In this document: in pieces, positions 1-48,480 of the stretch | Layout of the letters: every line of letters starts with the position of its first letter | How positions within the stretch are numbered: the first letter of the stretch is position 1 | DNA from: an uncultured Bacilli bacterium | Lineage (GTDB): Bacteria; Bacillota_I; Bacilli_A; RF39; UBA660 | Assembly (NCBI GenBank): GCA_947628685.1 | Contig: CANRAT010000001.1 | Location: 1-48,480 of the forward strand | Reading direction: 5' to 3' | Length of the DNA: 48,480 nucleotides | Translations under genes and position numbers: made by a program | Notes under the pieces: model-generated | Seen by the model: the letters and a program-made list of their open reading frames with translations, nothing else | Database searches by the model: none | What the model was told of the DNA's origin: nothing

Positions 1-16
1 CAAAACTCAACAAACA

Positions 17-59
17 AAAAACGTGCATTCCCTTTAAATATAAGGCTTTGCACGTTTTT
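17..59 (-). terminator. Rho-independent terminator downstream of smpB
   Basis: Inverted repeat ACGTGCA (21-27) / TGCACGT (49-55) with inner CCTT/AAGG pairing. On the minus strand the stem is followed by TTTTTGTTTG. Confidence 0.6.
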
Positions 60-120
60 GCTGTCAAACTCAAGATAAATGTAAAACAAAGTCAAGCATA
101 AGTTTCTATATTTCAAAGTA

Positions 121-573
121 TTAATTGGCATTATATTTATCTTTTAAAGATCTTTCATATTCTCTTTTTATATCTTTTTCTTTTATAGATTCTCTTTTAT
201 CGTAATTTTTTTTACCTTTTCCAAGTCCTAATAATATTTTTACTTTATTACCTTTAAAATATAGTTTTATAGGTATTAGAGTATATCCACTTATTTCTAC
301 TTTATTTTTTAATTTTAATATTTCTTGCTTTTTTAATAATAATTTTCTAGTTCTTCTCTCATCGTGATTAAAAATGCTTGCATCATTATATTTTGCAATA
401 TACATATTAAGTAAAAATACTTCACCATTTTTTATAACAGCATAACAATCTTTTAAGTTTGCAAGACCTTCTCTTATAGATTTAATCTCACTACCTTTAA
501 GTACTATTCCACATTCTATTTCTTCTAAAATAAAATAATCAAATGTTGCTTTTTTATTTTTTATTTCTATCAT
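121..573 (-). CDS. smpB: SsrA-binding protein SmpB
   Basis: 150-aa ORF with SmpB hallmarks: NKKATFDY, LKGSEIKSIREG, RTRKLLLKKQEI, and a basic tail GKGKKNYDKRESIKEKD. Its start overlaps the upstream ORF's stop by 4 nt. Confidence 0.95.
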   Translation of the reverse strand: MIEIKNKKATFDYFILEEIECGIVLKGSEIKSIREGLANLKDCYAVIKNGEVFLLNMYIAKYNDASIFNHDERRTRKLLLKKQEILKLKNKVEISGYTLIPIKLYFKGNKVKILLGLGKGKKNYDKRESIKEKDIKREYERSLKDKYNAN

Positions 574-1691
574 TCTTCATCACCTGTAACTATTTTCATA
601 TACTGTTTTTCTATTGCTTTATAATTAGAAAGTAAATTATCATCTAATTTAGAAAATGGTATTACTTTAAAATTAGTACTATTTTTTGCATAAGCAAGAG
701 TTAATTCTTGATATAAATTTTCAAATGATACTTTGTTATCTTTTAATACTATATCTACTCCTACCATAAGTCCTATACCATTATTAAGACCTATTGAAAG
801 TTGATTAGATATAAAATTACCTAATGAATATATTACTAAAGTATCGCCTATATATTCTATTTTTTGTACTACATGTGGATGGTGGCCTATTATAATATTT
901 ACACCTAAACTAGATAAATATTCTGCTATTTGCTTTTGTGATTCAGAAACTGTATTAGAATCTTCTACTCCCCAGTGCATTGAAACTATTATAACATCTA
1001 CTTTATCCTTTATACTTTCTATATCGTTTTTTGCTCTAGATGCAGAGTACATATTTAATATATAGTCATTTGGTGGTTTTCTATTCGATAGTGTTGTGTA
1101 GGCTAAAAATGCATATTTTATACCATTTTTTTCGTGTATTTCTATATTATTTCTCTCAGTTTCACTAGAATATGTACCCTCATATATTACATTTTTTGTT
1201 TTCCAATAACTATTAGAATATTTAATAGCATCTACACCTTTATCTAATGCATGGTTATTTGCAAGACTTATTAAATTAAATCCAAGATTTACAAGTTCAT
1301 CTCCTATTTCTTCTGGAGAATTAAAACTTGGATATCCACTTATACCAAGTGCAGTACCACCTATAGTAGATTCTTGATTACAAAATTTTAAATCATATTT
1401 ATTTATTATAGGTTCAACTTCTGTAAACATTTTATGAAAGTTATATGTATTACCATCATATGCATCTTTATAAACACTTTCGTGTATTAATATATCTCCT
1501 ACTGCAAGTAATGACATTCTTTTTTCATTTTGGATAGGTTTTGGATTTTCTTCTTTAATTGTAGGCTCACTTTTAGTATTATTATCTTTATTTATAATAT
1601 GAGGCATGAATAATATTACTATAGCAACTAAAATTAATACTATAAATAAGACATATACACTTCTTTTAATTTTTCTTTTTCTTTTTTTCAT
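570..1691 (-). CDS. CapA-family (PGA_cap) membrane-anchored metallophosphatase-like protein
   Basis: Basic N-terminus plus a TM helix. Motifs LLAVGDILIHE, SLANNHALDKG, VSMHWGVE and IGHHPHVVQ are typical of the CapA/PGA_cap family. AGGTGA RBS. Confidence 0.8.
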   Translation of the reverse strand: MKKRKRKIKRSVYVLFIVLILVAIVILFMPHIINKDNNTKSEPTIKEENPKPIQNEKRMSLLAVGDILIHESVYKDAYDGNTYNFHKMFTEVEPIINKYDLKFCNQESTIGGTALGISGYPSFNSPEEIGDELVNLGFNLISLANNHALDKGVDAIKYSNSYWKTKNVIYEGTYSSETERNNIEIHEKNGIKYAFLAYTTLSNRKPPNDYILNMYSASRAKNDIESIKDKVDVIIVSMHWGVEDSNTVSESQKQIAEYLSSLGVNIIIGHHPHVVQKIEYIGDTLVIYSLGNFISNQLSIGLNNGIGLMVGVDIVLKDNKVSFENLYQELTLAYAKNSTNFKVIPFSKLDDNLLSNYKAIEKQYMKIVTGDEE

Positions 1692-1708
1692 ATTTCACCT
1701 AGTATTAG

Positions 1709-3799
1709 TTATTTCTTTATTGTAAAATCAATTGTATGATTTATTTTACTTGCTGATTTTACAACTACTTTAACTTCATCTCCTAATCTATATCCTCGTT
1801 TATTTTTATTTCCTATAAGTGAGAATGTTGATTCATCATATGTATAATAATCATCTGTTAAATCATCTATTTTTACTAAACCTTCTATTTTATTTGGAAG
1901 AAGAACAAACATACCGAATGATACAACTCCAGATACTATTCCACTAAATTCTTCTCCTATATGTTTTTCCATATATTCAGCCATTTTCATATCGTCTACT
2001 TCACGTTCACATTCAACTGCAGCACGTTCACGTTCTGAAGTGTGTAATGATATAACCGCTAATTTTTGATCCCAATATTTAAGTGTATCAATATTTATAT
2101 TTTTATTAAATAAATATGTTCTAAGAAGTCTATGAACTGTTGTATCTGGATATCTTCTAATAGGAGATGTAAAATGTGTATAACATTTACTTGCTAGTCC
2201 AAAGTGTCCTATGTTTGTTTTATCATAAACTGCCTTTTGCATACTTCTTAAAAGTAATTGCGATAGTATACTATATTCTTTAGTATCTTTTAATTCATTT
2301 AATAAATTTTGAAGTGCTTTAGGAGTTATTTTATTCATTTTGTGTACACTATATCCTAATATACTTACAAAATTTAAGAAGTTATTTATTTTTTCTTCAT
2401 TAGGTTCCCCGTGCACACGGTAAATAAAAGGATATTCCATATAAGTTATATGACGGGCAACTGTTTCATTTGCTGCAATCATAAAATCTTCAATTAGGTT
2501 TTCACCTTTACTTCTTTCTCTTAATTTAACGTCTATTGCTTCGCCTTTTTCATCAGTAATTATTTTAGGTTCATCTATTTCAAAATCAATATAACCTTTC
2601 TTTACTTTATTTGCTCTTAATATATCTGCAAGTTCACTCATAAGTTTTAAACTCTGAGCATAAGGCTCATATCCTATAGGTACTACATTATCATTAAGGA
2701 TACTGTTTACATTTTTATATGTCATTTGTATTCTAGATTTTATGACACTTTCAAATATATCATAATTTACTATTTCGCCTTCACTATCTATTTCCATAAC
2801 GCAACTTATTGCAAGTCTATCTACATTTGGATTTAATGAACATATTCCATTTGACAATTCGTGTGGTAACATAGGTATAACTGTATTAGCAAGATATACA
2901 CTAGTTCCTCTTTTTTGTGCTTCTAAATCAAGAGGACTATTTTCTTTTACATAATAACTAACATCTGCTATATGTACGCCTAATTTATAATTACCATTTG
3001 ATAATTTTTCTATTGATACTGCATCATCTATATCTTTAGTATCATCACCATCAATAGTAAATATCATTTCATTTGTTAAATCTTTTCTATTTTTATATTC
3101 ATTTTCAAGTACCTTAGAAGGTATGTTTTTTACTTCTTCTATTACATCATTTGGAAATTCTTCTTCTATTTCATATTTGGCTGCTATACTTAATATATCC
3201 ACTCCAGGGTCATCTATGTGTCCTAATATTTTTATAATTGCGCCTCTATAAGTTATATTATCTTTTCTATCTAAAAGTCTTACTATAACTTTATGTCCAC
3301 TTACTGCATTTAAAGTTTTATCACTATCTACTTCTATATTCAAATTTACTTTTTTATCATCTAAGTCTATTAAACATTTATTGTTTTTAAAGTATACTTT
3401 ACCTACAAATTGTTTAATTTTTCTTTCTATTACTTTTACTACTCTACCTTCAAGTTTTAAACCTTTTTTTGATGTAATTTCTACTATAACTTGATCGTTA
3501 TTTATGGCTCCATTTAGATTTTCCTCTTTAATAAATACATCTTCGTCGCCCTCTATATCAGCAAAAGCATATCCTTTTTTTGTGCCTAATAATTTACCTA
3601 ATTTTAAATTACTTTTATCAAATAACATATATTTTTCTTTTTTTGTTCTATATATTTTATAATCATTTTCAAGTTTATTTAATTCTTTTAATAGTTCTTT
3701 TAATTCATCTACTGTAGAAAATCCAAGTAAACTTTCTATTTCGGCTACATCAAAGGCTCTATTTTCACTTTTTAATATGTCTAATATTTTTTCTTCCAT
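1709..3799 (-). CDS. rnr: Ribonuclease R (3'-5' exoribonuclease, RNB plus S1 domains)
   Basis: RNB catalytic motif TIDGDDTKDIDDAVS, the HFGL...YTHFTSPIRRYPD motif, and a C-terminal S1-like domain (GIVSGVVSFGMFVLL). The ORF is open to 3844, but the ATG at 3799 (MEEKILD) is preceded by GGTGA at 4 nt, so it is preferred as the start. Confidence 0.92.
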   Translation of the reverse strand: MEEKILDILKSENRAFDVAEIESLLGFSTVDELKELLKELNKLENDYKIYRTKKEKYMLFDKSNLKLGKLLGTKKGYAFADIEGDEDVFIKEENLNGAINNDQVIVEITSKKGLKLEGRVVKVIERKIKQFVGKVYFKNNKCLIDLDDKKVNLNIEVDSDKTLNAVSGHKVIVRLLDRKDNITYRGAIIKILGHIDDPGVDILSIAAKYEIEEEFPNDVIEEVKNIPSKVLENEYKNRKDLTNEMIFTIDGDDTKDIDDAVSIEKLSNGNYKLGVHIADVSYYVKENSPLDLEAQKRGTSVYLANTVIPMLPHELSNGICSLNPNVDRLAISCVMEIDSEGEIVNYDIFESVIKSRIQMTYKNVNSILNDNVVPIGYEPYAQSLKLMSELADILRANKVKKGYIDFEIDEPKIITDEKGEAIDVKLRERSKGENLIEDFMIAANETVARHITYMEYPFIYRVHGEPNEEKINNFLNFVSILGYSVHKMNKITPKALQNLLNELKDTKEYSILSQLLLRSMQKAVYDKTNIGHFGLASKCYTHFTSPIRRYPDTTVHRLLRTYLFNKNINIDTLKYWDQKLAVISLHTSERERAAVECEREVDDMKMAEYMEKHIGEEFSGIVSGVVSFGMFVLLPNKIEGLVKIDDLTDDYYTYDESTFSLIGNKNKRGYRLGDEVKVVVKSASKINHTIDFTIKK

Positions 3800-3899
3800 A
3801 TTATCACCAATTATATTATAATGTATTTTGTCCATTTGTTTCAATAGTTTTTGATAAATTTTAACCTAAAATGTAAAGAATGAAAGTAAAAACTTTCAT

Positions 3900-4490
3900 T
3901 CATATTAATTTCTCAAATTTTTTTATTAAAAGTTCATGGTTTGAGGTGTGTTCAAAATAGTAACAAATGGATACCATTATAGCACCTAGAAATGCGACTA
4001 TTATATCTCCCATCGTGTCACTAACACCAGTAAGCGCTACTCTTTGAGGATCTAAATTTAAATAATAACTTGATAAATATTCAAATATTTCCCAAAGTGC
4101 GGCTATAGCAAGTGAAAAGAAAATTAAAAACAATATATTGAAAACTAAATTTTTATTATGTTTATTTTTAACTAGTATAAATATTGCAACAAATGTAGTA
4201 AGTATACCTGATACAAAGTGTGTAAATTTATCAAACCAATAAATTTTATTATATAATTCTACATTTGCGCCAAGGAAATGCGCAACAAATACGAATAATA
4301 TATATGCAAATTTTAGCCCATCGTTTATTTTTATTTTAAATATTTTTTCTATAAAAAATATTCCTGTAATAGTTATTATTATAGATGCATCTTTTAACAT
4401 CAAACCTAGTTTATAATCTCTTGTAAATACAAAATATAAACTAACTATAATAGATGTCACTACAAGTAAGAAATTAATCTTTTTTATCAT
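3900..4490 (-). CDS. Polytopic membrane protein of unknown function (possibly DUF2238/YjdF-like)
   Basis: 196 aa with about 6 hydrophobic helices. Motifs FDKFTHFVSG and WEIFEY...DTMGD resemble the DUF2238 family, but this is from memory only. The start overlaps the rmuC stop by 17 nt. Confidence 0.55.
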   Translation of the reverse strand: MIKKINFLLVVTSIIVSLYFVFTRDYKLGLMLKDASIIITITGIFFIEKIFKIKINDGLKFAYILFVFVAHFLGANVELYNKIYWFDKFTHFVSGILTTFVAIFILVKNKHNKNLVFNILFLIFFSLAIAALWEIFEYLSSYYLNLDPQRVALTGVSDTMGDIIVAFLGAIMVSICYYFEHTSNHELLIKKFEKLI

Positions 4491-5538
4491 CTAATTCACC
4501 CATTTCAACCTGATTTATACTGTCAAATCTTTTTGTTATTTTATCAGTTGTAGTATGTATATCTTTAACATCTTTACTAACTGTTTCAATGCTTCTATAT
4601 AATTTATCCCATCTATCTTTATATCTTTTAAATTCTTCATCTAATAATCTTAATTCGTTGTGTATTACTTTAGCATATTTATCTCTTTCTATATTTTTAA
4701 TTATAATTTGTATTGTTGTAAGAGTGCTTATTAAAGTTGTAGGACTTGTAATCCAAACTCTTTTTTTATATGCATATTCAAGTATATTGGTGTGGTACGC
4801 ATTTACTTCTGCAAAGATTGCTTCTGCAGGTAAAAATAGTATTGCTTGATCGCTAGTAATACCCGGAATTATATATTTACTACTAATTGCATCAATATGT
4901 TTTTTCATATCCATTTTAAACATTTTTTCAGCCTGTTGCCTAGTAGTTAAATTATTGTTCCTATCTACCATTATTTGATAATTTTCAAGTGGAAATTTAG
5001 AATCTATTGCAATTGTTCCAAGAGGTTCAGGTGTATATAGAACTGCATCTGCAACTGTTCCATTATTAAATGTATGTTGCATTTCAAATATTTTTGTATT
5101 ATTTTTTCCAAAAACATTAGATAAAATATTTTCTAAGTTAACTTCACCAAATATTCCTCTAGTTTTTTTATCTGTTAAAACACCTTGAAGTGAAACTATA
5201 TCACTAGATAAAGTGTCTATCTTTTTTTGAGCCTCATCTATTTTTGATAATCTTTCAAGTACATTAGTAAATGTTTTATTTGTCTTTTCAAAATTTTCAT
5301 CTAATCTTTCATTTACTTTATCATTAATATACTTAAGTCTATTATCAAGTCTTTCTGTTTGATTATTGAAATCATTAGTTAAACTTCTAGCAAAATCACT
5401 TTTAAATTCTCCTATTTCTTTTATTACACTTATCTCTAATTTATCTATTTTATCTAAATTATTATCATTTTTTCTAAATATAATTACAACAATTAAAATT
5501 AATATTATTATTAATAATCCTAGTATTATATACTCCAT
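4474..5538 (-). CDS. rmuC: DNA recombination protein RmuC
   Basis: N-terminal TM helix, a long coiled-coil region, and a C-terminal RmuC nuclease-like core (GIFGEVNLENIL, ADAVLYTP, IAIDSKFPLENY, AILFLPAEAIF). Confidence 0.88.
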   Translation of the reverse strand: MEYIILGLLIIILILIVVIIFRKNDNNLDKIDKLEISVIKEIGEFKSDFARSLTNDFNNQTERLDNRLKYINDKVNERLDENFEKTNKTFTNVLERLSKIDEAQKKIDTLSSDIVSLQGVLTDKKTRGIFGEVNLENILSNVFGKNNTKIFEMQHTFNNGTVADAVLYTPEPLGTIAIDSKFPLENYQIMVDRNNNLTTRQQAEKMFKMDMKKHIDAISSKYIIPGITSDQAILFLPAEAIFAEVNAYHTNILEYAYKKRVWITSPTTLISTLTTIQIIIKNIERDKYAKVIHNELRLLDEEFKRYKDRWDKLYRSIETVSKDVKDIHTTTDKITKRFDSINQVEMGELDDKKD

Positions 5539-5561
5539 GTTATCACCATATTAATTATACT

Positions 5562-5591
5562 AAAAAAGAATAGAAAAATCTATTCTTTTTT
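5562..5591 (-). terminator. Rho-independent terminator after the pilin-FGE fusion gene
   Basis: Stem AAAAAAGAATAG (5562-5573) / CTATTCTTTTTT (5580-5591) with a 6-nt loop. U-run on the minus-strand transcript. Confidence 0.6.
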
Positions 5592-7327
5592 TAAGAAAGT
5601 ATTAAACGAAATCCGACGCCAGATGGAATACCACCATGTACATAAAATTGAAATATTCCAACTTTAACATCAGAAACACCTGAGCCTCCGCCTCGAGTGA
5701 CCCAACTAGTAGATTTTTGAACATAGTCGCACTCATCATTATACCATGATAAAGTTTCACCGAATGCTTGTCCATTACAAGTAGAATTTACGCAAACCGA
5801 ATAACTAATATTATCTAAATTATATTTATCGTAATACTTTTCATCTGGTAATTCTGCTTCATTAGTCTCTAGTGTATCATCACTATTTTTTCCATTAAAT
5901 CCTGTCTTTTGTCCGTCTAAACCAACTTTGTCCCCATTAAATACATATGGAATTCCCTCTTTATCAACTGCTACACCCATGACAAACTCTTCAATACCAC
6001 CACTCATATCATATATTCCATATATATTTCCTGTTGTTGATGCTCCTGTTCCACTATTTTTTACGTCATAATGATACGTACCTTCAGTAGTTGAACTATT
6101 TTTTGAGGTCGTTGGAGCACCCAAACTCCTTCCTGTATAATTTCTTGATGAATTATTCGTATATACTTCTTTATTTTCACCTGTATAGGAACTATTGTTG
6201 TATTTACCATACAAACTTTGAGTGAGGTATGCCACTGCTGCCCATTCAATATTTTTACTCATATGTGTATCTATTTTATCTTTATTTAATCCAAACGCAT
6301 TGCCTTCTCTTGACATCGATCTTGAAGCATAAAAGAAATTGGCAACATTGTTATTAGTTAAGGCAATTTGATTAGGTAACACTCTTAATCCGTCAGCGCT
6401 TTCACAATTTTCATTACTGCAATTTAAACTATTAACTTCATTTTTTGATGAAAATGTCGCATGACTTGTCTCAAACTTTCCCATCCAATAACCACTGAGT
6501 TCTTTGCTACCAAATGTAAATGCTGGATGCGTTAACCATCCACTAGGTGTATTCCCATCATATGTTGCAGTTCCGGTATCCTTTGTACTTTTATTTATAA
6601 ATTTTATATCTATTGCTCCTGGATTTGGATAACATAATTCTGAAAACATATTGTTGCAAGCAACACTTTCTCCTTTTGCAGTTGAAGATATAGTGTAAGA
6701 ATATCTTGGTATCCATACAAACATCGCAAGTGCTTCAGGGTCATCACCATCTACAGTGATTTCATCTCCAGAATGTTTTTCAATACCTTTTTTTAATACT
6801 ACTGCGTTAGCCCACCATTGTTCTTGATAAGAGTACCATTTTTCATTCAAATCGGCTATTACCCATGATGATTTATCTTCATCATATATTACTGGATATA
6901 ATCCTTCAAATAATTCGGGATCCGAACCATTTAATAACTCTTCCTTATATGGTATATGCTCTACACATTCATCATTATTTTTTAATTCATATGTATATCC
7001 ATTATTATAATTTATTTGTACACTTTTTAATTCTGTTTGGTCTTCATCTGTATCTGAAAATACTATTGGAGATTTTATATATCCTTCACTTACTAATTCA
7101 CTTAAAGTCACACAATAACTATTTCCATTTTGTTCATCAAATTTATCTTTATTTGAATCTATATATAAATTTGCTGCATTTTCAACTAATTTATTTGTTA
7201 AACTTTTTACTTCTCCTCTTGAATTTGTAATTAAATTTAATACACTTGGAAATACTAAGGTTAAAATAACCGCTAATAAAATCAATACTCCAAGTAATTC
7301 TACTAAAGTAAATCCTCTATTTTTCAT
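5591..7327 (-). CDS. Type IV prepilin-like protein fused to an FGE-sulfatase (SUMF1)-like C-terminal domain
   Basis: N-terminus MKNRG/FTLVELLGVLILLAVI is a class-III prepilin cleavage/methylation motif (G-FTLxE). The C-terminal half has FGE-sulfatase-like motifs: NIEWAAVAYL, GIYDMSGGIEEFV, WVTRGGGS, VGFRLILS. GAGGA RBS. Confidence 0.8.
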   Translation of the reverse strand: MKNRGFTLVELLGVLILLAVILTLVFPSVLNLITNSRGEVKSLTNKLVENAANLYIDSNKDKFDEQNGNSYCVTLSELVSEGYIKSPIVFSDTDEDQTELKSVQINYNNGYTYELKNNDECVEHIPYKEELLNGSDPELFEGLYPVIYDEDKSSWVIADLNEKWYSYQEQWWANAVVLKKGIEKHSGDEITVDGDDPEALAMFVWIPRYSYTISSTAKGESVACNNMFSELCYPNPGAIDIKFINKSTKDTGTATYDGNTPSGWLTHPAFTFGSKELSGYWMGKFETSHATFSSKNEVNSLNCSNENCESADGLRVLPNQIALTNNNVANFFYASRSMSREGNAFGLNKDKIDTHMSKNIEWAAVAYLTQSLYGKYNNSSYTGENKEVYTNNSSRNYTGRSLGAPTTSKNSSTTEGTYHYDVKNSGTGASTTGNIYGIYDMSGGIEEFVMGVAVDKEGIPYVFNGDKVGLDGQKTGFNGKNSDDTLETNEAELPDEKYYDKYNLDNISYSVCVNSTCNGQAFGETLSWYNDECDYVQKSTSWVTRGGGSGVSDVKVGIFQFYVHGGIPSGVGFRLILS

Positions 7328-7348
7328 ATTATCACTATCCTCTATTTA

Positions 7349-7377
7349 AGTATAGCATTTTTTTAAAATATAATCAA
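7349..7377 (-). promoter_or_regulatory. Sigma-A-type promoter for the pilin-FGE gene
   Basis: Minus strand reads TTGATT (7377-7372), 17 nt, then TGcTATACT (extended -10, hexamer at 7354-7349). It lies about 20 nt upstream of the GAGGA RBS. Confidence 0.5.
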
Positions 7378-7381
7378 TTGC

Positions 7382-8608
7382 CTATTCATAAAGTGGGAGA
7401 TAAACTGTTACTTTAGTTCCTTTTCCATATTCTGATGAATATTCTATTTTACCATTATGTGCTTCTACTATTTCATATACAAGTGATACTCCAAGTCCTG
7501 ATCCTCTTTTCTTTGTTGTAAAGAAAGGATTTTTCATTTTATTCATAGTTTCTTTACTCATTCCAATTCCATTATCTTCAATAGTTAAATAATATTTATT
7601 GTCTTTTATTTTAGTTGAGATATTTATTTTACCAGTTTTATCGTCAGGTATAGCCTCTATACAATTTTTTATAATATTTATAAGTACTTGACTTAATTTA
7701 TTATAATCTCCATTTATAAATATTTCATCATCTATAATATTTAAGTTTAATTCTATATTATTATCTTTTAATAAAGGATTTAATTTGTTTATAGTATCTT
7801 CTATTAACATATTAAAATCCATTATATCAAGATCTAAATTTATTTTATTAATCAATAAATAATCTTGTAAAAGAGTAAGTAATCTTTCTATTTCTGATTT
7901 TATTATAGGTATATACTTTTCTACTTGCTTACTGTCTCTTACATTCATCATGTCTAAATATCCCTTACAAACCGCTATTGGATTTTTTATTTCGTGTGTT
8001 ATTTTAAATAAAGATAGTCTTATTTGTTTTTCTTGTTGTAATTCTTTATAAGTTAAATGTGTTTGTAATATTTTTTTTGCAACTTCATACATTAAACACA
8101 TTATATTTACTATAATTCCGTAGCACATTATTATAAATAATATATTTGATACATCAAAAAATTCTCTATTATATAAATATATCCATAAATAATAAACCAC
8201 ACTACTTATTATCACACTTAATTCAACAAAGATATAATTCATAACTTTTTTATATTTTGTTATTAAATATATTATTGCTATAACAATATATCCAATAAGT
8301 AAAAAAAGTATATTATTATAAGAACTATAAGTAATAATAATTCCACCTAAAAATATATTTGCAAATACATATTTATCTTCTAAATATGAAAATATTATTA
8401 TTGAATTTAAAATTAAAATTGGCATTATATTTGCATTTTTATTATCAAAGTCGTATATTAAAAATGCAGAAGATATAAGTGCGAGTTTTAAATAAATATT
8501 TTTATGTTTATTTGTCATATTCTTATTGGTAGATAAGTATATTAAATAAATAAACATAGGGAAAAGAAGTAAAATTGTATTTAAAAGTACCATTTGAAAT
8601 AAATTCAT
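7382..8608 (-). CDS. Orphan sensor histidine kinase with a multi-TM N-terminal domain
   Basis: About 6-7 N-terminal TM helices. H-box THEIKNPIAV, N-box INIIKNCIEA, G1 DNGIGM, G2 GSGLGVSL. No response-regulator gene is adjacent. Confidence 0.88.
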   Translation of the reverse strand: MNLFQMVLLNTILLLFPMFIYLIYLSTNKNMTNKHKNIYLKLALISSAFLIYDFDNKNANIMPILILNSIIIFSYLEDKYVFANIFLGGIIITYSSYNNILFLLIGYIVIAIIYLITKYKKVMNYIFVELSVIISSVVYYLWIYLYNREFFDVSNILFIIMCYGIIVNIMCLMYEVAKKILQTHLTYKELQQEKQIRLSLFKITHEIKNPIAVCKGYLDMMNVRDSKQVEKYIPIIKSEIERLLTLLQDYLLINKINLDLDIMDFNMLIEDTINKLNPLLKDNNIELNLNIIDDEIFINGDYNKLSQVLINIIKNCIEAIPDDKTGKINISTKIKDNKYYLTIEDNGIGMSKETMNKMKNPFFTTKKRGSGLGVSLVYEIVEAHNGKIEYSSEYGKGTKVTVYLPLYE

Positions 8609-8630
8609 AATCTATCACCAAAAAAATTAT

Positions 8631-8660
8631 ATTATATTTTTTTGTCGAAAGTTGTCGAAA
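8631..8660 (-). promoter_or_regulatory. Putative promoter of the histidine-kinase gene overlapping a 10-bp-period direct repeat
   Basis: Minus strand reads TCGACA (8658-8653), 16 nt, then TATAAT (8636-8631). The -35 region is built from two tandem TTTCGACAA units (plus-strand TTGTCGAAA at 8642-8650 and 8652-8660). Confidence 0.4.
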
Positions 8661-8663
8661 AAT

Positions 8664-8689
8664 GAAAAAAAGTGACGAAATATCACTTT
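8664..8689 (-). terminator. Rho-independent terminator after the EIIB-like gene
   Basis: Stem AAAGTGA (8669-8675) / TCACTTT (8683-8689) with a 7-nt loop, followed by a U-run on the minus strand. The stem overlaps the TGA stop. Confidence 0.55.
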
Positions 8690-9003
8690 AGTTCATTAAT
8701 ATATTTTTTTATTTGTTTCGCACTGCTACCTAATATTATTTTAAGTTGATTATCAATCTCTACAATTCCTTGTGCGCCCATTTTTTGTATGCCCTCTTTA
8801 TTTGCTTTAGAGACATCTTTTAAATTAACTACAAATCTAGATTTATTAAATTCATAATTTATTACATTATCTTTACCACCTAAAAGCATTATTAATTTAT
8901 TTGCCTCTAGTTTAAAATCTTTTTTCTTTGAACGCGTTATTGCAATTGCGATTATTAATCCTATTATAATAACTAGTATATATTCAAATTTCAGTTCAAA
9001 CAT
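8683..9003 (-). CDS. Membrane-anchored PTS EIIB(Glc)-like domain protein lacking the catalytic cysteine
   Basis: N-terminal TM helix followed by LLGGKDNVINYEFNKSRFVVNLKD. This aligns with the EIIB motif LGGxxNI..x.HCxTRLR, but Asn replaces the phospho-Cys. Confidence 0.65.
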   Translation of the reverse strand: MFELKFEYILVIIIGLIIAIAITRSKKKDFKLEANKLIMLLGGKDNVINYEFNKSRFVVNLKDVSKANKEGIQKMGAQGIVEIDNQLKIILGSSAKQIKKYINELK

Positions 9004-9105
9004 CGAATCACCTATTTAATTATACTATATTTTTGAAAAAAAAGAAATATCTTATTTTTTATTGTATAAATTATAAAAAGAGTGTAAGATAATAATGGTG
9101 ATGGT

Positions 9106-10233
9106 ATGAAGAACATATCAAAGTATAAAGTAGATATTAGTATATTTTTATGCATAATATTATTTTCAATAATAAGTATTGTAACTATTAAAAGTGCAGA
9201 AAAATTACTTATAGATAATTCTCATTTGGCCTTAAAACAAATTCTTTGGTACGGTGTTGGCTTTGTTTTAATTTCTTTTATTATGTTTATAGGAAATAAG
9301 TTTTTATATAAAAATGCCTGGATATTTTATTTTTTAGGAGTTATATCACTAATTTTAGTATTAATATTTGGTTCTACTATTAATGATGCTAGATGTTGGT
9401 TTAAAATACCTGGTATAGGTAATATACAACCGAGTGAATTTATGAAAATTATTTTAATTATTATACTTGGTAAAGTTATTAATGATTTTAAAGAAAAACA
9501 TCCTAATCCGAGTGTTAAAGAAGAATTTTTATTTTTAATTAAGATATGTATTATTGTAGGTATTCCAAGTATTTTAACATTCTTAGAGCCTGATACTGGC
9601 GTGGTTTTAATATATTTACTTATAACATTTATTATGCTTCTTATATCTGGTATAAGATATAGATGGTTTATTTTAGTATTTGGATTGTTTGCTATTATAA
9701 TTGGATTTATATTATTAACTTATTTTCTTAATAATGATTTGTTTATTAAAATTTTTGGTTCATCATTTTTTCTTAGAGTTGATAGATTATTAGATTGGTC
9801 GAGTGGCAGTGGATACCAACTTGAAAATGGTATTACTGCTATTGGAAGTGGTGGGATTTTAGGATATGGAATTAATAATACACCTATTTATTTTCCTGAA
9901 CCTCAAACAGATTTTATTTTTGCTGTTTATTCTAATAATTTTGGTTTTATAGGTTCTTTAGTTTTAATTGGACTTATTACTTTCTTTGATTTAAGACTTG
10001 TTAAACTCGCTATTGAAAGTCCAAGTAATATTAATAAATATATTATAAGTGGTATTATAGGAATGCTTATATATCAGCAATTACAAAATATAGGTATGAC
10101 TATTGGTCTTATGCCTATTACAGGTATAACACTTCCCTTTATAAGTTACGGTGGATCGAGTCTTCTTAGTTATATGATTATGGCTGGTATTATATTTAAT
10201 ATATCAAATGAAAATATAAGATATAGAAATTAA
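9106..10233 (+). CDS. FtsW/RodA/SpoVE-family (SEDS) peptidoglycan polymerase
   Basis: About 10 TM helices. SEDS motifs GSGYQLENGITAIGSGGILGYG, PEPQTDFIFAV and GLMPITGITLPFISYGGSS. GGTGA RBS. Confidence 0.9.
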   Translation: MKNISKYKVDISIFLCIILFSIISIVTIKSAEKLLIDNSHLALKQILWYGVGFVLISFIMFIGNKFLYKNAWIFYFLGVISLILVLIFGSTINDARCWFKIPGIGNIQPSEFMKIILIIILGKVINDFKEKHPNPSVKEEFLFLIKICIIVGIPSILTFLEPDTGVVLIYLLITFIMLLISGIRYRWFILVFGLFAIIIGFILLTYFLNNDLFIKIFGSSFFLRVDRLLDWSSGSGYQLENGITAIGSGGILGYGINNTPIYFPEPQTDFIFAVYSNNFGFIGSLVLIGLITFFDLRLVKLAIESPSNINKYIISGIIGMLIYQQLQNIGMTIGLMPITGITLPFISYGGSSLLSYMIMAGIIFNISNENIRYRN

Positions 10234-10265
10234 AAGAAGTTATTGCAATTTGCATAACTTCTTTT
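10232..10265. terminator. Bidirectional terminator hairpin between convergent genes
   Basis: Stem AAAAGAAGTTAT (10232-10243) / ATAACTTCTTTT (10254-10265) with a 10-nt loop. Flanked by A/T runs on both sides. Confidence 0.65.
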
Positions 10266-10294
10266 GTTATTAAATAACTTTAAAGTATAAAAGG

Positions 10295-11209
10295 TTATAA
10301 TGTTTTTACCGAACTTTCTACTATTGTTTCAGAATTGCTATATGCTTTTATATCTTCTAATACTTCTAATTTTCTTTTATATAATTCTTCTTTATCTTTA
10401 GCATATATTCGATATACTACATCATCAAGTTCTAAAATTGAAACTAAACCATCTTCTATTTTATTAGATACTCTATATTTTAATTCATTAACTTTTTTTA
10501 TCTTATCTGGATCATATGAAATATTAAAATCTATACATGAATGTATTTTAAGATATTTACCTGATTTTTTATAAATTCTATAGTCATAATTATCTACTTT
10601 TACAACTACAAAATCATGTATAAAATCTCTGTCTTCTAAATTATCATAATAAATTATTTTTTGATTATCTTGATTGAAATATGAATATGTAGTTTGGTTA
10701 ATCTGTTTAAATACTATTGGCATTTTTACTATATCAGTAGTATTTTTAATATCAATAGATTCTTCATACATTTGCCTAGATATTAACTTGTTTTTATAAA
10801 GTATTTTTTTAATCTGTTCGAAATCAATTTCTTCATCTAATTGTTTTACTATATTACCTTTCAAGTCTATAATAAAATTACACATATAATCTTTAACAAT
10901 TGCATACCCTAACCAAAATTCAGTAGCATATATAAATTTACAAGTAATTGCTTCTTTAAAATCTGTATCTATATAACCATATAAACCCTTTTTATTTTGA
11001 ACTAGCGCTCGACCATTTTTAAAATCATTTACTAATACATAATCAAATAAAAAATTCTCATAACCTGATTCATTTATATAACCACAAAGTCCATTTTTAT
11101 GTTTAACAGCAAAATATCCTTCACTATAATCACCTATATATCTATAATCCTCGCTATCCATTACAATATAAGTTTTATAATTAATATAATCTTTAAATTT
11201 TAAATTCAT
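10295..11209 (-). CDS. WG-repeat (KWG-like) containing protein
   Basis: Repeated motifs F..G.A.V...G..GYI...G (GLCGYINESGY, GLYGYIDTDFKEAI, GYAIVKD). No signal peptide. GGTGA RBS. Confidence 0.7.
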   Translation of the reverse strand: MNLKFKDYINYKTYIVMDSEDYRYIGDYSEGYFAVKHKNGLCGYINESGYENFLFDYVLVNDFKNGRALVQNKKGLYGYIDTDFKEAITCKFIYATEFWLGYAIVKDYMCNFIIDLKGNIVKQLDEEIDFEQIKKILYKNKLISRQMYEESIDIKNTTDIVKMPIVFKQINQTTYSYFNQDNQKIIYYDNLEDRDFIHDFVVVKVDNYDYRIYKKSGKYLKIHSCIDFNISYDPDKIKKVNELKYRVSNKIEDGLVSILELDDVVYRIYAKDKEELYKRKLEVLEDIKAYSNSETIVESSVKTL

Positions 11210-11261
11210 TTTATCACCGATATTTTATATTATAACATGCTTTTACAATTTTTAAACAAAA

Positions 11262-11295
11262 ACATGAAAAAACTTAAGAATTTTAATCTTAAGTT
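11262..11295 (-). terminator. Rho-independent terminator after the pilin-like gene 11303-12379
   Basis: Stem AACTTAAGA (11271-11279) / TCTTAAGTT (11287-11295) with a 7-nt loop. Followed by TTTTCATGTTTTT on the minus strand. Confidence 0.6.
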
Positions 11296-11302
11296 AATTT
11301 AA

Positions 11303-12379
11303 TTATCCTATTCTAAATGTGGGAGCAACCCCGCACGTATTATCAGCACTCTTAGTGTAGTAATTACTACCTGTAGTATTAACGATGTTGAAATAACTAG
11401 TAGCATCAGAAGCAGCCGAGCGCAGCCACCAAGGACTTGCACTATTACTTGTATTTTTTTTAATAGCGCCCCCATAACTATCTGTTGTTACATTTTGTCC
11501 TTTATAATAATCTAATTGTCTTGTATTATCCCATGCTGTGTCATAATTTATTTGATTTGAACTTCCATTCTCCCACACTTCATGTGGTGAGAGTAAATAT
11601 ATTTTATCTGTTGATTCAAGATTATTGCTATCATATTGTCCGTGTCCTGATATTATTTTTGTATCTTTTATACCGTTTTTCAATTCATCTGGTAATGCAT
11701 TATATATTGTGTTTGTTAAATAACTATATAATTCACTTTTTGGCCATCCCCCTGCATTATTATCAGATGAATTCATGTTATATGTAGTTATTATATCTAC
11801 AAATTCTACTACAAATCCACATGCAGTCTCAGAAAAATCATCTCTTTCGCACCCTTCTTTTCCATCTGTTTTATTTGCTATTCTTACTGTATATGATTTT
11901 CCTTCAAACTCTTCTCCTTTTAACGTTATCTCTTTTTCATCTCCTACATTATATTTTTCTGTTGTCCCTTCTCTTACATTCGCTATTATTGTTGCCCATG
12001 AGTCTTCAGAAAGTGATTTTGCTTCTGGTATTGGCTCACAAGTAAATTTTATTGTTTCTTCTTTAACTATTCCATTATTTAGTGTTATACTACCTCCACA
12101 AGGTTTAGAACCTTCTACTTCTACTTTTAATTCTTCTCCATAACAATTTAAATTACCATTACTTTTAACTGTACAAGTTTTCGGATTAAATCCGCTAACT
12201 AAATTTTTTCTTGCTATCGCAAGTTCTATTGCTTTTTCATATAATTCTATACTTCTTTTACTTGTTTCATTTTTTGCATCACTTATTAAATCTAACACTA
12301 TCGGTACAGATATTAAAGCAATTATTGCTAGTATTACTATTACTGCAAGTAATTCTATTAATGTAAATCCTTTTTTCAT
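11303..12379 (-). CDS. Type IV prepilin-like protein fused to a DUF6273-like C-terminal domain
   Basis: MKKG/FTLIELLAVIVILAIIA prepilin motif. The C-terminus (SPWWLRSAASDA ... CGVAPTFRIG) resembles the WLRS...GVRP family. The ORF is open to a GTG at 12388, but the ATG at 12379 with AAGGA upstream gives the canonical short leader. Confidence 0.8.
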   Translation of the reverse strand: MKKGFTLIELLAVIVILAIIALISVPIVLDLISDAKNETSKRSIELYEKAIELAIARKNLVSGFNPKTCTVKSNGNLNCYGEELKVEVEGSKPCGGSITLNNGIVKEETIKFTCEPIPEAKSLSEDSWATIIANVREGTTEKYNVGDEKEITLKGEEFEGKSYTVRIANKTDGKEGCERDDFSETACGFVVEFVDIITTYNMNSSDNNAGGWPKSELYSYLTNTIYNALPDELKNGIKDTKIISGHGQYDSNNLESTDKIYLLSPHEVWENGSSNQINYDTAWDNTRQLDYYKGQNVTTDSYGGAIKKNTSNSASPWWLRSAASDATSYFNIVNTTGSNYYTKSADNTCGVAPTFRIG

Positions 12380-12405
12380 ATACGTCACTATCCTTAAATT
12401 TCTAA

Positions 12406-12435
12406 AATATCATGCCCCCCCCCCCTAAGTGTCAA
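12406..12435 (-). promoter_or_regulatory. Promoter with a poly-G tract inside the -35/-10 spacer (candidate phase-variable promoter)
   Basis: Minus strand reads TTGACA (12435-12430), cttaGGGGGGGGGGGcat (18 nt), then GATATT (12411-12406). An alternative is TGaTATTTT with a 20-nt spacer. An AAGGA RBS and the ATG at 12379 follow. Confidence 0.55.
12415..12425. repeat. Homopolymeric C11 (G11 on the coding strand) tract
   Basis: Counted directly: 6 C at 12415-12420 plus 5 C at 12421-12425. I saw no other G/C homopolymer longer than 5 nt in this very AT-rich window. Confidence 0.95.
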
Positions 12436-12446
12436 TAGAGAAAAAT

Positions 12447-12470
12447 AAAAAACCATGTAAAAAACCATGT
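12447..12470. repeat. Perfect 12-bp tandem direct repeat (AAAAAACCATGT x2) just upstream of the poly-G promoter
   Basis: Units at 12447-12458 and 12459-12470. On the minus strand they read ACATGGTTTTTT x2, starting 12 nt upstream of the -35 hexamer. Confidence 0.9.
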
Positions 12471-12520
12471 TTTAGTAAAATTTTTTTACTTTTAATACTT
12501 TTACCAAGCGCTTTCTTAGT

Positions 12521-12548
12521 ATATAAAAAATTAGGTTTCCCTAATTTT
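12521..12548 (-). terminator. Rho-independent terminator ending the T4SS/rhodanese transcription unit
   Basis: Stem AAAATTAGG (12527-12535) / CCTAATTTT (12540-12548) with a 4-nt loop, followed by a U-run on the minus strand. It lies 17 nt past the rhodanese stop. Confidence 0.65.
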
Positions 12549-12564
12549 CTTGATGAATAATATT

Positions 12565-12852
12565 TTATTCATTTAATATCCAAGCCTCATAACCACCTGA
12601 AACATTTACAACACTATATCCTAAATTTGATAGTATTTGACAAAGTTTTCTACTTTGAATACCTTTTTGACAATATATATAATATTTATCATATTTATTT
12701 AAGTATTTATCAGGTTTTATAAGTAATTGTTCCATTGGAATATTTACTGCATTCATAATATGTCTGTTATTATATTTTTCTACACTTCTTATATCAATTA
12801 AATTAACATAATTTAATTTTTTTAAATCAGTTATAGAAATACTTTCAAACAT
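12565..12852 (-). CDS. Single-domain rhodanese-like protein
   Basis: 95 aa. Active-site loop YCQKGIQS and C-terminal GGYEAW, typical of small rhodanese-domain proteins. Confidence 0.8.
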   Translation of the reverse strand: MFESISITDLKKLNYVNLIDIRSVEKYNNRHIMNAVNIPMEQLLIKPDKYLNKYDKYYIYCQKGIQSRKLCQILSNLGYSVVNVSGGYEAWILNE

Positions 12853-12909
12853 AAATAACCACCCTAATACATTATATGTAAATAAATAATATTAATAGAG
12901 TTAAATAGT

Positions 12910-14955
12910 TTATTCATCACTGAAGAAGTCATCAAAGAATTGATCGTCAGTAATTTCATCCTTTAATTCTTGTTGTTCATCTGGAGTTGAAGATTGAACA
13001 ATAGAATTATCATTTTCAGAATTATCAATTTCTTGTTTGTTTTCTTGTTCTAATTTAGCCTGTTCTTGTCTTTCTTCTTCTTCAAGTTCTGCTATTTTAG
13101 CATCTATTCTTTTGACTAAATCATCTACATTAAATCCATTATTAGAAGGCATAGGTTCTCCAGGTGACATAAATGGATTAAATGATGGTTCATTTATTGC
13201 AGGTTCTTTATTATCACCATTTAACATGTTATTTATTTTTTCTTCTCTTTTTTTATTAACAAATTCTTTCAAATCAAAAGTCTGAACGGGATTCTTTTCT
13301 CTTTGAGGATAAGGTGCTTTAGGAAAATTATGACCCCAATTCATTTTAAAGTTTGGAGTTAATTTTGTTTTAAAAGGCATTGTCCTAAGCCTCAAAATTA
13401 TAGTTTCCCATTGACTAAGTCTTTGTAAATCACTAACTGTTACTAATGGGGTTGAAGAAGTTTTTTCTTTTTCTTTCGATTTTACTTCTCCACACATTTT
13501 ACTTATTTCTTCCAAAGCAGATAATTCTGTACTTATTAAATAAACTATATTACCACAGTTACCTTTAATAGTTTCCCCATTTTCTTTTCCATAAACTTCA
13601 TATAATTGAGCAAAGTTTTGAATAATAAATGTAAATCTTATATTTCTTGAACGAGCCGCTGTTACCATTGTAGTAACATCTTTTAGTGGAGGCATATTTG
13701 CAAATTCATCAAGAATAAAATTTGTTCTATGAGGTAATTTACCACCTGATTCTTGAGCAACAGAAATTAAAGTTTCATAACACTGTTTTAAAAATATTGT
13801 AACGAGTGAATGGTACGTAGTTTTTTCATCTTGTATAACTATAAATACTGCTGTTTTTTTCCTTCCTATATCACGCATGTCAAAGTCATTATTAGATAAC
13901 ATCTCAGAAAGATTTGCACGTGAAGCGAATAATTGTATCTTTTGTTTAAATACTGAAAGTATACTTCCCTTTGTTTCTGATGGAGCCATAAGTGTTGAAG
14001 ATGCTTTAGTGTATGCTGTTCCTCCTGGGTCTTTATAACTAAAGTAATCTTTAATATATGTTGTGTTTGCTAATTTTTCTTCACCAATTGTAGTCATTAA
14101 ACTTATACTATTTAAATTTATCTCATTTGGATTAGCATCTTCAAATAAAGCACAAGCAAGTCCCGCAAAATAATCGGCAGACGTATTTTCCCAAAAAGGA
14201 TCTTGTCCTTTTGCTTGAGGATCGTGAAGTATATTAGCAGCAAGGTCTTCTAGTAATTCTATCGATTTATCTATATTACCAGATTTGTAAAGTGAGTAAG
14301 GTAAATACATTGGATTCCAAGCATTACCCTGTTGTGGATCACGGAAATTTAATAGAACAATATTATATCCTAAACTTTTTAAATAATTAGCAGTATTTTC
14401 ATATATTTCGCCTTTAGGGTCAGTAATAATCATTGATTCATCGTGCTTAGCAAGCAAATTAACCATTGGTAAAACTGTTGTTTGTGTTTTACCAGCACCA
14501 GTAGAACCTATAACTATATTGTGATATCCGCCATTATCTACCCATACTTTCTTAGGAGTCATTTTAAGTGGTATTCCAGCAGCATCTGCTTTTGGTGCGA
14601 GGGGATCTACTGCTTTAACATCTAACCCATTTTCAATTTCCTTATCTTTAGCCCATCTCGAATAATTTTTTTCCTTTTTTTGTCCAATAGAAAGGCCAAT
14701 TCCAGCACTATCTTCTTTTTCAATAAATACAGATTTAACTCCTGCAAATGCAGCAATTATTCCTGCTAAAAAAAGTATTATAGTAGCCGCTAAATTTTTA
14801 GGAACAAATCCTAAAAACAAATTAATCGTAAAAGGTTCTTCATTTAAAAAGGCTGAAACATTCGCAACTACTAAGGAAACTACAATTAACCAAAAGAAAG
14901 CAAATATACAAAATATAAATACATCTTTCGCTTCTGCTCTAAACCTTAATTTCAT
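12910..14955 (-). CDS. virD4: Type IV coupling protein (VirD4/TraG/TcpA family)
   Basis: Two N-terminal TM helices. Walker A GSTGAGKTQT and Walker B-like FILDEFANMP. Size (681 aa) and architecture are typical of a T4CP. About 80 aa of acidic C-terminal tail ending DDQFFDDFFSDE. Confidence 0.88.
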   Translation of the reverse strand: MKLRFRAEAKDVFIFCIFAFFWLIVVSLVVANVSAFLNEEPFTINLFLGFVPKNLAATIILFLAGIIAAFAGVKSVFIEKEDSAGIGLSIGQKKEKNYSRWAKDKEIENGLDVKAVDPLAPKADAAGIPLKMTPKKVWVDNGGYHNIVIGSTGAGKTQTTVLPMVNLLAKHDESMIITDPKGEIYENTANYLKSLGYNIVLLNFRDPQQGNAWNPMYLPYSLYKSGNIDKSIELLEDLAANILHDPQAKGQDPFWENTSADYFAGLACALFEDANPNEINLNSISLMTTIGEEKLANTTYIKDYFSYKDPGGTAYTKASSTLMAPSETKGSILSVFKQKIQLFASRANLSEMLSNNDFDMRDIGRKKTAVFIVIQDEKTTYHSLVTIFLKQCYETLISVAQESGGKLPHRTNFILDEFANMPPLKDVTTMVTAARSRNIRFTFIIQNFAQLYEVYGKENGETIKGNCGNIVYLISTELSALEEISKMCGEVKSKEKEKTSSTPLVTVSDLQRLSQWETIILRLRTMPFKTKLTPNFKMNWGHNFPKAPYPQREKNPVQTFDLKEFVNKKREEKINNMLNGDNKEPAINEPSFNPFMSPGEPMPSNNGFNVDDLVKRIDAKIAELEEEERQEQAKLEQENKQEIDNSENDNSIVQSSTPDEQQELKDEITDDQFFDDFFSDE

Positions 14956-14959
14956 TATA

Positions 14960-15427
14960 TCACCATATTTCTACTGTTTCTTCATCTAAATAAACACTAT
15001 ACTGCATCACACCTTTAGTCTTAAAGCCAAAATAATGACCATCTTTAGTATATATTCCAAATATAATGTAACCATTCGCATCTTTTTTATAATATTTATC
15101 CATAGTAGGATAATTCAATGATTTTATATAATTTGAATATTCATTTATACTTTTAAATTTAGCATCTCTATACTCTTCATTTAATAAATTATATGATGCA
15201 CTCAAATCGTGATATACAGTATACATAAAATCATTTAAATATCTTCTTGCCATATCTTCATCACTTATATAAGTTGATATATACTCATTTGCTTCATAAT
15301 GTTTTAAATATTCAATATATCCAAGAGAATTATCTTCTTTATATTTTTTTATTACTAAATAAGATAAAACAAATACTGAGATTAAAACTGCAATAATTAT
15401 AACTGTCTTTACTTGTTTTTTATCCAT
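14960..15427 (-). CDS. Small bitopic T4SS-associated protein (VirB8/PrgL/TcpC-like candidate)
   Basis: N-terminal TM helix plus a soluble domain of about 120 aa. The preferred start is MDKKQVK at 15427 (GGTGA 5 nt upstream), overlapping the upstream stop by 8 nt. The fold assignment is inference from topology and context. Confidence 0.6.
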   Translation of the reverse strand: MDKKQVKTVIIIAVLISVFVLSYLVIKKYKEDNSLGYIEYLKHYEANEYISTYISDEDMARRYLNDFMYTVYHDLSASYNLLNEEYRDAKFKSINEYSNYIKSLNYPTMDKYYKKDANGYIIFGIYTKDGHYFGFKTKGVMQYSVYLDEETVEIW

Positions 15428-15938
15428 TTTGATCACCAACTTTAAATATATCACCAGAATAAGGTTCTACTTCAAAAACACTATTTTTCTTATCTAAGTA
15501 TACAACAAAATACATATCTTTTTTTTCTGGATTTACTAAACTATCATTTTCAGTCAATTGATTTTTTTCAACATATCCATAAACGTAATATTTAGTTATA
15601 TTATTATCTAATTCTTGATAATACATTTTTCTAGAAACAAAAGTTGAATCTGATTCTAATTGTTCAAATAAATCTAATATATTGTTCTCATTAATATTGT
15701 TTTCTTTTTTATAATTTTCTGAAAGTACAAGAAGTAAATTTTTACTATCTTTGGATGATATATAAGTTACAAGCCTATATAAACAAGAATCAACTGTATA
15801 AAAATCACTATAATTAATTACTATATTGATTGGTTTTTCATCTACTTTATCATCATTTTTAAATAAATAAGATAAAACAACAACAAATATAGTCACTATT
15901 ACTAAAATAATCGCAATTAATTTTGATTTATCTTTCAT
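15420..15938 (-). CDS. Small bitopic T4SS-associated protein (second VirB8-like candidate)
   Basis: N-terminal TM helix plus a soluble domain of about 140 aa. AGGTGG RBS. It has the same topology as the downstream neighbour. Confidence 0.6.
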   Translation of the reverse strand: MKDKSKLIAIILVIVTIFVVVLSYLFKNDDKVDEKPINIVINYSDFYTVDSCLYRLVTYISSKDSKNLLLVLSENYKKENNINENNILDLFEQLESDSTFVSRKMYYQELDNNITKYYVYGYVEKNQLTENDSLVNPEKKDMYFVVYLDKKNSVFEVEPYSGDIFKVGDQNG

Positions 15939-15946
15939 TATACCAC

Positions 15947-17257
15947 CTATCTATTATAGACATATTCACCTGTATGGAATAATGCCCACTCTGCATTACG
16001 TCTTCTTGTTAATCCTCTTTCAAATTTAGTTCCTTTTGATACTGCTCTAAAGAACCAATTATCATAAAATTCTTGAGTGTTTCCATATTTTTGATAATTT
16101 TCTACAAATCCTTTTATGTTTCCTATATTATAACTTTGAGATATTAATGATTGTATTTGACGTTCAGACAAAGTTATTGAATTTTTAGACATAGTATTTT
16201 CTATAGAACTTCTTTTTGAATCTAGAACTTCTAATTCAATATTATCTACAATCCATATAGGTATAACACTACCTGCAGGATAGTCATTTACATCTATTCC
16301 ATATGATAAAAAACTTTTTACATTATTTTCAAGCGTTATTCCAGCTCCAGCAGTCCTAACACCATCACCGCCATCTACAACGAGATAATTATCATCTATT
16401 ATTTTTGTATGACCTTCCCAACTATTTAACCAAGATAATAAATCTGCATTTTCTTCACTTATTGGTTCGTGTTCCTCATCTATTATGTCATCTATATCTC
16501 CTGTATATCCAGAATATACAACACGTGGAGAAGTTGAAGATATATAATTTAATGGATCTACTGCACTAGAAGATGCGTTACTACCTTCTCTTACTTCGAA
16601 GTGTAGATGAGCACCTGTAGAATTACCACTACTACCCATCTTACCTATAACTTGTCCTTGTTCTACACTATCACCATATTTAACAGTAATTGAATTTTCA
16701 TACATATGACCATATAGTGTATAATTACCATCACTGTGCTGAATAATTACATAATTCCCATATCCACCACCACAAGATGAAAGTGAACTTCCAGATGGAC
16801 AATTATTAGAAACGCCTTCAGTTGGATATACAACTATACCACCACGTGCGGCAATAATATTAACACTATTAAGTCCACTACCTCCTGATATATCAAGTCC
16901 AGAATGGAATAATTCACCACGATTAAATGGATCTTCTCTATATCCAAATTGTGATGAAATATTTACTGTCTCTGGAGAGCCTTTAGCAAATAATTTGCCA
17001 TCTACTTCTACTGTTTCAGCACTTCCAATTGGCCACCAATATGCACTTTTAGTAGCATCATTTATAGTTAATTCATCTTCTATATATCCTCCTGCTAGAT
17101 CATCATATTGTTCTTTAGCATCATATATTTGATTTATCATATCTATTACATTGTCTTCATTATCAGGATCAATATATTCATATGCTCTAACTACACCTAA
17201 AAAAGGGTAAAATAATGTTAACAATAGAAAAATAACTACCGAACTTTTTTTTAACAT
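15947..17257 (-). CDS. Secreted bifunctional cell-wall hydrolase: M23 metallopeptidase plus lysozyme-like (GH24-type) domain
   Basis: Signal peptide. M23 motifs HSGLDI, IIQHSDGNYTLYGHM and GSSGNSTGAHLHFEV. The C-terminal lysozyme-like region has WEGHT...DGGDGVRTAGAGITL...QSYNIG...RRRNAEWALF. GGGAGGTGA RBS. Confidence 0.85.
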   Translation of the reverse strand: MLKKSSVVIFLLLTLFYPFLGVVRAYEYIDPDNEDNVIDMINQIYDAKEQYDDLAGGYIEDELTINDATKSAYWWPIGSAETVEVDGKLFAKGSPETVNISSQFGYREDPFNRGELFHSGLDISGGSGLNSVNIIAARGGIVVYPTEGVSNNCPSGSSLSSCGGGYGNYVIIQHSDGNYTLYGHMYENSITVKYGDSVEQGQVIGKMGSSGNSTGAHLHFEVREGSNASSSAVDPLNYISSTSPRVVYSGYTGDIDDIIDEEHEPISEENADLLSWLNSWEGHTKIIDDNYLVVDGGDGVRTAGAGITLENNVKSFLSYGIDVNDYPAGSVIPIWIVDNIELEVLDSKRSSIENTMSKNSITLSERQIQSLISQSYNIGNIKGFVENYQKYGNTQEFYDNWFFRAVSKGTKFERGLTRRRNAEWALFHTGEYVYNR

Positions 17258-17271
17258 TATTTCACCTCCCT

Positions 17272-17919
17272 TTAAAAATCATTTTTTGACATAACTTTTT
17301 TATATACTAAATAAGAAATAAATATTACTACTACAATTAATATAACAATAATTACATATTGAATAGGATTTTTTGTTGTAACATTGCTATCATAAGATAT
17401 TTCAATTTGTTTATTACCATTTTTAGTGATATTCCAAATATATTTATCACCGTCTACTTCCTCAGCATTTGTTGAAATAACCTTATGATTAGTTTTAAAA
17501 ACTACTCTAACACTTTCTAAATTATCATAAAATTCATAACATTCAAAATTAGAACCTGTATTTATTGTTATTATTCCATCATTATTTTCAATTTTAGGAT
17601 TGTTGTAGCACTGATTTAATATTGAAGAATTAATTATTGAAGATGCAGCTTTAGATGTATACTCTACACCCAATCTTTCATCATTAGTTAAAGATTTAAC
17701 ATTATAATTTTCTTGTCCAAATTCATCACTATCAAGTAAAGAGTTAAAACTATCTCTTACAGTCCAACCTGTATCAGTTGTTTTATCAAATATGGTCTTA
17801 TTTGTTTCTATAAGAGTTAATTTTTCACTAATTTTATTATTTTTTATCGTTATTTCATAATTTGCTGTACAACCTGATAAAAATAGACAAGCAATAATTA
17901 ATAGTAATATTTTCTTCAT
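17272..17919 (-). CDS. Lipoprotein with a C-terminal TM anchor (T4SS-associated)
   Basis: Lipobox LFLSG/C at residues 13-17. C-terminal hydrophobic helix IQYVIIVILIVVVIFISYLVY. Confidence 0.7.
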   Translation of the reverse strand: MKKILLLIIACLFLSGCTANYEITIKNNKISEKLTLIETNKTIFDKTTDTGWTVRDSFNSLLDSDEFGQENYNVKSLTNDERLGVEYTSKAASSIINSSILNQCYNNPKIENNDGIITINTGSNFECYEFYDNLESVRVVFKTNHKVISTNAEEVDGDKYIWNITKNGNKQIEISYDSNVTTKNPIQYVIIVILIVVVIFISYLVYKKVMSKNDF

Positions 17920-17926
17920 TTAATCA

Positions 17927-19927
17927 CTAATCCTTTTTTACATAAATATGTGCTTTATATACTTTATAATTAGAATATAAATTTAAATCTGTAACTCTAG
18001 CTGGATCCATAATGTATATATCATTATTAGTAGATATATAATCAAGAGCAACATAATGGTGTACTGAATTCCTATCTAATTTTGAAACTGCCAAAACTAT
18101 GTAATATTTTGAAGCATCATAACTTGATAATTTTTTAGCAATACTTTCTTTATTCATACCGGCTAAATTAATAGCAGTATAATATTCAAAGTTGGGCGCT
18201 AAATTTGTTGTACTTCTCCAAACAAAGTTTCCACCATTTACGAATTTATAGTATTTAAGTGCCACTCCAGGATCTATTGGAGATTCTACTGTAATAGTGC
18301 CACTTCTTGCTATTTGCATTGTAACAGAAGTAATTAAACAACCTATACTACACATTGTTGACTTACTACTAGGTACAGTCATATTGCTCCAAGTTCCGCC
18401 ACATTGTTTCCAATCTTTATAATATCCTGATGCGGGTGTTGCTGGAGTAGTGGTTCCACTATCCTCATTACCGCCTTCATCATCATTATCATCATTATTA
18501 TCGTTATTACTGTTATCATTATCTGTATTATTATCGTTATTTTCTTTATCGTTATTATTATTTGAAATATTTTCGTTATTAACATAATATTTTTTTTCAA
18601 TAAATTCTTTTAAGTATTCTCTATATTTATTATCATCAAACTTGTAGCACTTCCCATCCGATGCAAGTTCTATAGGTCTACAATAACTTGCATCCATTAC
18701 TGAAACCATATGTTGCGCTAAAACTTCCATGTCATGAGTACTATCATTAAATTTTGGAGTATAATTTGACCAATCGTAATAGTAGTCATATTCATCCGGT
18801 ATTGGTCTTTTATATGCAAGTCTATCTAATTGTTCTAAGTTAGAACTAAATACAATACCAATATCATCTGATTGCATAGTTAAAGTAGCCATCAAAAGAG
18901 GTAAATTTAAGTCTACATTATATCTAGTCTTATATTCATTGCTTAATCTATACATTTTAAAGAAGAAATCGTATATTAAACTCTCATCTTCAACACCATT
19001 TATACCAACTAAATTAGGATAAAAATCCTCTAAAGTTTCTAAATCCGCTTCATTATATTTACCATTAACATATTTATTTGCTACTGTAACTATATTAGAA
19101 TCTCTTAATTTACTGTTTCTAAATTTAACTACGTAGTGTTCTTGAAGAGTTAAAATTGCTACATCATCACTATCTTCATCAGTTATTTCTTCATCTAAAT
19201 CACTATCATCATCTTCCGCATCTTCTAACTTCTTATCAATTTTACTTGATTCTTTACTATCAGAAAGTTTATCGGCATCCCCAAATCCAATTGCTTTATA
19301 ATATATTTGAGATGCAGACATAAACAAATTAATGAATATAACCACAACAAATATAGGTATAGAAGCAATTAAAGATATTTTTATAAATTTGAATGAAACT
19401 TTTAAATTTTGACCATCTCCAATAGATGCCTGTTCTTGGGCTTCATTTCTTTGATCGTTTTGATTTTCAAAGAGTCCTGCTCCTAATCCAACTCCTAGAC
19501 CTCCACCTAAATTTCCAAATAATCCATTTTGTTTAGATGTTTGTCCTTCTTCCATAGAACTTGAACTATTATGCATTATTCCTCCACCTAGTGCGCTAAG
19601 ACCTTTAGGTTTAAGTCTATTTATAAAACTTTTATTATTTTTTCGACTAGGTTGGTTTAAATTTCTATTTTTTAAAAGATTATTGTTCTTTTGAGAATTA
19701 ATAGGTTGTGTATTACCAGTGGCATCATAATGTGGCATATTAGGATATCTTTGCTTTTTTATATCTTTTAATTTTTCCTCTAATTTATCATTATCATAAA
19801 GACTATTATAATGATCCATTCCTATAGCTTCAGAAATTTTTCTTAATCTATCAGCTTGGCTTTCAGAAGTTCCAGAATCTATTCCCAACTCACGAGCTAA
19901 ATCTTCTATTTTATCTGTTTGATGCAC
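17927..19927 (-). CDS. Bitopic T4SS protein with a C-terminal papain-fold (peptidase C39-like) domain
   Basis: Cytoplasmic N-terminus with a Gly-rich stretch, one TM helix, an acidic linker and an Asn/Asp-rich low-complexity tract. The C-terminal domain has Cys (STMCSIGCLITSVTM), His (HHYVALDY) and Asp (IMDPA), resembling the Peptidase_C39_2 pattern. The preferred start is the GTG at 19927, 8 nt after AGGAGG. Confidence 0.7.
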   Translation of the reverse strand: MHQTDKIEDLARELGIDSGTSESQADRLRKISEAIGMDHYNSLYDNDKLEEKLKDIKKQRYPNMPHYDATGNTQPINSQKNNNLLKNRNLNQPSRKNNKSFINRLKPKGLSALGGGIMHNSSSSMEEGQTSKQNGLFGNLGGGLGVGLGAGLFENQNDQRNEAQEQASIGDGQNLKVSFKFIKISLIASIPIFVVVIFINLFMSASQIYYKAIGFGDADKLSDSKESSKIDKKLEDAEDDDSDLDEEITDEDSDDVAILTLQEHYVVKFRNSKLRDSNIVTVANKYVNGKYNEADLETLEDFYPNLVGINGVEDESLIYDFFFKMYRLSNEYKTRYNVDLNLPLLMATLTMQSDDIGIVFSSNLEQLDRLAYKRPIPDEYDYYYDWSNYTPKFNDSTHDMEVLAQHMVSVMDASYCRPIELASDGKCYKFDDNKYREYLKEFIEKKYYVNNENISNNNNDKENNDNNTDNDNSNNDNNDDNDDEGGNEDSGTTTPATPASGYYKDWKQCGGTWSNMTVPSSKSTMCSIGCLITSVTMQIARSGTITVESPIDPGVALKYYKFVNGGNFVWRSTTNLAPNFEYYTAINLAGMNKESIAKKLSSYDASKYYIVLAVSKLDRNSVHHYVALDYISTNNDIYIMDPARVTDLNLYSNYKVYKAHIYVKKD

Positions 19928-19945
19928 TAATAACACCTCCTATTT

Positions 19946-21730
19946 TTATAATCCTCCACCACTACCAAATGAATCTAACTCTTCATCTGATACAATAACA
20001 TTTATTCTCATACGTCTAGAGCCACATATAAATAATGCTTCTCCCTGTCCGTATTGCTTTATACTTTCTTTTTCATTATCATTTAAATCTATTAATTTAG
20101 ATAAATCATCAACCGCTTGCTTTCTTAAACCCATTACAAGGTAATATGAAGCATTATCAAATATTGCCTTACCTTGAGTGATTACACTAGGATCACTAAA
20201 GTCTGTTGGTTGTTGTGTGATTATTATAGTACCTGTATTATATTTTCTAGCACGTCTTTGAATTTGAGCAAGGAAATCAGCACCTAATGTATTTCCTCCA
20301 CTAAGTAGAACGTGTGCTTCATCTACCATCATTACTGTATTAACAGATGAGTCTAGTGTAAGACCCCATGCATACTTAAGTACATTAAAGAATAATGCAT
20401 TTCTAATATTTGAATCAGCATTCATGATTTCTCTTATATTGAATACAATGAAATTACTCTTTGGTTTTATCGTAGTATGTCCATCAAAATAGTATTTTAA
20501 TTCTTTTACTATTGGTCTTATTTTTATTTCAAGTTTTTCAAGTACATCTTTTTCTTGTGACTTTTCTGGCATAGATAATATTCTTCCCTTTATAGTCGCA
20601 TAAACATCCTTAAATGTTGGATAATCTTCAGATTTAAACTTAGTAAAATCTGCATCAAAATCTATACCGAATCTTTTATAAGTTTCTTGAACAACTTCAC
20701 TAAACATATTAACTACATCTTCTTCAATACTAGGATCATAATATTTTAAAAATGCTTTTATTGTTTGTAGTGTTCTAGTAAATACTGTATATCCTAAGCC
20801 CTGCTTCATTTCGTCTTCATCAGCATCAATAACAACTTCAAGAGGATTTATCATACCAAATGATCCACCTTTACCAAGACTAATAAAATCTCCACCAAAA
20901 GTAGCAGTCATTTCTTCTAATTCCCCTTCAGGATCTATTACAACTATTTGATTATTATTTCTTATATGACTTCTAAGTAATAATTTTGCTGCAGTAGATT
21001 TACCACTTCCAGATGTACCTAAAATAATCATATTTGCATTATTTCTATTGTTTTCCTTCTTTATTTGGTATAAAAATTGGTTAAATAATATAACTCCTCC
21101 AGAAAAATCTATACCAAGTAATGTAGACAAACCTGGATCCTTAATACTATCAAATATAAATGGATACATAGCAGCAATAGAAGGTGATGGAATTGGAGTA
21201 CCAATTCTATCTTCTATATCTTGTTTACCATAAATAGGTAAAATAGATTTCAATACTTTATCTTGTTCAAATCTAAGTGGAATAGCTCTTAATTCCATTG
21301 CTTCTAAATAATTTTTTACTTGAACCTTTTTAGCATCCAATTCTTCTTGTGTATTTGCAGTTATCATGACATGCATCTGAAAATCAAATATTTTAGATTG
21401 ACTAGCAGCAAGTTCACTTATAAACATTTCTAGCGAATCATAATCCTGTCTAATTCTTTCTTTTATAGTATTATCTCTTTCGTCTTGATATCTTTGACGC
21501 AAATCAGCAAGTTCCTTATTTAACATCCTGCTAATACTGCTGAATGGAAGTGGTATATGTTTAATTACAACTTTAATTCCAGACATACTAGTTAAACTAC
21601 TTAAATATCCTGGGTATATAAATTTTGGATAAGATATAATGGTTAATATACATGCATATTTATCACTAATAACAAATTCATTTGATTTAAATTCTAGGCC
21701 TTTAGGCGCTATTTGACTTCTAATATCCAT
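19946..21730 (-). CDS. virB4: VirB4-family T4SS ATPase, C-terminal (ATPase) part
   Basis: Walker A LGTSGSGKST, Walker B MMVDEAHVLL, and IIITQQPTDF. The N-terminus (IAPKGLEF...YACILTIISYP) matches the middle region of VirB4/TrsE proteins. Confidence 0.88.
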   Translation of the reverse strand: MDIRSQIAPKGLEFKSNEFVISDKYACILTIISYPKFIYPGYLSSLTSMSGIKVVIKHIPLPFSSISRMLNKELADLRQRYQDERDNTIKERIRQDYDSLEMFISELAASQSKIFDFQMHVMITANTQEELDAKKVQVKNYLEAMELRAIPLRFEQDKVLKSILPIYGKQDIEDRIGTPIPSPSIAAMYPFIFDSIKDPGLSTLLGIDFSGGVILFNQFLYQIKKENNRNNANMIILGTSGSGKSTAAKLLLRSHIRNNNQIVVIDPEGELEEMTATFGGDFISLGKGGSFGMINPLEVVIDADEDEMKQGLGYTVFTRTLQTIKAFLKYYDPSIEEDVVNMFSEVVQETYKRFGIDFDADFTKFKSEDYPTFKDVYATIKGRILSMPEKSQEKDVLEKLEIKIRPIVKELKYYFDGHTTIKPKSNFIVFNIREIMNADSNIRNALFFNVLKYAWGLTLDSSVNTVMMVDEAHVLLSGGNTLGADFLAQIQRRARKYNTGTIIITQQPTDFSDPSVITQGKAIFDNASYYLVMGLRKQAVDDLSKLIDLNDNEKESIKQYGQGEALFICGSRRMRINVIVSDEELDSFGSGGGL

Positions 21731-22269
21731 TATGCTAACACCGTCCCAAATGTGGTAGTTTGCCCACCATTTAAGAAATTATCAAGAATCATTCTTAAAT
21801 CATCATTATTAGTTTGAAATGCAGTAAGTCCAGCAGAAGCAAAATTATTTATTAAAGTACGAATCCTTTTTTGTATTAAATCATTATCCTTTTCCTTAAA
21901 CAATAAGAAGTATTCTGTATCTACAACATTATTGTTCATAAACATATTTGCCTTATTTATATCTTCCATTACCAACTTTCTTTTTCTAGCATCTGTTAAT
22001 TTATTATAGTGCAACTGAAGTTCAGATAGATAAACATTAATGTCTACAGGTCTATCGGCAACAATAATCCAAAATTCATAATCTATAGCATTATAAACAT
22101 TCTTTAAATTAGTTATAATCGCATCTTGCATTGCCTGATCAAGTATAAAAATATTTCTAGGCATTATTTTAATACCTGTCACTTTTTGATTATTATCAAG
22201 TACAATCACGCCATTTGAAATATCCTTTACAGGAACATCCGTATATTTACTTTTTATCTCTTTCGCCAT
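21730..22269 (-). CDS. VirB4 N-terminal-domain-like protein (split VirB4, N-terminal part)
   Basis: About 180 aa. VTGIKIMPRNIFILDQAMQDAIITNLKNVYNAIDYEFWIIV resembles the N-terminal region of Gram-positive VirB4/TrsE proteins. Its TAA stop overlaps the ATG of the ATPase ORF (TAATG). The preferred start is MAKEIK at 22269. Confidence 0.6.
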   Translation of the reverse strand: MAKEIKSKYTDVPVKDISNGVIVLDNNQKVTGIKIMPRNIFILDQAMQDAIITNLKNVYNAIDYEFWIIVADRPVDINVYLSELQLHYNKLTDARKRKLVMEDINKANMFMNNNVVDTEYFLLFKEKDNDLIQKRIRTLINNFASAGLTAFQTNNDDLRMILDNFLNGGQTTTFGTVLA

Positions 22270-22567
22270 TATTTGCACACCAACCCTTCCATATATATTT
22301 TTGCCTTGTCGTATAAAATATCCAAGCATTTCTTATTACAGTACGTACATTATGGTAATTTGGAACAGGTATTACCAAAAAGCCACATATAAGTCCTGGA
22401 ATAATAGCAATAATTGCCATTGCAAAATTTTGAACGGGTAAGGCCATCATAAGTAAGAATGATAGCCCTACTCCGCATCCAAATATAACCAAATCTGATG
22501 TAGTAAATGCACCAAATTTAAGCATACTCTTTTTTGAGTTTGCTGGTATTAAATATGAATTGTCCAT
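22247..22567 (-). CDS. VirB3/PrgI/TcpE-like small membrane protein
   Basis: 106 aa. It has the KFGAFTTSDLVIF motif followed by two TM helices, and sits immediately upstream of VirB4 as in Gram-positive T4SS loci. Confidence 0.7.
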   Translation of the reverse strand: MDNSYLIPANSKKSMLKFGAFTTSDLVIFGCGVGLSFLLMMALPVQNFAMAIIAIIPGLICGFLVIPVPNYHNVRTVIRNAWIFYTTRQKYIWKGWCANNGERDKK

Positions 22568-22584
22568 TTAGTATCACACCCTTT

Positions 22585-25068
22585 TTATTTTTTAGATTTT
22601 GTATATTGTGCAACATCTTTGATATGAGCCATTTTTCCTGATGAAGTTTGAGCAACTGCACCTTTAGATGATTTACTCATTGTAACAAAATCGGCATTGC
22701 CATTTTCAATATCATCATCAGAAGGTACATACATTTCTTCAAACTCATCATCAACTTCTTTACCAGTTTGATTAACTTGTCTAGCAAGGCTAATCATTGC
22801 TTCTTTAGATTCTCTAATTACTTTATCCGCTGAAGCTTGTCCTGTTCCTTGTCTTTCAACTGTTTCTCCTGTTGTCTCATCTGTTGTTTCGTAGAATACT
22901 TGCCCGTTAGCTAACTCATTTATAGCTTTTTCTAATTCGCTTTCTTTATCAGCCTTAGCCTTCTTTTGAGCATCAACTGCTTCTTGATACTGCTCTTCAA
23001 CTGTTTTGCCTTCAATATCATCAAACATACTTTCATTTAAAGCGTCACGGCTAGCCTCAGCATCGTGAATTTGATCATCAATATTTTCTCCTTCTATTGC
23101 ATTTTTTTGATCTTGTAAAGCCGCTATTCTCTGCGTATATGCAGCATTTGCAGCATAAAAATCTGTATCAGAAGAATAATCAGAACGTGACAATTTTGAT
23201 TGCTCATTTCTTAATCTTGTTATTTCCAAATTTAATTCCCCAGATCTATTGGTATTTTCTAACTTTTTAGATTTCAATTCGGCAATTCTAGTATCATATG
23301 ATGTTCTCGCTTCTTCCACTTGCTGTGCTTTAGTTTTACCTGCTATATCTTTAAATGAAGCTCTATCTATTTGTGTCTTTTCTATTTGTTCTAACTCCTT
23401 TGCTATCGTTTTTGCACTTTTTCTTGCTACCTTATTTCCATCAGCATCTTTTGTATATGAATTATCATTTTTATCACAAGCTATAGCTTGATTTTTCATC
23501 GCTTCATATTGAGATTGGACAGCTTTTGCTTTTGATTCAACTTGACCAACTTTTTCTGCTGCTGTTGTTCCCACAAATTTAGATTTAAAAGATTCCCAAC
23601 TTGCTTTCATAGGCGAAACCCCGTTTGCTCTCATGTTTGCAACTTGTTTTTTTCTCTCGTGTGCTGCTTTATACGAATTTGAAAAATTCCTTCCAAACTT
23701 TTCTCCTCTTAAAGCTCCTCCAAACGCTTTGCCCATTCCTCTTAATCCTTGACCTGTTAATACAGCAGCGCCTCCTACTAATCCAGCAGTCGCTACTCCT
23801 TTTACTGGCCTAAATGCAGTCTTAGCGGTTTTTACCATTTGCTTTCCACCTAATGCTTGATCTTCAAATTTTTTAAGTGGATTAAGTTGGAATCCTCCTC
23901 CATCTAACTTAATGCCAAGCCCTTCAAGTAGTTTTGGTAATTGTTTAGCAAACATTAAAGCTCCTATGATAATAAATATTTTAATTATTAAACTATTAAC
24001 ATATGCTCCTGTTATAATATCCGTCATTCTATCTACTCTTGCAATTATAAATACTGCAAAATATAAAGCTAATAATCTAATAAATAAACTTAAATATGTT
24101 TTAAAACACATTTGATACCATTTTTTAAACAATCCATCTTTTCCACTTTTAGGATCAACATATGAAATTATTGGAATTGGCGCAACTAACTGCAAAACTG
24201 CAAGTTTTATACTACGAAGCGCAACATCCATACAAAAACTTATTAAAAGTAATACTATTACAACGCCTACTATAGTACTAAAAACATATCTATATTCAAT
24301 TATATAATTTTCATTATCTACATCTGTTGCAGTAGCTATATCCAACCTAAACATTAAAGGAAAATTTCCAATTTCTACACCTGTTACATAATTTTTTAAA
24401 GCATCTATACTAAATCTTCCGTTTGATTCTTCTGCTAAAGCATATAAAGATGTAGTATCATTATTATAAACCCAATCATCACCGGAATATGTTAATCCAG
24501 AGCAGCTTTCATTAAATACTTTTCTACCATTTTCTCTTATTTCGTTAGTTGTAAGTTGTGCACATTCATAGGCCTCTGTTATACCTAAATTTGGTGCGAA
24601 AAACGGAAGCATTGTCATATACGCCATTGTATCTCCAGCACTATTAAATGTATCATAATTAGATTGATCATCGCCGAATATGAGTGCAGAAAGCGAATTA
24701 TCTTCCAATATTATTGTTTGTAATTGATATGCATAACTAAATATATAAGGAGTTAGTATTAAAAGTGATAAAGATATTATTATATTTGTTCCAAGTTTTG
24801 TAACACCCTTTGATTTATCTGAAAAATCATCTGGATTAACTACATACATTATCAAAGAAAATGTAACTTTAAATACCATAAAAACAGCCAATAATTCATA
24901 TACTCTGTTAGCAACAATTGCTAAATCTGCATGTGAAAGAATTGAAGTTCTAGCAATGTTTATTAAAATCTCATAAAGCATTGAAATAAAATTATAGACA
25001 AGTTTATCAATATTAAAGAAAAATGTTCTCATTAAAGTTTGAAACCACATATTAGCTAAAACAAACAT
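22585..25068 (-). CDS. VirB6/TrbL-like polytopic T4SS channel protein with a long hydrophilic C-terminal extension
   Basis: The N-terminal ~400 aa has at least 6 TM helices. The C-terminal ~420 aa is a charged, coiled-coil-like region. AAGGAGGAG RBS. Confidence 0.7.
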   Translation of the reverse strand: MFVLANMWFQTLMRTFFFNIDKLVYNFISMLYEILINIARTSILSHADLAIVANRVYELLAVFMVFKVTFSLIMYVVNPDDFSDKSKGVTKLGTNIIISLSLLILTPYIFSYAYQLQTIILEDNSLSALIFGDDQSNYDTFNSAGDTMAYMTMLPFFAPNLGITEAYECAQLTTNEIRENGRKVFNESCSGLTYSGDDWVYNNDTTSLYALAEESNGRFSIDALKNYVTGVEIGNFPLMFRLDIATATDVDNENYIIEYRYVFSTIVGVVIVLLLISFCMDVALRSIKLAVLQLVAPIPIISYVDPKSGKDGLFKKWYQMCFKTYLSLFIRLLALYFAVFIIARVDRMTDIITGAYVNSLIIKIFIIIGALMFAKQLPKLLEGLGIKLDGGGFQLNPLKKFEDQALGGKQMVKTAKTAFRPVKGVATAGLVGGAAVLTGQGLRGMGKAFGGALRGEKFGRNFSNSYKAAHERKKQVANMRANGVSPMKASWESFKSKFVGTTAAEKVGQVESKAKAVQSQYEAMKNQAIACDKNDNSYTKDADGNKVARKSAKTIAKELEQIEKTQIDRASFKDIAGKTKAQQVEEARTSYDTRIAELKSKKLENTNRSGELNLEITRLRNEQSKLSRSDYSSDTDFYAANAAYTQRIAALQDQKNAIEGENIDDQIHDAEASRDALNESMFDDIEGKTVEEQYQEAVDAQKKAKADKESELEKAINELANGQVFYETTDETTGETVERQGTGQASADKVIRESKEAMISLARQVNQTGKEVDDEFEEMYVPSDDDIENGNADFVTMSKSSKGAVAQTSSGKMAHIKDVAQYTKSKK

Positions 25069-25115
25069 TTTTACTCCTCCTTATAGTTAAAATTACACAA
25101 TTCTAACCATAACAT

Positions 25116-25124
25116 ATTATAACA
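25116..25124 (-). promoter_or_regulatory. Extended -10 promoter element upstream of the VirB6-like gene
   Basis: Minus strand reads TGtTATAAT (hexamer at 25121-25116) directly after the upstream terminator U-run, about 45 nt upstream of the ATG. Confidence 0.4.
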
Positions 25125-25157
25125 AAAAAAACACAATTAATCAATAATTAAATGTGT
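25124..25157 (-). terminator. Weak rho-independent terminator after VirB2-like gene 25170-25556
   Basis: Imperfect stem ACACA-TTAA (25131-25140) / TTAA-TGTGT (25148-25157) with one A.A mismatch, followed by TTTTTTTT on the minus strand. Confidence 0.45.
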
Positions 25158-25169
25158 CTTATTTATTAT

Positions 25170-25556
25170 TTATTCAACATCTACTGCTACACAAGAATTA
25201 TCAGCAACAGTTCCATTTACAAAGCAGTTAAAACATTGAACAATTGAAGGCTCATTTCCTGCCAAGAATCTAACCAATATTTGAACAACTTGAATTACGA
25301 AGAACACAATTACAGCTGAAATAGCACGTTTAATAAATAATTGTTGTCCTTTTTTGATTTCGTCTTCTTTTGATGCAACAACCGCTTTTCCTAAATCAAG
25401 CATTCCGAATATTATAAGTAATATAGGTACCGCAATTTTTATTATCAATATAATTGTAGATACTATATAAGGAAAATTACCTGCAAATTGAAAATTGCTG
25501 CTTCCACAAGTATATATATCCTCTGAACTTGCCACTACCTTTGCCGCTAAAAACAT
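25170..25556 (-). CDS. VirB2/TrbC-like pilin paralog 3 (probably the most highly expressed)
   Basis: Two-TM hairpin with the conserved loop ASKEDEIKKGQQLFIKR and the C-terminal motif CFNCFVNG...C. It has its own exact consensus promoter, a GAGGAGGA RBS and a terminator. Confidence 0.7.
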   Translation of the reverse strand: MFLAAKVVASSEDIYTCGSSNFQFAGNFPYIVSTIILIIKIAVPILLIIFGMLDLGKAVVASKEDEIKKGQQLFIKRAISAVIVFFVIQVVQILVRFLAGNEPSIVQCFNCFVNGTVADNSCVAVDVE

Positions 25557-25580
25557 CTTTATTCCTCCTCAACTAATATA

Positions 25581-25609
25581 ATTATATATTGTTTTATATC
25601 AAATGTCAA
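25581..25609 (-). promoter_or_regulatory. Exact consensus sigma-A promoter (TTGACA-17-TATAAT)
   Basis: Minus strand, checked base by base: TTGACA (25609-25604), 17 nt, TATAAT (25586-25581). A GAGGAGGA RBS and the ATG at 25556 follow. Confidence 0.75.
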
Positions 25610-25615
25610 TATAAT

Positions 25616-26731
25616 TTACTTTAATATGTATGGATTATTTTGAGTGCCTTTTCCTTCTTGATATAATTCGTTTCCATCAATATATATAACTAAATTATAT
25701 TCATTATACGTATTTGCATTATCATGGGCAATTAATCCATTAGACATATAATATACCTCATATGAGTTGTTACTTACAGCATTCATAGTCCAAGTTGAAG
25801 ATGCAACATGGTGTAGATAATTATAATTTCTACAAGATTTAGAATTTGCATCCTTACAATCTGGATCAGTACTTGCCATAGCGTAATCTGAAACATTAAT
25901 TAAAGATATTACTTGTTTTTCTAAAATTTCACTACAGTCTAATTCTTTATTTATGCTATAGTCACCAATATTTCTTTTACCAACGCAAGAATCATAAGCA
26001 ACTACATGCTTTTTAGCGCTCTTGCTGATTTTTTTAGAATTCTTATACTCACTTATTAAACTTTCTAAAATATCACTATCTTTGTATATATTTTTCCCAT
26101 AAGACGCACTAGCATCTGAATTAAATTTATTATCCCATATTTTAAATGTACCTTCAGTACTTTCTTTTACAAGTTTAATAATATTATTTTCATCTATACT
26201 CATAATTCTATAATTGTTACCAAAAAATGTTATATAATTATTTACTTTATCGCCTTTAAAAATATATTCATCGTTAATTTTATAAAGGCCAGAACCTTCA
26301 GTTACTACATCTTCTAAAAGTTTATCTACCAAATGAGTTGTACTATATTCAGAACATTTTAAATTAACTGTATAATTTAAAAATCCACCATTATTTGTTT
26401 CTATTGAAGAACCATTTCTTCTAACATCAACACTACCATTGCAAGTAGAATCACCAAGTAATTTTTCAGTAGATTTTATATACTTCCCATCTACTAAAGT
26501 AGACAAACTAATAGTAACTAATTCTGCTTCATTACTTGGAGCACCGCCTTCTTTAGTTAAATACTTTTCAGCAGCACTAACCAATTTTTCTTCATATTTA
26601 TCATATGTAATTTTTTTTACGCCGCAAGACTGCATAATTACTAAAAATATAATGACAAAAAGTGGGATTAAAATAATAGATCCCGCTATAATTAAGAATT
26701 TTTTATCTAATTTTTTCAATGCATCTGTCAT
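25616..26731 (-). CDS. Membrane-anchored pilin-like/lectin-like protein embedded among the VirB2-like genes
   Basis: N-terminal TM anchor without a G-FTLxE site. The following segment (YEEKLVSAAEKYL...LVTISLSTLVDGKYI) parallels the pilin head start of 5591-7327. The C-terminus (SDYAMAS...STWTMNAV...NLVIYI) resembles the DUF6273-like domain of 11303-12379. Confidence 0.55.
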   Translation of the reverse strand: MTDALKKLDKKFLIIAGSIILIPLFVIIFLVIMQSCGVKKITYDKYEEKLVSAAEKYLTKEGGAPSNEAELVTISLSTLVDGKYIKSTEKLLGDSTCNGSVDVRRNGSSIETNNGGFLNYTVNLKCSEYSTTHLVDKLLEDVVTEGSGLYKINDEYIFKGDKVNNYITFFGNNYRIMSIDENNIIKLVKESTEGTFKIWDNKFNSDASASYGKNIYKDSDILESLISEYKNSKKISKSAKKHVVAYDSCVGKRNIGDYSINKELDCSEILEKQVISLINVSDYAMASTDPDCKDANSKSCRNYNYLHHVASSTWTMNAVSNNSYEVYYMSNGLIAHDNANTYNEYNLVIYIDGNELYQEGKGTQNNPYILK

Positions 26732-26739
26732 AAATACAC

Positions 26740-27165
26740 CTACTTATTACATTCTCCACTTGTTGAATCTGCACCATTTATAAAACAATTCGCACATTCC
26801 ATAATAGTATTATTGTCTGCAACAACACTTACTAACAATTGTACTATTGATGTTACAAAGAACACAAGTGCAGCCGCTATAAGTCTTTTAATAAACATCT
26901 GTTGCCCTTTTTTAATTTCATCCTCTTTTTGTGCAGTTATACCTTTAAATAAATCAAGCATTCCAAATATAACTAACAAAACAGGAACTGCTATTTTTAT
27001 TACTGTAATTATAGTATGAATAATATTTGCAATTTTCACATCTATATCTATACTTCCCATTCCAGAAATTTCTGTGCAACCTGTAATATTAACAGCGCTA
27101 ACCAATGTTGGTGTGCCTACTATTAAAAGTGCAACTAAAACTATTAAAAATATTTTTTTCTTCAT
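26740..27165 (-). CDS. VirB2/TrbC-like pilin paralog 2
   Basis: Signal peptide (…TLVSA/VN), a two-TM hairpin, the conserved loop AQKEDEIKKGQQMFIKR, and the C-terminal motif CANCFING...C. AGGAGGTAAGG RBS. Confidence 0.7.
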   Translation of the reverse strand: MKKKIFLIVLVALLIVGTPTLVSAVNITGCTEISGMGSIDIDVKIANIIHTIITVIKIAVPVLLVIFGMLDLFKGITAQKEDEIKKGQQMFIKRLIAAALVFFVTSIVQLLVSVVADNNTIMECANCFINGADSTSGECNK

Positions 27166-27196
27166 AAATCCTTACCTCCTATATTTTAATAATTTA

Positions 27197-27658
27197 TTAA
27201 CTATTGCCATGTACCTTTTCTGGATCTATTGCATTACCATCTGGGTCATAGCCATAACTGATCTTACAATCACCACTTATAAAACAGTCTATACAACTAA
27301 CTATATTATCTTTTTCTTCATTTGAATCTGCAACTAAACTTATCAAAAACTTAGATAAAACTATTACGAAAAATATTATCGCACCAACAATAAGTCTTTT
27401 AATAAACATTTGCTGTCCTTTTTTTATATCATCCTCTTTTTGAGCAACCACACCTTTTACTAGATCTATTGTACCCATTATAACTAATATTATGGGAACC
27501 AATATTTCAATAAATGTAACTATCAAACTTGTAATTTGGGGTATTTTATCTGGAATTTCAGCAATACCACCACATTGTACCTTTGTTGTTGCATTAACGC
27601 TCATTATTGGTATAAATAAAGCAATAGTAAGAATTACAATCCATTTTCTTTTCTTCAT
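27197..27658 (-). CDS. VirB2/TrbC-like pilin paralog 1
   Basis: Signal peptide (…MSVNA/TT), a two-TM hairpin, the conserved loop AQKEDDIKKGQQMFIKR, and the C-terminal motif CIDCFISGDC. Confidence 0.7.
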   Translation of the reverse strand: MKKRKWIVILTIALFIPIMSVNATTKVQCGGIAEIPDKIPQITSLIVTFIEILVPIILVIMGTIDLVKGVVAQKEDDIKKGQQMFIKRLIVGAIIFFVIVLSKFLISLVADSNEEKDNIVSCIDCFISGDCKISYGYDPDGNAIDPEKVHGNS

Positions 27659-27693
27659 TGTTCACCTCAATAAATCAGTAAATCCCTAAAATT

Positions 27694-27722
27694 ATTATAC
27701 ATTTTTGAAAAAACTATGTCAA
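27694..27722 (-). promoter_or_regulatory. Exact consensus sigma-A promoter (TTGACA-17-TATAAT) for the VirB2-like operon
   Basis: Minus strand: TTGACA (27722-27717), 17 nt, TATAAT (27699-27694). It sits in the 82-bp gap between the TadZ-like gene and the first VirB2-like gene. Confidence 0.75.
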
Positions 27723-27740
27723 CAAATATTTAATAATTTA

Positions 27741-28748
27741 TTAAATTTCTGATTTTAATTTATTAAATCCAAGTTTAACTAACAATTTATCAAGTTCAGG
27801 CAATTTCTTTTCTCTTTCATTTAATGGAGCAAGATTATAAAAGACTTTCATCCTAGCCTCATATTCAAAATTAGCTACTTGACTTGGCGTAAGTAAACTT
27901 TGATTTAAAACTACTTTTTTATCTTTTAATCCTTGTATACTTGCCGCACTTAGCATCATAAGTTTTTGAAGTTTAATGATAGATGGCTCTATTAAATAAA
28001 GTACCTCTTGACAAAATCCTTCAGCAACTAAACTATTATTTATATCAACTAAAATAACATCTTTGTCTTTATATTTGTTAATAATACTTCCAACTTCACC
28101 TGTTATAGTTGAAATTAAATCTTTATCTCTAAAATAATTAAAATCAGTTTTATCTACTTCGATTGCAATAACATTATAGTGTTTAGTAAGTTCCTTTTTC
28201 ATCATATATACTAAACTACTCGCACCAGACTGCTTTGTTACATTTTTTACTCCAATTATTCTTGTTCCATAAAATTCATTATTTGTAACTTCATTTATTG
28301 AATTAGAATTAATTACAGGAGTTATAAACTGTACAGGCTGGGGTGCTTGATTTTGTGAATTTTGAACTGTTAACTGATGAAATTTAGCAACATCACGGTA
28401 AGTATTAGGAGTATTATATAAATACTGAATTCCTTCTACATTTTTAGTAAAATTATATATGCCCATAGATACTAAATTAGATAAAAAGCTTGGATTACTA
28501 GTTTTTTCAGTACCATCTAACAAAAGAATAATTTTATCTGTATCTAATGACATTGATATTTTTTGTAAGTTAACAATATCTGTATAATTTTTAATTGCCG
28601 TTATATCAAGTATCATTCTTTGAAAAAAGAAATTTTGGAAAGTTGAAATAATTTCATCAGCATCAAATTCCCCATTCATTTCTTTTATTACGTCTATTCC
28701 CAAATTTTCAAGCATCATTTGATTTTTATTTGAAATAATTACATTCAT
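27741..28748 (-). CDS. TadZ/CpaE-like protein (pseudo-receiver plus ParA/MinD-like domain with a degenerate P-loop)
   Basis: The N-terminal ~110 aa is receiver-like. The C-terminal domain starts IIGVKNVTKQSGASSLVYMM where MinD/ParA proteins have GxKGGVGKTT. It lies next to Tad genes. Confidence 0.55.
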   Translation of the reverse strand: MNVIISNKNQMMLENLGIDVIKEMNGEFDADEIISTFQNFFFQRMILDITAIKNYTDIVNLQKISMSLDTDKIILLLDGTEKTSNPSFLSNLVSMGIYNFTKNVEGIQYLYNTPNTYRDVAKFHQLTVQNSQNQAPQPVQFITPVINSNSINEVTNNEFYGTRIIGVKNVTKQSGASSLVYMMKKELTKHYNVIAIEVDKTDFNYFRDKDLISTITGEVGSIINKYKDKDVILVDINNSLVAEGFCQEVLYLIEPSIIKLQKLMMLSAASIQGLKDKKVVLNQSLLTPSQVANFEYEARMKVFYNLAPLNEREKKLPELDKLLVKLGFNKLKSEI

Positions 28749-28762
28749 ATTTTATCCCCTTT

Positions 28763-29245
28763 TTAATAACTATAATCCTTACCCATTATTTTAGTCTCAC
28801 CGTATATAGGCATATTTATGATATCACCAATAATAGGAAAGTTGAAATGAACAAAAGTAACTACTACATAATATTTAGATTCATCACTTCCTGTAATAGA
28901 ATTAGTCCTTCCCTCTACTTCAAAAACGCAATAATTATAACCTCTCGTATTATCATTAACGTTTTTTGGAGAATATATTCCTATTTCTCTTAAATGTTTT
29001 TTTACTTTATTACTATTGCAAAAATCTTTTGTTGAAACAGTATATCCAGCTTCACTTAAACTCTCAGTTACTTCATGTGAGGCAGCAGAATTATATTCAC
29101 CATATTTTTCTATTATATCAATAATTCTATTTTTTACTCTATACGCTTTTGAATAGGAAATAATACCTATAAATACAAGTATTATTATTGCAGAAAATAC
29201 AAGAACTATATTTAATAATAAAGCACTTCCTATTGATTCTCTCAT
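28763..29245 (-). CDS. TadE/TadF-like minor pilin candidate
   Basis: N-terminus MRESIG-SALLLNIVLVFSAIIILVF (short charged leader, Gly, hydrophobic helix). Paralogous to 29250-29708. Confidence 0.55.
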   Translation of the reverse strand: MRESIGSALLLNIVLVFSAIIILVFIGIISYSKAYRVKNRIIDIIEKYGEYNSAASHEVTESLSEAGYTVSTKDFCNSNKVKKHLREIGIYSPKNVNDNTRGYNYCVFEVEGRTNSITGSDESKYYVVVTFVHFNFPIIGDIINMPIYGETKIMGKDYSY

Positions 29246-29249
29246 TTAA

Positions 29250-29708
29250 TCACCCACCACATGCACTTTGATCTTCAAAGTTATATAATCTATTAGTATT
29301 TGAATATATAGGTATTTCCAACAATCTATTTATAATTGGTACGTTTAATAACATATTTGTCTTTATTCTATAATAGTAATATACCTCACACTTATCATTA
29401 TTTCTTTGAATTTCATCACATAAATAAACACAATATCCATCATTACCGTGGTACTGAAGAGTACAACCACTAATATAACCACAGCTATTAAGTTTCTTTT
29501 TATTATATCCAATAGATTTTAATTTTTGAGTTATTTCACTTTTTGCATAACTATTATAACCTTCGTATTTTTCAATAGTTTCAGTAATAATATTGCTTAC
29601 CTTATTACTTTTAAAGTATACAAGAGTGGCTGCAAGAAATGCAAAAACTATTACTATAAATACAATTACGATGTTCAAAGTAACTGTATAGCCTACACTC
29701 TCTTTCAT
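29250..29708 (-). CDS. TadE/TadF-like minor pilin candidate
   Basis: N-terminus MKESVG-YTVTLNIVIVFIVIVFAF. Cys-rich ectodomain. AGGAGGTAGG RBS. Confidence 0.55.
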   Translation of the reverse strand: MKESVGYTVTLNIVIVFIVIVFAFLAATLVYFKSNKVSNIITETIEKYEGYNSYAKSEITQKLKSIGYNKKKLNSCGYISGCTLQYHGNDGYCVYLCDEIQRNNDKCEVYYYYRIKTNMLLNVPIINRLLEIPIYSNTNRLYNFEDQSACGG

Positions 29709-29789
29709 ATCCTACCTCCTATTATTACTAAATCAATTATACATTTAAAACATTGTTTTGTCAATGTAATTAAAAAATCTTTATTTTCT

Positions 29790-31274
29790 TTACACTCTTT
29801 TTAACAATGAAAAATATTTCTCTTCAAATATAACCTCAAAATTGTCGCTTATTAAGTATGAATAAACATCAGAATCCGTGTTAACGAGTGCATAATCAAA
29901 ATTATATTTATCAAAAACTTCTTTATATGTTGAATATTCCTTAGTTTTCAAAAAATCACTAATTATATCATATCCACCATTAAATTCTTTAATATATACT
30001 TCAGCACGTGAATCTAAAAATACAGGAATATCATTAAACTCTATATATGAACCAAATCCAAAAATGTTGTATAATCTTATATTTTTATAATCTAAATTTT
30101 GTTTTATGTACTCTACGCATTCATCAGGGTAATCTTCTTTAATATTATAGTCGTTCCTCTTAAAATCCATACAAAATAATAAATATATATAAATTAATAT
30201 TAAACAAACAGTAGTAAAAATTGTTATAACTTTAGTATTAACACTACTAAATATTTTGGTCAATTTTTTAAATTTTATTTTTAAATCAAGTGATTCAAAT
30301 ACTGTTTTAATAAGTATTGTAGGATAAAATAAATATACAAATACAACATTCCTTTCTGCTACGAATGAAAAAAGCATAAGCCCTATTAAAAGGCTCAAAT
30401 CTCTTAATTTAAATTTAACATTTTTAATAAAGAATGTTAAAATAAACATAACTAAAAGAAATATTAGAAATTTATTAACATATAATACTGTTTTAGACAT
30501 TTCACCAATAAATGTAAAAGTATGATTAAATAATGATCTAGTAAAAAATGTATATGGATATAATTTTAATGGGGTTAATAATCCTGTAAATAAAAGTATC
30601 ACAAATGTAATAATTAAAAGTTTAGTATTTATAGGATAACTTATAATTAACTTATCACTTATTATGTTATTCATTTTTGGGAATTTTTCTAACATTTTTT
30701 TTATAACTAATTCAAATATAAATGGTAAATAGAAAACTAGAGTTAAAATCCATATAGGCATATGCATATTGGCAATTAGAATTGATATCAAAATAATAAA
30801 TATAGAATACTTTTTTTCACCTTTTTCATATAATCTATTAAGAAAATAAATTTCTAAAAAGAATAGTATATATGTTATCGATTGAACTCTTGTTTGAAAT
30901 GCATAACCAGTTATATATAAAGTAAAAAGAGAAACCAAAAGAGAAACAAATCTACTTTTAGTAAATTTATTATTTATATAATAAACTAAAATTCCAAATG
31001 AATTAAATATAATTAAGAAAAATATAAAAAGTCCATGAAATTTAAACAATGTATATATTGGATAAATTATTAAATCATATAAATAATGATGATAAATATA
31101 AGTTAAATTGGGTATAAAACTAAAATGATCTTTAAAATCTATTCCATATTTTAAAATGCTTTCTGCTGTTTTCAAATCAAAAAATATGTCATTTTCAAAA
31201 TTTTTTCTAATAATTGATATAGAAAATATCATAATAATTAGTATATTTATAATTGTAATTAATCTTTTCTTCAT
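29790..31274 (-). CDS. Polytopic GT-C-like membrane protein (putative glycosyltransferase/oligosaccharyltransferase-like)
   Basis: About 12 TM helices followed by a soluble C-terminal domain of about 110 aa, an architecture like ArnT/PMT/PglL-type GT-C enzymes. No catalytic motif was verified. The preferred start is MKKRLITI at 31274 (GGTGA 5 nt upstream). Confidence 0.45.
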   Translation of the reverse strand: MKKRLITIINILIIMIFSISIIRKNFENDIFFDLKTAESILKYGIDFKDHFSFIPNLTYIYHHYLYDLIIYPIYTLFKFHGLFIFFLIIFNSFGILVYYINNKFTKSRFVSLLVSLFTLYITGYAFQTRVQSITYILFFLEIYFLNRLYEKGEKKYSIFIILISILIANMHMPIWILTLVFYLPFIFELVIKKMLEKFPKMNNIISDKLIISYPINTKLLIITFVILLFTGLLTPLKLYPYTFFTRSLFNHTFTFIGEMSKTVLYVNKFLIFLLVMFILTFFIKNVKFKLRDLSLLIGLMLFSFVAERNVVFVYLFYPTILIKTVFESLDLKIKFKKLTKIFSSVNTKVITIFTTVCLILIYIYLLFCMDFKRNDYNIKEDYPDECVEYIKQNLDYKNIRLYNIFGFGSYIEFNDIPVFLDSRAEVYIKEFNGGYDIISDFLKTKEYSTYKEVFDKYNFDYALVNTDSDVYSYLISDNFEVIFEEKYFSLLKRV

Positions 31275-31390
31275 TATGTTCACCATGTTAATTTTACCAT
31301 GCATACTTTAAGATGTAAATTAGTATTTTAAATACTATCCTGATTCTTAAATTATTATTAGAGAAAATATGTTTTCAAAAAATTTTTTTT

Positions 31391-31417
31391 AATAAAAAAA
31401 TAGGTAAAAACCTATTT
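31391..31417 (-). terminator. Rho-independent terminator directly after the Flp-like pilin gene
   Basis: Stem AAATAGG (31398-31404) / CCTATTT (31411-31417) with a 6-nt loop, followed by TTTTTTTATT on the minus strand. It overlaps the TAA stop. Confidence 0.55.
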
Positions 31418-31646
31418 AGCTATTAATATTATTTGACTTACAAGCGTCATAGTTAATTGTAGTTGTTCCTGTGTCACCTGCATAGCAACCACCATTTCTC
31501 CAAACACCACCACACGCTGAACAAGCACTACTATTATTTGTATTACTCATCATCTGTCTAACGATTATTGTACCTACTGCAAGAACTATTGCTATTAATA
31601 CTATTGTTATTACTGTCATATTTGCCTCTCCTGCTGCTTCTTTCAT
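31416..31646 (-). CDS. Flp-like (type IVb/Tad) major pilin candidate
   Basis: 76 aa. MKEAAG-EANMTVITIVLIAIVLAVGTIIV is followed by a short Cys-rich tail with 4 Cys. It lies immediately downstream of tadC with its own strong promoter, an AGGTGA RBS and a terminator. Confidence 0.65.
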   Translation of the reverse strand: MKEAAGEANMTVITIVLIAIVLAVGTIIVRQMMSNTNNSSACSACGGVWRNGGCYAGDTGTTTINYDACKSNNINS

Positions 31647-31675
31647 CGAATCACCTACTTTCCTTCTACACTCTT

Positions 31676-31705
31676 ATTATACCACATATTAATTTTATAT
31701 TTCAA
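31676..31705 (-). promoter_or_regulatory. Strong promoter for the Flp-like pilin gene
   Basis: Minus strand: TTGAAA (31705-31700), 18 nt, TGgTATAAT (extended -10, hexamer at 31681-31676). Confidence 0.65.
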
Positions 31706-31721
31706 TATATTTTTTGTTTTT

Positions 31722-32513
31722 TTAAATTCCCATCATAACTGTCATTGACATAAATAATACTAGAAGAACTCCACCACCAGTTACGAATAACATTATCATG
31801 GTTCTTTTTTCCATTCCTTCAAGTCTTTCTTTGTACTTTATATCACGAGCCTTATTTTGGAGTGATGAAACTGTTTTTGAAAAGGCCATTATCTGTTCGT
31901 GTTTATCTTGACTTGATCCAAGTCCTAAACGATATAAAAGTCTCATCATTCTCATAGAATCTCTAACAGGATATTCATTTGCAAAATCAATATAAGGTTG
32001 TATTGTTGAATCACCTTCATCTATTTTTGCTATTAAAGTTCTAAGTCCAGGTTTAAATATTTCAGGAGCAGTATCCACACTTCTTGAAAGAGCAACTGGA
32101 ACTGTATAGTGTTGTACAAGAATTTCCAAACTTTTTAAATAATATGGAAGCATTGATTCTATATAGTGTAATCTTGCTTTATAATATTTTTTTAAATTAG
32201 TGTATCCACTTTTAAATACTAAGAATCCTGCAACGAATGCTAAAAGTATAAACATATAATTAGCATATCCTGTAACAAATAACAAGAATATTATTACTGC
32301 AGTTGCAATTATACCATTTCTTATTCTTCCATAAAATAATGAATTAATATCTAAATCTTTATCGCCATATTTAACCCTAAGTAAAAATACATAGTCCTTT
32401 TCCATTAGTTTTTTTACAATAGGGCTTATCTGTCCTAAAATTGCTTTTGGTTTAATTATGTTATTAACAATAAATATAAGGACTACTGCAACAGCTACTA
32501 TTACAAATCTCAT
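31722..32513 (-). CDS. tadC: TadC-like platform protein (T2SS-F domain)
   Basis: 263 aa with N-terminal and C-terminal TM helices flanking a cytoplasmic T2SSF-like helical domain. The start overlaps the tadB-like stop (ATGA). Confidence 0.7.
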   Translation of the reverse strand: MRFVIVAVAVVLIFIVNNIIKPKAILGQISPIVKKLMEKDYVFLLRVKYGDKDLDINSLFYGRIRNGIIATAVIIFLLFVTGYANYMFILLAFVAGFLVFKSGYTNLKKYYKARLHYIESMLPYYLKSLEILVQHYTVPVALSRSVDTAPEIFKPGLRTLIAKIDEGDSTIQPYIDFANEYPVRDSMRMMRLLYRLGLGSSQDKHEQIMAFSKTVSSLQNKARDIKYKERLEGMEKRTMIMLFVTGGGVLLVLFMSMTVMMGI

Positions 32514-33415
32514 TATTCAGCCCCCACATTCTCATTATAATATTTTGTACCAGATAATAGGAAATATGTATTAAATAGTACAATAATGTGTAACATAAGT
32601 CTAACATACCAAAGATTGAGCATTGTATGATATGTATCACCAAGCATTATTTGTACTAAACCTATCATAAGATATAATATTAAACCAAATCTTAAAAACT
32701 TCTTATAAAAGTTTTGTCTATCAATTCTATCTCTATAAACATTTTCAACAAGTACGTCTATATCAAGTGACATATTTTCAAGAGACTCACTCGCATCTTT
32801 TGAACCTTCATTAGTTATTTGAAGGAATAATTGATGCATGTTTTTTACCATGTAGAAATCATATTTTTCGTTCATATATTCAAGCGACTGATTAATTGTT
32901 CCATTTTCATATGCCATATCAATCATTACTTTAACATCAGATTTTACAGGATCTTCAAGTACACCAGAAGCATAAACTCCTTCAAGTGATTTAACAAAGC
33001 TTTGTGTAGTATTAAACTCCATTATAACGTTTGTAGTATAAACTTGTACTTGTTCAAAAATAAATTCACTATATAATCTTTTACATCTCAAATAATTTAT
33101 ATATGGTACTGCACTAACTGCAAGAATAGCATAAATTATTGAAACAACTAAATTATAAAAGTATAAATATGTTATTATTCCTCCACCTAAAGCAAACAAT
33201 ATTACCTGTCCAATATATTGTTGAATAGTATAGTCTTGATTTAATTCTTTTATTTTTTTCTTAATTTCTTTATATGTGTAAGGAGCAACTTTACTATATA
33301 GCCTTTTTGTATTAGTATTTAAAAATTGATAGGCTTGATCTCCCATGCCACTTCTATATACTATAATAAATATAATTAACAAAGCAACAATGAAGAAAAG
33401 TAAAGCTATATTCAT
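32513..33415 (-). CDS. tadB: TadB-like platform protein (T2SS-F domain)
   Basis: 300 aa with the same TM / helical domain / TM architecture. It follows tadA directly. AGGAGGGG RBS. Confidence 0.7.
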   Translation of the reverse strand: MNIALLFFIVALLIIFIIVYRSGMGDQAYQFLNTNTKRLYSKVAPYTYKEIKKKIKELNQDYTIQQYIGQVILFALGGGIITYLYFYNLVVSIIYAILAVSAVPYINYLRCKRLYSEFIFEQVQVYTTNVIMEFNTTQSFVKSLEGVYASGVLEDPVKSDVKVMIDMAYENGTINQSLEYMNEKYDFYMVKNMHQLFLQITNEGSKDASESLENMSLDIDVLVENVYRDRIDRQNFYKKFLRFGLILYLMIGLVQIMLGDTYHTMLNLWYVRLMLHIIVLFNTYFLLSGTKYYNENVGAE

Positions 33416-33426
33416 ATTATCCCCTC

Positions 33427-34605
33427 CTATTCGAAAATTATTTCATTTTCTAATTTAGTAGTGTTATTATCACCAGTTAAATTAAAATTATTTTGTACAT
33501 TTTCTTGTTTAATAACATCTTGTTGTTCTTGATCTTCTTGTGCATTATATTCCTCTTTAATAAATCCTGTTGGAAGCGTCACTCCTTGAGTTTCCAAATA
33601 TTCTATCAAATATTTAGATGGATTTTTTCTATAAACCTTACCGTCTGGTGTCTTTTTATAAAGAGTATTATATTTTGCATCATTATCTTCTGTGACGTAG
33701 AATTCAGTAACTTCGGCAATCTCTCTTACAAAATTTTTAGTTACTTTATCTTGATAACCTCTTATATAGACTCCAAGTTGAATATATCTATAAATTGATT
33801 TTAAAAATTGCTCTATATCCTGATTAGTCTCAAGAAGACTATACATACGGTTTGGTATAGATGCTGCTTTATCAGCATGTATTGTAGACAAGATATAATG
33901 TCCTGATGAAATAGAGTTTCTAACTGCCATTACAGCTTCCGCGCTACGCACCTCGGACAAAAGTATCCATTTTGGATTCTGTCTCATACAAGTAACCAAA
34001 ACATCAGAATAACTGGCTATGTTATTTGTTTTCATAGCGACTATATCTCTATTTGGATATATCCTATCCAAGTGAAGTTCAAGTGTATCCTCAATTGTTA
34101 TCAATTTTTCGTTTTCATATGTATTTGCAGCCAAGAACTTAACGAACTCTGTTTTACCTGAGCCTGTCTCACCACAAACAATTATATTGCAATGTCCATG
34201 AACGCAAGTTATCAAAAAATCTAATATATCTTCAGTTATATATTTTTCTTTTAATATCTTATTTCTTTCCAAACGAATTTTAGCAGGTGTTTTACGAATA
34301 ACACATGCAATTCCGTTTCTAGCTATAGAATCGTGTACGAAATTCATACGCAATTCTGCACTTTCGCTATCTAGAAATGGATGGGCAGCATTAAAACTTT
34401 TCCCCATAACATTCGAACATTGAAAAGCCAATTTTTCCATAAAAGCATTATTAATTGCAGGATTTTCTATTCTAAAAATACCTTTTGATAATGTTTTTAA
34501 CCAAACTTGTCCATTATTACTATATGAAATATCGGTAATATCATCGTTATCTAAATATTCTTTTAGTGGACCAAAGTCCATTCCTTCGAATATATTATCA
34601 CTCAT
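33427..34605 (-). CDS. tadA: TadA/CpaF-family secretion ATPase (VirB11 superfamily)
   Basis: Walker A GETGSGKTEF, Asp box ITIEDTLEL, Walker B WILLSEVRS and His box LSTIHA. 392 aa. Confidence 0.88.
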   Translation of the reverse strand: MSDNIFEGMDFGPLKEYLDNDDITDISYSNNGQVWLKTLSKGIFRIENPAINNAFMEKLAFQCSNVMGKSFNAAHPFLDSESAELRMNFVHDSIARNGIACVIRKTPAKIRLERNKILKEKYITEDILDFLITCVHGHCNIIVCGETGSGKTEFVKFLAANTYENEKLITIEDTLELHLDRIYPNRDIVAMKTNNIASYSDVLVTCMRQNPKWILLSEVRSAEAVMAVRNSISSGHYILSTIHADKAASIPNRMYSLLETNQDIEQFLKSIYRYIQLGVYIRGYQDKVTKNFVREIAEVTEFYVTEDNDAKYNTLYKKTPDGKVYRKNPSKYLIEYLETQGVTLPTGFIKEEYNAQEDQEQQDVIKQENVQNNFNLTGDNNTTKLENEIIFE

Positions 34606-34606
34606 A

Positions 34607-35416
34607 TTACTCCACAGGTTGTTCTACATTTTCATCAGTAATAACGTCTTCCTCGATTGTAATAGATTGTGCATCTATATAATCTCTTAAAGTAGCACTT
34701 GTAACAATTACATAATTCTCTGTTGGCACTGTAGATCCTCTTGGAGCTAAAACAAGTTCAAGATTTAAATATTCTGCTTTTTTAAGTAACATATACATAT
34801 CTTGGTTTACTGCAAATCCTATTTTAGAAGGAGTTCCTATATTTAAAGAATCTTCAAATACATTCTTACCATTTCCATCATGTACAACTAATACTTTAAC
34901 ATTTTTCATAAGTTTACCAAATATTATTGTACCATTTTCATCTGTCGCTTTCATATATATATCTATATAAGAATTTGGTAAAACTGAATTACCTAATGTA
35001 CTAGTTATATTAACGCTCATATAAAATCCAAGTTCTCCTGATGCTCTATCTAGTTGTTCAATCCAGTTTCCTGGTATATTAGCGCCCTCTGCAAGCCATT
35101 CACTATAAAACATACTTCCTTCTGGAATTGTTACATTGTAATTTGTGTATTTATCAATTATCTGATTTGAATATCTAATCGCATTTTCACTTACCATGCT
35201 ACTTGCGACTTGTTGATAGACAATATCGTCTGCAGTTATTCTAGTTTGTGGATTTATTTTTCTTGAAGCAACCGGCATACTTACTGGATTAGTTTTTTGT
35301 TTTATACTTCCACTATATCCAAAATAAAGTACGACTAGTATAACAATTACAAGTAATATTGTAACAACATTTTTATTAGTAATAAATCTTTTAAACCCTA
35401 TCAATATATTATTCAT
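34607..35416 (-). CDS. cpaB: CpaB/RcpC-like Flp pilus assembly protein (SAF domain)
   Basis: N-terminal TM helix, then VSMPVASRKINPQTRITADDIVYQQV, typical of the SAF-domain start of CpaB. It lies immediately upstream of tadA. Confidence 0.65.
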   Translation of the reverse strand: MNNILIGFKRFITNKNVVTILLVIVILVVLYFGYSGSIKQKTNPVSMPVASRKINPQTRITADDIVYQQVASSMVSENAIRYSNQIIDKYTNYNVTIPEGSMFYSEWLAEGANIPGNWIEQLDRASGELGFYMSVNITSTLGNSVLPNSYIDIYMKATDENGTIIFGKLMKNVKVLVVHDGNGKNVFEDSLNIGTPSKIGFAVNQDMYMLLKKAEYLNLELVLAPRGSTVPTENYVIVTSATLRDYIDAQSITIEEDVITDENVEQPVE

Positions 35417-35431
35417 CTTTTTATTCTCCTC

Positions 35432-35848
35432 TCAATATGTAGTTTCTATTATCTCATCGATATTATTTACAATATCAAATTCAAAAGTATCATTTTCCTT
35501 ATTAGGTAACAAGAAATTTTGAGATTTTACACTAGATACTCTCATGCTTACCTTAGGTGGAACCTCATTTACATCATATATTTCAATTACATATGTATTA
35601 GATAAATCGGCATTTTCAGAAAATCTTCTAATAAAGTTTTCAACAAACTTTTCTTCCTCAATCCTTATTGTACTATCTTTTCTATATGCTGCTAAATCTA
35701 AAGAATCCTCCATGGCAGCTTCAACAGTTTCTCTTAATAAATTAAAATTGTGTTGATCCGTTCTTGTCACAGTTGCAAAGAACCAAATAATTCCAATGGC
35801 AAATAGTCCAAGTGCCATTATCGCATATCCCCACATTGACTCTTTCAA
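35432..35848 (-). CDS. Minor pilin-like protein sharing the MKES-x-G leader
   Basis: The ORF is open to a GTG at 35863. However, a TTG at 35848 sits 4 nt after AGGTGA and yields MKESMWG-YAIMALGLFAIGII, matching the leaders of three other cluster proteins. Confidence 0.55.
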   Translation of the reverse strand: MKESMWGYAIMALGLFAIGIIWFFATVTRTDQHNFNLLRETVEAAMEDSLDLAAYRKDSTIRIEEEKFVENFIRRFSENADLSNTYVIEIYDVNEVPPKVSMRVSSVKSQNFLLPNKENDTFEFDIVNNIDEIIETTY

Positions 35849-35996
35849 ATTATCACCTACCACCTTCTATTTTATAAATTTATTTTATCACATATTAATA
35901 TTTTAAACAATAGTTTTTTTATTTTTTTCACTAAATTTATATGAATAGTCACATTTAACTGATATTGTATGTTTATAATTTACACTTTTTTTACAA

Positions 35997-36659
35997 TCAT
36001 AATTTAAAACTATTTCGTTTATTGCTTACATACATAATTAATCCACATATAGCAATAATAGCTATTAAAAATATATAATAATATTTAGTATAAATTTTTG
36101 TTAATAAATCAATAAATCCAGTTTCATATTCTATTTCATTTTTAGTCTCATCTTTTTTATTTAAGCTACTTTTATATTGTAAAACTAAAGTTTTAAATCT
36201 ATCATATGTATAACTGTTATCAATCCACTTTTGGCATAGACCATAACCTCTTATATCATCACAAATAGGGTCGTTAAAATATTGATTATATACAGGAAAT
36301 TTATAATATTTTGAACCTATTGATAAACCATTGCAATCACTTAAATTAGAATAAAACTTATATGTTCCCGAATTAATACTATAATTTCTTATTACAAGTT
36401 CCCCATTATTTGTATCACTAAAATAATAATAAGTATTTAATCCAGAATCATATAAATATATATCATCAGTTAAATTATTAATAGTAACATCAAAATAAAT
36501 TTCTCCATTTGTTTCATGATAATCATAGGAAATATTTATATTGCTTACAATAGATTTAAGTCTAGATATTTGTGAATATTCACATCCACCATAGGTTAGT
36601 GCTTTTGCATAAGATAACCCTAGAAAGAACATAATTACTACTATAATTATTTTTTTCAT
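35997..36659 (-). CDS. Secreted protein with a C-terminal TM anchor, unknown function
   Basis: Signal peptide MKKIIIVVIMFFLGLSYAKA, a Tyr/Asn-rich ectodomain of about 170 aa with 4 Cys, and the C-terminal helix YYYIFLIAIIAICGLIMYV. The preferred start is the ATG at 36659 (AGGTGG upstream). Confidence 0.6.
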   Translation of the reverse strand: MKKIIIVVIMFFLGLSYAKALTYGGCEYSQISRLKSIVSNINISYDYHETNGEIYFDVTINNLTDDIYLYDSGLNTYYYFSDTNNGELVIRNYSINSGTYKFYSNLSDCNGLSIGSKYYKFPVYNQYFNDPICDDIRGYGLCQKWIDNSYTYDRFKTLVLQYKSSLNKKDETKNEIEYETGFIDLLTKIYTKYYYIFLIAIIAICGLIMYVSNKRNSFKL

Positions 36660-36666
36660 ATTCCAC

Positions 36667-38241
36667 CTACTTGAGTATATATTCATAATGAGAATTTCTT
36701 AAATTGAAAATAATTTTAATTTCATCGGCACTCTTAATATCAGAAATAACTCCTATATATGCAGTATTTGCTTCACTTGACTTTTTACTTTTAATTTGTT
36801 CAAAATTACTTTCTTGATTATACCACTTATCCCCTATTTTATATGATATATATCCAAAACTACTTAAAAAATCGTAAAATGTTTTTGAATCTATATAACT
36901 ATTGTTTGAATATTCTACATTTAATTTTAATATATATTTATCAAATGTAGTATTTATAGTTGGTTTTAAATATTCTATAGAATTTATGCAATCATTATCT
37001 GACATACAATAGTTATAAGAAATTAAAAACTTATCACTTACCTCAAAACTATTAATTTTAAACTTAATATCTCCTAAAACTTCTTCAAATGACATTAATT
37101 CACCCACATTAACTGATATAGAATTATTAGAAATTTCTAGTTGTGATGGTTTTAAATTTATATCTATTTTATAATCAAGTCCATTATATATTAATTTCAT
37201 TTTACTATTTGTAAATTTATTAGGGACTTCAAAAACTAATAAATAATTTTGCAATTCTTTATCTAATATGTCTTCTTTGTACGTTTTTCCCAAATCTATT
37301 AGACTGTTTTCATAGTTAGATACAGGTTTGAATTTTATCCCACCAATATTTAAAGTAAAATTATTTAAATAAAGAAATTTATTTTCTATCGAAGAATTTA
37401 AAGACAAATTAACAGCTACCAAAGAAGTATCATTAGTTGAAAGATTAAGGCCTTCATAATTTTCTTTAACTACTTTGGTTGAATTAACTTGTATACCGTA
37501 ATTGCTAACATAGTAAAGCTGTCTTTCAACTTTTTTATCACTATTTCTTTTTAAGACAACAATGGCACTAGTAAGCGCTATCAAAGCGCAAAATGAAAGT
37601 ATACATACATTTATAATAAATCTATTTTCTACATAAGCATATTTTAAATTTCTAAATTTTTCTTTTCTTTTTCTTTTTAATTCGTCAAAATCAACATTTA
37701 CATTTACTTCTATTTCTTCTCTATCACTTTCAGATATTTCAATATTTGAAAGATCAGAATCAAAATCAAATTTTTTAAAATTAATACTCATTCCACGTGC
37801 GATAAAAACAGTTATCATCACGCTTTGTATAATAACACTTATAAGTACTAAATCGTGTATCAATTTAACAGAACTAACAGATAGAATTTCTTCTTCCATA
37901 AGTTTTAAAAAATTTGCTGTATATACATTTATTATTAATACAACTATAAATGAAAAAATACATATAAAATAAAAAGTAACAGGCTTATGTTTCTTAAACA
38001 TTATACCTAGTATTATCATAACTATAACTAATACAACTATTGGTACTACATAAAATAAACTATTAATATATGTACTTTTTATTTCAGTTCCAACCACACT
38101 AGTAGTATTGTGTAGATAATTATTTAAAAAATTTAGTATTTTATTATTTGTAATTATTGAATAAAAAATTATTAGTGAAATAAGCAAATGGAGAGGCTTA
38201 AACACTTTTATAAAAAACGCATAAGGTTTTTTTAATATCAT
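36667..38241 (-). CDS. Polytopic membrane protein with a large extracellular beta-rich C-terminal domain, unknown function
   Basis: About 5 TM helices with a charged cytoplasmic loop (EISESDREEIEVN...KRKRKEK), then a C-terminal ectodomain of about 290 aa. AAGGAGAGG RBS. Confidence 0.6.
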   Translation of the reverse strand: MILKKPYAFFIKVFKPLHLLISLIIFYSIITNNKILNFLNNYLHNTTSVVGTEIKSTYINSLFYVVPIVVLVIVMIILGIMFKKHKPVTFYFICIFSFIVVLIINVYTANFLKLMEEEILSVSSVKLIHDLVLISVIIQSVMITVFIARGMSINFKKFDFDSDLSNIEISESDREEIEVNVNVDFDELKRKRKEKFRNLKYAYVENRFIINVCILSFCALIALTSAIVVLKRNSDKKVERQLYYVSNYGIQVNSTKVVKENYEGLNLSTNDTSLVAVNLSLNSSIENKFLYLNNFTLNIGGIKFKPVSNYENSLIDLGKTYKEDILDKELQNYLLVFEVPNKFTNSKMKLIYNGLDYKIDINLKPSQLEISNNSISVNVGELMSFEEVLGDIKFKINSFEVSDKFLISYNYCMSDNDCINSIEYLKPTINTTFDKYILKLNVEYSNNSYIDSKTFYDFLSSFGYISYKIGDKWYNQESNFEQIKSKKSSEANTAYIGVISDIKSADEIKIIFNLRNSHYEYILK

Positions 38242-38260
38242 TGTCTATCCTCTCCTTTTT

Positions 38261-40747
38261 TTAACGTTTACTACTATTATTTACTGTTACTACATTTCTT
38301 GAAATTAAAGTAGTTAAATAATTGCTTGTACAAATCTTTCCTTCACTATCACATGTCATATTAAAGTCATCGTATGTTGTTCCTGAATTATAATTCCTAA
38401 TTTCTTGAATTGTTTGTGGTGTGAGAGTTATTACATATTTTGGCTCTACTTTTGCATTTGTTTTAGGTATTATCCCATACCTATTTGGTGTATTTTGCAT
38501 TATTGTCTCTGAATATAAATCTTTACCCGTTGATATATATTCATTCATTAATGTTAAATCTGATGCATCAATATTTCCATCTCTATTGATATCGTATTTG
38601 TCTTCTAAAGTATCTATTCTTTCCATTACTATATTGTAATCGCTTGCATCAAATTTACCATCACCATTAATGTCTAGACTATCCATTGTCCAGTTTGTTC
38701 CTGCTTTTCTGGTATTACCACTCTTTCCTGGAAATGAATCTTCTACATCTACACTCCTATATTTTAAATTTAATTCATTATTTAGTATCTCATTAAATAT
38801 ATCATATGTACAAGATGTATTATCGTTTGCTATTGTATTACCTATTGGATCACTTATCCTAAATGGAATTGTTTTTCTAATTGTTGTTGTCTCTGAATCT
38901 AATTTGGTAACATATCCATATCCTAAAAATCTGCAATTGAAACATTGCGTAAATGATGTTTCTCCTGTTCCAATTTTAGAATATACTGAAGGTAGGTTAT
39001 ATAATTTCTTATATGTATATGTAAAAACTGAATATCCACTTCCAGAATATGAATTTGATGTAGTATCTAATAATTCATTTGTTAATTCATTATCATTTAA
39101 TGAAACACTTCCTACATACTTTGAATAATCTTTATTATCTGTAAAATTGTTTGGTGTTCCAAATACGTAACACGTTCTTGTTACCGTTCCTTCTCCTATT
39201 TTAGGTTCTTTTAAGTTTAATAACATTTGACCTGATTTTATCTTTCCAAAATAATGATTATTTGTTATACCTAATACATTTGAAAAATTAAATGTATGTC
39301 CACAAAATGCAGTATAATTATTATTTAAAGTAATTTCTTCTTCAAATCCTGATAAATTATTTTCATTAAAATTACTAATACTAATATCTGCATACATACA
39401 ACCATATTTTTTATTGTAATTTGGTGTCGCATTATTTGTACAAGTTGGATTTGAGAAATCTAAAAGCCCTTTCTTTTTATATTTGTTATATAAAGTTACT
39501 AATTGATTTCTTGTAGGATTAGAACCTAATGATTCTAACTCGCTTTGACAACTTTTTTTATTTGTTACAGTTATACTCTTATCCGAATTGATTAATACTC
39601 TCATAGTTCTTCCACTCATACTTATACAGCCAACACAACTTCCTGCTTCATATCCACTAGGTAATGTTTCTGTTAAAGCATAAGTAATTGTACTTGCTGG
39701 TATACCTGTTATCTCACAAACACCATTAATATTTGTAGTACAAGTCATAGGAGAAATGCCGTTACCACTTAATGTGAATTTAACGCCACTAATAGGACTA
39801 TTTGTTGTACTATCTTTTTTTGTTATTTTTAAAGTATATTTTGTAGGAGTTGGATTATCTCCTGGATCTCCTGGATCGGGTGGATAATCAGGAAAAATAT
39901 CATCAATTATATATTTAAAATATCCGCATCCAGAGTAATCACTTGTTAATCTACCAGTTTGACCACTTCCAGAATTTTGAATAGGGCAAGAACTTTTGCC
40001 TGCTATTTGTAAGGCAGTTGACATTGAACCGTATATATACTGAAAATCTAATCCAGGTGTGCTAGTTGTTGTTGTTTTGCACAAATTGCCTTCAGGACCA
40101 GAATATGCAACATTAAGTCCCATTAAAGCAGTTGATGTTCCAAAATATTTCGCACCATCACAAAATACAAGCGTAACTGGCTCTATTATTATCAAATCAC
40201 CTGATTTAATATTATTAAAGTCATAACCTATAACGCTCAAAACGCCTCTTTGCTTATCTGCTAAATTATAATAAGAATTATCTCTTAAATAATTGTCTAA
40301 ATATGTACCACTACTAGCCGTATCTCTAGTCCAACTATTTCCAAGATTATTTCCATATAAGCAACCTTTAAATTTAACTGTCTGAGCGCTTGTACAACTT
40401 GCAGTAGAGCCTACATTTTTAATTTTGTCATAATCATATCCTGTTGTAGTACAAACCTTAACATCACTTAATTCTCCATAACAATCACCCTTTGAATTTG
40501 CTAGTGCGAAATACCCTTCATTAATTGTTGTTCCATTCCTAATAACTCTTACGCGAATATCATTTAAATAAGGTGATGGCCATTTTGTTGAACTTCCTGA
40601 AGCATCTCCACCAGTTTCTCCACCTGGTGACCCACCTGGAGTATTCTCATCATAAATATCAAACGCTATAGCTGTACTTGTACATATTAAAATGAGTGCA
40701 AACACAATGGATATAATTATTATACATTTTCCTATATTTTTTTTCAT
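38261..40747 (-). CDS. Secreted adhesin-like protein A (Cna-B/SpaA-like domain plus dockerin-like EF-hand pair)
   Basis: Signal peptide. Cna-B/SpaA-like segment KYTLKITKKDSTTNSPISGVKFTL...YALTETLPSGYEA. Dockerin-like segment DINGDGKFDASDYNIVM...DINRDGNIDASDLTLMNEYI. No LPXTG. AGGAG RBS. Confidence 0.75.
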   Translation of the reverse strand: MKKNIGKCIIIISIVFALILICTSTAIAFDIYDENTPGGSPGGETGGDASGSSTKWPSPYLNDIRVRVIRNGTTINEGYFALANSKGDCYGELSDVKVCTTTGYDYDKIKNVGSTASCTSAQTVKFKGCLYGNNLGNSWTRDTASSGTYLDNYLRDNSYYNLADKQRGVLSVIGYDFNNIKSGDLIIIEPVTLVFCDGAKYFGTSTALMGLNVAYSGPEGNLCKTTTTSTPGLDFQYIYGSMSTALQIAGKSSCPIQNSGSGQTGRLTSDYSGCGYFKYIIDDIFPDYPPDPGDPGDNPTPTKYTLKITKKDSTTNSPISGVKFTLSGNGISPMTCTTNINGVCEITGIPASTITYALTETLPSGYEAGSCVGCISMSGRTMRVLINSDKSITVTNKKSCQSELESLGSNPTRNQLVTLYNKYKKKGLLDFSNPTCTNNATPNYNKKYGCMYADISISNFNENNLSGFEEEITLNNNYTAFCGHTFNFSNVLGITNNHYFGKIKSGQMLLNLKEPKIGEGTVTRTCYVFGTPNNFTDNKDYSKYVGSVSLNDNELTNELLDTTSNSYSGSGYSVFTYTYKKLYNLPSVYSKIGTGETSFTQCFNCRFLGYGYVTKLDSETTTIRKTIPFRISDPIGNTIANDNTSCTYDIFNEILNNELNLKYRSVDVEDSFPGKSGNTRKAGTNWTMDSLDINGDGKFDASDYNIVMERIDTLEDKYDINRDGNIDASDLTLMNEYISTGKDLYSETIMQNTPNRYGIIPKTNAKVEPKYVITLTPQTIQEIRNYNSGTTYDDFNMTCDSEGKICTSNYLTTLISRNVVTVNNSSKR
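38268..39885. repeat. Copy 1 of a 1,618-bp direct repeat (3' two-thirds of adhesin A)
   Basis: Matches 40864-42481 at a constant offset of 2,596 bp. The boundaries were read base by base and spot-checked at three internal positions. The ORF-track translations are identical on both strands. Confidence 0.85.
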
Positions 40748-40853
40748 ATGCGTTCTCCTATCCTATTTTGATTATACAACATTTTTTTTAAAATTAAAAG
40801 TTTTTTTGTAAGTTATATTGAAAATAGTAAACAAAAAGTAAACGAAACTATTC

Positions 40854-43346
40854 TTAGCTTCGCTTACTACTATTATTTACTGTTACTACATTTCTTGAAA
40901 TTAAAGTAGTTAAATAATTGCTTGTACAAATCTTTCCTTCACTATCACATGTCATATTAAAGTCATCGTATGTTGTTCCTGAATTATAATTCCTAATTTC
41001 TTGAATTGTTTGTGGTGTGAGAGTTATTACATATTTTGGCTCTACTTTTGCATTTGTTTTAGGTATTATCCCATACCTATTTGGTGTATTTTGCATTATT
41101 GTCTCTGAATATAAATCTTTACCCGTTGATATATATTCATTCATTAATGTTAAATCTGATGCATCAATATTTCCATCTCTATTGATATCGTATTTGTCTT
41201 CTAAAGTATCTATTCTTTCCATTACTATATTGTAATCGCTTGCATCAAATTTACCATCACCATTAATGTCTAGACTATCCATTGTCCAGTTTGTTCCTGC
41301 TTTTCTGGTATTACCACTCTTTCCTGGAAATGAATCTTCTACATCTACACTCCTATATTTTAAATTTAATTCATTATTTAGTATCTCATTAAATATATCA
41401 TATGTACAAGATGTATTATCGTTTGCTATTGTATTACCTATTGGATCACTTATCCTAAATGGAATTGTTTTTCTAATTGTTGTTGTCTCTGAATCTAATT
41501 TGGTAACATATCCATATCCTAAAAATCTGCAATTGAAACATTGCGTAAATGATGTTTCTCCTGTTCCAATTTTAGAATATACTGAAGGTAGGTTATATAA
41601 TTTCTTATATGTATATGTAAAAACTGAATATCCACTTCCAGAATATGAATTTGATGTAGTATCTAATAATTCATTTGTTAATTCATTATCATTTAATGAA
41701 ACACTTCCTACATACTTTGAATAATCTTTATTATCTGTAAAATTGTTTGGTGTTCCAAATACGTAACACGTTCTTGTTACCGTTCCTTCTCCTATTTTAG
41801 GTTCTTTTAAGTTTAATAACATTTGACCTGATTTTATCTTTCCAAAATAATGATTATTTGTTATACCTAATACATTTGAAAAATTAAATGTATGTCCACA
41901 AAATGCAGTATAATTATTATTTAAAGTAATTTCTTCTTCAAATCCTGATAAATTATTTTCATTAAAATTACTAATACTAATATCTGCATACATACAACCA
42001 TATTTTTTATTGTAATTTGGTGTCGCATTATTTGTACAAGTTGGATTTGAGAAATCTAAAAGCCCTTTCTTTTTATATTTGTTATATAAAGTTACTAATT
42101 GATTTCTTGTAGGATTAGAACCTAATGATTCTAACTCGCTTTGACAACTTTTTTTATTTGTTACAGTTATACTCTTATCCGAATTGATTAATACTCTCAT
42201 AGTTCTTCCACTCATACTTATACAGCCAACACAACTTCCTGCTTCATATCCACTAGGTAATGTTTCTGTTAAAGCATAAGTAATTGTACTTGCTGGTATA
42301 CCTGTTATCTCACAAACACCATTAATATTTGTAGTACAAGTCATAGGAGAAATGCCGTTACCACTTAATGTGAATTTAACGCCACTAATAGGACTATTTG
42401 TTGTACTATCTTTTTTTGTTATTTTTAAAGTATATTTTGTAGGAGTTGGATTATCTCCTGGATCTCCTGGATCGGGTGGATTAAAAATATCATCAATGTT
42501 ATATTGAAAATATCCGCATCCAGAATACTCACTATGTAATCTACCAGTTTGACCACCTCCTTTATTTGTAACAGGGCAAGAGGGTTTGCCTGCCGTTTGC
42601 AAAGCAGTTGACATTATGCTATATACGTTCATAAAATCTGCATATGGTGCGTTAGTTGTTGTAGTATTATTACACTGGTGACCATCCACACCAGAATAAT
42701 TGATATTAGATCCCATTAAAGCAGTCGATGTACCAAAATATCGTACATTATCACAAACAACAAGTGTAGCAGGCTCTATTATTACTTTGTCTCCTTTTTG
42801 TGCATTATTAGCATTATAACCCATGCGATCTAAAACGGTTTCTTTTAAATTTTTATATGAATTATTTTTTAAATAATCGTTTAGATAATTACCATTACCG
42901 GAATCTCGTGTCCAACTATTGCCTAAATTTTCACTATCTAAGGATCCACTAAAATTAAATTGACTTTGTACGTTAGTAGTACAACTTGCATCTTTTGCAG
43001 CATCTGATATTGAATTGTAATTATAACCAGATGTCGTACACACTTTAACTTCTGTTATGTATCCCACATCTTTTAAGTTGTTGTCATTTGGATTTTTTAA
43101 TAAAAAGTATGATTCTTTTAAAACAGAATTACCTCTAAATATTCTTACACGAATAGAATTTAAATAAGGTGATGGCCATCTTGTTGGTTTGCCTGTTCCA
43201 TCTCCATTTCCACCCTCAATAAAAGGACTACCTGGATTATTTTCATCATAAATATTATATGCCAAAACGCTTTTTATACAAATTGTTATTAGTATAAGTA
43301 AAGATATATAAATTATACTTTTTCCTACATGTTTATTAATATTCAT
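40854..43346 (-). CDS. Secreted adhesin-like protein B (paralog of A with a divergent N-terminal ~290 aa)
   Basis: Signal peptide. From PPDPGDPGDNPTPTKY to the C-terminus the sequence is identical to A, except for one extra terminal Ser. The N-terminal region is clearly homologous but diverged. Confidence 0.75.
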   Translation of the reverse strand: MNINKHVGKSIIYISLLILITICIKSVLAYNIYDENNPGSPFIEGGNGDGTGKPTRWPSPYLNSIRVRIFRGNSVLKESYFLLKNPNDNNLKDVGYITEVKVCTTSGYNYNSISDAAKDASCTTNVQSQFNFSGSLDSENLGNSWTRDSGNGNYLNDYLKNNSYKNLKETVLDRMGYNANNAQKGDKVIIEPATLVVCDNVRYFGTSTALMGSNINYSGVDGHQCNNTTTTNAPYADFMNVYSIMSTALQTAGKPSCPVTNKGGGQTGRLHSEYSGCGYFQYNIDDIFNPPDPGDPGDNPTPTKYTLKITKKDSTTNSPISGVKFTLSGNGISPMTCTTNINGVCEITGIPASTITYALTETLPSGYEAGSCVGCISMSGRTMRVLINSDKSITVTNKKSCQSELESLGSNPTRNQLVTLYNKYKKKGLLDFSNPTCTNNATPNYNKKYGCMYADISISNFNENNLSGFEEEITLNNNYTAFCGHTFNFSNVLGITNNHYFGKIKSGQMLLNLKEPKIGEGTVTRTCYVFGTPNNFTDNKDYSKYVGSVSLNDNELTNELLDTTSNSYSGSGYSVFTYTYKKLYNLPSVYSKIGTGETSFTQCFNCRFLGYGYVTKLDSETTTIRKTIPFRISDPIGNTIANDNTSCTYDIFNEILNNELNLKYRSVDVEDSFPGKSGNTRKAGTNWTMDSLDINGDGKFDASDYNIVMERIDTLEDKYDINRDGNIDASDLTLMNEYISTGKDLYSETIMQNTPNRYGIIPKTNAKVEPKYVITLTPQTIQEIRNYNSGTTYDDFNMTCDSEGKICTSNYLTTLISRNVVTVNNSSKRS
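40864..42481. repeat. Copy 2 of the 1,618-bp direct repeat (3' two-thirds of adhesin B)
   Basis: See copy 1. About 70 bp of 5' UTR/promoter sequence (…AACTTTTAATTTTAAAAAAA(A)TGTTGTATAATCAAAATAGGATAGGAG…) is also conserved upstream of both genes. Confidence 0.85.
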
Positions 43347-43505
43347 ATTCGCTCTCCTATCCTATTTTGATTATACAACATTTTTTTAAAATTAAAAGTT
43401 TTTTATACTTTTCTTCATACATATCCTCCTACTATATTACATAACTTTTTTTAAAACTTAAATTTCTCTATAGATTATATTAAGTTAAAGTAGACAAAAC
43501 TAATT

Positions 43506-46064
43506 TTAATTTCGTTTATCACTGTTATTTATTGAAACAACACCTTTACTCATTAATAAACTTAAATAATTACTAATGCACACATTTCCTTCGTTTGAAC
43601 AATTTAAATTATAATCGTCATATGAAGTATATGAATTATAATTTTTTATTTCTTTCATTCTTTCTGGAGTTAATGTAATAACATATTTTGGTGATACTTT
43701 CTGATTTGTACTAGGAATAACTCCGTAACTATTTGGTGTAGTCTCTAGTGCATATCTAGCATATACATTATCATAACTACAACTTTCTTTTAAATCTCCA
43801 TTTGAATTTGATAATGCCCAGTTATAAAAAGTTAAATCTTCAGAATTAATTAAACCGTCTTTATTTAAATCATATTTTGAATCAAATTCATTGCTTTCAA
43901 TTGCCGCAGTTAATGCGTCATATGTTATGTCGCTTAAATCTTTACTACACCAATTATTTCCAACTTTTCTTATATTTCCACTTTTACCTGGAAATGCCGT
44001 CTCATAACCATCACTACTCAAACCCCTATATTTTAATTCTAAGTTATTACCTTCAACAATTTCATCTTCAATTTTATAATTACACGTTCCACTATATGCT
44101 GTACTATTTGTCTTTCTAGTGTATGAATTAATGAAGTTAAATTTAAAATTAAATGAAGTTTTATTATTGTATAATTTAGTTATTAATCCATAACCTAAAA
44201 ATTTACAATTTGGACAATTTTCAGTATATACTGTCCCTGCACCATTTTCTGCATATACACGTGGAAGATAATAGTAACCATATAAAGTGCCTTTATAATA
44301 ATTAGATTTATCTACTTGGCTAACAAACATTGTATTCATTCCACCAGGTACATAATAAGACAAGTTTACTATATCGCCATCAAAATTAATTTCTACATTT
44401 TTTATGTAGTCAGAGTAATCACCTGATGCGAATGATGATACATTCGTATCGCCATATAAATAGCACTCTTTTACTACTTTAATATTAAATACATGCCCAT
44501 TTGGCGTTTGAAATATTAATTGTCCAGATTTTGTCTCCCAATCAGTTCCAACATAATTATCGAGGCTGAATGTACTCGCACAATAAGCTGTAAGTCCTAA
44601 AACATCAGAAGTGTCAGTGTAGCAGGATAAATCATTCTCATTAAATCCATTAACTACAAACGAACCTGAAAAGCAACCTGATGTTTTTGAATAATTGCTT
44701 GAGCAGTTTTTAACTGTACAAGATGGATTATTAAAATTCAACAAATTGTTATATTTACTATCATATTTTTTATATAGATCTATCAAATCTTTAGGCTCAT
44801 ATCCATTGGTTTTCAATATTTCCAATTCGTCAGGACAACCCAATAATTTATTTTCTATAGTAACAACTTTATTATATGAATCTATTTTAATATCATGGCA
44901 TGTAGCATCAGCAATATAACCTTTTGGTGCTTTTGTCTCAACTAAAGCATAATTGTCTCCATAAGTTAAGTTATTAAATGTAACTTGTCCTAAATTAGTT
45001 TCTCCTGATACTATCGCTGAGGCATTAGAAATATTATTACAACTACCTTTATATAATTTAAAACTTGCTGAAGATGAAATAAGTTTTTTTGTACTCTTAT
45101 CAACTTTTTTTACAACTAAACTTGTAGTCGTTTTTTTTGTTAAAGTTATTGTTAAACTATTACTTTGTTGTGTGACATTTTTATTTTCTGTATAATTTAT
45201 CGTTAGTGTCTGATAAGCAGAAGTACAATCATAATTAGCTGCAATAGGGACATCAATACTTTGTGAAAGTGATACTGTTACCTTAGTATCTCCTTCTTTT
45301 ACTTTTGATTTAGGTATTTTATATGAAAAAGATGTAGATGTCTTATTACTCATTTGATAATCTGAGCTTGATATTCCGGATATATTGATTGTGTAATTAG
45401 AATTATATGCATTCTCAACTACACCAGATATTGTATAATAATCGCCACTACTACTTTGTCTTAAAGACTTTAAGTTTATTTTATTGTGTACTTTATCATA
45501 AGCTTCTTTAGCTCTTGATTGTGCTACGCTACCGCACTTCTTATTAGTACAATTTTTATCGTCAAAAACAACAGAAGTAGATATACCATCTTTTTGACAG
45601 CTTGGATTATTAGAGTTATTATTATACTTGTATTTGCATAAAAATGCATTAATCGATAATTCTTCTTTAATGTAATCTTCATTCGCTTTTTCTAAAGAAT
45701 TATCTATTTTAAAATAATCTATTATTGCAGCAACTCCTGCTTTTATTTCATCTGACCAATAATTAGAATTGCTAGTATTAGTTATCATAGGACAATCTAT
45801 TCCTTTTGCTGCAGGTGATTTTTTGGAATATGCAGTACAAAAAAGATTATAATTCTTAAATCCATCAGTTGCAGTATAAATATTTTTTTTAAGTGAAGTT
45901 CCCAAGTCTGAGTGTGCTTTATTATTAGTTATTTTATCATATGTAATCTTACCACCAACTTGTTGAATTTGATATAATTTCTCAGGTAAACTAGCAAACA
46001 CGCTTTCTACTTTAAATAATGAAAAAATACATATTACTAATAAAAATTTATACATTCTTTTCAA
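43506..46064 (-). CDS. Secreted adhesin-like protein C (distant paralog of A/B)
   Basis: Signal peptide. Cna-B-like segment TSLVVKKVDKSTKKLIS...YALVETKAPKGYIAD. It shares a Cys-patterned middle region and a C-terminal block with A/B (YDLNKDGLINSEDLTFYN; PKYVITLTPE..KEIKNYNS; NYLS.L.S.GVV.INNS.KR). TTG start 7 nt after GGAGGA. Confidence 0.75.
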   Translation of the reverse strand: MKRMYKFLLVICIFSLFKVESVFASLPEKLYQIQQVGGKITYDKITNNKAHSDLGTSLKKNIYTATDGFKNYNLFCTAYSKKSPAAKGIDCPMITNTSNSNYWSDEIKAGVAAIIDYFKIDNSLEKANEDYIKEELSINAFLCKYKYNNNSNNPSCQKDGISTSVVFDDKNCTNKKCGSVAQSRAKEAYDKVHNKINLKSLRQSSSGDYYTISGVVENAYNSNYTINISGISSSDYQMSNKTSTSFSYKIPKSKVKEGDTKVTVSLSQSIDVPIAANYDCTSAYQTLTINYTENKNVTQQSNSLTITLTKKTTTSLVVKKVDKSTKKLISSSASFKLYKGSCNNISNASAIVSGETNLGQVTFNNLTYGDNYALVETKAPKGYIADATCHDIKIDSYNKVVTIENKLLGCPDELEILKTNGYEPKDLIDLYKKYDSKYNNLLNFNNPSCTVKNCSSNYSKTSGCFSGSFVVNGFNENDLSCYTDTSDVLGLTAYCASTFSLDNYVGTDWETKSGQLIFQTPNGHVFNIKVVKECYLYGDTNVSSFASGDYSDYIKNVEINFDGDIVNLSYYVPGGMNTMFVSQVDKSNYYKGTLYGYYYLPRVYAENGAGTVYTENCPNCKFLGYGLITKLYNNKTSFNFKFNFINSYTRKTNSTAYSGTCNYKIEDEIVEGNNLELKYRGLSSDGYETAFPGKSGNIRKVGNNWCSKDLSDITYDALTAAIESNEFDSKYDLNKDGLINSEDLTFYNWALSNSNGDLKESCSYDNVYARYALETTPNSYGVIPSTNQKVSPKYVITLTPERMKEIKNYNSYTSYDDYNLNCSNEGNVCISNYLSLLMSKGVVSINNSDKRN

Positions 46065-46076
46065 AATAAATTCCTC

Positions 46077-46475
46077 CTATCTGCATTCATATCCAAATTC
46101 AATGTAATTGTCTTTAATTTCTTTTCGCTTATTAAAACTATCATTAGTATTTATTTTAATTTTTGTTGTTACCACATTATTTTCCAATAATACTTTATCA
46201 AATGACTCTAATGCACTCTCATAATATTCCCTTGCTTGTTCATTAGTATCAAAAGTTGTGTATTCAATTGCCATAAGGCTTTTAAAATTGCCAAGCCAAT
46301 CAAATTTAATTTGTTTTTCTTCTATACTTCCAAAATTACCTTCTCTTGTACACACTAAAGTCTTATTATCTGCAAATGGATTAGGTATTACAGTCAAATA
46401 TACAAGTAAAAATAATATCAATCCTATTCCTAGTATACCTAAAAGTACATACAATATAATTTTTCTATTATTCAT
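46077..46475 (-). CDS. Small membrane-anchored protein, first gene of the supercluster
   Basis: MNNRKIILYVLLGILGIGLILFLLVYL TM anchor plus about 100 aa. The preferred start is the ATG at 46475 (GAGGT 7 nt upstream). Its TAG stop overlaps the RBS of adhesin C. Confidence 0.6.
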   Translation of the reverse strand: MNNRKIILYVLLGILGIGLILFLLVYLTVIPNPFADNKTLVCTREGNFGSIEEKQIKFDWLGNFKSLMAIEYTTFDTNEQAREYYESALESFDKVLLENNVVTTKIKINTNDSFNKRKEIKDNYIEFGYECR

Positions 46476-46578
46476 GTTATCTACCTCTATGCTAATTATA
46501 CATTTTTTTGCCATTAAAGTCTATATTTCCTTGTATAATTTTTAAAAATAAATTATAATATTTGTGGAGTTGACACTT

Positions 46579-47298
46579 ATGAAGTATGAAATAAACATAA
46601 ATGAATTTCAAGGACCTCTTGATTTATTACTTCATTTAATTAAACAATCAAATATAAGTATATATGATATAAGTATCGATGAAATTACTAAACAATATCT
46701 AACTTACATAAGTAAGATGAAAAAATTAAATCTCGATATTGCAAGCGAATATTTAGTTATGGCAGCAGAATTAATAGAAATTAAAGCTTCATCTTTACTG
46801 CCAAAAAAGAAAGATGAAGAAGATGAATTTGAAGAAGATCCCAAAGAAAGATTAATAAATAGATTACTTGAATATGAAAAATATAAAAATATAACTAGTA
46901 CATTTAAAGAGTTAGAAGAATATAGAGGAGAAGTTTATACTAAAGAAGCCGATACTCTTTTAGAATATAGTGAAGAAGAAAATATAGATTACGGTGTGTC
47001 TATGGATGACTTAATTAATGCTTTTTCTAAATTTTTAGAAGAGAAGAGATTAGAAAAGCCATTAAAGACTAAAATAACCAATAAAGAATTTAGTTTAAGT
47101 AAAAGAAGTAAAGAAATAAGAAATATATTAAAGAAAAAAAAGAAAGTTAATTTTACAGATTTATTTGAAATAGTTACGAAAGAGTACGTAGTTATAACAT
47201 TTTTATCTATTCTTACTATGTCAAGAAATCAAGAAATAGAAATAGAGCAAGAAAATAATTTTAAAAATATTATTATTAAAGAAAAAGGTGTGAATTAA
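46579..47298 (+). CDS. scpA: Segregation and condensation protein A
   Basis: MKYEININEFQGPLDLLLHLIKQ is the canonical ScpA N-terminus. The ORF is open from a GTG at 46564, but the ATG at 46579 (GGAG upstream) is preferred. It overlaps the scpB start (TAATG). Confidence 0.92.
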   Translation: MKYEININEFQGPLDLLLHLIKQSNISIYDISIDEITKQYLTYISKMKKLNLDIASEYLVMAAELIEIKASSLLPKKKDEEDEFEEDPKERLINRLLEYEKYKNITSTFKELEEYRGEVYTKEADTLLEYSEEENIDYGVSMDDLINAFSKFLEEKRLEKPLKTKITNKEFSLSKRSKEIRNILKKKKKVNFTDLFEIVTKEYVVITFLSILTMSRNQEIEIEQENNFKNIIIKEKGVN

Positions 47299-47855
47299 TG
47301 AATGCGATTATAGAAGGATTGCTATTTTTAAGTGGCGAAGATGGATTAACTTTAAAAGAAATTGTTGAAATAACTGAGAAAGATGAAGAAGAAGTAAAAA
47401 AGGCTATTAAAGAATTGTATAAAGAATATCAAAATTTAAACAGAGGTATACAGTTAGAATATTTAGGAGAACATTATAAATTAACAACAAAAAAAGAACA
47501 TAAAGAATATTATAAAAAACTTTTAATAAATGAAGAAAATCAACCTTTAAGTGAGTCTGCACTTGAAACACTTGCAATTGTTGCATATAATTCTCCTATT
47601 ACTAGAATTGATGTGGATAATATAAGAGGAGTTAATTCAAGTTATGTAATTAGAAAACTTCTTTTAAAAGGTCTTATAGAGGAAGTTGGAAAATCTGATT
47701 TACCTGGTAGGCCTAAACTATATAGCATAACCGAAAGATTTCTAGATTATTTTGGATTAGGTAGTTTAGATGAACTACCAAAACTTGAACCAAAAGAAGA
47801 AGTAGATGAAGAAAAATATCTATTTGAATCAAGGTATAAGGAAATAGATAATTAA
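47298..47855 (+). CDS. scpB: Segregation and condensation protein B
   Basis: IEGLLFLSGEDGLT, SESALETLAIVAYNSPITR and GRPKLYSITERFLDYFGL are hallmark ScpB motifs. Confidence 0.92.
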   Translation: MNAIIEGLLFLSGEDGLTLKEIVEITEKDEEEVKKAIKELYKEYQNLNRGIQLEYLGEHYKLTTKKEHKEYYKKLLINEENQPLSESALETLAIVAYNSPITRIDVDNIRGVNSSYVIRKLLLKGLIEEVGKSDLPGRPKLYSITERFLDYFGLGSLDELPKLEPKEEVDEEKYLFESRYKEIDN

Positions 47856-47926
47856 TTTATAAATATGAAGATTATTTAACAAAATTTAATCTTTTTTTAT
47901 TTTTATGTCTCAAAATCTAAATTATA

Positions 47927-47935
47927 TGATATAAT
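47927..47935 (+). promoter_or_regulatory. Extended -10 promoter for tRNA-Leu
   Basis: TGaTATAAT (hexamer at 47930-47935) ends 10 nt before the mature tRNA 5' end. Confidence 0.55.
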
Positions 47936-47945
47936 TTAGTTGTTG

Positions 47946-48032
47946 CCTGTGTGGTGAAATTGGTAGACGCGTTGGACTCAAAATCCAATGATAGCAATAT
48001 CGTATCGGTTCAAGTCCGATCACAGGCACCAT
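47946..48032 (+). tRNA. tRNA-Leu (anticodon CAA), class II with a long variable arm and encoded CCA
   Basis: Folded by hand. Acceptor GCCTGTG/CACAGGC; D-arm GTG..CGC; anticodon stem TTGGA/TCCAA with loop CTCAAAA; variable arm GATA-GCAA-TATC; T-arm ATCGG-TTCAAGT-CCGAT; discriminator A plus CCA. Confidence 0.93.
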
Positions 48033-48042
48033 TGACGTTTCT

Positions 48043-48062
48043 ATTCGAACTTTTTCGAATAT
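48043..48062 (+). terminator. Short hairpin immediately after tRNA-Leu
   Basis: TATTCGAA (48043-48050) / TTCGAATA (48055-48062) with a 4-nt loop. It is followed by only a weak T-rich stretch. Confidence 0.4.
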
Positions 48063-48078
48063 TGATATAAAAGCATAG

Positions 48079-48121
48079 CCCCTTAGGTCATTTTGATAGA
48101 CTTGTCAAAATACCTAGGGGG
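48079..48121 (+). other. Long imperfect hairpin (about 17 bp) of unknown role downstream of tRNA-Leu
   Basis: CCCCTTAGGT-c-ATTTTGA / TCAAAAT-a-CCTAGGGGG with an 8-nt loop. It is unusually GC-rich for this window. Confidence 0.4.
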
Positions 48122-48295
48122 TTAATAATTTTGTCATAAACAAAATATGTTTAACAGAAAAAATTATTTACTTATTAAATTTTTAATTTAATTTTGGAAA
48201 ATTATAAAAATAAAGCTGCTTTTGAAATAAAAATGTAATATCTATGAAAAATCAAAAAAAAATGTTATAATTTTAGAAGAAAGGTAGTGATATAT

Positions 48296-48480
48296 ATGTT
48301 GGGAGTTTATGTTTTTGTTGGTATATGTATTTTAGGGGTTATAATTTTTACAATATGGATTGTTAAAGTACTATTAGTTCCACAAATAAAAATGCAGAAA
48401 GCTGTTGCTGGTGAAAGGACGAAGTTTATAGTTGATACATCAGATAAAGGCTATGAATATTATGAAAAATTTGTAAATGA
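48296..48480 (+). CDS. Partial CDS (5' end) for a membrane-anchored protein of unknown function
   Basis: The ATG at 48296 is preceded by AAAGGTAG. It translates as MLGVYVFVGICILGVIIFTIWIV... and stays open to the window edge. Confidence 0.45.
   Translation, partial: MLGVYVFVGICILGVIIFTIWIVKVLLVPQIKMQKAVAGERTKFIVDTSDKGYEYYEKFVN

Follow-up and report, generated by a model that had tools for sequence, protein, structure and literature searches.

Does an uninterrupted run of 11 guanines in the promoter of a gene for a pilin-like surface protein act as a phase-variation switch in an uncultured gut member of the Bacilli? The original prediction for this locus proposed that it does, on the grounds that slippage in the tract would alter the distance between the -35 and -10 elements. 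In the following, the window is the whole stretch of DNA analyzed (48,480 nt). Promoter and gene coordinates are window positions, on the minus strand unless stated.

Promoter architecture and the G11 tract

The promoter and its surroundings consist of the following elements:

12521-12548, minus: terminator-like hairpin with U-run, ending the upstream rhodanese gene (dG -10.7 kcal/mol, z -4.3)
12447-12470, minus: two direct copies of ACATGGTTTTTT (sequence reading)
12436-12446, minus: ATTTTTCTCTA, between the ACATGGTTTTTT repeats and the -35 (sequence reading)
12430-12435, minus: -35 hexamer TTGACA (sequence reading and promoter scan)
12426-12429, minus: CTTA between the -35 and the tract (sequence reading)
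12415-12425, minus: G11 homopolymer, C11 on the plus strand, inside the promoter spacer (homopolymer census)
12412-12414, minus: CAT after the tract (sequence reading)
12404-12412, minus: extended -10 TG-a-TATTTT (TG 12412-12411, TATTTT 12409-12404), 20-nt spacer (register conserved among paralogs)
12406-12411, minus: alternative -10 GATATT, 18-nt spacer (10 of 12 matches in the promoter scan)
12391-12395, minus: ribosome-binding site AAGGA, 11 nt 5' of the ATG (sequence reading)
12379, minus: ATG of the pilin-like gene (sequence reading)
11303-12379, minus: pilin-like/DUF6273 gene, 358 aa (Pfam and AlphaFold model)
11262-11295, minus: terminator-like hairpin with U6, 3' of the pilin-like gene (dG -8.3 kcal/mol, z -2.7)

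From the -35 onwards, the order is TTGACA, CTTA, G11, CATGATATTTT, AAGGA, and ATG. Sequence reading and the promoter scan agree with the predicted placement of the tract within the -35/-10 spacer, a position to which both the motifs and their conservation among paralogs and orthologs point, and the ribosome-binding site and start codon are present as proposed. Immediately 5' of the -35, the two copies of ACATGGTTTTTT and the adjoining ATTTTTCTCTA form a T-rich, UP-element-like stretch; a single copy of the ACATGGTTTTTT motif occupies this side of the -35 in the paralogous promoters L081, L091, and L098. The window has a GC content of 26.9% by base count, and a homopolymer census upheld the claim that G11 is its sole G/C run longer than 5 nt, the next longest being four runs of 5. 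Base frequencies predict about 8 × 10⁻⁵ runs of 11 or more in the window, which places the tract far above chance, and its length exceeds the roughly 8 nt from which an uninterrupted homopolymer can slip.

A hairpin followed by a U-run stands on each side of the gene, which makes the predicted monocistronic reading a reasonable one, and the upstream hairpin shields the promoter from read-through. Both hairpins are missing from the list of a stricter terminator scan because they contain few G-C pairs. A role of the tract at the RNA level was considered and rejected as unlikely, because the promoter-region RNA folds no more stably than its shuffles (z -0.06), an Rfam search returned no match, and the -10 lies downstream of the tract.

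A modular pilin-like protein with a DUF6273 module

The gene is predicted from its domain matches and modeled structure to encode a modular type IV pilin-like protein with a C-terminal DUF6273 module. The prepilin-like and DUF6273-like character that had been read from the sequence was borne out, as both the N_methyl profile PF07963 (28.1 bits, cut-off 21.2) and the DUF6273 profile PF19789 (65.2 bits, cut-off 23.5) match above their Pfam cut-offs. The N-terminus carries the class III (prepilin) signal peptide MKKG|FTLIELLAV, with the G|F-x-x-x-E prepilin motif and a hydrophobic helix. The AlphaFold model (mean pLDDT 85.6) consists of an N-terminal helix of 55 residues (7-61), a small sheet formed by strands within residues 68-111, and a globular C-terminal domain spanning about 128-357. 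Its sole significant fold match in the PDB is 9qa6, the IgA peptidase of Thomasclavelia ramosa, whose N-terminal domain is a DUF6273 domain (PMC12402451). DUF6273 has been described as C-type-lectin-like and, in phages, as a target of diversity-generating retroelements (DGRs; PMC10743442).

The protein family is very large, with 6229 matches among 8000 candidates scored. Exact look-ups of the window protein and of the NCBI-only homologs P0003, P0004, and P0007 gave no match.

Modular type IV pilins are established in Gram-positive bacteria, for example PilB and PilC of Streptococcus sanguinis, in which an N-terminal pilin module carries a grafted C-terminal binding module. The window protein shares with them the class III signal peptide, the pilin module, and the C-terminal binding module. 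It differs in that the grafted module is the C-type-lectin-like DUF6273, and linkage to a pilus operon is not established for the window gene. To our knowledge, a promoter poly-G is not a described feature of modular Gram-positive pilins.

Genomic setting of the window

The window is chromosomal, as it contains SmpB, RNase R, RmuC, FtsW/RodA, ScpAB, and tRNA-Leu. A long minus-strand block of type IV secretion-like genes ends with the rhodanese gene, and the pilin-like gene lies just beyond it. Besides the coupling protein and ATPase listed here, the block comprises an M23 peptidase, a VirB4-like ATPase, and a TrbL-like protein, followed by three large SpaA-fold proteins:

12910-14955, minus: coupling protein of the type IV secretion-like block
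33427-34605, minus: T2SSE-family ATPase of the same block
5591-7327, minus: another protein of 578 aa, whose sole Pfam domain is an N_methyl prepilin motif

The second N_methyl gene is located downstream of a histidine kinase gene, and no G/C tract precedes it. The scanned open reading frames of the window gave no match to a prepilin peptidase. At the far end of the secretion-like block, two near-duplicate proteins of about 830 aa (38261-40747 and 40854-43346, minus) show SpaA-fold and dockerin-like matches at identical coordinates, and the third SpaA-fold protein (43506-46064, minus) adjoins this pair.

Two contigs of the same species, L082 and L089, carry the identical rhodanese gene and terminator hairpin, followed by a thymidylate kinase gene in place of the pilin-like gene (compare window 12520-12565). 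Thymidylate kinase has no match among the scanned open reading frames of the window. This exchange, together with that absence, makes the junction near 12520 a possible segment boundary; it may delimit a segment that has moved or been rearranged, perhaps the type IV secretion block.

Alleles and paralogous promoters within the species

An identical rhodanese protein led to 10 low-coverage ENA contigs of the same species. Downstream of the rhodanese gene they fall into three alleles, and further contigs represent paralogous promoters:

Allele A (window, L088): TTGACA-CTTA-G11-CATGATATTTT
Allele B (L081, L086, L087, L090): TTGACA-CGTA-G11-CGAGGTAAAAT (CGAGG-TAAAAT)
Allele C (L083): TTGACA abutting TGATAATAT; same promoter and gene, no tract
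Paralogous locus 2 (L091, L098; two alleles): TTGACA-CGTA-G10-CATG[GT]-TAGAAT, with G10 in both
Paralogous locus (L095): TTGACA-CCTA-G11-CGTGATAAAAT (CGTGA-TAAAAT)

Allele C has lost the 17 nt of CTTA-G11-CA and carries three substitutions nearby. In another paralog, L097, the promoter is an ordinary one that lacks a tract. At least three paralogous loci of the species carry G10-G11.

These alignments bear on the choice of the -10. The element common to the aligned same-species promoters is (TG)nTAnnnT, located 5 nt past the tract, with TAGAAT and TAAAAT in the paralogs; the extended form TGnTAnnnT is seen in the window, L091, L095, and L098. As this position is conserved, its counterpart in the window is the TG-extended TATTTT, with a spacer of 20. 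The original prediction had placed GATATT at a spacing of 18 first and named TGaTATTTT at 20 as the alternative. GATATT does match in the promoter scan, but its register is not conserved in the paralogous promoters, and the alternative is thus favored.

At the window locus, the tract is G11 in all six assemblies that span it (the window, L088, L081, L086, L087, and L090), which represent at least two diverged alleles, and no strain-to-strain difference in length with constant flanks was found among these six assemblies (2-4x coverage, one study). Together with the G10 of both locus-2 alleles, the consensus length looks stable in this species. Since every spanning assembly has G11 and one allele lacks the tract, we infer switching at the window locus and do not observe it there.

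Of the low-coverage contigs, several (L084, L086, L088, L090, L095, L096, and L080) stop inside the tract or no more than about 45 nt from it, the end of L084 falling inside. We rejected these breaks as evidence of length heterogeneity, since low coverage and a repeated promoter cassette explain them equally well. They could also be taken as a sign that sequencing or assembly has produced the tract artificially, a caveat already raised in the original prediction; two-color chemistry, for instance, can yield spurious poly-G. However, the presence of the cassette at three or more loci, combined with low coverage, accounts for the breaks just as well, and the tract is internal, has unique flanks on both sides, and is reproduced at homologous positions in independent samples, studies, and assemblers. 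We therefore regard the tract as genuine and an artefactual origin as extremely improbable.

A separate set of six contigs (L099-L104), reached via the downstream WG-repeat protein, all break in the 3' part of the pilin-like gene (equivalent to window 11303-11900), and two of these breaks coincide with the start of a shared variable-region scaffold, CTGCGCTCGGCT. They are most simply explained by repeat collapse among paralogs. We discarded breaks inside the variable region as a signal, as they coincide with scaffold sequence common to the paralogs.

Recurrence of poly-G promoters in other species

A cross-species set of 80 loci (445 kb) from species-representative genomes contains 11 G/C runs of at least 7 nt. 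Relative to the matched gene, each of the 11 has its G's on the sense strand, and nearly all lie just 5' of a gene for a pilin-like or other surface protein. At least eight other gut Bacilli/Mycoplasmatota-like MAGs share the poly-G promoter design, always with G on the sense strand. The relatives are uncultured gut Bacilli MAGs labeled variously as Tenericutes, Mycoplasmatota, or 'Clostridium sp. CAG:524'. Representative promoters of this set are:

L014: TTGACA-6-G12-TATACT, spacer 18
L046: TTGACA-8-G11-CATAAT, spacer 19
L012: TTGCCA-8-G11-TATAAT, spacer 19
L069: TTGACA-11-G6-TATAAT, spacer 17
L015: interrupted G-rich spacer GGGGAGTGGGG, 18
L016: interrupted G-rich spacer GTGATGGTGG, 17
L032: related promoter with the same -35/-10 and an interrupted or absent tract, GGGGGAGGGGG

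TTGACA is kept in every same-species poly-G promoter and in L014, L046, L069, and L105-L120. The total spacer is confined to 15-20, although the non-G flank varies from 6 to 9 nt. L051 shares the flanks of L046, lacks the tract, and is 2 nt shorter. A spacer of 17-18 bp is retained by promoter versions whose tract is interrupted, absent, or shorter (L015, L016, L108, L115, L069), and, judging by their sequence, the interrupted G-rich spacers of paralogs are apparently locked versions of the proposed switch.

The genes 3' of the tracts encode pilin-like proteins with various C-terminal parts, a camelysin/DUF285 protein, a ConA-like lectin protein, and a DUF6273 protein with another N-terminus. 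The non-pilin surface genes stand behind the tracts of L003 (552-559), L008 (2339-2345), and L012 (3374-3384), and their products are camelysin-like/DUF285, DUF6273 with a different N-terminus, and a ConA-like lectin (Laminin_G_3).

A second class of tract was also seen, exactly G9 in length and 130-150 nt 5' of a pilin-like gene (L036, L042, L053, L072, L074), with TTAGCA or TTAACA 10-13 nt upstream; the leaders of L036 and L042 contain a hairpin and a T-run. These G9 tracts do not fit a simple -35/-10 spacer.

In all poly-G promoters (window, L003-L120), the G's are on the sense (non-template) strand, never as poly-C. The orientation may stem from shared ancestry of the promoter cassette, from a mutational bias that favors one strand, or from contact with RNA polymerase.

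Searches in other collections gave a 51-nt match at chance level in the plasmid collection. Scanning for the -35 plus tract pattern returned three matches in JGI metagenomes, all unrelated and in contigs of 55-70% GC, and none in viral contigs.

Tract-length polymorphism in an orthologous human gut promoter

Closely related strains were available for the human gut relative represented by L014, in which the locus is arranged in the order SpoVS, poly-G promoter, pilin-like DUF6273 gene, Avd-like protein, template repeat, and reverse transcriptase. As the SpoVS homolog search alone was too unspecific for same-species contigs, two common variants of the Avd-like protein were used in a cluster look-up, yielding 20 human gut metagenome contigs. 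The TTGACA...TATACT promoter is reached by 10 of the 20, and L014 was added to the comparison; L116 spans the upstream region of its own gene, where this motif is absent. The promoters compare as follows:

G9: L107, spacer 15
G11: L109, L119, spacer 17
G12: L014, L105, L118, L120, spacer 18
G13: L106, L117, spacer 19
Interrupted: L108, GGGAGAGGGA, 18 bp
Interrupted: L115, GGGGAGGGGGA, 18 bp

The uninterrupted promoters read TTGACA-AAAGT[CT]-Gn-TATACT, and all nine have the same -35, -10, and post-tract sequence. Their spacers range from 15 to 19 with a mode of 18, and within one upstream haplotype the tract varies from 11 to 13. For contigs with a stated coverage, the values lie at roughly 9-156x. 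Tract length thus differs among close strains in homologous promoters of one class. Variation confined to the run, constant flanks, and a modal length equal to that of the apparently locked forms together make up the classical signature of a slipped-strand contingency locus. The strain comparison called for in the original prediction accordingly has two outcomes, as length varies in the orthologous promoter (G9, G11, G12, G13), while the window locus is G11 in every assembly spanning the tract. For this species, the six assemblies thus agree with the uniformity among strains that the prediction had named as a refuting outcome.

Directly 5' of the -35, two unrelated haplotypes replace each other over about 40 nt between L105 and L106. 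Four human gut contigs start about 330-350 nt 5' of the promoter, which suggests structural polymorphism at that position upstream of the human gut poly-G promoter.

The length data also bear on whether the G-rich spacer could be a fixed functional element, selected for its composition and not its length, with length polymorphism elsewhere being incidental. Such an element could be a regulator binding site; alternatively, a rigid run of G's could fix the geometry of the promoter or interact with RNA polymerase through the non-template strand. A fixed element would account for the single length seen at each locus of this species (G11 in six assemblies, G10 in two), for the invariable sense-strand orientation, and for interrupted versions that are still strongly G-rich in genomes of about 27% GC. 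However, alleles and paralogs without a tract or G-rich spacer keep the -35/-10 or the gene (L083, L051, L097), lengths of 9 to 13 in one set of flank haplotypes are hard to square with a site of defined length, and interrupted G-rich spacers are the expected remains of a pure tract after point-mutational decay. We consider a fixed element unlikely.

A model for promoter-spacer switching

Based on promoter sequence and its comparison across relatives, we postulate that G11 is probably a simple-sequence contingency locus in the promoter spacer that controls expression of the pilin-like gene. The promoter would be of the sigma-A type, composed of the T-rich upstream stretch, TTGACA, a mostly-G spacer, and the extended -10 TGaTATTTT, and would drive a single gene. 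Its product would be a surface protein in which a type IV pilin-like anchor carries the C-type-lectin-like DUF6273 as its binding domain. During replication, slipped-strand mispairing would add or remove G's, altering both the distance and the rotational phasing between the -35 and the -10, and hence promoter strength. Judging by the locked paralogs, and by the length most common in the well-sampled relative, the promoter would be expected to be fully active with a spacer of about 17-18 bp. The assembled state of the window (20 bp, or 18 bp with the weaker GATATT) would then be low or OFF and would turn ON after the loss of 2-3 G's; the other assembled spacers of the species (19-20 bp) would likewise be low or OFF if the optimum is 17-18. 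Because several paralogs have their own G-run, a population could express different combinations of them.

The predicted phase-variation switch thus gains from recurrence in relatives and from length variation in the orthologs, while variation at the window locus itself was not seen. There, the switch reading follows from homology of the promoter class; frequent changes in tract length and a resulting effect on transcription would be expected by extension. Several observations weigh against it. The window locus is G11 in every spanning assembly and locus 2 is G10 in both alleles, at the low coverage of a single study. The usual optimum of a -35/-10 spacer is 17±1, and the predicted spacers of the species (19-20) lie outside it. 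A TG-extended -10 might render the spacing to the -35 unimportant, and a pure spacer-length model does not demand the strict preference for G over C on the sense strand.

The extended -10 raises a further alternative, namely that the tract is hypermutable but functionally neutral, the TG-extended -10 being sufficient and the tract persisting through duplication of the promoter cassette with the gene family. The presence of TGnTAnnnT in the window and three paralogous promoters is consistent with this, as are spacers of 19-20, which are poorly suited to use of a -35, and the tract-less L083, which retains TGATAATAT directly after TTGACA. Yet a perfect TTGACA is conserved across species while its surroundings diverge, the total spacer is restricted to 15-20 and that of the locked forms to 17-18, promoters of the L014 type carry the tract without a TG extension, and a neutral G run of 11 nt should erode in a genome of 27% GC. 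We accordingly give a neutral tract little credence and retain spacer switching as the preferred explanation.

Connection to diversity-generating retroelements

Like known targets of DGRs, the window gene has a C-type-lectin-like domain, and its C-terminal variable region contains NNY codons, which alignment with the paralogs places on a conserved scaffold:

11321-11431, minus: DGR-style variable-region-like 3' end, GC-rich scaffold TGGTGGCTGCGCTCGGCT ... GGGGTTGCTCC with NNY codons

A template repeat within the window was considered and rejected, as no repeat of the variable region was found in its 48 kb, and the scanned open reading frames gave no RVT_1 match to a reverse transcriptase. Compared with the template repeat of L095, 29 of 49 mismatches of the window variable region are not at adenines, and the variable region is identical in six further contigs (seven with the window). 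The window gene is a relative of DGR targets and not a demonstrated active target.

Complete systems are found close by. L095, from the same species, has a complete target-Avd-TR-RT cassette in which 25 of 27 mismatches between the variable region (1087-1204) and the template repeat (1942-2060) are at template adenines. L006, L069, and L073 likewise have a downstream template repeat and variable-region mismatches at adenines, and L014 and L105-L120 contain complete target-Avd-TR-RT cassettes with adenine-specific VR/TR mismatches. In the human gut relative, the variable regions differ in 12 of 12 strains and nearly all mismatches are at template adenines, so that its retroelement is active. 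Within 4.2 kb of L105, the poly-G promoter gives the highest-ranking promoter match, and the interval from the target gene to the template repeat contains no detected terminator-like site. In the cassette-borne members (L014, L105-L120, L095), the poly-G promoter is the sole strong promoter 5' of the target, Avd, and template repeat, with no terminator detected ahead of the repeat; the cassette may therefore be under the poly-G switch, and retroelement activity could thus itself be phase-variable.

We tentatively envisage a two-layer variation of pilus-presented, lectin-like adhesins across a clade of uncultured gut Bacilli/Mycoplasmatota-like organisms with small genomes, in which poly-G switches would select among paralogs and DGRs would rewrite the tip; we hold this to be possible but the less probable case. 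In gut Bacteroides, type V pilus adhesins are described as diversified by DGRs (bioRxiv 10.1101/2024.11.15.621889). In the accounts given by that preprint and, for phage DUF6273 targets, by PMC10743442, these systems resemble the window gene in their C-type-lectin-like domain and C-terminal variable region, and the Bacteroides adhesins additionally in presenting a binding domain on a pilus-type anchor in gut bacteria. As portrayed there, they differ in host (Bacteroides versus Bacilli) and anchor (type V versus type IV pilin-like), and, unlike these targets, the window copy lacks both template repeat and reverse transcriptase within 48 kb, and its variable region is invariant in seven contigs. 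A homopolymer promoter switch is not reported for the Bacteroides and phage systems in the searchable literature, and our literature search found no paper in which DGRs occur together with type IV pilins or with phase variation by homopolymers. A survey mentions in passing a G-type pilin domain among rare DGR targets.

Relation to known switch systems and biological meaning

Promoter-spacer homopolymer switches are textbook knowledge for a few cultured pathogens (Neisseria, Mycoplasma). In Mycoplasma hyorhinis, each member of the vlp surface lipoprotein family has a poly-A tract in its -35/-10 spacer. The resemblance to the poly-G promoters lies in a paralogous surface family in which individual members have their own spacer homopolymer, allowing combinatorial ON/OFF states, and in hosts that are phylogenetically nearer (Mollicutes-like Bacilli). 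The differences are poly-A instead of poly-G, and lipoproteins with repeat-length size variation instead of pilin-like proteins with a DGR-type variable region.

Promoter-spacer phase variation of porA (poly-G) and opc (poly-C) in Neisseria meningitidis is an established mechanism (van der Ende et al. 1995; Sarkari et al. 1994; references 24 and 32 of PMC5084427). According to that secondary account, a G/C homopolymer of about 9-15 nt likewise separates the -35 from the -10 of a surface protein gene, and its length differs between strains. There, spacing sets promoter strength, as proposed for the window promoter, and expression was measured against length, whereas the window promoter is known from sequence alone. 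In the same account, the neisserial genes encode outer-membrane proteins of a Gram-negative pathogen; the window system belongs to an uncultured low-GC gut Bacilli/Mycoplasmatota-like host and concerns a pilin-anchored, lectin-like protein of a DGR-targeted family.

In the literature searched, we found no description of promoter-spacer homopolymer switches in the abundant uncultured low-GC gut Bacilli of animals or humans. The mechanism itself has been established; what appears undescribed is this clade, this gene family, and the pairing with DGR targets. Reads for detecting tract heterogeneity within populations already exist in high-coverage Hadza metagenomes, and the link to DGR targets offers a system in which the joint action of two hypervariation mechanisms on a single adhesin family can be tested directly. 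The occurrence of the design on many surface genes (pilin-like, camelysin/DUF285, ConA-like lectin) suggests that commensals, too, vary their surface through classical contingency loci, plausibly in response to host IgA, phage, or diet glycans.

Follow-up and report, generated by a model that had tools for sequence, protein, structure and literature searches.

A single stretch of 33.6 kb in the DNA analysed here (48,480 nucleotides, hereafter the window) raises the question whether it is an integrated conjugative element, two unrelated machines that lie next to each other, or a conjugation apparatus that has come to serve its host cell. In agreement with a preliminary description, the ORF listing shows an unbroken run of minus-strand genes from 12910 to 46514. 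The run is tight, with 19 of the 29 gene junctions measuring 20 bp or less, but it holds 30 ORFs, counting those of 60 aa or more, instead of about 32, and the ten remaining gaps span 31-159 bp. Several of these gaps hold strong promoter motifs. Perfect sigma-70 consensus sites occur three times in the whole window (0.21 expected), all upstream of pilin-like genes including two of the VirB2-like genes, and are found in the same places in relatives, a pattern that speaks for filament-type expression; the gene for a 76-aa single-TM protein is preceded by an 11/12 promoter with an extended -10 element. Composition is the same as in the flanks, as had been stated (GC 0.22-0.34 in the block vs. 0.21-0.30 outside it in the window), and GC skew is negative across the block and most of the left flank.

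The part of the block next to the left flank encodes the components of a type IV secretion system (T4SS):

12910..14955, minus strand: VirD4-type coupling protein, 681 aa, two N-terminal TM segments (Pfam T4SS-DNA_transf, 5e-57)
14960..15938, minus strand: two small bitopic proteins, 164 and 172 aa, one N-terminal TM segment each
15947..17257, minus strand: secreted cell-wall hydrolase (Peptidase_M23, 1.4e-24; weak C-terminal Phage_lysozyme match, 2e-3)
17272..17919, minus strand: lipoprotein, 215 aa (lipobox LSGC, C-terminal TM anchor)
17927..19936, minus strand: membrane protein, 669 aa, with C-terminal cysteine-peptidase-like domain, second wall hydrolase (by positional orthologs)
19946..21730, minus strand: VirB4 ATPase, 594 aa (AAA_10 and P-loop_TraG, 4e-12)
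21730..22329, minus strand: TrsD-like protein, a separate homolog of the VirB4 N-terminus (weak PF26593 TraC-like match)
22247..22567, minus strand: VirB3/PrgI-like 2-TM protein, 106 aa (PrgI, 2.6e-3)
22585..25068, minus strand: VirB6-like polytopic protein, 827 aa, long coiled C-terminal extension (TrbL_4, 3.4e-9)
25170..27658, minus strand: three VirB2-like pilin paralogs, 128, 141 and 153 aa (T4SS_pilin PF18895, 4e-3 and 1e-2)
25616-26731, minus strand: bitopic protein, 371 aa, interrupting the VirB2-like array

Among the T4SS parts listed in the preliminary description, VirD4, VirB4 and the VirB6-like protein are supported by profiles, while the matches of the VirB3-like and VirB2-like proteins are moderate. 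VirD4 also matches TrwB_AAD_bind and TraG-D_C (Pfam) and is 80-90% identical in close relatives. The PF18895 profile is matched by 13 of 37 VirB2-like orthologs (best 6.7e-7); these proteins share a conserved KEDEIKKGQQ motif, and the 141- and 153-aa copies combine a signal peptide with two TM segments. What had been taken for a split VirB4 is the pair of TrsD and VirB4 that is normal for monoderm T4SSs (PMC12102498): the PF26593 match lies on the identical or orthologous product of the small gene, which was found in 61 loci and is conserved in all relatives; its true start is probably near 22269, giving 179 aa. The M23 hydrolase combines M23 with a glucosaminidase in relatives, and positional orthologs of the 669-aa protein carry CHAP or Peptidase_C39_2, whereas the window copy gave no Pfam match. 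The lipoprotein is kept in 15 loci at 28% identity. Based solely on their position, which is kept in related loci L093-L095, the 164- and 172-aa proteins are candidates for a VirB8-like role, since neither matched a Pfam or PDB profile.

The neighbouring genes had been read as a Tad/Flp pilus module:

27741..28748, minus strand: protein Z, product of the junction gene, 335 aa, cytoplasmic
28763..29708, minus strand: two paralogous small bitopic pilin-like proteins, 160 and 152 aa (M(K/R)E(S/A)xG N-terminus)
29790..31304, minus strand: polytopic membrane protein, 504 aa, about 10-12 TM segments
31416..31646, minus strand: 76-aa single-TM protein with invariant N-terminus MKEAAGEANMTV
31722..33415, minus strand: two polytopic membrane proteins, 263 and 300 aa, ATPase partners (equivalents of pLS20 genes 39 and 38)
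33427..34605, minus strand: CpaF/VirB11-family secretion ATPase, 392 aa (T2SSE, 4e-26)
34607..35416, minus strand: CpaB-like bitopic SAF-domain protein, 269 aa (TIGR03177 pilus_cpaB)
35432..35863, minus strand: DUF5411 protein, 143 aa, bitopic, KESxWG N-terminus (PF17424, 8.8e-47)

Several of these assignments did not survive profile searches (Pfam, NCBIfam). Protein Z, whose homologs number more than 5,697 and fall into 453 clusters at 50% identity, gave no Pfam or PDB match and no ParA/MinD or TadZ signature, so that its proposed identity as TadZ failed; its AF2 model is unusable (pLDDT 48). The 76-aa protein, whose N-terminus shows conservation of at least 90% across 62 orthologs, is a candidate for the major subunit; its membership in the Flp family is not supported, as it has neither a Flp profile match nor the G/xxxxEY motif. 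A GT-C identity of the 504-aa protein found no profile support; this protein matches no Pfam or NCBIfam family, and its gene, which only 2 of the 84 related loci contain, is a lineage-specific insertion outside the conserved system. By comparison, the genes for the 160- and 152-aa proteins occur in 80 of the 84 loci with their N-terminal motif conserved. The 263- and 300-aa proteins, formerly TadC and TadB, begin with a TM segment, continue with a TM pair and a soluble domain and end in another TM segment; profiles supported neither T2SSF membership nor the TadB and TadC labels. The CpaB assignment held, with TIGR03177 matches, below the curated cutoff, in all 29 orthologs (8.9e-14 at best, 1.3e-7 for the window copy). 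For the ATPase, NCBIfam matches, all below cutoff, are to VirB11 (4e-33), TrbB (5e-26) and TadA (7e-26), and PDB profile matches to FlaI (3e-18), CpaF (1e-16) and VirB11 (4e-15). As T2SSF, TadZ and Flp memberships failed, we infer pilus assembly by the ATPase module from the CpaB-like protein, the DUF5411 context and promoter strength.

The remainder of the run encodes envelope and surface proteins:

35997..38241, minus strand: two conserved envelope proteins, 229 and 524 aa (by topology)
38261..46064, minus strand: three secreted adhesin-like proteins, 828, 830 and 852 aa (SpaA, Dockerin_1)
46077..46514, minus strand: 145-aa bitopic protein, first gene of the run (ORF and TM segment)

The 229-aa protein has a signal peptide and a C-terminal anchor and the 524-aa protein about six TM segments and an outer domain; neither matched Pfam, and their genes are kept in 43 and 37 loci, respectively, at about 33% identity. 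The three adhesin-like proteins, correctly recognized beforehand, carry SpaA prealbumin-fold domains, in two cases together with dockerin repeats, and none has an LPxTG motif. The C-terminal ~540 aa of the first two are 100% identical and the N-terminal ~300 aa about 50%. In relatives, adhesin identity is only about 28% and that of VirB6 38%, a fast divergence as expected for contact surfaces. Membership of the 145-aa protein in the system is uncertain because it gave no tblastn match in related loci; it matched no family either.

The preliminary description saw here a novel fusion of two machines that are normally separate. The same composite is, however, the standard conjugation operon of pLS20-family plasmids. 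A search with the ATPase retrieved a "CpaF/VirB11 family protein" on conjugative MOBP plasmids of Gram-positive bacteria, and the same gene order was found on three of them, pBamB1895, pZB18 and pLIS25. In the plasmid operon (pLS20 genes 34-54; PMC8557374), the same component set stands in nearly the same order, i.e., a surface adhesin, DUF5411-like gene 36, CpaF/VirB11 ATPase gene 37, membrane genes 38 and 39, small bitopic gene 40, a tiny single-TM protein, a VirB2-like 2-TM protein, VirD4, VirB6-like (pLS20_p028), VirB3-like (DUF5592), a TrsD-like protein of about 200 aa and VirB4, with wall hydrolases present as well. HMMs built from the lineage match the positional counterparts on the plasmids for 9-10 components: the ATPase (7e-53), VirD4 (2e-51), VirB4 (1e-39), VirB6 (pLS20_p028 family, 1.3e-8), VirB3 (DUF5592, 4.6e-4), DUF5411 (gene-36 equivalents, 2e-4 to 1e-2), the two membrane partners (4e-6, 1.6e-5 and 2.6e-3 for one, 6.7e-4 for the other, in the same order) and the small bitopic 160/152-aa proteins (gene-40 equivalents, 6e-3 to 4e-2). 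The matches of the membrane pair and the small proteins are weak (E 4e-2 to 4e-6), come from a small ORF set and partly rest on conserved position. The plasmid gene-36 equivalents weakly match Pfam DUF5411 in three of three cases. The pLS20-family ATPase gene has been called a putative VirB11 (PMC8557374), which fits the earlier suggestion that the "TadA" of the block serves as VirB11-type ATPase. On the other hand, VirD4 precedes VirB6 on the plasmids and stands last in the block, which additionally has the CpaB-like protein, Z, a three-gene VirB2-like array and three adhesins. The plasmid order ends in a MobP2 relaxase that the block lacks, and the plasmids carry replication and regulation genes and transfer themselves, whereas the block occupies a fixed place in the chromosome and is species-wide.

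A complete mating-pair-formation (MPF) gene set with VirD4 and a nearby tRNA-Leu (47945-48031) would suit an ordinary ICE with relaxase, integrase and att sites just outside the window, a reading that we strongly disfavour and to which we give hardly any weight. scpAB stands between the block and the tRNA, and housekeeping synteny extends over both flanks in several species. The core-gene flanks reported earlier are real: on the left, Pfam identifies rhodanese, RodA, a histidine kinase, RmuC and PGA_cap, while RNase R and SmpB were assigned by eye and by Pfam matches of the relatives' syntenic genes; on the right, scpA and scpB were read by eye, with a Pfam ScpA match in a relative as support. 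The suggested comparison from scpA to the rhodanese gene showed the same flanks in other species, with scpA/scpB adjoining the adhesin end in loci L008, L014, L018, L021 and L081, and VirD4 followed by rhodanese-RmuC-DUF2238-RNase R-PGA_cap-SmpB in L093-L095 as in the window. Profile searches of the window confirmed the absence of relaxase, recombinase and prepilin peptidase; no att-like repeats of at least 13 nt and no copy of a tRNA fragment occur in it, and no MobP2 homolog was found in the window and 1.48 Mb of related loci. The relaxase search covered the window and related loci of about 20 kb each; a relaxase could lie elsewhere in the source genome. Block divergence tracks that of ScpA/B, the motor ATPases being more conserved (median identities in the same loci 81% for VirB4, across 59 loci, and 81% for the ATPase vs. 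54-82% for ScpA/B). All this agrees with the earlier proposal of a domesticated, chromosomally fixed apparatus. That a Tad-like adhesive pilus with its adhesins and a separate T4SS are merely uncoupled neighbours appears improbable to us. Several internal promoters would fit it, as would a Clostridia DUF5411-CpaF-PilC operon without T4SS (PMC9523054), and 8-9 of the 84 related loci do not keep the block in one piece, so that its parts may not depend strictly on one another: four species (L054, L070, L085, L088) have the pilin/Z/T4SS part beside housekeeping genes with no ATPase block nearby, and four or five retain only Z and one or two small pilin-like genes. The halves thus occur apart in a minority of relatives, but of the 80 inspected species loci nearly all with enough flank keep the juxtaposition and order, and pLS20-family plasmids of Bacillus, Enterococcus and Listeria show it independently. 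Moreover, where the block is split, Z and the small pilin-like genes accompany the T4SS half, not the ATPase, and identities of all components across both halves co-vary (Spearman 0.5-0.8).

Somewhat better placed, though still unlikely, is conjugation of chromosomal DNA, i.e., relaxase-independent or trans-relaxase exchange within the lineage, comparable to mycoplasma chromosomal transfer or to DNA exchange by the archaeal Ced/Ted systems. The retained, well-conserved VirD4, the complete set of conjugative monoderm T4SS core parts and the annotation of the lineage, uncultured low-GC gut bacteria, as Tenericutes/Mollicutes-like are in line with this, and unconventional chromosomal-DNA transfer by T4SS components has been summarised (PMC12857230). 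Against it, no relaxase, oriT or DDE transposase was seen in the window or related loci, and the sequence gives no sign of DNA as cargo. The VirD4 of effector T4SSs also recruits protein substrates.

The closest conceptual parallel, likened by component set and setting, is the relaxase-less, VirB2-bearing T4SS on the chromosome of Patescibacteria (CPR), e.g., Southlakia epibionticum, a monoderm core of MPF_FATA type that shares with the block PF18895 VirB2-like arrays, VirB6, VirB3/PrgI and TrsD beside VirB4; it usually lacks a relaxase, is widespread in a small-genome lineage and is thought to be co-opted (PMC12102498, PMC12857230). Patescibacteria are another phylum, in which VirD4 mostly lies apart from the T4SS and neither adhesin genes nor a CpaF/VirB11 module are reported alongside it; T4SS essentiality has been shown there. 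What the block has in common with Tad/Flp (type IVc) systems is that its CpaF-family ATPase precedes a pair of membrane proteins whose size and topology recall TadB and TadC, that its SAF-domain protein is CpaB-like, that its small subunits have a hydrophobic N-terminus and that an adjacent cytoplasmic protein occupies the position of TadZ; the block differs in having no T2SSF signature, Flp/TadE profile match, Flp motif, TadV prepilin peptidase or, in Z, ParA/MinD or TadZ signature. The Clostridia operon, predicted in Roseburia, Ruminococcus and Eubacterium, likewise places DUF5411 beside a CpaF-type ATPase and membrane platform with adhesion proteins nearby, but has 8-9 genes, occurs alone and has a recognisable PilC/GspF, unlike the membrane pair of the window (PMC9523054).

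The absence of a nicking enzyme, the fixed site and conservation in hundreds of gut Bacilli species, with a Z homolog in at least 369 GTDB species genomes and the gene order checked in 80 loci, give the block the look of a conjugation apparatus recruited to a cellular function. We consider it rather probable that it is a chromosomal, vertically inherited descendant of pLS20-family MPF machinery that serves the cell, a domesticated monoderm T4SS. It would consist of a T4SS core (VirB2-like pilins, VirB6, VirB3, TrsD, VirB4, wall hydrolases, VirD4) and an ancestrally attached second part (DUF5411, CpaB-like protein, CpaF/VirB11 ATPase, two membrane partners, small bitopic pilin-like proteins), both preceded by variable SpaA-type adhesins, the relaxase/oriT part having been lost or never present, and strong purifying selection would keep it in a large uncultured low-GC lineage of gut Bacilli/Tenericutes-like bacteria. 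The sequence comparisons show the identities of the genes, their homology to the plasmid operon, the fixed location and the conservation; for cargo, direction of transport and filament formation we infer a scheme in which adhesins and strongly transcribed pilin-like subunits would make contact with another cell, hydrolases would open the wall, and a VirB4/TrsD/VirB3/VirB6 channel, to which the CpaF/VirB11 ATPase would also supply energy, would move macromolecular cargo selected by VirD4, either protein or DNA without a dedicated relaxase. If this is true, the machine would serve the cell, in interbacterial or host interaction, and not the spread of a mobile element.

The genes for the T4SS, the ATPase module and the adhesins form an unbroken run of 30 ORFs (≥60 aa), all on the minus strand, that extends from position 46514 down to 12910 of the window. 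Neighboring genes overlap or lie at most 20 bp apart at 19 of the 29 junctions, while the other ten junctions span 31–159 bp. GC content is the same in this block and in its flanks (~27% for the window). The left flank has a housekeeping character, with Pfam matches for PGA_cap, DUF2238, RmuC, a histidine kinase, RodA and rhodanese, and on the right the block is followed by scpA, scpB and tRNA-Leu. SmpB and RNase R in the left flank as well as ScpA and ScpB in the right flank are encoded by four ORFs outside our profile scan; their identities come from inspection by eye and from Pfam matches of syntenic counterparts in relatives, e.g., the ScpA match of the ortholog in the related locus L008.

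The left flank also encodes two type IV prepilin-like (N_methyl) proteins with GFTLxELL N-termini (5591–7327 and 11303–12388), one of which carries DUF6273; genes for PilB/PilC and a prepilin peptidase are absent from the window. In relatives, secreted proteins of 329–412 aa in which a large head is joined to a tail resembling a pilin, with a VirB2/T4SS_pilin-like C-terminus, are encoded between rhodanese, RmuC and RNase R genes, i.e., in the slots that hold the N_methyl prepilin-type proteins in the window:

L093, 12473–13462, head fused to pilin-like tail
L093, 15307–16329, head fused to pilin-like tail
L094, 14259–15293, head fused to pilin-like tail
L095, 14685–15923, head fused to pilin-like tail

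Among the T4SS components, solid identifications were obtained for VirD4 (PF02534, 5.4e-57, well above cutoff), VirB4 (AAA_10 and P-loop_TraG, 4e-12; HMM match to plasmid VirB4, 1e-39), the VirB6-like protein (TrbL_4, 3.4e-9, above cutoff) and an M23 hydrolase (Pfam). Support is moderate for the VirB3-like protein (PrgI, 2.6e-3, below cutoff; HMM match to DUF5592, 4.6e-4) and for the three VirB2-like proteins, for which PF18895 was found in 13 of 37 orthologs (best 6.7e-7) with the window copies below cutoff, and whose topology fits the signal peptide and two transmembrane helices of VirB2/TrbC-type pilins. The VirB4 and VirD4 core of a conjugative or effector T4SS and its VirB6-like and VirB3-like subunits are all present. 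VirB4 had been regarded as split, a view that has to be abandoned: the upstream gene for 179–199 aa is separate in every relative and bears a TraC-like signature (VirB4 N-terminal). These two genes correspond to the TrsD plus VirB4 arrangement known from monoderm T4SSs (PMC12102498).

Genes for mobility were sought in the window and in related loci. None of the 40 window ORFs scanned matched a relaxase family, tblastn with three MobP2 relaxases against the window and 1.48 Mb of related loci returned noise only, and neither a recombinase/integrase nor a prepilin peptidase is encoded in the window. Direct repeats of ≥13 nt linking both borders of the block were not found, nor were duplicated fragments of tRNA-Leu. 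Of the features expected for a self-transmissible element, a linked MOB relaxase/oriT was found neither in the window nor in the related loci, and an integrase with att repeats was not found in the window, whose flanks are the same in other species.

The 335-aa cytoplasmic protein encoded at the junction between the T4SS genes and the ATPase module (27741–28748), here termed Z, served to explore the distribution of the system. More than 5,697 homologs of Z form 453 clusters at 50% identity, and the gene occurs in the genomes of at least 369 GTDB species, as determined by a genome scan based on an alignment of closer members. The genomes are labeled as uncultured Bacilli, Tenericutes or Mollicutes bacteria, Acholeplasma sp. 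CAG:878 or Candidatus Fimihabitans. The ortholog of Candidatus Fimihabitans intestinipullorum (P0315) resides on a contig of 1,041,197 bp, which hints at small genomes of about 1 Mb in this lineage. Inspection of 80 species loci showed the full conserved block in nearly all of them, and tblastn with the window proteins against 84 loci revealed, with few exceptions, a single gene order wherever the flanking sequence sufficed: adhesins, a 524-aa protein, a 229-aa protein, DUF5411, CpaB, the ATPase and two membrane proteins, then a 76-aa protein, two bitopic proteins, Z and the VirB2-like array, and finally VirB6, VirB3, TrsD, VirB4, hydrolases and VirD4. In five loci ScpA/B adjoin the adhesin end, which is the chromosomal site occupied in the window, and in three further species VirD4 is followed by rhodanese, RmuC, DUF2238, RNase R, PGA_cap and SmpB.

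Median identities in the tblastn comparison range from 81% for both VirB4 and the ATPase over 73% (TrsD), 61% (VirD4), 56% (Z) and 38% (VirB6) to 28% for the adhesins. In loci that also hold ScpA/B, both ATPases are more conserved than these housekeeping proteins (94/91 vs. 82/74% in locus L014), and the identities of the components co-vary across loci. Such conservation and co-variation indicate that the block was probably inherited vertically under strong constraint and is not a roaming element. Taken together, the synteny of the flanks across species, the lack of att repeats in the window and the lack of a relaxase in the window and related loci make an ordinary ICE very improbable, and the proposal of a chromosomally fixed, domesticated apparatus is supported.

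Some loci deviate from the common order. In four species (L054, L070, L085 and L088), the genes for the 76-aa protein, both bitopic proteins, Z and the T4SS have housekeeping neighbors, and an ATPase block is absent from the surrounding ~9 kb; adjacency of the ATPase block and the T4SS is therefore not obligatory. Only the 76-aa gene and Z are kept in L059, L061, L065 and L086 (at about 9,700–11,000 in each), and only the bitopic pair and Z in L084; these remnants sit among housekeeping genes (YfhO, tRNA synthetases, UvrD). Z, accompanied there by one small pilin-like gene or by two, is thus retained more persistently than any other component and may have a separate function.

The preliminary description had assigned the part of the block between the T4SS genes and the adhesins to a Tad/Flp pilus. 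Here the DUF5411 assignment is solid (Pfam, 9e-47), as are the SpaA/dockerin assignments of the adhesins. The CpaB label, which refers to a CpaB/RcpC SAF-domain protein, could be retained with moderate support, TIGR03177 matching all 29 orthologs with a best E-value of 8.9e-14, though at scores below the curated cutoff (71 bits). The ATPase contains a clear T2SSE domain (4e-26) and cannot be assigned to TadA over VirB11, since the VirB11, TrbB, TadA and FlaI models score similarly, all below their cutoffs. The labels TadB, TadC, TadZ and Flp failed the profile tests. The 263- and 300-aa membrane proteins (31722–33415), taken for TadB/TadC, have no Pfam match in the window, T2SSF (PF00482) appeared in a single ortholog out of 23 for one protein (E = 0.048) and in none of 24 for the other, Pfam scans of the orthologs with E up to 10 gave noise only, and hhalign of their profiles against each other showed no signal of paralogy. 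An AF2 model of the 263-aa protein (121 homologs) reached a pLDDT of 64; in Foldseek searches against the PDB it had no hit below E = 0.6, and the cytoplasmic domains of EpsF and OutF appeared only at ranks 16–32 (E ~3). TadZ/CpaE proteins combine a receiver-like domain with a ParA/MinD ATPase domain; for Z, neither a Pfam match in 37 diverse members nor a PDB profile match even at E = 10 was obtained, and its AF2 model (20 homologs) was unusable at a pLDDT of 47.7. PDB-sequence profile searches with Z, the membrane pair and both small bitopic proteins yielded no matches. Flp prepilins are recognized by a G/xxxxEY processing motif and an accompanying TadV peptidase. The 76-aa protein matches neither Flp nor TadE profiles, its invariant N-terminus MKEAAG/EANMTV lacks E5-Y6, and no gene for a TadV-type peptidase is present in the window.

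The polytopic GT-C-like gene that had been counted as part of the system (29790–31304) is an insertion right behind the 76-aa gene and occurs in only two of the 84 related loci. In L059, the gene that immediately precedes the 76-aa gene and Z (7105–9612) belongs to the YfhO family (GT-C). These placements hint at glycosylation of the Ser/Thr/Cys-rich tail of the 76-aa subunit. With regard to the adhesins, the proteins encoded at 38261–40747 and 40854–43346 show 100% identity in the C-terminal ~540 aa and only ~50% in the N-terminal ~300 aa. This pattern suggests that the genes were recently duplicated or homogenized by gene conversion and that their binding head is variable. A C-terminal motif of ~60 aa is common to all three adhesins, none of which has LPxTG.

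When plasmids were searched with the ATPase by tblastn, conjugative plasmids of the MOBP type from Bacillus, Enterococcus, Listeria and Lactococcus proved to encode a homolog annotated as "CpaF/VirB11 family protein". In pBamB1895, pZB18 and pLIS25 the operon order is common: an adhesin (MucBP, SpaA or thioester type), a ~125-aa protein, the ATPase, two membrane proteins and a ~120-aa protein precede tiny proteins including a TrbC/VirB2 family protein, which are followed by VirD4, the VirB6-like pLS20_p028, DUF5592, a ~200-aa protein, VirB4, a hydrolase and the MobP2 relaxase. HMMs built for the lineage matched the positional counterparts on the plasmids for the ATPase (7e-53), VirD4 (2e-51), VirB4 (1e-39), VirB6 (1e-8), VirB3 (4.6e-4), the second membrane protein (4e-6, 1.6e-5, 2.6e-3), the first membrane protein (6.7e-4), DUF5411 (2e-4, 3e-4, 1e-2) and a bitopic protein (6e-3), and Pfam DUF5411 weakly matches the plasmid proteins in three of three cases. 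A DUF5411-like protein, ATPase, membrane pair and bitopic protein upstream of T4SS genes are thus shared with the mating-pair formation (MPF) region of the pLS20 family. Order and HMM matches therefore show that the combination of T4SS and pilus motor, previously considered without precedent, is an existing architecture. The VirB11-like role proposed for the ATPase under the label TadA is supported by its match to the plasmid CpaF/VirB11 family protein. In pLS20 itself, gene 37 is a putative VirB11, genes 36 and 38–41 are listed as unknown, and the family has been described as devoid of VirB2 (PMC8557374). The TrbC/VirB2 family protein annotated by NCBI inside the operon of pZB18 (L091, 23473–23751) is at odds with statements that such Gram-positive conjugation systems lack VirB2 homologs. 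For Clostridia, a DUF5411-CpaF-PilC operon without a T4SS has been reported (PMC9523054); in conjunction with the plasmid architecture this identifies the ATPase module as a pilus-type unit capable of standing alone. The module appears to have joined the T4SS before fixation in the lineage studied here.

Perfect TTGACA-N16-18-TATAAT sites occur only three times in the 48-kb window, in each case on the coding strand within the block and directly upstream of pilin-like genes:

25581–25609, minus strand, perfect sigma-70 consensus site
27694–27722, minus strand, perfect sigma-70 consensus site
29736–29764, minus strand, perfect sigma-70 consensus site

The chance expectation is 0.21, and three sites were reached in none of 100 shuffles. 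Such sites recur at equivalent positions in many related loci, and an 11/12 site with an extended -10 (31676–31705) precedes the 76-aa gene. Strong promoters would fit pilin-like subunits that are needed in bulk, as in filaments.

What the preliminary description observed is largely real, and its interpretation holds with respect to domestication and the VirB11-like role of the ATPase. The supposed unprecedented fusion and several Tad labels do not stand. The block is best read as a putative domesticated T4SS of the pLS20 monoderm type with an attached CpaF/VirB11 module, kept for a cellular function. This function would require contact, mediated by the fast-evolving adhesins and the pilin arrays, the wall would be opened by two or three hydrolases, and handling of the cargo would depend on VirD4; what is transported, in which direction, and whether filaments are formed are matters of inference. 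One rival to this reading holds that the locus comprises two uncoupled machines side by side. The split loci agree with it insofar as the ATPase block is dispensable as a neighbor, but two unrelated machines are difficult to reconcile with the fact that in these loci the small subunits and Z stay with the T4SS half. Another rival, relaxase-independent exchange of chromosomal DNA, we consider less likely. The nearest conceptual parallel to the block is the relaxase-less chromosomal T4SS of the Patescibacteria, which has VirB2-like arrays, VirB6, VirB3 and TrsD-VirB4 in common with it and is required for growth as an epibiont (PMC12102498, PMC12857230).

No description of the locus was found in the literature on secretion systems of RF39/RFN20 or on VirB4 plus CpaF in Firmicutes. 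According to a recent review, Gram-positive T4SSs lack VirB2-type pilins, the sole exception being the system of the Patescibacteria, which it calls unique among monoderms (PMC12857230). In contrast, a Firmicutes-related lineage bears a T4SS that has a VirB2-like array, lacks a linked relaxase and is fixed in the chromosome. If true, this would be a second case, independent or ancestral, in which a conjugation machine became an organelle of the cell. By analogy with Patescibacteria, the Bacilli lineage may need the machine for an obligate epibiotic, parasitic or syntrophic life, a true filament, either of VirB2 type or driven by CpaF, would be assembled by the apparatus on the Gram-positive envelope, and the apparatus might represent the monoderm stock behind the Patescibacteria T4SS with its VirB2-like arrays; we consider this reading rather improbable. 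Plasmids of the pLS20 family are genetically tractable and share the CpaF/VirB11 module, so that experiments with pLS20 could reveal the role of the module in both settings. The block also bears on the origin of the Patescibacteria pilins.

Follow-up and report, generated by a model that had tools for sequence, protein, structure and literature searches.

What is the function of three small paralogous hairpin proteins encoded between a Tad-like pilus module and a T4SS on the chromosome of an uncultured gut bacterium? We analysed the 48,480-nucleotide stretch of DNA that carries them (the window, taken at its full length). We consider it likely, though well short of certain, that they are VirB2-class pilin or channel subunits, distantly of the PF18895 type, of a complete monoderm-type T4SS that is fixed in the chromosome of a lineage of uncultured gut Bacilli.

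An earlier note on this DNA had described three open reading frames that share a two-helix hairpin around a near-invariant loop, (A/S)(Q/K)KED(E/D)IKKGQQ(M/L)FIKR. The reading frames (Table 1), their paralogy and an alignment of the three proteins agree with this description. Identity over the full alignment is 41-45%, BLASTP pairs paralog 3 with paralog 1 at E 1e-22 and with paralog 2 at E 2e-30, and a 197-nt core occurs three times in the array at 69-70% DNA identity. For paralog 2, AlphaFold2 (76-sequence alignment) likewise predicted helices at residues 43-77 and 81-115 with block-mean pLDDT of 84-92, and a short helix at 119-130 that bears a CxxC motif. Paralog 1 starts with a Sec-type signal peptide (MKKRKW...VNA) and has a 22-residue C-terminal extension; paralog 3 is without a classical signal peptide and its N-tail is short, MFLAAKVVASSEDIYTC. 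The charged loop, KGITAQKEDEIKKGQQMFIKR, holds 6 basic and 3 acidic residues. Several features point to the membrane topology: the signal peptides of paralogs 1 and 2, acidic termini as against a basic loop, cysteines restricted to the termini, and relatives with extracellular-type domains fused at either end. We infer a hairpin with both ends outside and with the loop cytoplasmic before assembly.

Table 1. Features of the hairpin-protein array and its surroundings; positions are those of the window.
Feature	Position	Strand	Description
Tad-like pilus module	27741..35863	-	Directly upstream of array; 335-aa protein, two polytopic proteins, VirB11/TadA-type ATPase
Flp-like pilin	31416..31646	-	76 aa, four-Cys tail; in Tad-like module
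Promoter, exact TTGACA-17-TATAAT	29736..29764	-	Inside Tad-like module
Promoter, exact TTGACA-17-TATAAT	27694..27722	-	Precedes paralog 1, paralog 2 and the 371-aa gene
Paralog 1	27197..27658	-	153 aa; Cys29, predicted two-TM hairpin, C122-x2-C125...C131
Paralog 2	26740..27165	-	141 aa; signal peptide (...LVSA), Cys30, predicted hairpin, CxxC helix (Cys124, Cys127), Cys139
Conserved non-pilin gene	25616..26731	-	371 aa, interleaved in array; membrane anchor or possible lipoprotein signal at N-terminus
Promoter, exact TTGACA-17-TATAAT	25581..25609	-	Precedes paralog 3
Ribosome-binding site GAGGAGGA	25563..25570	-	6 bases before paralog 3 ATG; read directly
Paralog 3	25170..25556	-	128 aa; predicted hairpin, loop and Cys pattern as in paralogs 1 and 2 (Cys17, Cys108, Cys111, Cys122)
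Intrinsic terminator	25119..25169	-	After paralog 3; A+T-rich hairpin then U8; -16.3 kcal/mol, z = -5.2
Promoter-like site	25116..25144	-	TTGATT-17-TATAAT with TG extension, 10/12; ahead of VirB6 operon
Extended VirB6-like	22585..25068	-	827 aa; TrbL_4; mycoplasma-ICE Mbov_0396 and MMCAP2_0566 families
VirB3-like	22247..22567	-	Within 19946..22567 block
VirB4, split	21730..22329 and 19946..21730	-	N-terminal ORF and ATPase ORF; best family mycoplasma-ICE VirB4, 2e-102
T4SS remainder	12910..19936	-	669-aa membrane protein, 215-aa lipoprotein, M23/lysozyme hydrolase, VirD4 (CD1115 family)

All three paralog genes are predicted to be strongly expressed. The two exact consensus promoters reported earlier, ahead of paralogs 1 and 3, are both present, and a third, absent from the earlier list, lies further upstream. 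Three such sites compare with 0.10 expected in the window, a count reached by 0 of 100 shuffles, and all are intergenic and on the coding strand. The pattern extends to 74 related loci, which total 1.28 Mb and come from species-level gut MAGs with the label Bacilli, Tenericutes or Erysipelotrichaceae; there, 48 exact consensus promoters lie on the strand of the system and 0 on the opposite strand; 31 of the 48 stand just upstream of the paralog 3 equivalent. The promoter of that equivalent matches at 12/12 in 30 of 48 related loci and at 11/12 or better in 46 of 48. Paralog 3 also has its own ribosome-binding site and terminator, as claimed earlier and borne out by GAGGAGGA and by the folding energy; the promoter-like site ahead of the VirB6 operon overlaps the tail of this terminator. 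Having a promoter and a terminator to itself, as well as a strong ribosome-binding site, paralog 3 looks like the major subunit and is probably the abundant one.

The cysteines of the three proteins follow a strict pattern. Each paralog has exactly four in a 1+3 arrangement, as first noted: one in the N-terminal segment (VQCGG, TGCTE and YTCGS in paralogs 1, 2 and 3), and three in a tail that reads C-x2-C-F-(I/V)-(S/N)-G, then 1, 7 or 6 residues, respectively, to the last Cys. The worry that they might not be conserved in orthologs does not hold, as the first and second Cys of the CxxC are kept in 150/150 and 145/150 representatives of clusters at 50% identity. Moreover, the number of Cys is odd in the mature N-terminal outer segment of 256 of 269 proteins (counts from 1 to 21) and in the C-tail of 143 of 149 representatives and all 120 of 120 close homologs; the hairpin is free of Cys in 259 of 269, and about 95% of the 269 have an even total, with counts from 4 to more than 24. 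Odd counts in both segments imply one disulfide between them, and the N- and C-terminal outer segments thus appear, from this parity, to be joined by one disulfide. This rule supports the pairing part of the earlier proposal, in which disulfides between the termini could mimic cyclisation. Exported proteins of the locus contain 2-4% Cys, versus 0-1% in cytoplasmic ones. Counting against the disulfide reading, no thiol oxidase was seen within the window, and the hosts presumably live in the gut as anaerobes.

Directly downstream of the array come genes for VirB6, VirB3, VirB4 (split in two), hydrolases of the cell wall and VirD4. This context is kept in 60-65 of the 74 species-level loci, with the array adjoining VirB6 in 65 of 74 and also in locus L080, and the VirB4 split is kept in 60 of 60. 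Two small bitopic proteins in the remainder of the T4SS region are possible VirB8 analogues, judged by eye only. The interleaved 371-aa protein, with 6 invariant extracellular Cys, is encoded at the same position in 52 of 74 loci; its AlphaFold2 model (pLDDT 85.9, pTM 0.81) found nothing better than E 0.5 in a PDB fold search. A conjugative element (ICE or plasmid) was considered and is unlikely: among the window's ORFs of 100 aa or more, none has a relaxase, integrase or Rep domain (a relaxase may still lie elsewhere in the genome), the flanks are conserved housekeeping genes, and PLSDB holds no plasmid match to the pilin. A relative has the same rhodanese-RmuC-RNase R-SmpB flank, ScpAB adjoins the cluster in several loci, and identity of the coupling protein is 79-90% among the best 120 clusters listed. 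Since no relaxase or integrase was found in the window and the chromosomal site is conserved, a host function is likelier than mobile-element spread, and the machine probably serves such a function, e.g. exchange with neighbouring cells. No invertible repeats or phase-variation signals were found, so the 'switchable' fibre proposed earlier is not upheld.

Do these proteins polymerise? They could be non-polymerising membrane parts of the T4SS, or anchors that display ectodomains near the channel, with no fibre and with the loop contacting a cytoplasmic ATPase; we regard this as unlikely, although it is the most serious competitor. The family, which has no name and comprises 7,321 clusters at 50% identity, has N-terminal extensions of up to ~480 aa, and many relatives bear large ectodomains on the same hairpin, with GDSL-hydrolase, dockerin or Listeria-Bacteroides-repeat domains fused at the C-terminus, as anchors would. 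Across 150 cluster representatives the loop is near-invariant, and a hairpin and loop that stay unchanged while the ends gain domains fit exposed termini. The three paralog types form stable orthologous groups across species (P0135 and P0141 are among the paralog 3 orthologs). Solved pilins (TraA, VirB2, TrwL, TrbC, TrhA, CedA1) provide no match in structure or sequence, which also favours anchors: with the family profile, no PDB sequence was matched at E <= 10, and Foldseek against the PDB, a check named in the earlier note, returned no pilin (best E 4) and placed the proteins with no family. Simple helical hairpins are, in our judgement, expected to score poorly in Foldseek, and this result is therefore weak negative evidence. 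No conjugative pilus has yet been observed by microscopy on Gram-positive cells (bioRxiv 10.64898/2025.12.18.695078). On the other hand, the smallest, domain-free paralog is the one with a dedicated exact promoter, strong ribosome-binding site and terminator, which argues for a structural subunit made in very large amounts. In having 3 to 6 paralogs, arrays of this family look like the pilin arrays known from Patescibacteria (PMC12102498), and the window array occupies the same position as PrgF, whose lumen-labelling data support a tube (bioRxiv 10.64898/2025.12.18.695078).

Alternatively, the array might be part of the Tad-like pilus machinery rather than the T4SS, for instance as platform accessories or anchors of the Flp-like fibre; we consider this improbable. 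It directly follows 335-aa, 160-aa and 152-aa Tad-associated genes, in a module that also encodes a CpaB-like protein, DUF5411 and two TadE-like small proteins (judged by eye), and the Flp-like pilin likewise ends in a four-Cys tail. Because the array sits at the junction of the two modules, and these co-occur in all 74 loci and are inseparable by linkage, co-occurrence cannot assign it to either one. However, VirB6 is the next gene after paralog 3 both in the window and in relatives, and we know of no described Tad system with two-TM hairpin subunits of this type. The profile matches also speak against a Tad origin. PF18895 (T4SS_pilin) matches paralog 1 at 16.4 bits (E 0.0096) and paralog 2 at 17.5 bits (E 0.0044; residues 45-111 on profile positions 5-71 of 71, i.e. 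TM1-loop-TM2), both below the gathering threshold of 26.6 bits, and paralog 3 not at all. Family-wide, 27 of 43 members match at E <= 0.1 and 12 of 150 at E <= 1e-3 (best E 9.5e-7), and the family would be at most a distant outlier of PF18895. One member matches DUF4134 (E 8.5e-4), which we take to be the Bacteroidetes TraE VirB2 analogue. Among the profile matches, only these two families, both of T4SS pilins, make biological sense.

DUF621, an irrelevant family, matches the hydrophobic core in 18 of 150 representatives, about as frequently as PF18895, so that the profile link alone could be compositional. The chance presence here of small membrane proteins of an unrelated type (holins, bacteriocin immunity proteins or leader-less toxins), with Pfam matches that are compositional noise, would explain the sub-threshold scores, the irrelevant hydrophobic families that match as often and the uninformative Foldseek search, but is barely credible given a T4SS-supercluster position fixed across 74 species-level genomes, 7,321 clusters with an invariant loop, no lysis, bacteriocin or phage genes nearby in the window, and no plasmid match.

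The VirB2-like reading of the earlier note retains the two-TM hairpin, the signal peptides of paralogs 1 and 2, the basic loop, the slot upstream of VirB6-VirB3-VirB4 and PF18895 as a sensible profile match; the sub-threshold PF18895 scores and the missing match to solved pilins weigh against it. If these proteins are VirB2-class subunits, paralogs 1 and 2 would enter the membrane via Sec with cleavable signal peptides, and paralog 3 would insert without one, its N-tail being short and acidic. All three would become two-TM hairpins with the basic loop KEDEIKKGQQxFIKR in the cytoplasm and, because of the signal peptides and the charge distribution, the ends outside. The single Cys before TM1 would pair with one C-tail Cys and the remaining two tail Cys with each other, covalently closing the open end of the hairpin, which is the role of backbone cyclisation in TrbC and TrhA. 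Split VirB4 would then pull subunits from the membrane for polymerisation on the VirB6 platform. The product would be a tube that crosses the cell wall and whose lumen is lined by the invariant loops, as in conjugative pili and the PrgF model; paralog 3 would be its abundant major subunit, with paralogs 1 and 2, and in other genomes the relatives that carry fused domains, as minor or decorating subunits. The adjacent Tad-like pilus probably supplies cell-cell contact.

A broader reading is tentative and less likely than not. The Tad-like and T4SS supercluster may encode a core organelle that a lineage of uncultured gut Bacilli inherits vertically and that has no relaxase, much like the T4SS of Patescibacteria, with a mixed pilus of disulfide-stapled VirB2-like subunits, some with enzymes or adhesive domains such as GDSL hydrolases and dockerins, used for attachment to and exchange with neighbouring bacteria. 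If true, disulfide stapling would have evolved convergently as a second solution beside pilin cyclisation, and a common gut lineage would have a contact-dependent, possibly epibiotic lifestyle. The locus contributes a very large unnamed family, present in at least 74 species-level gut genomes and easier to recognise than PrgF through its invariant loop motif, clear signature and conserved exact-consensus promoters. Its predictions are one disulfide between the N- and C-segments per subunit, one major and other minor subunits, and exposed termini able to carry enzymes. A chromosomal, conserved, relaxase-less and Tad-linked system suggests that a prevalent group among the uncultured gut Bacilli relies on a domesticated T4SS to interact with other cells. 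This could inform efforts at cultivation, for example by co-culture, and the reading of metagenomes.

How does this system compare with known ones? Archaeal Ced/Ted are DNA-import systems that work with type IV (Ups) pili (reviewed in PMC12102498 and PMC12857230); they likewise join a VirB2-, VirB6- and VirB4-like host-function apparatus with a separate type IV-class pilus, but in archaeal hosts and with different ATPases. The window VirB4 has a weak CedD match. Its best NCBIfam match is the mycoplasma-ICE family Mbov_0397 (2e-102), and those of VirB6 are Mbov_0396 and MMCAP2_0566 (2e-10 and 2e-8), all with scores below the family cutoffs. The mycoplasma host lineage is related (both belong to class Bacilli), but VirB3/VirB4 form one polypeptide in the mycoplasma model as against three ORFs here, and the ICE is mobile whereas the window locus is chromosomally fixed and without a recombinase. 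The Bartonella Trw T4SS, as described in PMC12857230, has multiple VirB2 and VirB5 gene copies and shares tandem amplified, variable pilin genes and a role past pure conjugation. It differs in a diderm host, no coupling protein and variation thought to serve host-cell binding; the window paralogs are stable orthologous groups across species and not recent fast-evolving copies.

TrbC (RP4) and TrhA (R27) are cyclic pilins, and closure of TrhA is essential for pilus biogenesis (PMC12037004). In both, as proposed here, the N- and C-termini of a hairpin pilin are covalently joined on the outer face of the subunit. In TrbC and TrhA, however, which belong to diderm hosts, a dedicated peptidase first cleaves the C-terminus and the link is a peptide bond of the backbone; that of the window pilins would be a side-chain disulfide that leaves the termini free to bear extra domains. 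Cyclisation of Agrobacterium VirB2, assumed in the earlier note, is contested, as three cryo-EM T-pilus structures are without it (PMC12037004).

PrgF (B2) of Enterococcus faecalis pCF10 has analogues on Gram-positive conjugative plasmids, and PrgF-type proteins have almost no sequence homology among themselves (bioRxiv 10.64898/2025.12.18.695078). It too is small, with two TM helices and a short charged loop, and its gene stands just ahead of VirB6-VirB3-VirB4; the window order pilin-VirB6-VirB3-VirB4-hydrolase-VirD4 mirrors prgF-prgG-prgH-prgI-prgJ-prgK...pcfC of pCF10. In the proposed model, a VirB6 pentamer is the base on which PrgF polymerises, its loop lining the lumen (bioRxiv 10.64898/2025.12.18.695078). 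In contrast to the window pilins, it has 75 aa, is single-copy and plasmid-borne, works with a relaxase, and has no signal peptide, no cysteines and almost no exposed termini; hhalign of A2 against pCF10 PrgF detected no sequence similarity (probability 0.2, E 0.28). The window VirB4 shares at most ~29% identity with any plasmid VirB4.

VirB2-like pilin arrays have been described in Patescibacteria (CPR) T4SSs (PMC12102498, PMC12857230), with Ca. Southlakia epibionticum and TM7x as examples (Wang 2023, via PMC12857230). They share with the window a monoderm host and an MPF_FATA-related T4SS (VirB1, B3, B4, B6, B8, D4) that is chromosomal, usually relaxase-less and accompanied by a type IV-class pilus, and were detected with PF18895 and PF04956. 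The window array belongs to another phylum, in gut Bacilli, and its paralogs show 41-62% identity and an invariant loop versus an average of 25% in CPR, whose pilins were compared by description. Neither the odd-plus-odd Cys rule nor fusion with a Tad-like module in a co-oriented supercluster is described for the CPR arrays in PMC12102498 or PMC12857230. Up to 2023-2025, the literature presented monoderm T4SSs as having no VirB2 pilins; Patescibacteria and then Gram-positive PrgF-type proteins changed that view. The earlier note's remark that such pilins would be unusual, Gram-positive T4SSs being thought to lack VirB2, has thus been overtaken (PMC12102498, PMC12857230; bioRxiv 10.64898/2025.12.18.695078). 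Because the Patescibacteria arrays and PrgF-type pilins are already described, we conclude that the window system would be a variation on known pilins, and not the first of its kind.

The candidate pilin array consists of the genes for three small two-helix proteins, P1, P2 and P3, with a 371-aa gene interleaved, and lies between a Tad-like module and VirB6. An earlier note had described three paralogous open reading frames with exactly four cysteines in each product, and we recovered both features. The frames lay where it had placed them; full-length identity is 41-45%, BLASTP links P1 to P3 (E 1e-22) and P2 to P3 (E 2e-30), and a 197-nt core occurs in three copies across the array with 69-70% DNA identity. 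All four cysteines of P1, P2 and P3 were found in the contexts it had described. An AlphaFold2 model of P2, built on a 76-sequence alignment, begins with a signal-peptide helix, continues into a helical hairpin (residues 43-77 and 81-115, pLDDT 84-92) and places a CxxC on a short helix (119-130). The modelled hairpin and its predicted topology would fit a VirB2-like pilin.

Coordinates of the array, its promoters and neighbouring features in the window
Feature	Position	Strand	Description
P1	27197-27658	minus	153 aa
P2	26740-27165	minus	141 aa
P3	25170-25556	minus	128 aa
371-aa gene	25616-26731	minus	interleaved in pilin array
Exact TTGACA-17-TATAAT	27694-27722	minus	ahead of P1
Exact TTGACA-17-TATAAT	25581-25609	minus	ahead of P3
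Exact TTGACA-17-TATAAT	29736-29764	minus	ahead of the Tad-like-module 152-aa, 160-aa and 335-aa genes
Promoter-like site	31676-31705	minus	11/12 with TG extension; precedes Flp-like pilin
Flp-like pilin	31416-31646	minus	76 aa; near-invariant N-terminus MKEAAGEANMTVITIVLIAIVLAVG; four-Cys tail
504-aa polytopic protein	29790-31304	minus	no family match
VirB3/VirB4	19946-22567	minus	three ORFs (106, 199, 594 aa), VirB4 in two of them; together span one mycoplasma-ICE VirB4 model
669-aa membrane protein	17927-19936	minus	after VirB4
Rhodanese	12565-12852	minus	95 aa, single domain; directly after VirD4
Prepilin-motif proteins	11303-12388, 5591-7327	minus	two large proteins with prepilin N-methylation motif; one also with DUF6273
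SpaA-type surface proteins	38261-46064	minus	three large paralogs (828, 830, 852 aa), prealbumin-fold domains

Cysteines were then counted across the family on mature proteins, with the signal peptide stripped by a simple hydrophobicity heuristic. The mature N-terminal outer segment carries an odd number in 256 of 269 proteins, made up of all 120 close homologs and 136 of the 149 cluster representatives, with odd counts of 1, 3, 5, 7, 9, 11, 13 and 21; where representatives with at least two such cysteines were tallied, over combinations seen at least twice, 73 were odd and 7 even. In the C-terminal tail the count is odd (3, 5, 7 or 9) for 143 of these 149 representatives and for every one of the 120 close homologs, and the hairpin is cysteine-free in 259 of the 269 proteins. 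The 1+3 pattern of the earlier note thus generalises to an odd-plus-odd parity rule. Should every outer cysteine be paired, odd numbers on both sides would leave exactly one disulfide between N-segment and C-tail, and this predicted bond could form within one subunit or between neighbours. Cysteine content at the locus is 2-4% in exported proteins versus 0-1% in cytoplasmic ones. Together with the parity, this supports the proposal that a covalent closure, here a predicted disulfide, does the job of cyclisation. The precedent invoked for that proposal stands in part: TrbC and TrhA are established cyclic pilins, but three cryo-EM structures of the T-pilus revealed no cyclisation of Agrobacterium VirB2 (PMC12037004). 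A zinc-binding role for the four cysteines is less likely; counts across the family run from 4 to more than 24 while the odd-plus-odd parity is kept, which favours pairing over a fixed four-ligand metal site.

The assignment to the VirB2 class was weighed on position, profile and family architecture. The array sits immediately upstream of VirB6-VirB3-VirB4, the slot held on Enterococcus faecalis pCF10 by prgF, which encodes a small two-TM protein. Pfam PF18895 (T4SS_pilin) gave the only biologically sensible match, its whole profile aligning over TM1-loop-TM2; P1, P2 and P3 score under its threshold, DUF621, an irrelevant hydrophobic family, matches the pilin family about as often, and we withhold from the paralogs the status of demonstrated PF18895 members. 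DUF4134, which we take to be the Bacteroidetes TraE analogue, matches one family member. A profile search of PDB sequences with the pilin family gave no match, hhalign against PrgF detected no similarity (probability 0.2), and Foldseek of a pilin model against the PDB returned uninformative chance helical matches only. No match was obtained by tblastn against PLSDB plasmids, so no annotated plasmid relative lends a name, and NCBIfam produced only noise on the pilins (MamI, PgaC) plus a marginal MMCAP2_0566 (E 0.075), to which we give no weight. The family itself is large, with 1,586 matches in a 90%-clustered database, none named or with a precomputed Pfam domain, and 7,321 representatives among 50% clusters (E <= 1e-3). 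Both termini accept large additions while hairpin and conserved charged inter-helix loop stay fixed: cysteine-rich N-terminal extensions reach ~480 aa, and the hairpin can be fused to C-terminal GDSL-like hydrolase, Listeria-Bacteroides-repeat or dockerin domains (P0159, P0166, P0191, P0155 and other members of family alignment A4), as expected for exposed termini on a fibre surface. Fold, slot and PF18895 alignment speak for the VirB2-like reading of the earlier note, but sub-threshold scores and the lack of PDB or PrgF similarity speak against it. On balance, we consider it quite probable that P1, P2 and P3 work like VirB2-class subunits.

The window is chromosomal; one end carries SmpB, RNase R, RmuC and FtsW, the other ScpA/ScpB, and a co-oriented supercluster of ~34 kb lies between these housekeeping flanks. 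Upstream of the array, the Tad-like module encodes a VirB11/TadA-type ATPase, two polytopic proteins, a CpaB-like protein, a 335-aa protein, two small proteins that are TadE-like by eye, and the Flp-like pilin, which is conserved in 60 related loci and duplicated in some. The 504-aa polytopic protein occupies its position in only 4 of the 74 related loci and is apparently an accessory insertion in this module. Downstream follow an extended VirB6 (TrbL_4), a PrgI/VirB3-like protein, VirB4, the 669-aa membrane protein, a lipoprotein, an M23/lysozyme hydrolase, two small bitopic proteins and a VirD4 coupling protein scoring above the NCBIfam CD1115 cutoff. The VirB3/VirB4 split is kept in 60 of 60 related loci and is therefore a genuine arrangement, not a pseudogene. 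For VirB4, the nearest family is the mycoplasma-ICE one (2e-102, under cutoff), and identity to any plasmid VirB4 is only ~29%. In the 669-aa protein, which has no Pfam match, a single TM segment separates a cytoplasmic N-terminal part from a C-terminal region; by eye, the latter resembles a papain-like (C39 or NlpC/P60-type) peptidase motif, QCGG...C..GC...HHYV, and the protein may be a second wall hydrolase.

GTDB species representatives were scanned and yielded 311 relatives; 74 loci were kept, from gut MAGs (rabbit, human, mouse, ruminants) that their submitters labelled Bacilli, Tenericutes or Erysipelotrichaceae, and placing them in RF39/RFN20-type orders is a guess. Several contigs with the Bacilli-type locus come from MAGs labelled Bacteroidaceae, Muribaculaceae or Actinomycetes (L006, L040, L044, L045, L058, L060, L062, L065, L073) and are more probably binning contaminants than genuine occurrences in those phyla. 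When all window proteins were compared with the 74 loci by tblastn, one fixed gene order emerged: DUF5411, CpaB, ATPase, TadB-like, TadC-like, 152-aa, 160-aa and 335-aa genes; two to four pilins, the 371-aa gene, a P3-type pilin and sometimes a further long pilin; then VirB6, VirB3, VirB4n, VirB4c and the remainder. Complete loci mostly have four pilin genes, some up to six, the first of which is absent from the window, and each of the three window paralogs has its counterpart in a stable orthologous type elsewhere, the leaderless 'MFLAAKV...' type among them. Across the 120 best-scoring clusters listed, coupling-protein identity is 79-90%. A relative with an 85%-identical coupling protein has the same flank (rhodanese, RmuC, DUF2238, RNase R, PGA_cap, SmpB), and ScpAB adjoins the cluster in several related loci. 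No relaxase, integrase or replication protein occurs among window ORFs of at least 100 aa; downstream of VirD4, where a relaxase was sought in relatives, one longer contig carries housekeeping genes instead, and a first set of loci stops at VirD4. We conclude that the supercluster is a chromosomal system passed on vertically and not an ICE.

Several further genes accompany the supercluster. At its upstream end, two of the three SpaA-type surface proteins also have type I dockerin modules, each of the proteins has 21-24 cysteines, and no partner cohesin was seen in the window. The rhodanese has the same position in a related contig, and a tie to sulfur/thiol chemistry of the cysteine-rich exported proteins is pure speculation. 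The prepilin-motif proteins, together with FtsW and a histidine kinase, lie in an ~8-kb insertion between rhodanese and RmuC that is missing from a relative; nothing in the window was recognisable as a prepilin peptidase.

Both exact consensus promoters of the earlier note were recovered, and the third was absent from its list. The window thus has three against 0.10 expected, all intergenic, on the coding strand and within the supercluster. The ribosome-binding site GAGGAGGA and the terminator reported for P3 are likewise real, the latter at -16.3 kcal/mol (z = -5.2) followed by U8. In the 74 related loci (1.28 Mb), 48 exact promoters lie on the system's strand and 0 on the opposite strand; 31 of the 48 sit directly upstream of a P3-type gene, and in full-array loci the site ahead of that gene matches at least 11/12 in 46 of 48, with 12/12 in 30. 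P3, the shortest paralog and free of added domains, also has a dedicated terminator and the best ribosome-binding site; from these features we infer that it is probably the major subunit, with the other paralogs as minor or decorating subunits. A mixed fibre from several paralogs is plausible, but the suggested switchable fibre found no support, as invertible-promoter repeats, slippery tracts and switch signals around the array did not exceed A+T-rich chance matches.

The interleaved 371-aa protein has six invariant extracellular cysteines. Its invariant Cys36 closes an N-terminal hydrophobic segment and could be a lipoprotein site. The AlphaFold2 model is confident (pLDDT 85.9, pTM 0.81) but had no PDB fold match when a VirB5-like tip or type IV pilin fold was sought. 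BLASTP against the window's two N_methyl pilin-like proteins gave only 27% over 125 aa (E 1.7), so a possible likeness to them is a lead, not a result.

Taken together, the observation of the earlier note stands and its interpretation finds partial support: the array likely encodes VirB2-class subunits stapled by disulfides, P3 being the major one, and these would serve a chromosomal T4SS that has been domesticated. The view of monoderm T4SSs as devoid of VirB2 had already been overturned: Patescibacteria have MPF_FATA-related, mostly relaxase-less, chromosomal T4SSs with VirB2-like pilin arrays, S. epibionticum among them (PMC12102498, PMC12857230), and a December 2025 preprint shows PrgF of pCF10 to be an essential VirB2-like protein and places analogues close to virB6 in 95% of 174 classes of Gram-positive plasmids (10.64898/2025.12.18.695078). 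As a headline claim, a monoderm VirB2 is thus no longer new; for a T4SS specialist, the value lies in the cysteine parity, the pilins fused to extra domains and the supercluster that unites Tad-like and T4SS genes. In contrast to the Patescibacteria and PrgF systems, the host lineage here is gut Bacilli, the family is very large, well conserved and marked by its signature loop, the odd-plus-odd cysteines, domain-fused variants and conserved split VirB4 are distinct, and a Tad-like module is physically united with the T4SS at a fixed chromosomal site.

Follow-up and report, generated by a model that had tools for sequence, protein, structure and literature searches.

Four membrane proteins encoded in one putative pilus-building gene module of an uncultured gut bacterium carry a shared start, six or seven residues ending in glycine ahead of a hydrophobic helix. 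Is this start a signal that a prepilin peptidase removes, when Glu5 is absent and the window (the whole 48,480-nucleotide stretch of DNA that was analysed) contains no A24 peptidase gene? Both features were pointed out in a preliminary description of the window, and both hold.

Four shared starts in a Tad-like module

The N-termini given in that description were confirmed as MKEAAG|EANMTVITIV (start at 31646) in a Flp-sized mini-pilin of 76 aa with a helix and a Cys-rich tail (31416..31646), MKESVG|YTVTLNIV (29708) and MRESIG|SALLLNIV (29245) in TadE-position minor-pilin-like proteins 1 (152 aa, 29250..29708) and 2 (160 aa, 28763..29245), and MKESMWG|YAIMALGL in a DUF5411 protein of 138 aa with a pilin-like N-terminal module (35432..35848); these and all other features of the module lie on the (-) strand. 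Written in full, the shared start is M-[KR]-E-[AS]-x-(W)-[Gly>Ala>Ser], and a helix of ~25 uncharged residues comes after it. The hydrophobic stretch described behind each motif is confirmed, with ~27 uncharged residues and a mean Kyte-Doolittle hydropathy of 2.2-2.8 over 18 residues, and position +5 is occupied by T, L, L and A, with Glu likewise missing in homologues. Each of the four genes has AGGTGAT or AGGAGG, a strong Shine-Dalgarno sequence, 3-5 nt upstream. The DUF5411 gene starts at the TTG at 35848, as previously argued: it has AGGTGAT 4 nt upstream, and the start is correct because the near-full-length match to PF17424 begins at residue 1 (161.5 bits, gathering score 30, E 1.4e-47, residues 1-137 on profile positions 1-133 of 134) and orthologues, which begin MKES.WG, start at the same residue with ATG. 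In a scan of the 1.29-Mb genome that took in all ORFs of 50 aa or more with all their possible ATG, GTG and TTG starts, M-[KR]-E-[SA]-x(1-2)-G was found at these four starts only, all within 7 kb, against a chance expectation of 0.15 (positional composition, ~1,236 crude genes).

The module sits within a Gram-positive type IV secretion cluster on the chromosome (VirB4/VirD4/VirB6), and its pilin-like genes adjoin those for two platform-like proteins and a T2SSE-type ATPase. After the DUF5411 gene comes a CpaB/RcpC-like protein of 269 aa with an N-terminal transmembrane helix (34607..35416), whose gene keeps its position in all loci and is duplicated in some; it matches TIGR03177 pilus_cpaB under the cut-off (E 1.3e-7, 31 bits, cut-off 71) and, in Pfam, RcpC at E 0.035 and the SAF-like ChapFlgA at E 0.0033. 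The secretion ATPase (392 aa, 33427..34605) belongs to the TadA/CpaF/VirB11 superfamily (Pfam T2SSE, E 3.8e-26), and its NCBIfam matches to VirB11 (3.9e-33), TrbB (5.4e-26) and the TadA family (6.7e-26) are all under the equivalog cut-offs. The polytopic membrane proteins at the TadB (300 aa, 32513..33415) and TadC (263 aa, 31722..32513) positions are conserved in synteny and are remote paralogues of one another (hhalign probability 75%, E 2.6e-5, 186 columns), with no Pfam match, T2SSF included, and no PDB match. A promoter-like site is predicted before the mini-pilin gene (31676..31705: TTGAAA, 18-nt spacer, TG, TATAAT; 11 of 12 consensus positions plus the extended -10 TG), and a putative sigma-70-type promoter precedes the two TadE-like genes (29736..29764: TTGACA, 17-nt spacer, TATAAT; 12 of 12). 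Between the mini-pilin and TadE-like genes lies a gene for a 504-aa polytopic membrane protein (29790..31304), which has no Pfam match and no GxGD motif. This gene is accessory and outside the conserved core, being missing from this position in 18 of 20 related loci; a YfhO-like 826-aa gene occupies its place in locus L040, and a homologue adjoins YfhO in locus L085. The module is closed, at the TadZ position, by a soluble protein of 335 aa (27741..28748) with no match in Pfam or NCBIfam, counterparts of which (MNVI[IV]SNK..., 315-346 aa) occur in all complete related loci.

The four proteins escape the usual pilin profiles. None matches Pfam N_methyl (PF07963) at E<=0.1, whereas the canonical pilins of the window do match it. 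The mini-pilin does not match Pfam Flp (PF04964) and reads E-[LA]-N-x-T-V after the glycine instead of G/XXXXEY, while among 102 members examined none matches Pfam TadE (PF07811) and two match PF13400, at E 0.067 only. Searches of the PDB by fold and by sequence gave no significant match. The AlphaFold models are pilin-like: that of minor-pilin-like protein 2 (pLDDT 88, pTM 0.80) has a helix over residues 2-48 (47 residues) and a small three-stranded alpha/beta head, and that of the DUF5411 protein (pLDDT 77) has helices over 2-28/32-48 and an alpha/beta head. The TadE-like heads contain 2 or 4 Cys, and paired Cys fit an extracytoplasmic location. DUF5411 serves as an N-terminal module to which C-terminal extensions reaching 1,664 aa are joined, a layout also seen in modular pilins.

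Conservation of the motif and fit to the class III signal

Loci from 18 genomes of this family share the module in synteny (a contig end truncates two of these stretches), and DUF5411 is found in 42 of 49 family genomes. A scan of related genomes, as had been proposed, found that syntenic modules throughout the bacterial family keep the motif, as do two other lineages. Minor-pilin-like protein 2 has 571 homologues at E<=0.001, and its paralogue, minor-pilin-like protein 1 (~30% identical), carries the family signature too. Among the best 120 of the 571, position 6, just before the helix, is G in 109, A in 8, S in 2 and V in 1, which agrees with the class III rule; the leader reads M1, R/K2, E3 (114/120), A/S4 and V/I/L5, and position +6 is N in 68, K in 41 and Q in 4. 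In one TadE-like protein (locus L033) the glycine is replaced by Glu. The 20 orthologues of the mini-pilin follow MKEA[TAS]GE[LA]N[LMI]TV, with M1, K2 and E7 invariant and E3, A4, G6, N9, T11 and V12 each conserved at >=90%. For DUF5411 the motif holds in part of the family: representatives of clusters at 50% identity nearly all begin MKE[SA]xW[G/A/S] from residue 1, whereas other subclades start MNKAMLTVG or MKWSFASVA, and some lack Gly7. The motif persists in a stand-alone module of another, spore-former-like lineage (MKESTGELSM, MRDAFGSTF and MKDAFGGSF), and family f4 has a shared start of its own that is also Gly-ended (MKEILQEYGG, MAGVVKSGG and MKGVIQIYG); in the first of these, the Glu of the 'EY' pair lines up with Glu7 of the mini-pilin, which is invariant.

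Class III signals (SPIII, IPR012902) have a hydrophilic leader of variable length that ends in Gly or Ala, and Glu5 is found 'often, but not always' (PMC10191384); the next 20-25 residues are mostly hydrophobic and make up the first half of a long helix. In the module, the leader ends in Gly in all four proteins and in W[G/A/S] in DUF5411 relatives, and the ~27 uncharged residues and the modelled helices agree with the second part. The frequent but not obligatory Glu at +5 is missing, and the leader lacks the positive charge that would keep the N-terminus cytoplasmic, the mean charge of the N-terminal flank being +0.4 in TadE-like proteins, +0.2 in DUF5411 proteins and -0.9 in the mini-pilins. 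As the leader is neutral to acidic and the flank after the TadE-like helix is basic (charge +1.4), the positive-inside rule does not enforce a pilin topology. Position -2 is hydrophobic, in contrast to the K or N of the canonical PilD substrates of this genome, and E3 and A/S4 of the leader are more strongly conserved than expected of a discarded peptide. What remains unusual is the lack of Glu+5, the acidic and almost invariant leader, and the lack of a dedicated TadV.

A single unlinked peptidase, and readings without it

The whole-genome search for A24 peptidases that had been called for was run with PF01478 at a threshold of E<=10, and the only match is a gene on another contig, C23. It encodes a 254-aa PilD-type peptidase bearing GGGD and two CxxC motifs (a 4-Cys methylase region), and it adjoins PilB and PilC. 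An A24 peptidase is present in 61 of 61 family genomes searched and in both f4 genomes bearing the module, while no dedicated TadV was found in the ~25 module loci inspected. Two points that had seemed odd lose their force. The leader is not exceptionally short, as ~33 canonical pilins of the genome (MKKG|FTLIE) have even shorter leaders of 4-5 residues. Nor is the absence of a peptidase from the locus peculiar given the PilD-type enzyme on C23: an unlinked tadV is usual in Bifidobacterium, where a tad locus without its own peptidase is the documented norm (PMC7979991, PMC13091076), and the B. boum group has no tadV, yet possesses type IVa pilus genes (PMC13091076).

With a probability of roughly one half, we consider the four proteins to supply the filament subunits for a type IV machine that is Tad-like but diverged (one Flp-sized mini-pilin, two minor pilins at the TadE/TadF position and one DUF5411 pilin-like module), and their shared start to be a lineage-specific class III variant cut by PilD. 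In the topology and processing that we infer, the short tail would remain in the cytoplasm when the proteins insert, and the one PilD/ComC-type A24 aspartic peptidase, unlinked on C23, which would also serve the ~33 canonical pilins, would cleave it off behind the Gly; polymerisation of the subunits would then fall to the ATPase together with both platform-like proteins. Glu+1, Asn+3 and Thr+5 of the mini-pilin, and Asn, Lys, Gln or Arg at +6 of the minor pilins, may stand in for the missing Glu+5. The earlier suggestion of a distinct class-III-like signal thus gains support from the conservation, the small residue before the helix, the pilin-like models and the machine context, and its option of an unlinked peptidase fits the enzyme on C23 and in the family genomes.

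The most serious rival, which we regard as tenable though clearly short of an even chance, is that the N-terminus is never cleaved. M-K/R-E-A/S-x-G would then be a docking tag for the ATPase or platform of the module, or a determinant of orientation or assembly, in subunits independent of any peptidase, and the invariant Glu7 of the mini-pilin, with its aligned counterpart in f4, would take over the charge role of the classical Glu5. A leader as strongly conserved as the helix and neutral or acidic rather than basic is consistent with this, as are the missing dedicated TadV, the occasional Gly to Glu or Val replacement and the DUF5411 subclades without Gly7. It has to be taken seriously because relatives on pLS20-family plasmids show no common Gly-ended start: on the three plasmids inspected, pBamB1895 (pLS20 family), Enterococcus pZB18 and Listeria pLGUG1, the module-like relatives are small TM-anchored proteins (e.g., MLDQNTDR and a TM helix). 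However, three unrelated families show the preference Gly>Ala>Ser at precisely the residue that precedes the helix, as a prepilin peptidase site predicts, each of two divergent lineages has a shared start of its own that ends in Gly, and a PilD-type enzyme occurs in every credible module-bearing genome searched. Moreover, unprocessed subunits are not known from any type IV filament (PMC10191384).

It is improbable that the leader is removed instead by a non-A24 or unrecognised peptidase, encoded elsewhere or hidden among the unannotated membrane proteins of the module. The leader does depart from the canonical PilD substrates of this genome at -2, -3 and -4, and several module proteins have no family assignment, but no conserved candidate emerges: the sole polytopic extra, the 504-aa protein, is missing from most related loci, no module protein has a conserved GxGD (the GMGD of the TadB-like protein is not kept in orthologues), and PF01478 matches the C23 gene only. 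The view that the motif is a by-product of paralogy and of a start-codon-adjacent codon preference (AAA GAA) in an AT-rich genome, with no signalling role, is close to refuted, for although the two TadE-like genes are paralogues and MKE/MRE starts occur in 21 of the ~1,236 crude genes, the otherwise unrelated mini-pilin and DUF5411 protein share the start, its full form is confined to this module far above expectation, and it survives >50% sequence divergence.

Relation to known systems

The module resembles the Tad system (cf. PMC7979991, PMC13091076) in its gene order (an ATPase, a pair of single-domain platform-like proteins, a tiny pilin, then the minor pilins, also a pair, and a soluble protein at the close), in a candidate CpaB-like protein, and in that the peptidase is encoded outside the locus; some lineages possess type IVa pilus genes but no tadV. 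However, the module has no G/XXXXEY, Glu5 or Pfam Flp, TadE or T2SSF matches, its leader comprises 5-6 residues with a conserved Glu, the only peptidase here is PilD-type with a methylase domain in contrast to the methylase-less TadV, and it holds DUF5411 and is embedded in a VirB4/VirD4/VirB6 cluster. With the canonical type IVa/Com pilins processed by PilD/ComC, the four proteins share a very short Gly-ended leader, a hydrophobic N-terminal helix, the helix-plus-head architecture and a genome that encodes the enzyme, but their leader is neutral or acidic instead of basic with a hydrophobic -2 residue, and they have no F/M-T-L-I-E and no N_methyl match, with N/K/Q at +6 or E+1/N+3/T+5 in place of Glu+5. 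Archaeal class III leaders usually have Lys or Arg at -2. The substrates of FlaK, PibD and EppA are alike in their short leaders, Gly/Ala/Ser at -1 and dispensable Glu5, but differ from the module in its hydrophobic -2 residue, and no archaeal-type peptidase turned up here besides the single PF01478 match.

Two published gene sets also resemble the module. Miller et al. 2022 (PMC9523054) predicted, in Roseburia, Ruminococcus and Eubacterium, a 'secretion-related operon' with the same core: DUF5411 beside adhesin-like genes, together with a CpaF-like ATPase and a PilC/GspF-like membrane protein. The remaining genes were reported there to show no likeness to pilus components, prepilins and peptidase are not mentioned, and a shared N-terminal signal does not appear. 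Genes 36-41 of the pLS20 family (gene 37 being a 'putative VirB11'; PMC8557374) are similar in order and size, encoding a 126-aa N-terminal-TM protein, an ATPase ~30% identical to that of the module, membrane proteins of 268 and 243 aa, a 120-aa N-terminal-TM protein and a 47-aa TM protein, the small proteins being likened by order and size; unlike the module proteins, they have neither M-K/R-E-A/S-x-G nor a common Gly before the helix. No paper describing the motif was found.

Apart from the preferred reading of cleavage by PilD, a filament-like machine that dispenses with any prepilin peptidase, keeping the tail as a docking tag with Glu7 replacing Glu5, is in our judgement unlikely; if true, the type IV filament superfamily would gain its first peptidase-independent member, one that operates alongside a Gram-positive type IV secretion system.

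The shared start and its setting

The preliminary description had reported four Tad-module proteins that begin with M[KR]E[SA]x(1-2)G; these are here taken as the DUF5411 protein, the Flp-sized mini-pilin and the two minor-pilin-like proteins in TadE position. Re-reading of the sequence gave exactly the same N-termini, with T, L, L and A at position +5 (counted after the Gly), and confirms the observation. All four genes are preceded by a strong Shine-Dalgarno sequence at the proper distance. The DUF5411 protein depends on a TTG codon at 35848, which has AGGTGAT four bases upstream, whereas the upstream GTG has no such site; furthermore, the Pfam DUF5411 alignment begins at residue 1 (E 1.4e-47), and the orthologues have an ATG at the corresponding residue. 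Therefore, the TTG is the true start, as had been argued. When all candidate start codons of the ORFs of 50 aa or more were scanned throughout the source genome, the motif was found at the four module starts only, as against 0.15 occurrences expected from positional composition.

The source genome is a 1.29-Mb metagenome-assembled genome (G+C ~27%, completeness 92%), of which the window is the whole contig C1. Between 12.9 and 46.5 kb every gene lies on the minus strand, including a Gram-positive-type type IV secretion set (a VirD4-like coupling protein, an M23 peptidase, a VirB4-like ATPase, and a TrbL/VirB6-like protein), VirB2-like small proteins, large adhesins, and the pilin module itself (27741-35848). 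In order of transcription, the module encodes the DUF5411 protein (138 aa), a CpaB-like protein, a T2SSE-family ATPase, two polytopic membrane proteins (300 and 263 aa), the mini-pilin (76 aa), a 504-aa polytopic protein (29790-31304), the two TadE-position proteins (152/160 aa, each with an N-terminal helix), and a soluble protein of 335 aa. Perfect 12/12 matches to the sigma-70 promoter consensus (TTGACA, 17 nt, TATAAT; a consensus match only) occur twice in the window, 5' of the TadE-like pair (29736-29764) and 5' of a VirB2-like gene (27694-27722). Two adjoining adhesin genes (38261-40747 and 40854-43346; 828/830 aa) share about 540 C-terminal residues letter for letter, including a Cna-B-like segment and dockerin-like DxDxDG repeats, and differ in the N-terminal third, a pattern in their sequences that suggests recent duplication or gene conversion.

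Conservation among relatives

DUF5411 was detected in 42 of the 49 genomes searched within the same family and is seldom found elsewhere in the class; a genome search at phylum level sampled the same class only, and one further lineage was reached via the encoding contigs. In public data, DUF5411 has 3,659 relatives and the TadE-like proteins have 571 (E<=0.001). We fetched 20 loci, 18 from the source family and two from family f4; two of the family stretches end at a contig end. The 18 family loci have the order DUF5411, CpaB-like (one to two copies), ATPase, 300-aa protein, 262-aa protein, mini-pilins (one to two), TadE-position proteins (one to two), and a ~330-aa protein, usually followed by VirB2-like and VirB6-like genes. 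The two f4 loci have a variant order, with a small pilin in first place.

The motif might have been absent from orthologous clusters, but it is kept in the syntenic modules of the family and in a separate spore-related lineage. The mini-pilin orthologues have the consensus MKEA[TAS]GE[LA]N[LMI]TV, in which M1, K2, and E7 are invariant and N-x-T at +3 to +5 nearly so. Among the best 120 of the 571 relatives of the TadE-position proteins, position 1 is M, position 2 R (105) or K (14), position 3 E (114), position 4 A (82) or S (36), position 5 V, I, or L, and position 6 G (109), A (8), S (2), or V (1), while +6 after the Gly is N (68), K (41), or Q (4). Among representatives clustered at 50% identity, exhaustive searching recovered 694 DUF5411 proteins; nearly all of the best 150 have profile position 1 on residue 1 and start with MKE[SA]xW[G/A/S]. 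Some subclades begin otherwise, e.g., with MNKAMLTVG or MKWSFASVA, so that DUF5411 belongs only partly to the motif set. Very often DUF5411 makes up the N-terminal 130 residues of far longer proteins. Many carry C-terminal extensions of up to 1,664 aa (e.g., proteins P0241-P0390; also those of genomes G371, G315, G021, and G245), which argues that DUF5411 acts as a membrane-anchored N-terminal carrier module for cargo, like modular pilins. In the separate lineage, where neighbouring genes are spore-related, the module stands alone and its proteins have the starts MKESTGELSM, MRDAFGSTF, and MKDAFGGSF, and family f4 has a shared start of its own that also ends in Gly (MKEILQEYGG, MAGVVKSGG, MKGVIQIYG).

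Features of the shared start and of the subunits

The reported lack of Glu+5 extends to all subunits and is not merely that of a tip subunit. In its place, the mini-pilin has conserved polar residues at E+1, N+3, and T+5, and the minor pilins have N, K, Q, or R at +6. The motif leader is neutral or acidic, has a hydrophobic residue at -2, and is as well conserved as the helix. The TadE-likes have a charge of +0.4 on the N-flank and +1.4 on the C-flank, and the pilins one of -0.9 on the N-flank; pilin topology is not clearly set by the positive-inside rule.

AlphaFold modelling of the 160-aa TadE-like protein with 102 sequences (pLDDT 88, pTM 0.80) gave one helix (2-48), two short helices, and a three-stranded sheet; the DUF5411 model (pLDDT 77) has a helix at 2-28/32-48 and a small alpha/beta head. 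Both models have the general lollipop outline of pilins. Foldseek of the two models against the PDB gave no significant match, and profile searches of PDB sequences with the TadE-like and DUF5411 alignments gave none, so that this likeness is one of architecture and not of demonstrated homology. The same profile searches with the TadB-like and TadC-like alignments gave no match either. Pfam searches of the 102 TadE-like members did not match TadE and gave weak matches only (e.g., DUF1512 in 51), which are probably driven by the helix. The heads of the TadE-position proteins contain exactly two Cys in 95 and four in 25 of the best 120 relatives, counts that fit an extracytoplasmic location. The two platform-position proteins, neither of which matched T2SSF in Pfam, are remote paralogues (hhalign 75%, E 2.6e-5), as might be expected of a TadB/TadC pair.

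Possible processing of the leader and its implications

The best reading, to which we assign a probability of about one half, is that the subunits of a diverged Tad-like machine bear, in the motif, a class III-like signal specific to the lineage, which an unlinked PilD would cut; cleavage, topology, and filament formation we infer alike. Class III signals are defined by a leader with a terminal Gly or Ala and by the hydrophobic stretch after it, in which Glu5 is 'often, but not always' present (PMC10191384). The earlier statement that no prepilin peptidase is visible in the window holds; the proposed whole-genome A24 search gave one PF01478 match (65 bits), on contig C23. Its 254-aa product has GGGD and two CxxC motifs and is therefore of the PilD/ComC type with a methylase region, and the gene sits between PilC-like and PilB-like genes. 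It is this enzyme that would cut the signal off the module subunits. An A24 gene is present in all 61 family genomes searched, usually as a single copy, and in both module-bearing f4 genomes. There is precedent in Bifidobacterium, where tadV lies outside the tad locus, and the B. boum group is without tadV and has type IVa pilus genes instead (PMC7979991, PMC13091076). Nor is the leader unusually short, as had been supposed: ~33 canonical pilins of the same genome have leaders of 4-5 residues (MKKG|FTLIE, MKNKG|FTLIE), so that one of 5-6 residues is normal here. These pilin-like genes, an extraordinary share of a 1.29-Mb genome, are spread over many contigs and include about ten genes in tandem on contig C26 (11457-15450), coding for proteins of 130-160 aa; many are modular, at 350-580 aa (e.g., 11303-12388 and 5591-7327 in the window).

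No valid module-bearing genome without A24 was found among the genomes searched, which says nothing either way on cleavage. One candidate, G013 (family f13, 99% complete), has the module on contig C76 (loci L047, L078, and L079), and PF01478 was found in none of the three f13 genomes. C76 also holds a second asparaginyl-tRNA synthetase with 63% identity to that of a genome of family f1, versus 58% to the G013 copy on contig C34 and that of the sister genome G043. Judging from this duplicate, C76 was probably mis-binned, and G013 was discarded as evidence.

The main rival, with a substantial though minority chance of being correct, is that the motif is an uncleaved N-terminal tag kept for a function. 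When the mini-pilin is aligned with its f4 counterpart, Glu7 falls on the Glu of an EY pair, so that the protein could start almost at its 'mature' end. Plasmids provide a second argument. A near-identity search of plasmids gave no match. In 644 plasmid records, mostly from Bacillus, Listeria, and Enterococcus, an ATPase ~30% identical to that of the module is encoded. We inspected three plasmids, each conjugative or mobilisable: pBamB1895 (L086; Bacillus, pLS20 family), pZB18 (L087; Enterococcus), and pLGUG1 (L088; Listeria). All three have a look-alike six-gene set encoding a ~125-aa TM protein, the ATPase, two membrane proteins, and TM proteins of ~120 and ~50 aa, matching in order and size genes 36-41 of the pLS20 family, which are listed as 'putative VirB11' with unknown neighbours (PMC8557374). 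The small TM proteins of these three plasmids have no shared Gly-ended start, and the smallest (47-66 aa) begins with MLD[QS]NTDR followed by a helix. If they are true homologues, cleavage is no universal requirement of such machines.

Removal of the leader by a novel peptidase is unlikely, as no conserved GxGD motif was found in the module proteins, and the 504-aa membrane protein was ruled out as a non-conserved member of the module. Large polytopic membrane proteins recur beside the mini-pilin or at the module end (window 29790-31304; L040:4781-7261; L083:17841-19931; L085:12810-14923). They belong to the 504-aa family, seen in the window and in L085, or are YfhO-family GT-C-like proteins, a hint that the subunits, or the envelope around the machine, may be glycosylated; the N-x-T of the mini-pilin is noted in the same connection. 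That the shared start reflects chance or paralogy is most improbable, given its restriction to the four module starts.

Our literature search on DUF5411 found one paper, which treats a Clostridial version of the operon and does not mention prepilin-like signals (PMC9523054), and no paper describing the motif was found. A large family of uncultured gut Bacilli with small genomes has the module as a core feature, and similar gene sets are carried by conjugative plasmids of Bacillus, Listeria, and Enterococcus. The small proteins of the module, to date annotated as 'hypothetical', can be sought as pilin-like subunits with a signal of their own by the pattern M[KR]E[AS]x(1-2)[GAS] followed by a helix. 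Such a view of them suggests a contact filament, built by these bacteria beside a secretion channel. This raises the question of whether one PilD serves two very different substrate classes or the subunits are assembled unprocessed; either answer would widen the concept of the class III signal.

Follow-up and report, generated by a model that had tools for sequence, protein, structure and literature searches.

Haemophilus influenzae HMW1/HMW2 and similar two-copy loci encode two large adhesin paralogs in which a divergent binding region confers different specificities and long identical stretches serve secretion or anchoring. The Helicobacter pylori adhesin paralogs babA, babB, and babC (and also hom and sab) combine near-identical terminal segments with a divergent ligand-binding segment; intragenomic gene conversion keeps the bab paralogs similar, and chimeric genes arise (PMC4552749). 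Recurrent concerted evolution has been described for prokaryotic paralogs that are more alike within a genome than orthologs are between species (Wang & Chen 2018; PMC6053082).

Here, we describe two tandem genes, A and B, from an uncultured gut Bacilli bacterium, whose 3' parts are identical and whose 5' heads have diverged. Their two-part design is like that of HMW1/HMW2; the HMW proteins, however, are two-partner-secretion proteins encoded at separate loci in a Gram-negative organism, and unlike A and B they are not known to contain a CnaB or dockerin module. The Bab genes occupy dispersed loci, where conversion switches expression and CT repeats mediate phase variation, whereas A and B lie in tandem, each with its own promoter and ribosome-binding site (RBS). 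In addition, only the 3' part of A and B is homogenized, no phase-variation repeat was seen, and neither the protein fold nor the organism is related to the Bab case. As in the cases of Wang and Chen, within-genome paralogs are closest to each other in several lineages. Those cases, however, are mostly core pathway or complex genes affected over their whole length, whereas here the effect is confined to a single module of a fast-evolving surface protein and the tract ends at a domain junction.

Individual modules of A and B can also be compared with described proteins. Like Gram-positive CnaB/SpaA-type pilins and MSCRAMM adhesins (8bdw, 3kpt, and 5f44), A and B have a CnaB/prealbumin-like stalk domain; unlike them, they have a single such domain and lack both an LPXTG sorting signal and a neighboring sortase. 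Their dockerin module has two canonical Ca-loops and helices, as do noncellulosomal (Clostridium perfringens glycosidase; 2jnk/2ozn) and cellulosomal type I (2vn5 and 1ohz) dockerins, but it is internal, not C-terminal, and is followed by a conserved domain of ~85 aa. The same genome encodes a cohesin-bearing, membrane-anchored protein, a candidate docking partner of A and B. The head, middle, and C-terminal domains have no relative in Pfam or among PDB sequences, and the sole significant whole-model fold matches are to CnaB/SpaA-type and dockerin structures.

Results

The window analyzed here is a whole contig (48,480 bp) of a 94-contig rabbit-gut MAG with 6.4% contamination (genome G000). 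The relevant features are as follows.

35997..36686, minus strand: 229-aa protein, ORF overlapping the 524-aa ORF; syntenic in the same related genomes as the latter
36667..38241, minus strand: 524-aa protein, directly downstream of gene A; syntenic with family genes in at least 8 related genomes
38261..40747, minus strand: gene A, 828 aa
38268..39885, minus strand: repeat copy 1, the tail of gene A from codon 289 (first head-stalk linker residue) to codon 826, three codons short of the stop
40748..40853, minus strand: leader of gene A, with a -10-like TGTTGTATAAT and an AGGAGA RBS
40837..40868, minus strand: terminator-like hairpin and T-run, overlapping the gene B stop codon
40854..43346, minus strand: gene B, 830 aa, tandem paralog of A (head 55.9% identical in amino acids to the A head, tail identical)
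40864..42481, minus strand: repeat copy 2, the tail of gene B
43347..43505, minus strand: leader of gene B, with the conserved promoter/RBS block also found upstream of A
43506..46064, minus strand: gene C, 852 aa, TTG start, older paralog

The original prediction was that two blocks match at a 2,596-bp offset and form the 3' part of both genes. Base-by-base comparison and a repeat search agreed on a maximal identical run of 1,618 bp (38268-39885 and 40864-42481) at exactly this offset. The repeat is direct and exact and covers the 3' two-thirds of A and B, both of which lie on the minus strand. At the fixed offset of 2,596, identity just outside the run drops to 26-46%; with indels permitted, the flanking head regions align at ~62-68% nucleotide identity, and A/B identity jumps from ~65% to 100% inside one 50-codon window. 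In a Sawyer-type test in which the mismatch positions were shuffled (2,000 permutations), the longest identical run was at most 123 nt, compared to the 1,617 nt observed (0/2000).

A conserved leader of ~70 bp with a -10 element and an RBS had likewise been proposed, and it corresponds to a 71-nt block (40735-40805 and 43334-43404) that is 86% identical and holds a 35-nt exact core with the -10-like motif and AGGAGA. Gene A has no counterpart of the gene B hairpin, and the next ORF begins 19 nt on. Gene C shares the architecture of A and B but has a different head; its tail is ~37-40% identical in amino acids to theirs, and no conversion tract was found between them. All three genes are full-length with a signal peptide, and the conserved -10/RBS leader precedes both A and B. 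The locus therefore does not fit antigenic variation of the pilE/pilS or vlsE type, in which one expressed locus is accompanied by promoterless partial donor cassettes. The 524-aa protein, for which Pfam gives no match, is a candidate component of the machine or its anchor.

Gene A encodes the following parts.

N terminus, before the head: Sec signal peptide
Residues ~30-288: variable head
Residues 289-300: Pro-rich linker
Residues 303-398: CnaB/SpaA domain, with a helical linker after it
Residues 444-663: β-rich middle domain
Residues 688-752: dockerin-like double Ca-loop module
Residues 771-822: conserved C-terminal α/β domain

The CnaB/SpaA domain was matched by Pfam PF17802 (SpaA; 35.3 bits, cutoff 23.1), by the PDB profile 8bdw (E = 8e-9), and by 8bdw in Foldseek (target TM 0.69). 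Pfam Dockerin_1 matched the dockerin module in two stretches (37.4 bits, cutoff 22.9), as did the PDB profiles 2yik, 2jnk, 5lxv, and 2vn5, and both 12-residue Ca-binding loops, each with a helix after it, are legible in the sequence (DINGDGKFDASD..., DINRDGNIDASD...). Searched separately, the heads, the middle domain, and the C-terminal domain had zero Pfam matches even at E ≤ 10, and an NCBIfam scan gave no match. AF2 modeling of gene A from a single sequence was unusable (pLDDT 33); with a 13-sequence alignment, pLDDT reached 71, and in this model the repeat starts exactly at the low-confidence linker between the head and the CnaB domain. A Foldseek search of the AF2 model against the PDB recognized only the CnaB and dockerin parts and gave no fold match for the head or middle domain. 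The C terminus reads ...LISRNVVTVNNSSKR, with neither LPXTG nor a hydrophobic segment. A Pfam scan of window ORFs revealed no sortase, and four sortase genes sit on other contigs. Because the CnaB/SpaA domain and the dockerin module are the sole recognizable parts and LPXTG is lacking, the proposed name "adhesin" is an interpretation. We infer an adhesive role for the heads and a docking role for the tail.

The heads had been described as homologous yet heavily substituted, with indels, and this is what we found: A and B heads share 55.9% amino acid identity, with a dS of 0.75 and a dN of 0.34 (dN/dS = 0.46). The tails, in contrast, are 100% identical in amino acids and have a dS of 0.006. Tail dS to the outgroup P0004, the nearest relative, is 1.11, indicating that tail synonymous sites are not constrained. 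Relative to P0004, the heads of A and B are 43-44% identical and their tails are 61% identical in amino acids, with a dN of 0.46 for heads versus 0.28 for tails; a uniform clock would lead one to expect ~70% identity between the A and B tails. The head dS of 0.75 refutes a very recent duplication of the whole gene, which had also been put forward, since the heads are saturating at synonymous sites. A tail dS of ~0 despite a P0004 tail dS of 1.1 points to a recent common origin of the tails through recombination. Two other causes were rejected: GC-biased conversion, because tail GC (28.1%) is below that of the heads (31-33%), and tail conservation by an antisense gene (a 162-codon open frame), because the frame is closed in P0004.

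At least five more species in the genus (G014, G011, G020, G017, and G016) independently show the 3'-anchored mosaic. In G014, 1,533 identical nt (510 codons) begin at residue 296, where the CnaB domain starts and thus at the same head/stalk junction, and dS is 0.84 in the head versus 0.003 in the tail. G011 has identical fragments of 395, 688, and 369 nt with diverged patches of 79-96% identity between them, a pattern that an assembler could not create. Identical tracts in G020, G017, and G016 are 422, 150, and 144 nt, respectively, and the permutation test gave 0/2000 in all six pairs (G000 and the five other species). In a tree of tails, tandem paralogs are sisters in seven genomes (bootstrap of 96-100% in six; identical rows in G014). 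Head and tail topologies agree for (A,B),P0004; thus, the case rests on the contrast in rate and dS rather than on topological conflict. The G014 heads match no G000 head, although the tails match. Among related genomes, a single-protein query found no locus, an alignment query found six loci, and a word-indexed homolog search found few relatives. The family numbers 693 metagenome cluster representatives at E < 1e-30, including multi-SpaA-repeat proteins matched on the stalk domain only.

The dS contrast between heads and tail, the mosaics in other species, and the grouping of tails by genome all support gene conversion, as originally suggested. We assign a probability of about 0.68 to the reading that recurrent intragenomic gene conversion homogenizes the tail while the heads escape. 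In G000 alone, one conversion event and many fit equally well.

Alternatively, a recent tandem duplication or unequal interstrain exchange could have been combined with import of a divergent conspecific head by homologous recombination, in which case the identical tails would come from a young duplicate, and one of the two heads (that of B or that of A) would be foreign. Between two strain lineages, head A differs at 14/968 nt and head B plus its leader at 0/924 nt, and divergence is 0.3-0.5% in gene C, in the tail, and in the downstream gene. This head-specific mosaicism indicates that heads were exchanged or swept independently of their surroundings and favors such an import, as do a possible A-A arrangement in contig L050 and the nonhomology of heads between some species (G014 versus G000), which points to replaceable modules. 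The donor, however, would need a head with 35% nucleotide divergence on a near-identical tail, even though tails diverge between species nearly as fast as heads. Also, the graded, patchy 3' tracts in G011, G020, G017, and G016 favor repeated internal conversion over head imports, and the leader is only as similar as the heads, as expected of an old duplication unit. We therefore consider head import unlikely.

It is far less probable that the arrangement is an assembly artifact, in which two head haplotypes or loci were joined via a collapsed repeat or a loop was passed through too many or too few times. The fragmentation and contamination of the MAG are compatible with such an error. The assemblies of this species are all short-read SPAdes graphs at 3-4.5x coverage in which the repeat is one graph edge traversed twice, so its exact identity is partly by construction. 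L049 begins 55 nt (= k) inside the repeat end, L048 stops at the repeat boundary, L050 is traversed differently, and the window and L046 differ solely at one repeat position, written twice. Assemblies of the same lineage disagree inside the repeat only, at five sites (one for the window versus L046 and four for L049 versus L050) compared to none in ~7 kb of unique sequence, which suggests a few real copy-specific variants that were collapsed. Thus, the "zero divergence" noted at the outset is exact in the contig but not secure, given that four short-read assemblies differ within a strain lineage inside the repeat. On the other hand, in four assemblies tail sequence flanks, at either end, a unique segment running from the B-type stop (KRS-stop) through the terminator hairpin and leader A into head A, so at least two tandem tail copies must exist. 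The junction from tail end through leader A to head A is present in three other ENA assemblies (L046, L049, and L050), and a single L046 contig spans the whole C-B-A array through the 524-aa gene. Moreover, no extra in or out edges are known, and the same architecture occurs with resolved mismatches in G011 and G020. The L050 contig carries an A-type head in the upstream position, which is ambiguous between a real array variant and over-traversal of an assembly loop. An upstream gene chimeric from codon ~90 in the L050 strain, as that contig shows it, was rejected, because L057, a contig of that same sample, has an ordinary B head as far as residue 255. The repeat is a plausible substrate for copy-number change.

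Lastly, a very recent whole-gene duplication followed by fast adaptive head divergence under positive selection is almost certainly wrong: although heads exceed tails in dN to P0004 and the A and B heads are mutually closest relatives, the leaders differ too (by 14%), head dN/dS is below 1, and protein selection cannot produce a synonymous divergence of 0.75 in heads against ~0 in tails.

Discussion

Gene conversion within the genome would explain this locus as follows. A and B are old tandem paralogs of a secreted multidomain surface protein, heading a chromosomal Tad-pilus/type IV secretion island. Their 3' 1.6 kb (CnaB stalk, β domain, dockerin module, and C-terminal domain) would have been overwritten recently by nonreciprocal homologous recombination, presumably RecA-dependent (RecA is encoded in the genome), in a process that is recurrent in the genus. 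Tracts end on their 3' side where homology ceases, at the stop codon, and on their 5' side at the head-stalk linker, either because head DNA of ~65% identity blocks heteroduplex extension or because converted heads are selected against. We infer this recombination mechanism and the reasons for the 5' boundary. The outcome would be two different distal heads on one shared docking/stalk module. The process itself is well known in bacteria; the protein family is undescribed.

A candidate docking partner for the A and B dockerins, nominated by its domains, is a membrane-anchored cohesin protein of 435 aa (contig C8 of G000). It combines a cohesin domain (30-33 bits, above the cutoff) with a cadherin-like domain, carries a signal peptide, and has a TM helix at its C terminus. 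Its gene sits on another contig, beside its own dockerin-bearing enzyme. The protein is kept in 22 of 26 other species of the genus; G014 has no match.

A speculative and rather unlikely possibility is that the family is an exchangeable targeting set of a contact-dependent Tad/type IV secretion (T4SS) machine of gut Bacilli that have reduced genomes and depend on a host or partner. If so, the variable heads would recognize different target surfaces, and every paralog would dock through its homogenized tail (dockerin plus C-terminal domain) on a single conserved anchor, which would be either the membrane cohesin protein found genus-wide or the syntenic proteins of 524 aa and 229 aa. Junction-limited conversion would then keep each head compatible with a fast-evolving anchor, making the system a bacterial analogue of modular tail-fiber/receptor-binding-protein systems.

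Our results also carry a warning: for these genes, short-read MAGs are not a trustworthy source of either copy number or exact sequence. The locus is a clean natural case of module-limited concerted evolution, in which the same domain junction bounds independent tracts in several species. This shared junction marks which part is kept uniform (stalk, dockerin, and C-terminal domain) and which part, the head, is free to diversify. It thereby provides a functional handle on an unannotated, metagenome-widespread family tied to the Tad/T4SS island of uncultured small-genome gut Bacilli.

Tandem genes with an identical 3′ block and diverged heads

By the ORF listing, the window carries three tandem surface-protein genes:

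38261-40747, minus strand: gene A, 828 aa
40854-43346, minus strand: gene B, 830 aa
43506-46064, minus strand: gene C, 852 aa, an older paralog

Base-by-base comparison showed that 38268-39885 and 40864-42481 are identical over 1,618 bp when offset by a constant 2,596 bp, as the original prediction had stated, and a repeat search concurred. Every statement of that prediction on the sequence itself was borne out. Because the genes lie on the minus strand, this block is the 3′ part of A and B, two-thirds of each gene; it begins at codon 289 and ends three codons short of the stop. Outside it, identity at the fixed offset drops at once to 26 to 46%; once indels are permitted, the flanking head regions (the N-terminal parts) align at ~62 to 68% nucleotide identity. 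The heads are diverged homologs (55.9% amino acid identity, with indels), and the conserved leader also predicted is a 71-nt block, 86% identical, whose 35-nt exact core holds TGTTGTATAAT and an AGGAGA ribosome-binding site. When mismatch positions were shuffled, the longest identical run was at most 123 nt, compared with 1,617 observed. The tail of C (the part from the head-stalk linker on) is about 37 to 40% identical in amino acids to that of A.

A terminator-like hairpin with a T-run (40837-40868, minus strand) overlaps the B stop codon and includes the extra serine codon of B. Gene A has no such hairpin, and the 524-aa ORF downstream starts 19 nt beyond this gene, so that B may form a transcription unit of its own and A may be cotranscribed with the machine genes. 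Each tail also contains an antisense 152-aa ORF (38670-39128 and 41266-41724, plus strand; a 162-codon open frame), unusual at 27% GC. A 158-codon frame lies at the same place in G014, another species of the genus. In P0004, the nearest relative found, this frame is not open, and it is probably not a gene.

Domain organization of the proteins

A Pfam scan recognized a SpaA/CnaB prealbumin-like domain at residues ~305 to 370 and a type I dockerin in two stretches (37 bits; cutoff, 22.9), and an NCBIfam scan gave no match. A profile search of PDB sequences matched only CnaB-type domains (8bdw and 3kpt/3rkp) and dockerins (2yik, 2jnk, 2vn5, and others). An AF2 model built from a 13-sequence alignment (pLDDT 71; tail, 85 to 90; head, 50 to 75) has the following predicted layout:

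N terminus, before the head: signal peptide
up to residue 288: head
289-300: disordered Pro-rich linker
303-398: CnaB domain
between the CnaB and middle domains: helices
444-663: β-rich middle domain
688-752: dockerin
771-822: small α/β C-terminal domain

Foldseek recognized the CnaB and dockerin domains alone in this model, and the dockerin loops are canonical (DINGDGKFDASD and DINRDGNIDASD). Since these are the only recognizable domains and the proteins have neither an LPXTG motif nor a hydrophobic C terminus, the term "adhesin" used in the original prediction is a reasonable inference rather than a finding. The A/B/C proteins share the dockerin with other dockerin-bearing proteins. In contrast to LPXTG pilins and MSCRAMMs, they have no sorting signal, and a Pfam scan of window ORFs gave no sortase at the locus; four sortases are encoded elsewhere in the genome.

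More recent common ancestry of the tails than of the heads

By the Nei-Gojobori method, the A and B heads differ at a dS of 0.75 and a dN of 0.34, and their tails differ at a dS of 0.006 and a dN of 0. Tail dS to P0004, which has a single A/B-type gene at the same site on a Logan contig, is 1.11, so tail synonymous sites are free to change. Judged from these sequences, the common ancestor of the tails must be much younger than that of the heads, which requires recombination. RecA is encoded in the genome.

Tandem pairs in other species of the genus have the same mosaic structure, anchored at the 3′ end. In G014, the heads of a gene pair are 58 to 77% identical (dS 0.84), followed by 1,533 identical nt from residue 296, in the first CnaB strand; the G014 tail is just 51% identical in amino acids to that of the source genome, and its tract is therefore an independent event. 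The G011 pair has three identical fragments (395, 688, and 369 nt) separated by patches of 79 to 96% identity. In G020, genes 2 and 3 rise from 87% to 100% identity over most of the 3′ half, with 422 identical nt and a slight dip (94%) at the very end. Identity is limited to the last 150 nt in G017 and the last 144 nt in G016, and the tandem pair of G005 has no identical tract. Assembly collapse cannot account for the mismatch-bearing patches in G011 and G020. An IQ-TREE phylogeny built on the last 440 aa places the tandem paralogs of each of seven genomes together as sisters (support of 96 to 100% in six; identical rows in G014). Because tract ages and lengths vary among species, these comparisons point to a recurring process.

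The 3′ boundary of the tract is the end of homology, where A ends in KR and B in KRS within the terminator-like hairpin. The 5′ boundary is the head-stalk linker in both the source genome and G014. At this boundary, ~65% identical head DNA would block strand exchange, and/or selection would act against losing a distinct head.

Alternatively, the pair may have arisen by tandem capture of two head alleles or by import of one head. Between two strain lineages, head A (39886-40853) differs at 14 of 968 nt (dS 0.038) and head B with its leader (42582-43505) at 0 of 924; other differences are about 0.3% in the tail, 0.2 to 0.3% in gene C, and 0.5% in the downstream gene. Heads thus seem also to have been exchanged or swept independently between strains, which keeps such an origin alive. 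We nevertheless consider it improbable, since the donor would have to pair a 35%-diverged head with a near-identical tail and the graded tracts of the other species would be left unexplained. The original prediction had offered gene conversion or very recent duplication; recombination stands, whereas recent whole-gene duplication with fast-evolving heads is excluded by the head and tail dS values and the unconstrained synonymous sites of the tail.

Exactness of the identity in other assemblies

The window was compared with four further ENA SPAdes contigs of the same species:

L046 (ERZ27249530, 4.5x): C, B, A, and the 524-aa gene as a single piece
L049 (ERZ27249097, 3.6x): begins 55 nt inside a tail end, then leader A, A, and downstream sequence
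L050 (ERZ27249309, NODE_6455, 3.5x): equivalent to window positions 40479-37511
L057 (ERZ27249309, 3.0x): gene C and the B head up to residue 255

The unique segment formed by a tail end, leader A, and head A, with tail on both sides, is present in L046, L049, and L050; therefore, the tandem arrangement is real. L046 differs from the window only at 39797 and 42393, one repeat position in both copies. Within strain lineages, assembly disagreements are confined to the repeat (1 site between the window and L046; 4 sites between L049 and L050), and the roughly 7 kb of unique sequence shows 0 differences. The predicted zero divergence holds for the assembled sequence but may not be exact. Most simply, a few differences between the two tails were collapsed by the assembly graph and reported at random, and the true identity would be ~99.7 to 99.9%; strain-level concerted evolution is the other possible explanation. 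Under both readings, the tails have a far more recent origin than the heads.

L050 starts inside an A-type head and continues through a tail, a B-type stop, leader A, a full A, and downstream sequence, with the same 18 SNPs in both copies. The same sample also yielded L057, with gene C and a normal B head; L050 therefore reflects either over-traversal of an assembly loop or true amplification to C-B-A-A.

Genomic setting and distribution of the family

The source genome is a 1.29-Mb MAG of 94 contigs, of which the window is one entire contig; relatives are SPAdes assemblies labeled "uncultured Bacilli bacterium isolate Lapin-...". The A/B/C genes open a chromosomal island (about 12.9 to 46.5 kb) bordered by a rhodanese-like gene (12565-12852) on one side and scpAB on the other. 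It encodes Tad-type proteins (CpaF-like ATPase, CpaB/FlgA-like, and DUF5411) and a T4SS (VirD4, VirB4, TrbL/VirB6, PrgI-like, M23 hydrolase, and VirB2-like pilins). Among 26 other species of the genus, 24 carry the family, chiefly in tandem arrays, and an exhaustive HMM search returned 693 representatives at E<1e-30, many of them full-length relatives of 700 to 1,000 aa.

A conserved primary site was found in eight genomes or contigs, in the order scpA, one to three family genes, 524-aa gene, 229-aa gene, DUF5411, CpaB-like, CpaF. Amino acid conservation across species (33427-38241 versus L033-L045) is 91 to 95% for CpaF, 67 to 73% for CpaB-like, 57 to 69% for DUF5411, 49 to 58% for the 229-aa protein, 45 to 57% for the 524-aa protein (45 to 58% for the pair), and 25 to 60% for the family genes. 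It declines steeply along the operon, and the proteins adjoining the family genes change at nearly the same rate as the family itself.

In G014 (L032/L052 and L048), two small ORFs (100 and 118 aa) lie between the paralogs, and the upstream flank is a UvrD-type helicase rather than scpA; homogenized-tail arrays therefore also occur away from the Tad/T4SS site. The G014 heads have no similarity to those of the source genome, though its tails are the closest. Upstream of the pair (L032, contig C46, 672-1744) are diverged direct repeats at ~160- to 500-nt spacing with 63 to 70% identity.

A candidate docking partner and a possible role for tail uniformity

A genome-wide search found a cohesin-bearing protein on contig C8 of the source genome, next to a dockerin protein:

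L058:559-1866, minus strand: 435-aa cohesin protein
L058:1876-3264, minus strand: 462-aa dockerin protein

The 435-aa protein has a cohesin domain scoring above the Pfam cutoff, together with a signal peptide, a cadherin-like domain, and a C-terminal transmembrane helix; its neighbor combines a C-terminal dockerin with a cadherin-like domain. Of 26 other species of the genus, 22 have kept the cohesin protein, and no match was found in G014. This protein may be the anchor of the dockerin modules of A, B, and C.

Gene conversion confined to one segment is a familiar process among surface-protein paralogs, as in the bab genes of H. pylori (PMC4552749), and recurrent concerted evolution is documented in prokaryotes (PMC6053082). 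The present case is of the same kind, here in an uncharacterized family and lineage, and differs from cassette-type antigenic variation; its neat feature is that independent tracts end at one same domain junction. The tail may dock all paralogs onto a common anchor, either the 435-aa cohesin protein or the syntenic 524-aa and 229-aa proteins. If so, uniformity of the tail would be favored while the heads diversify.
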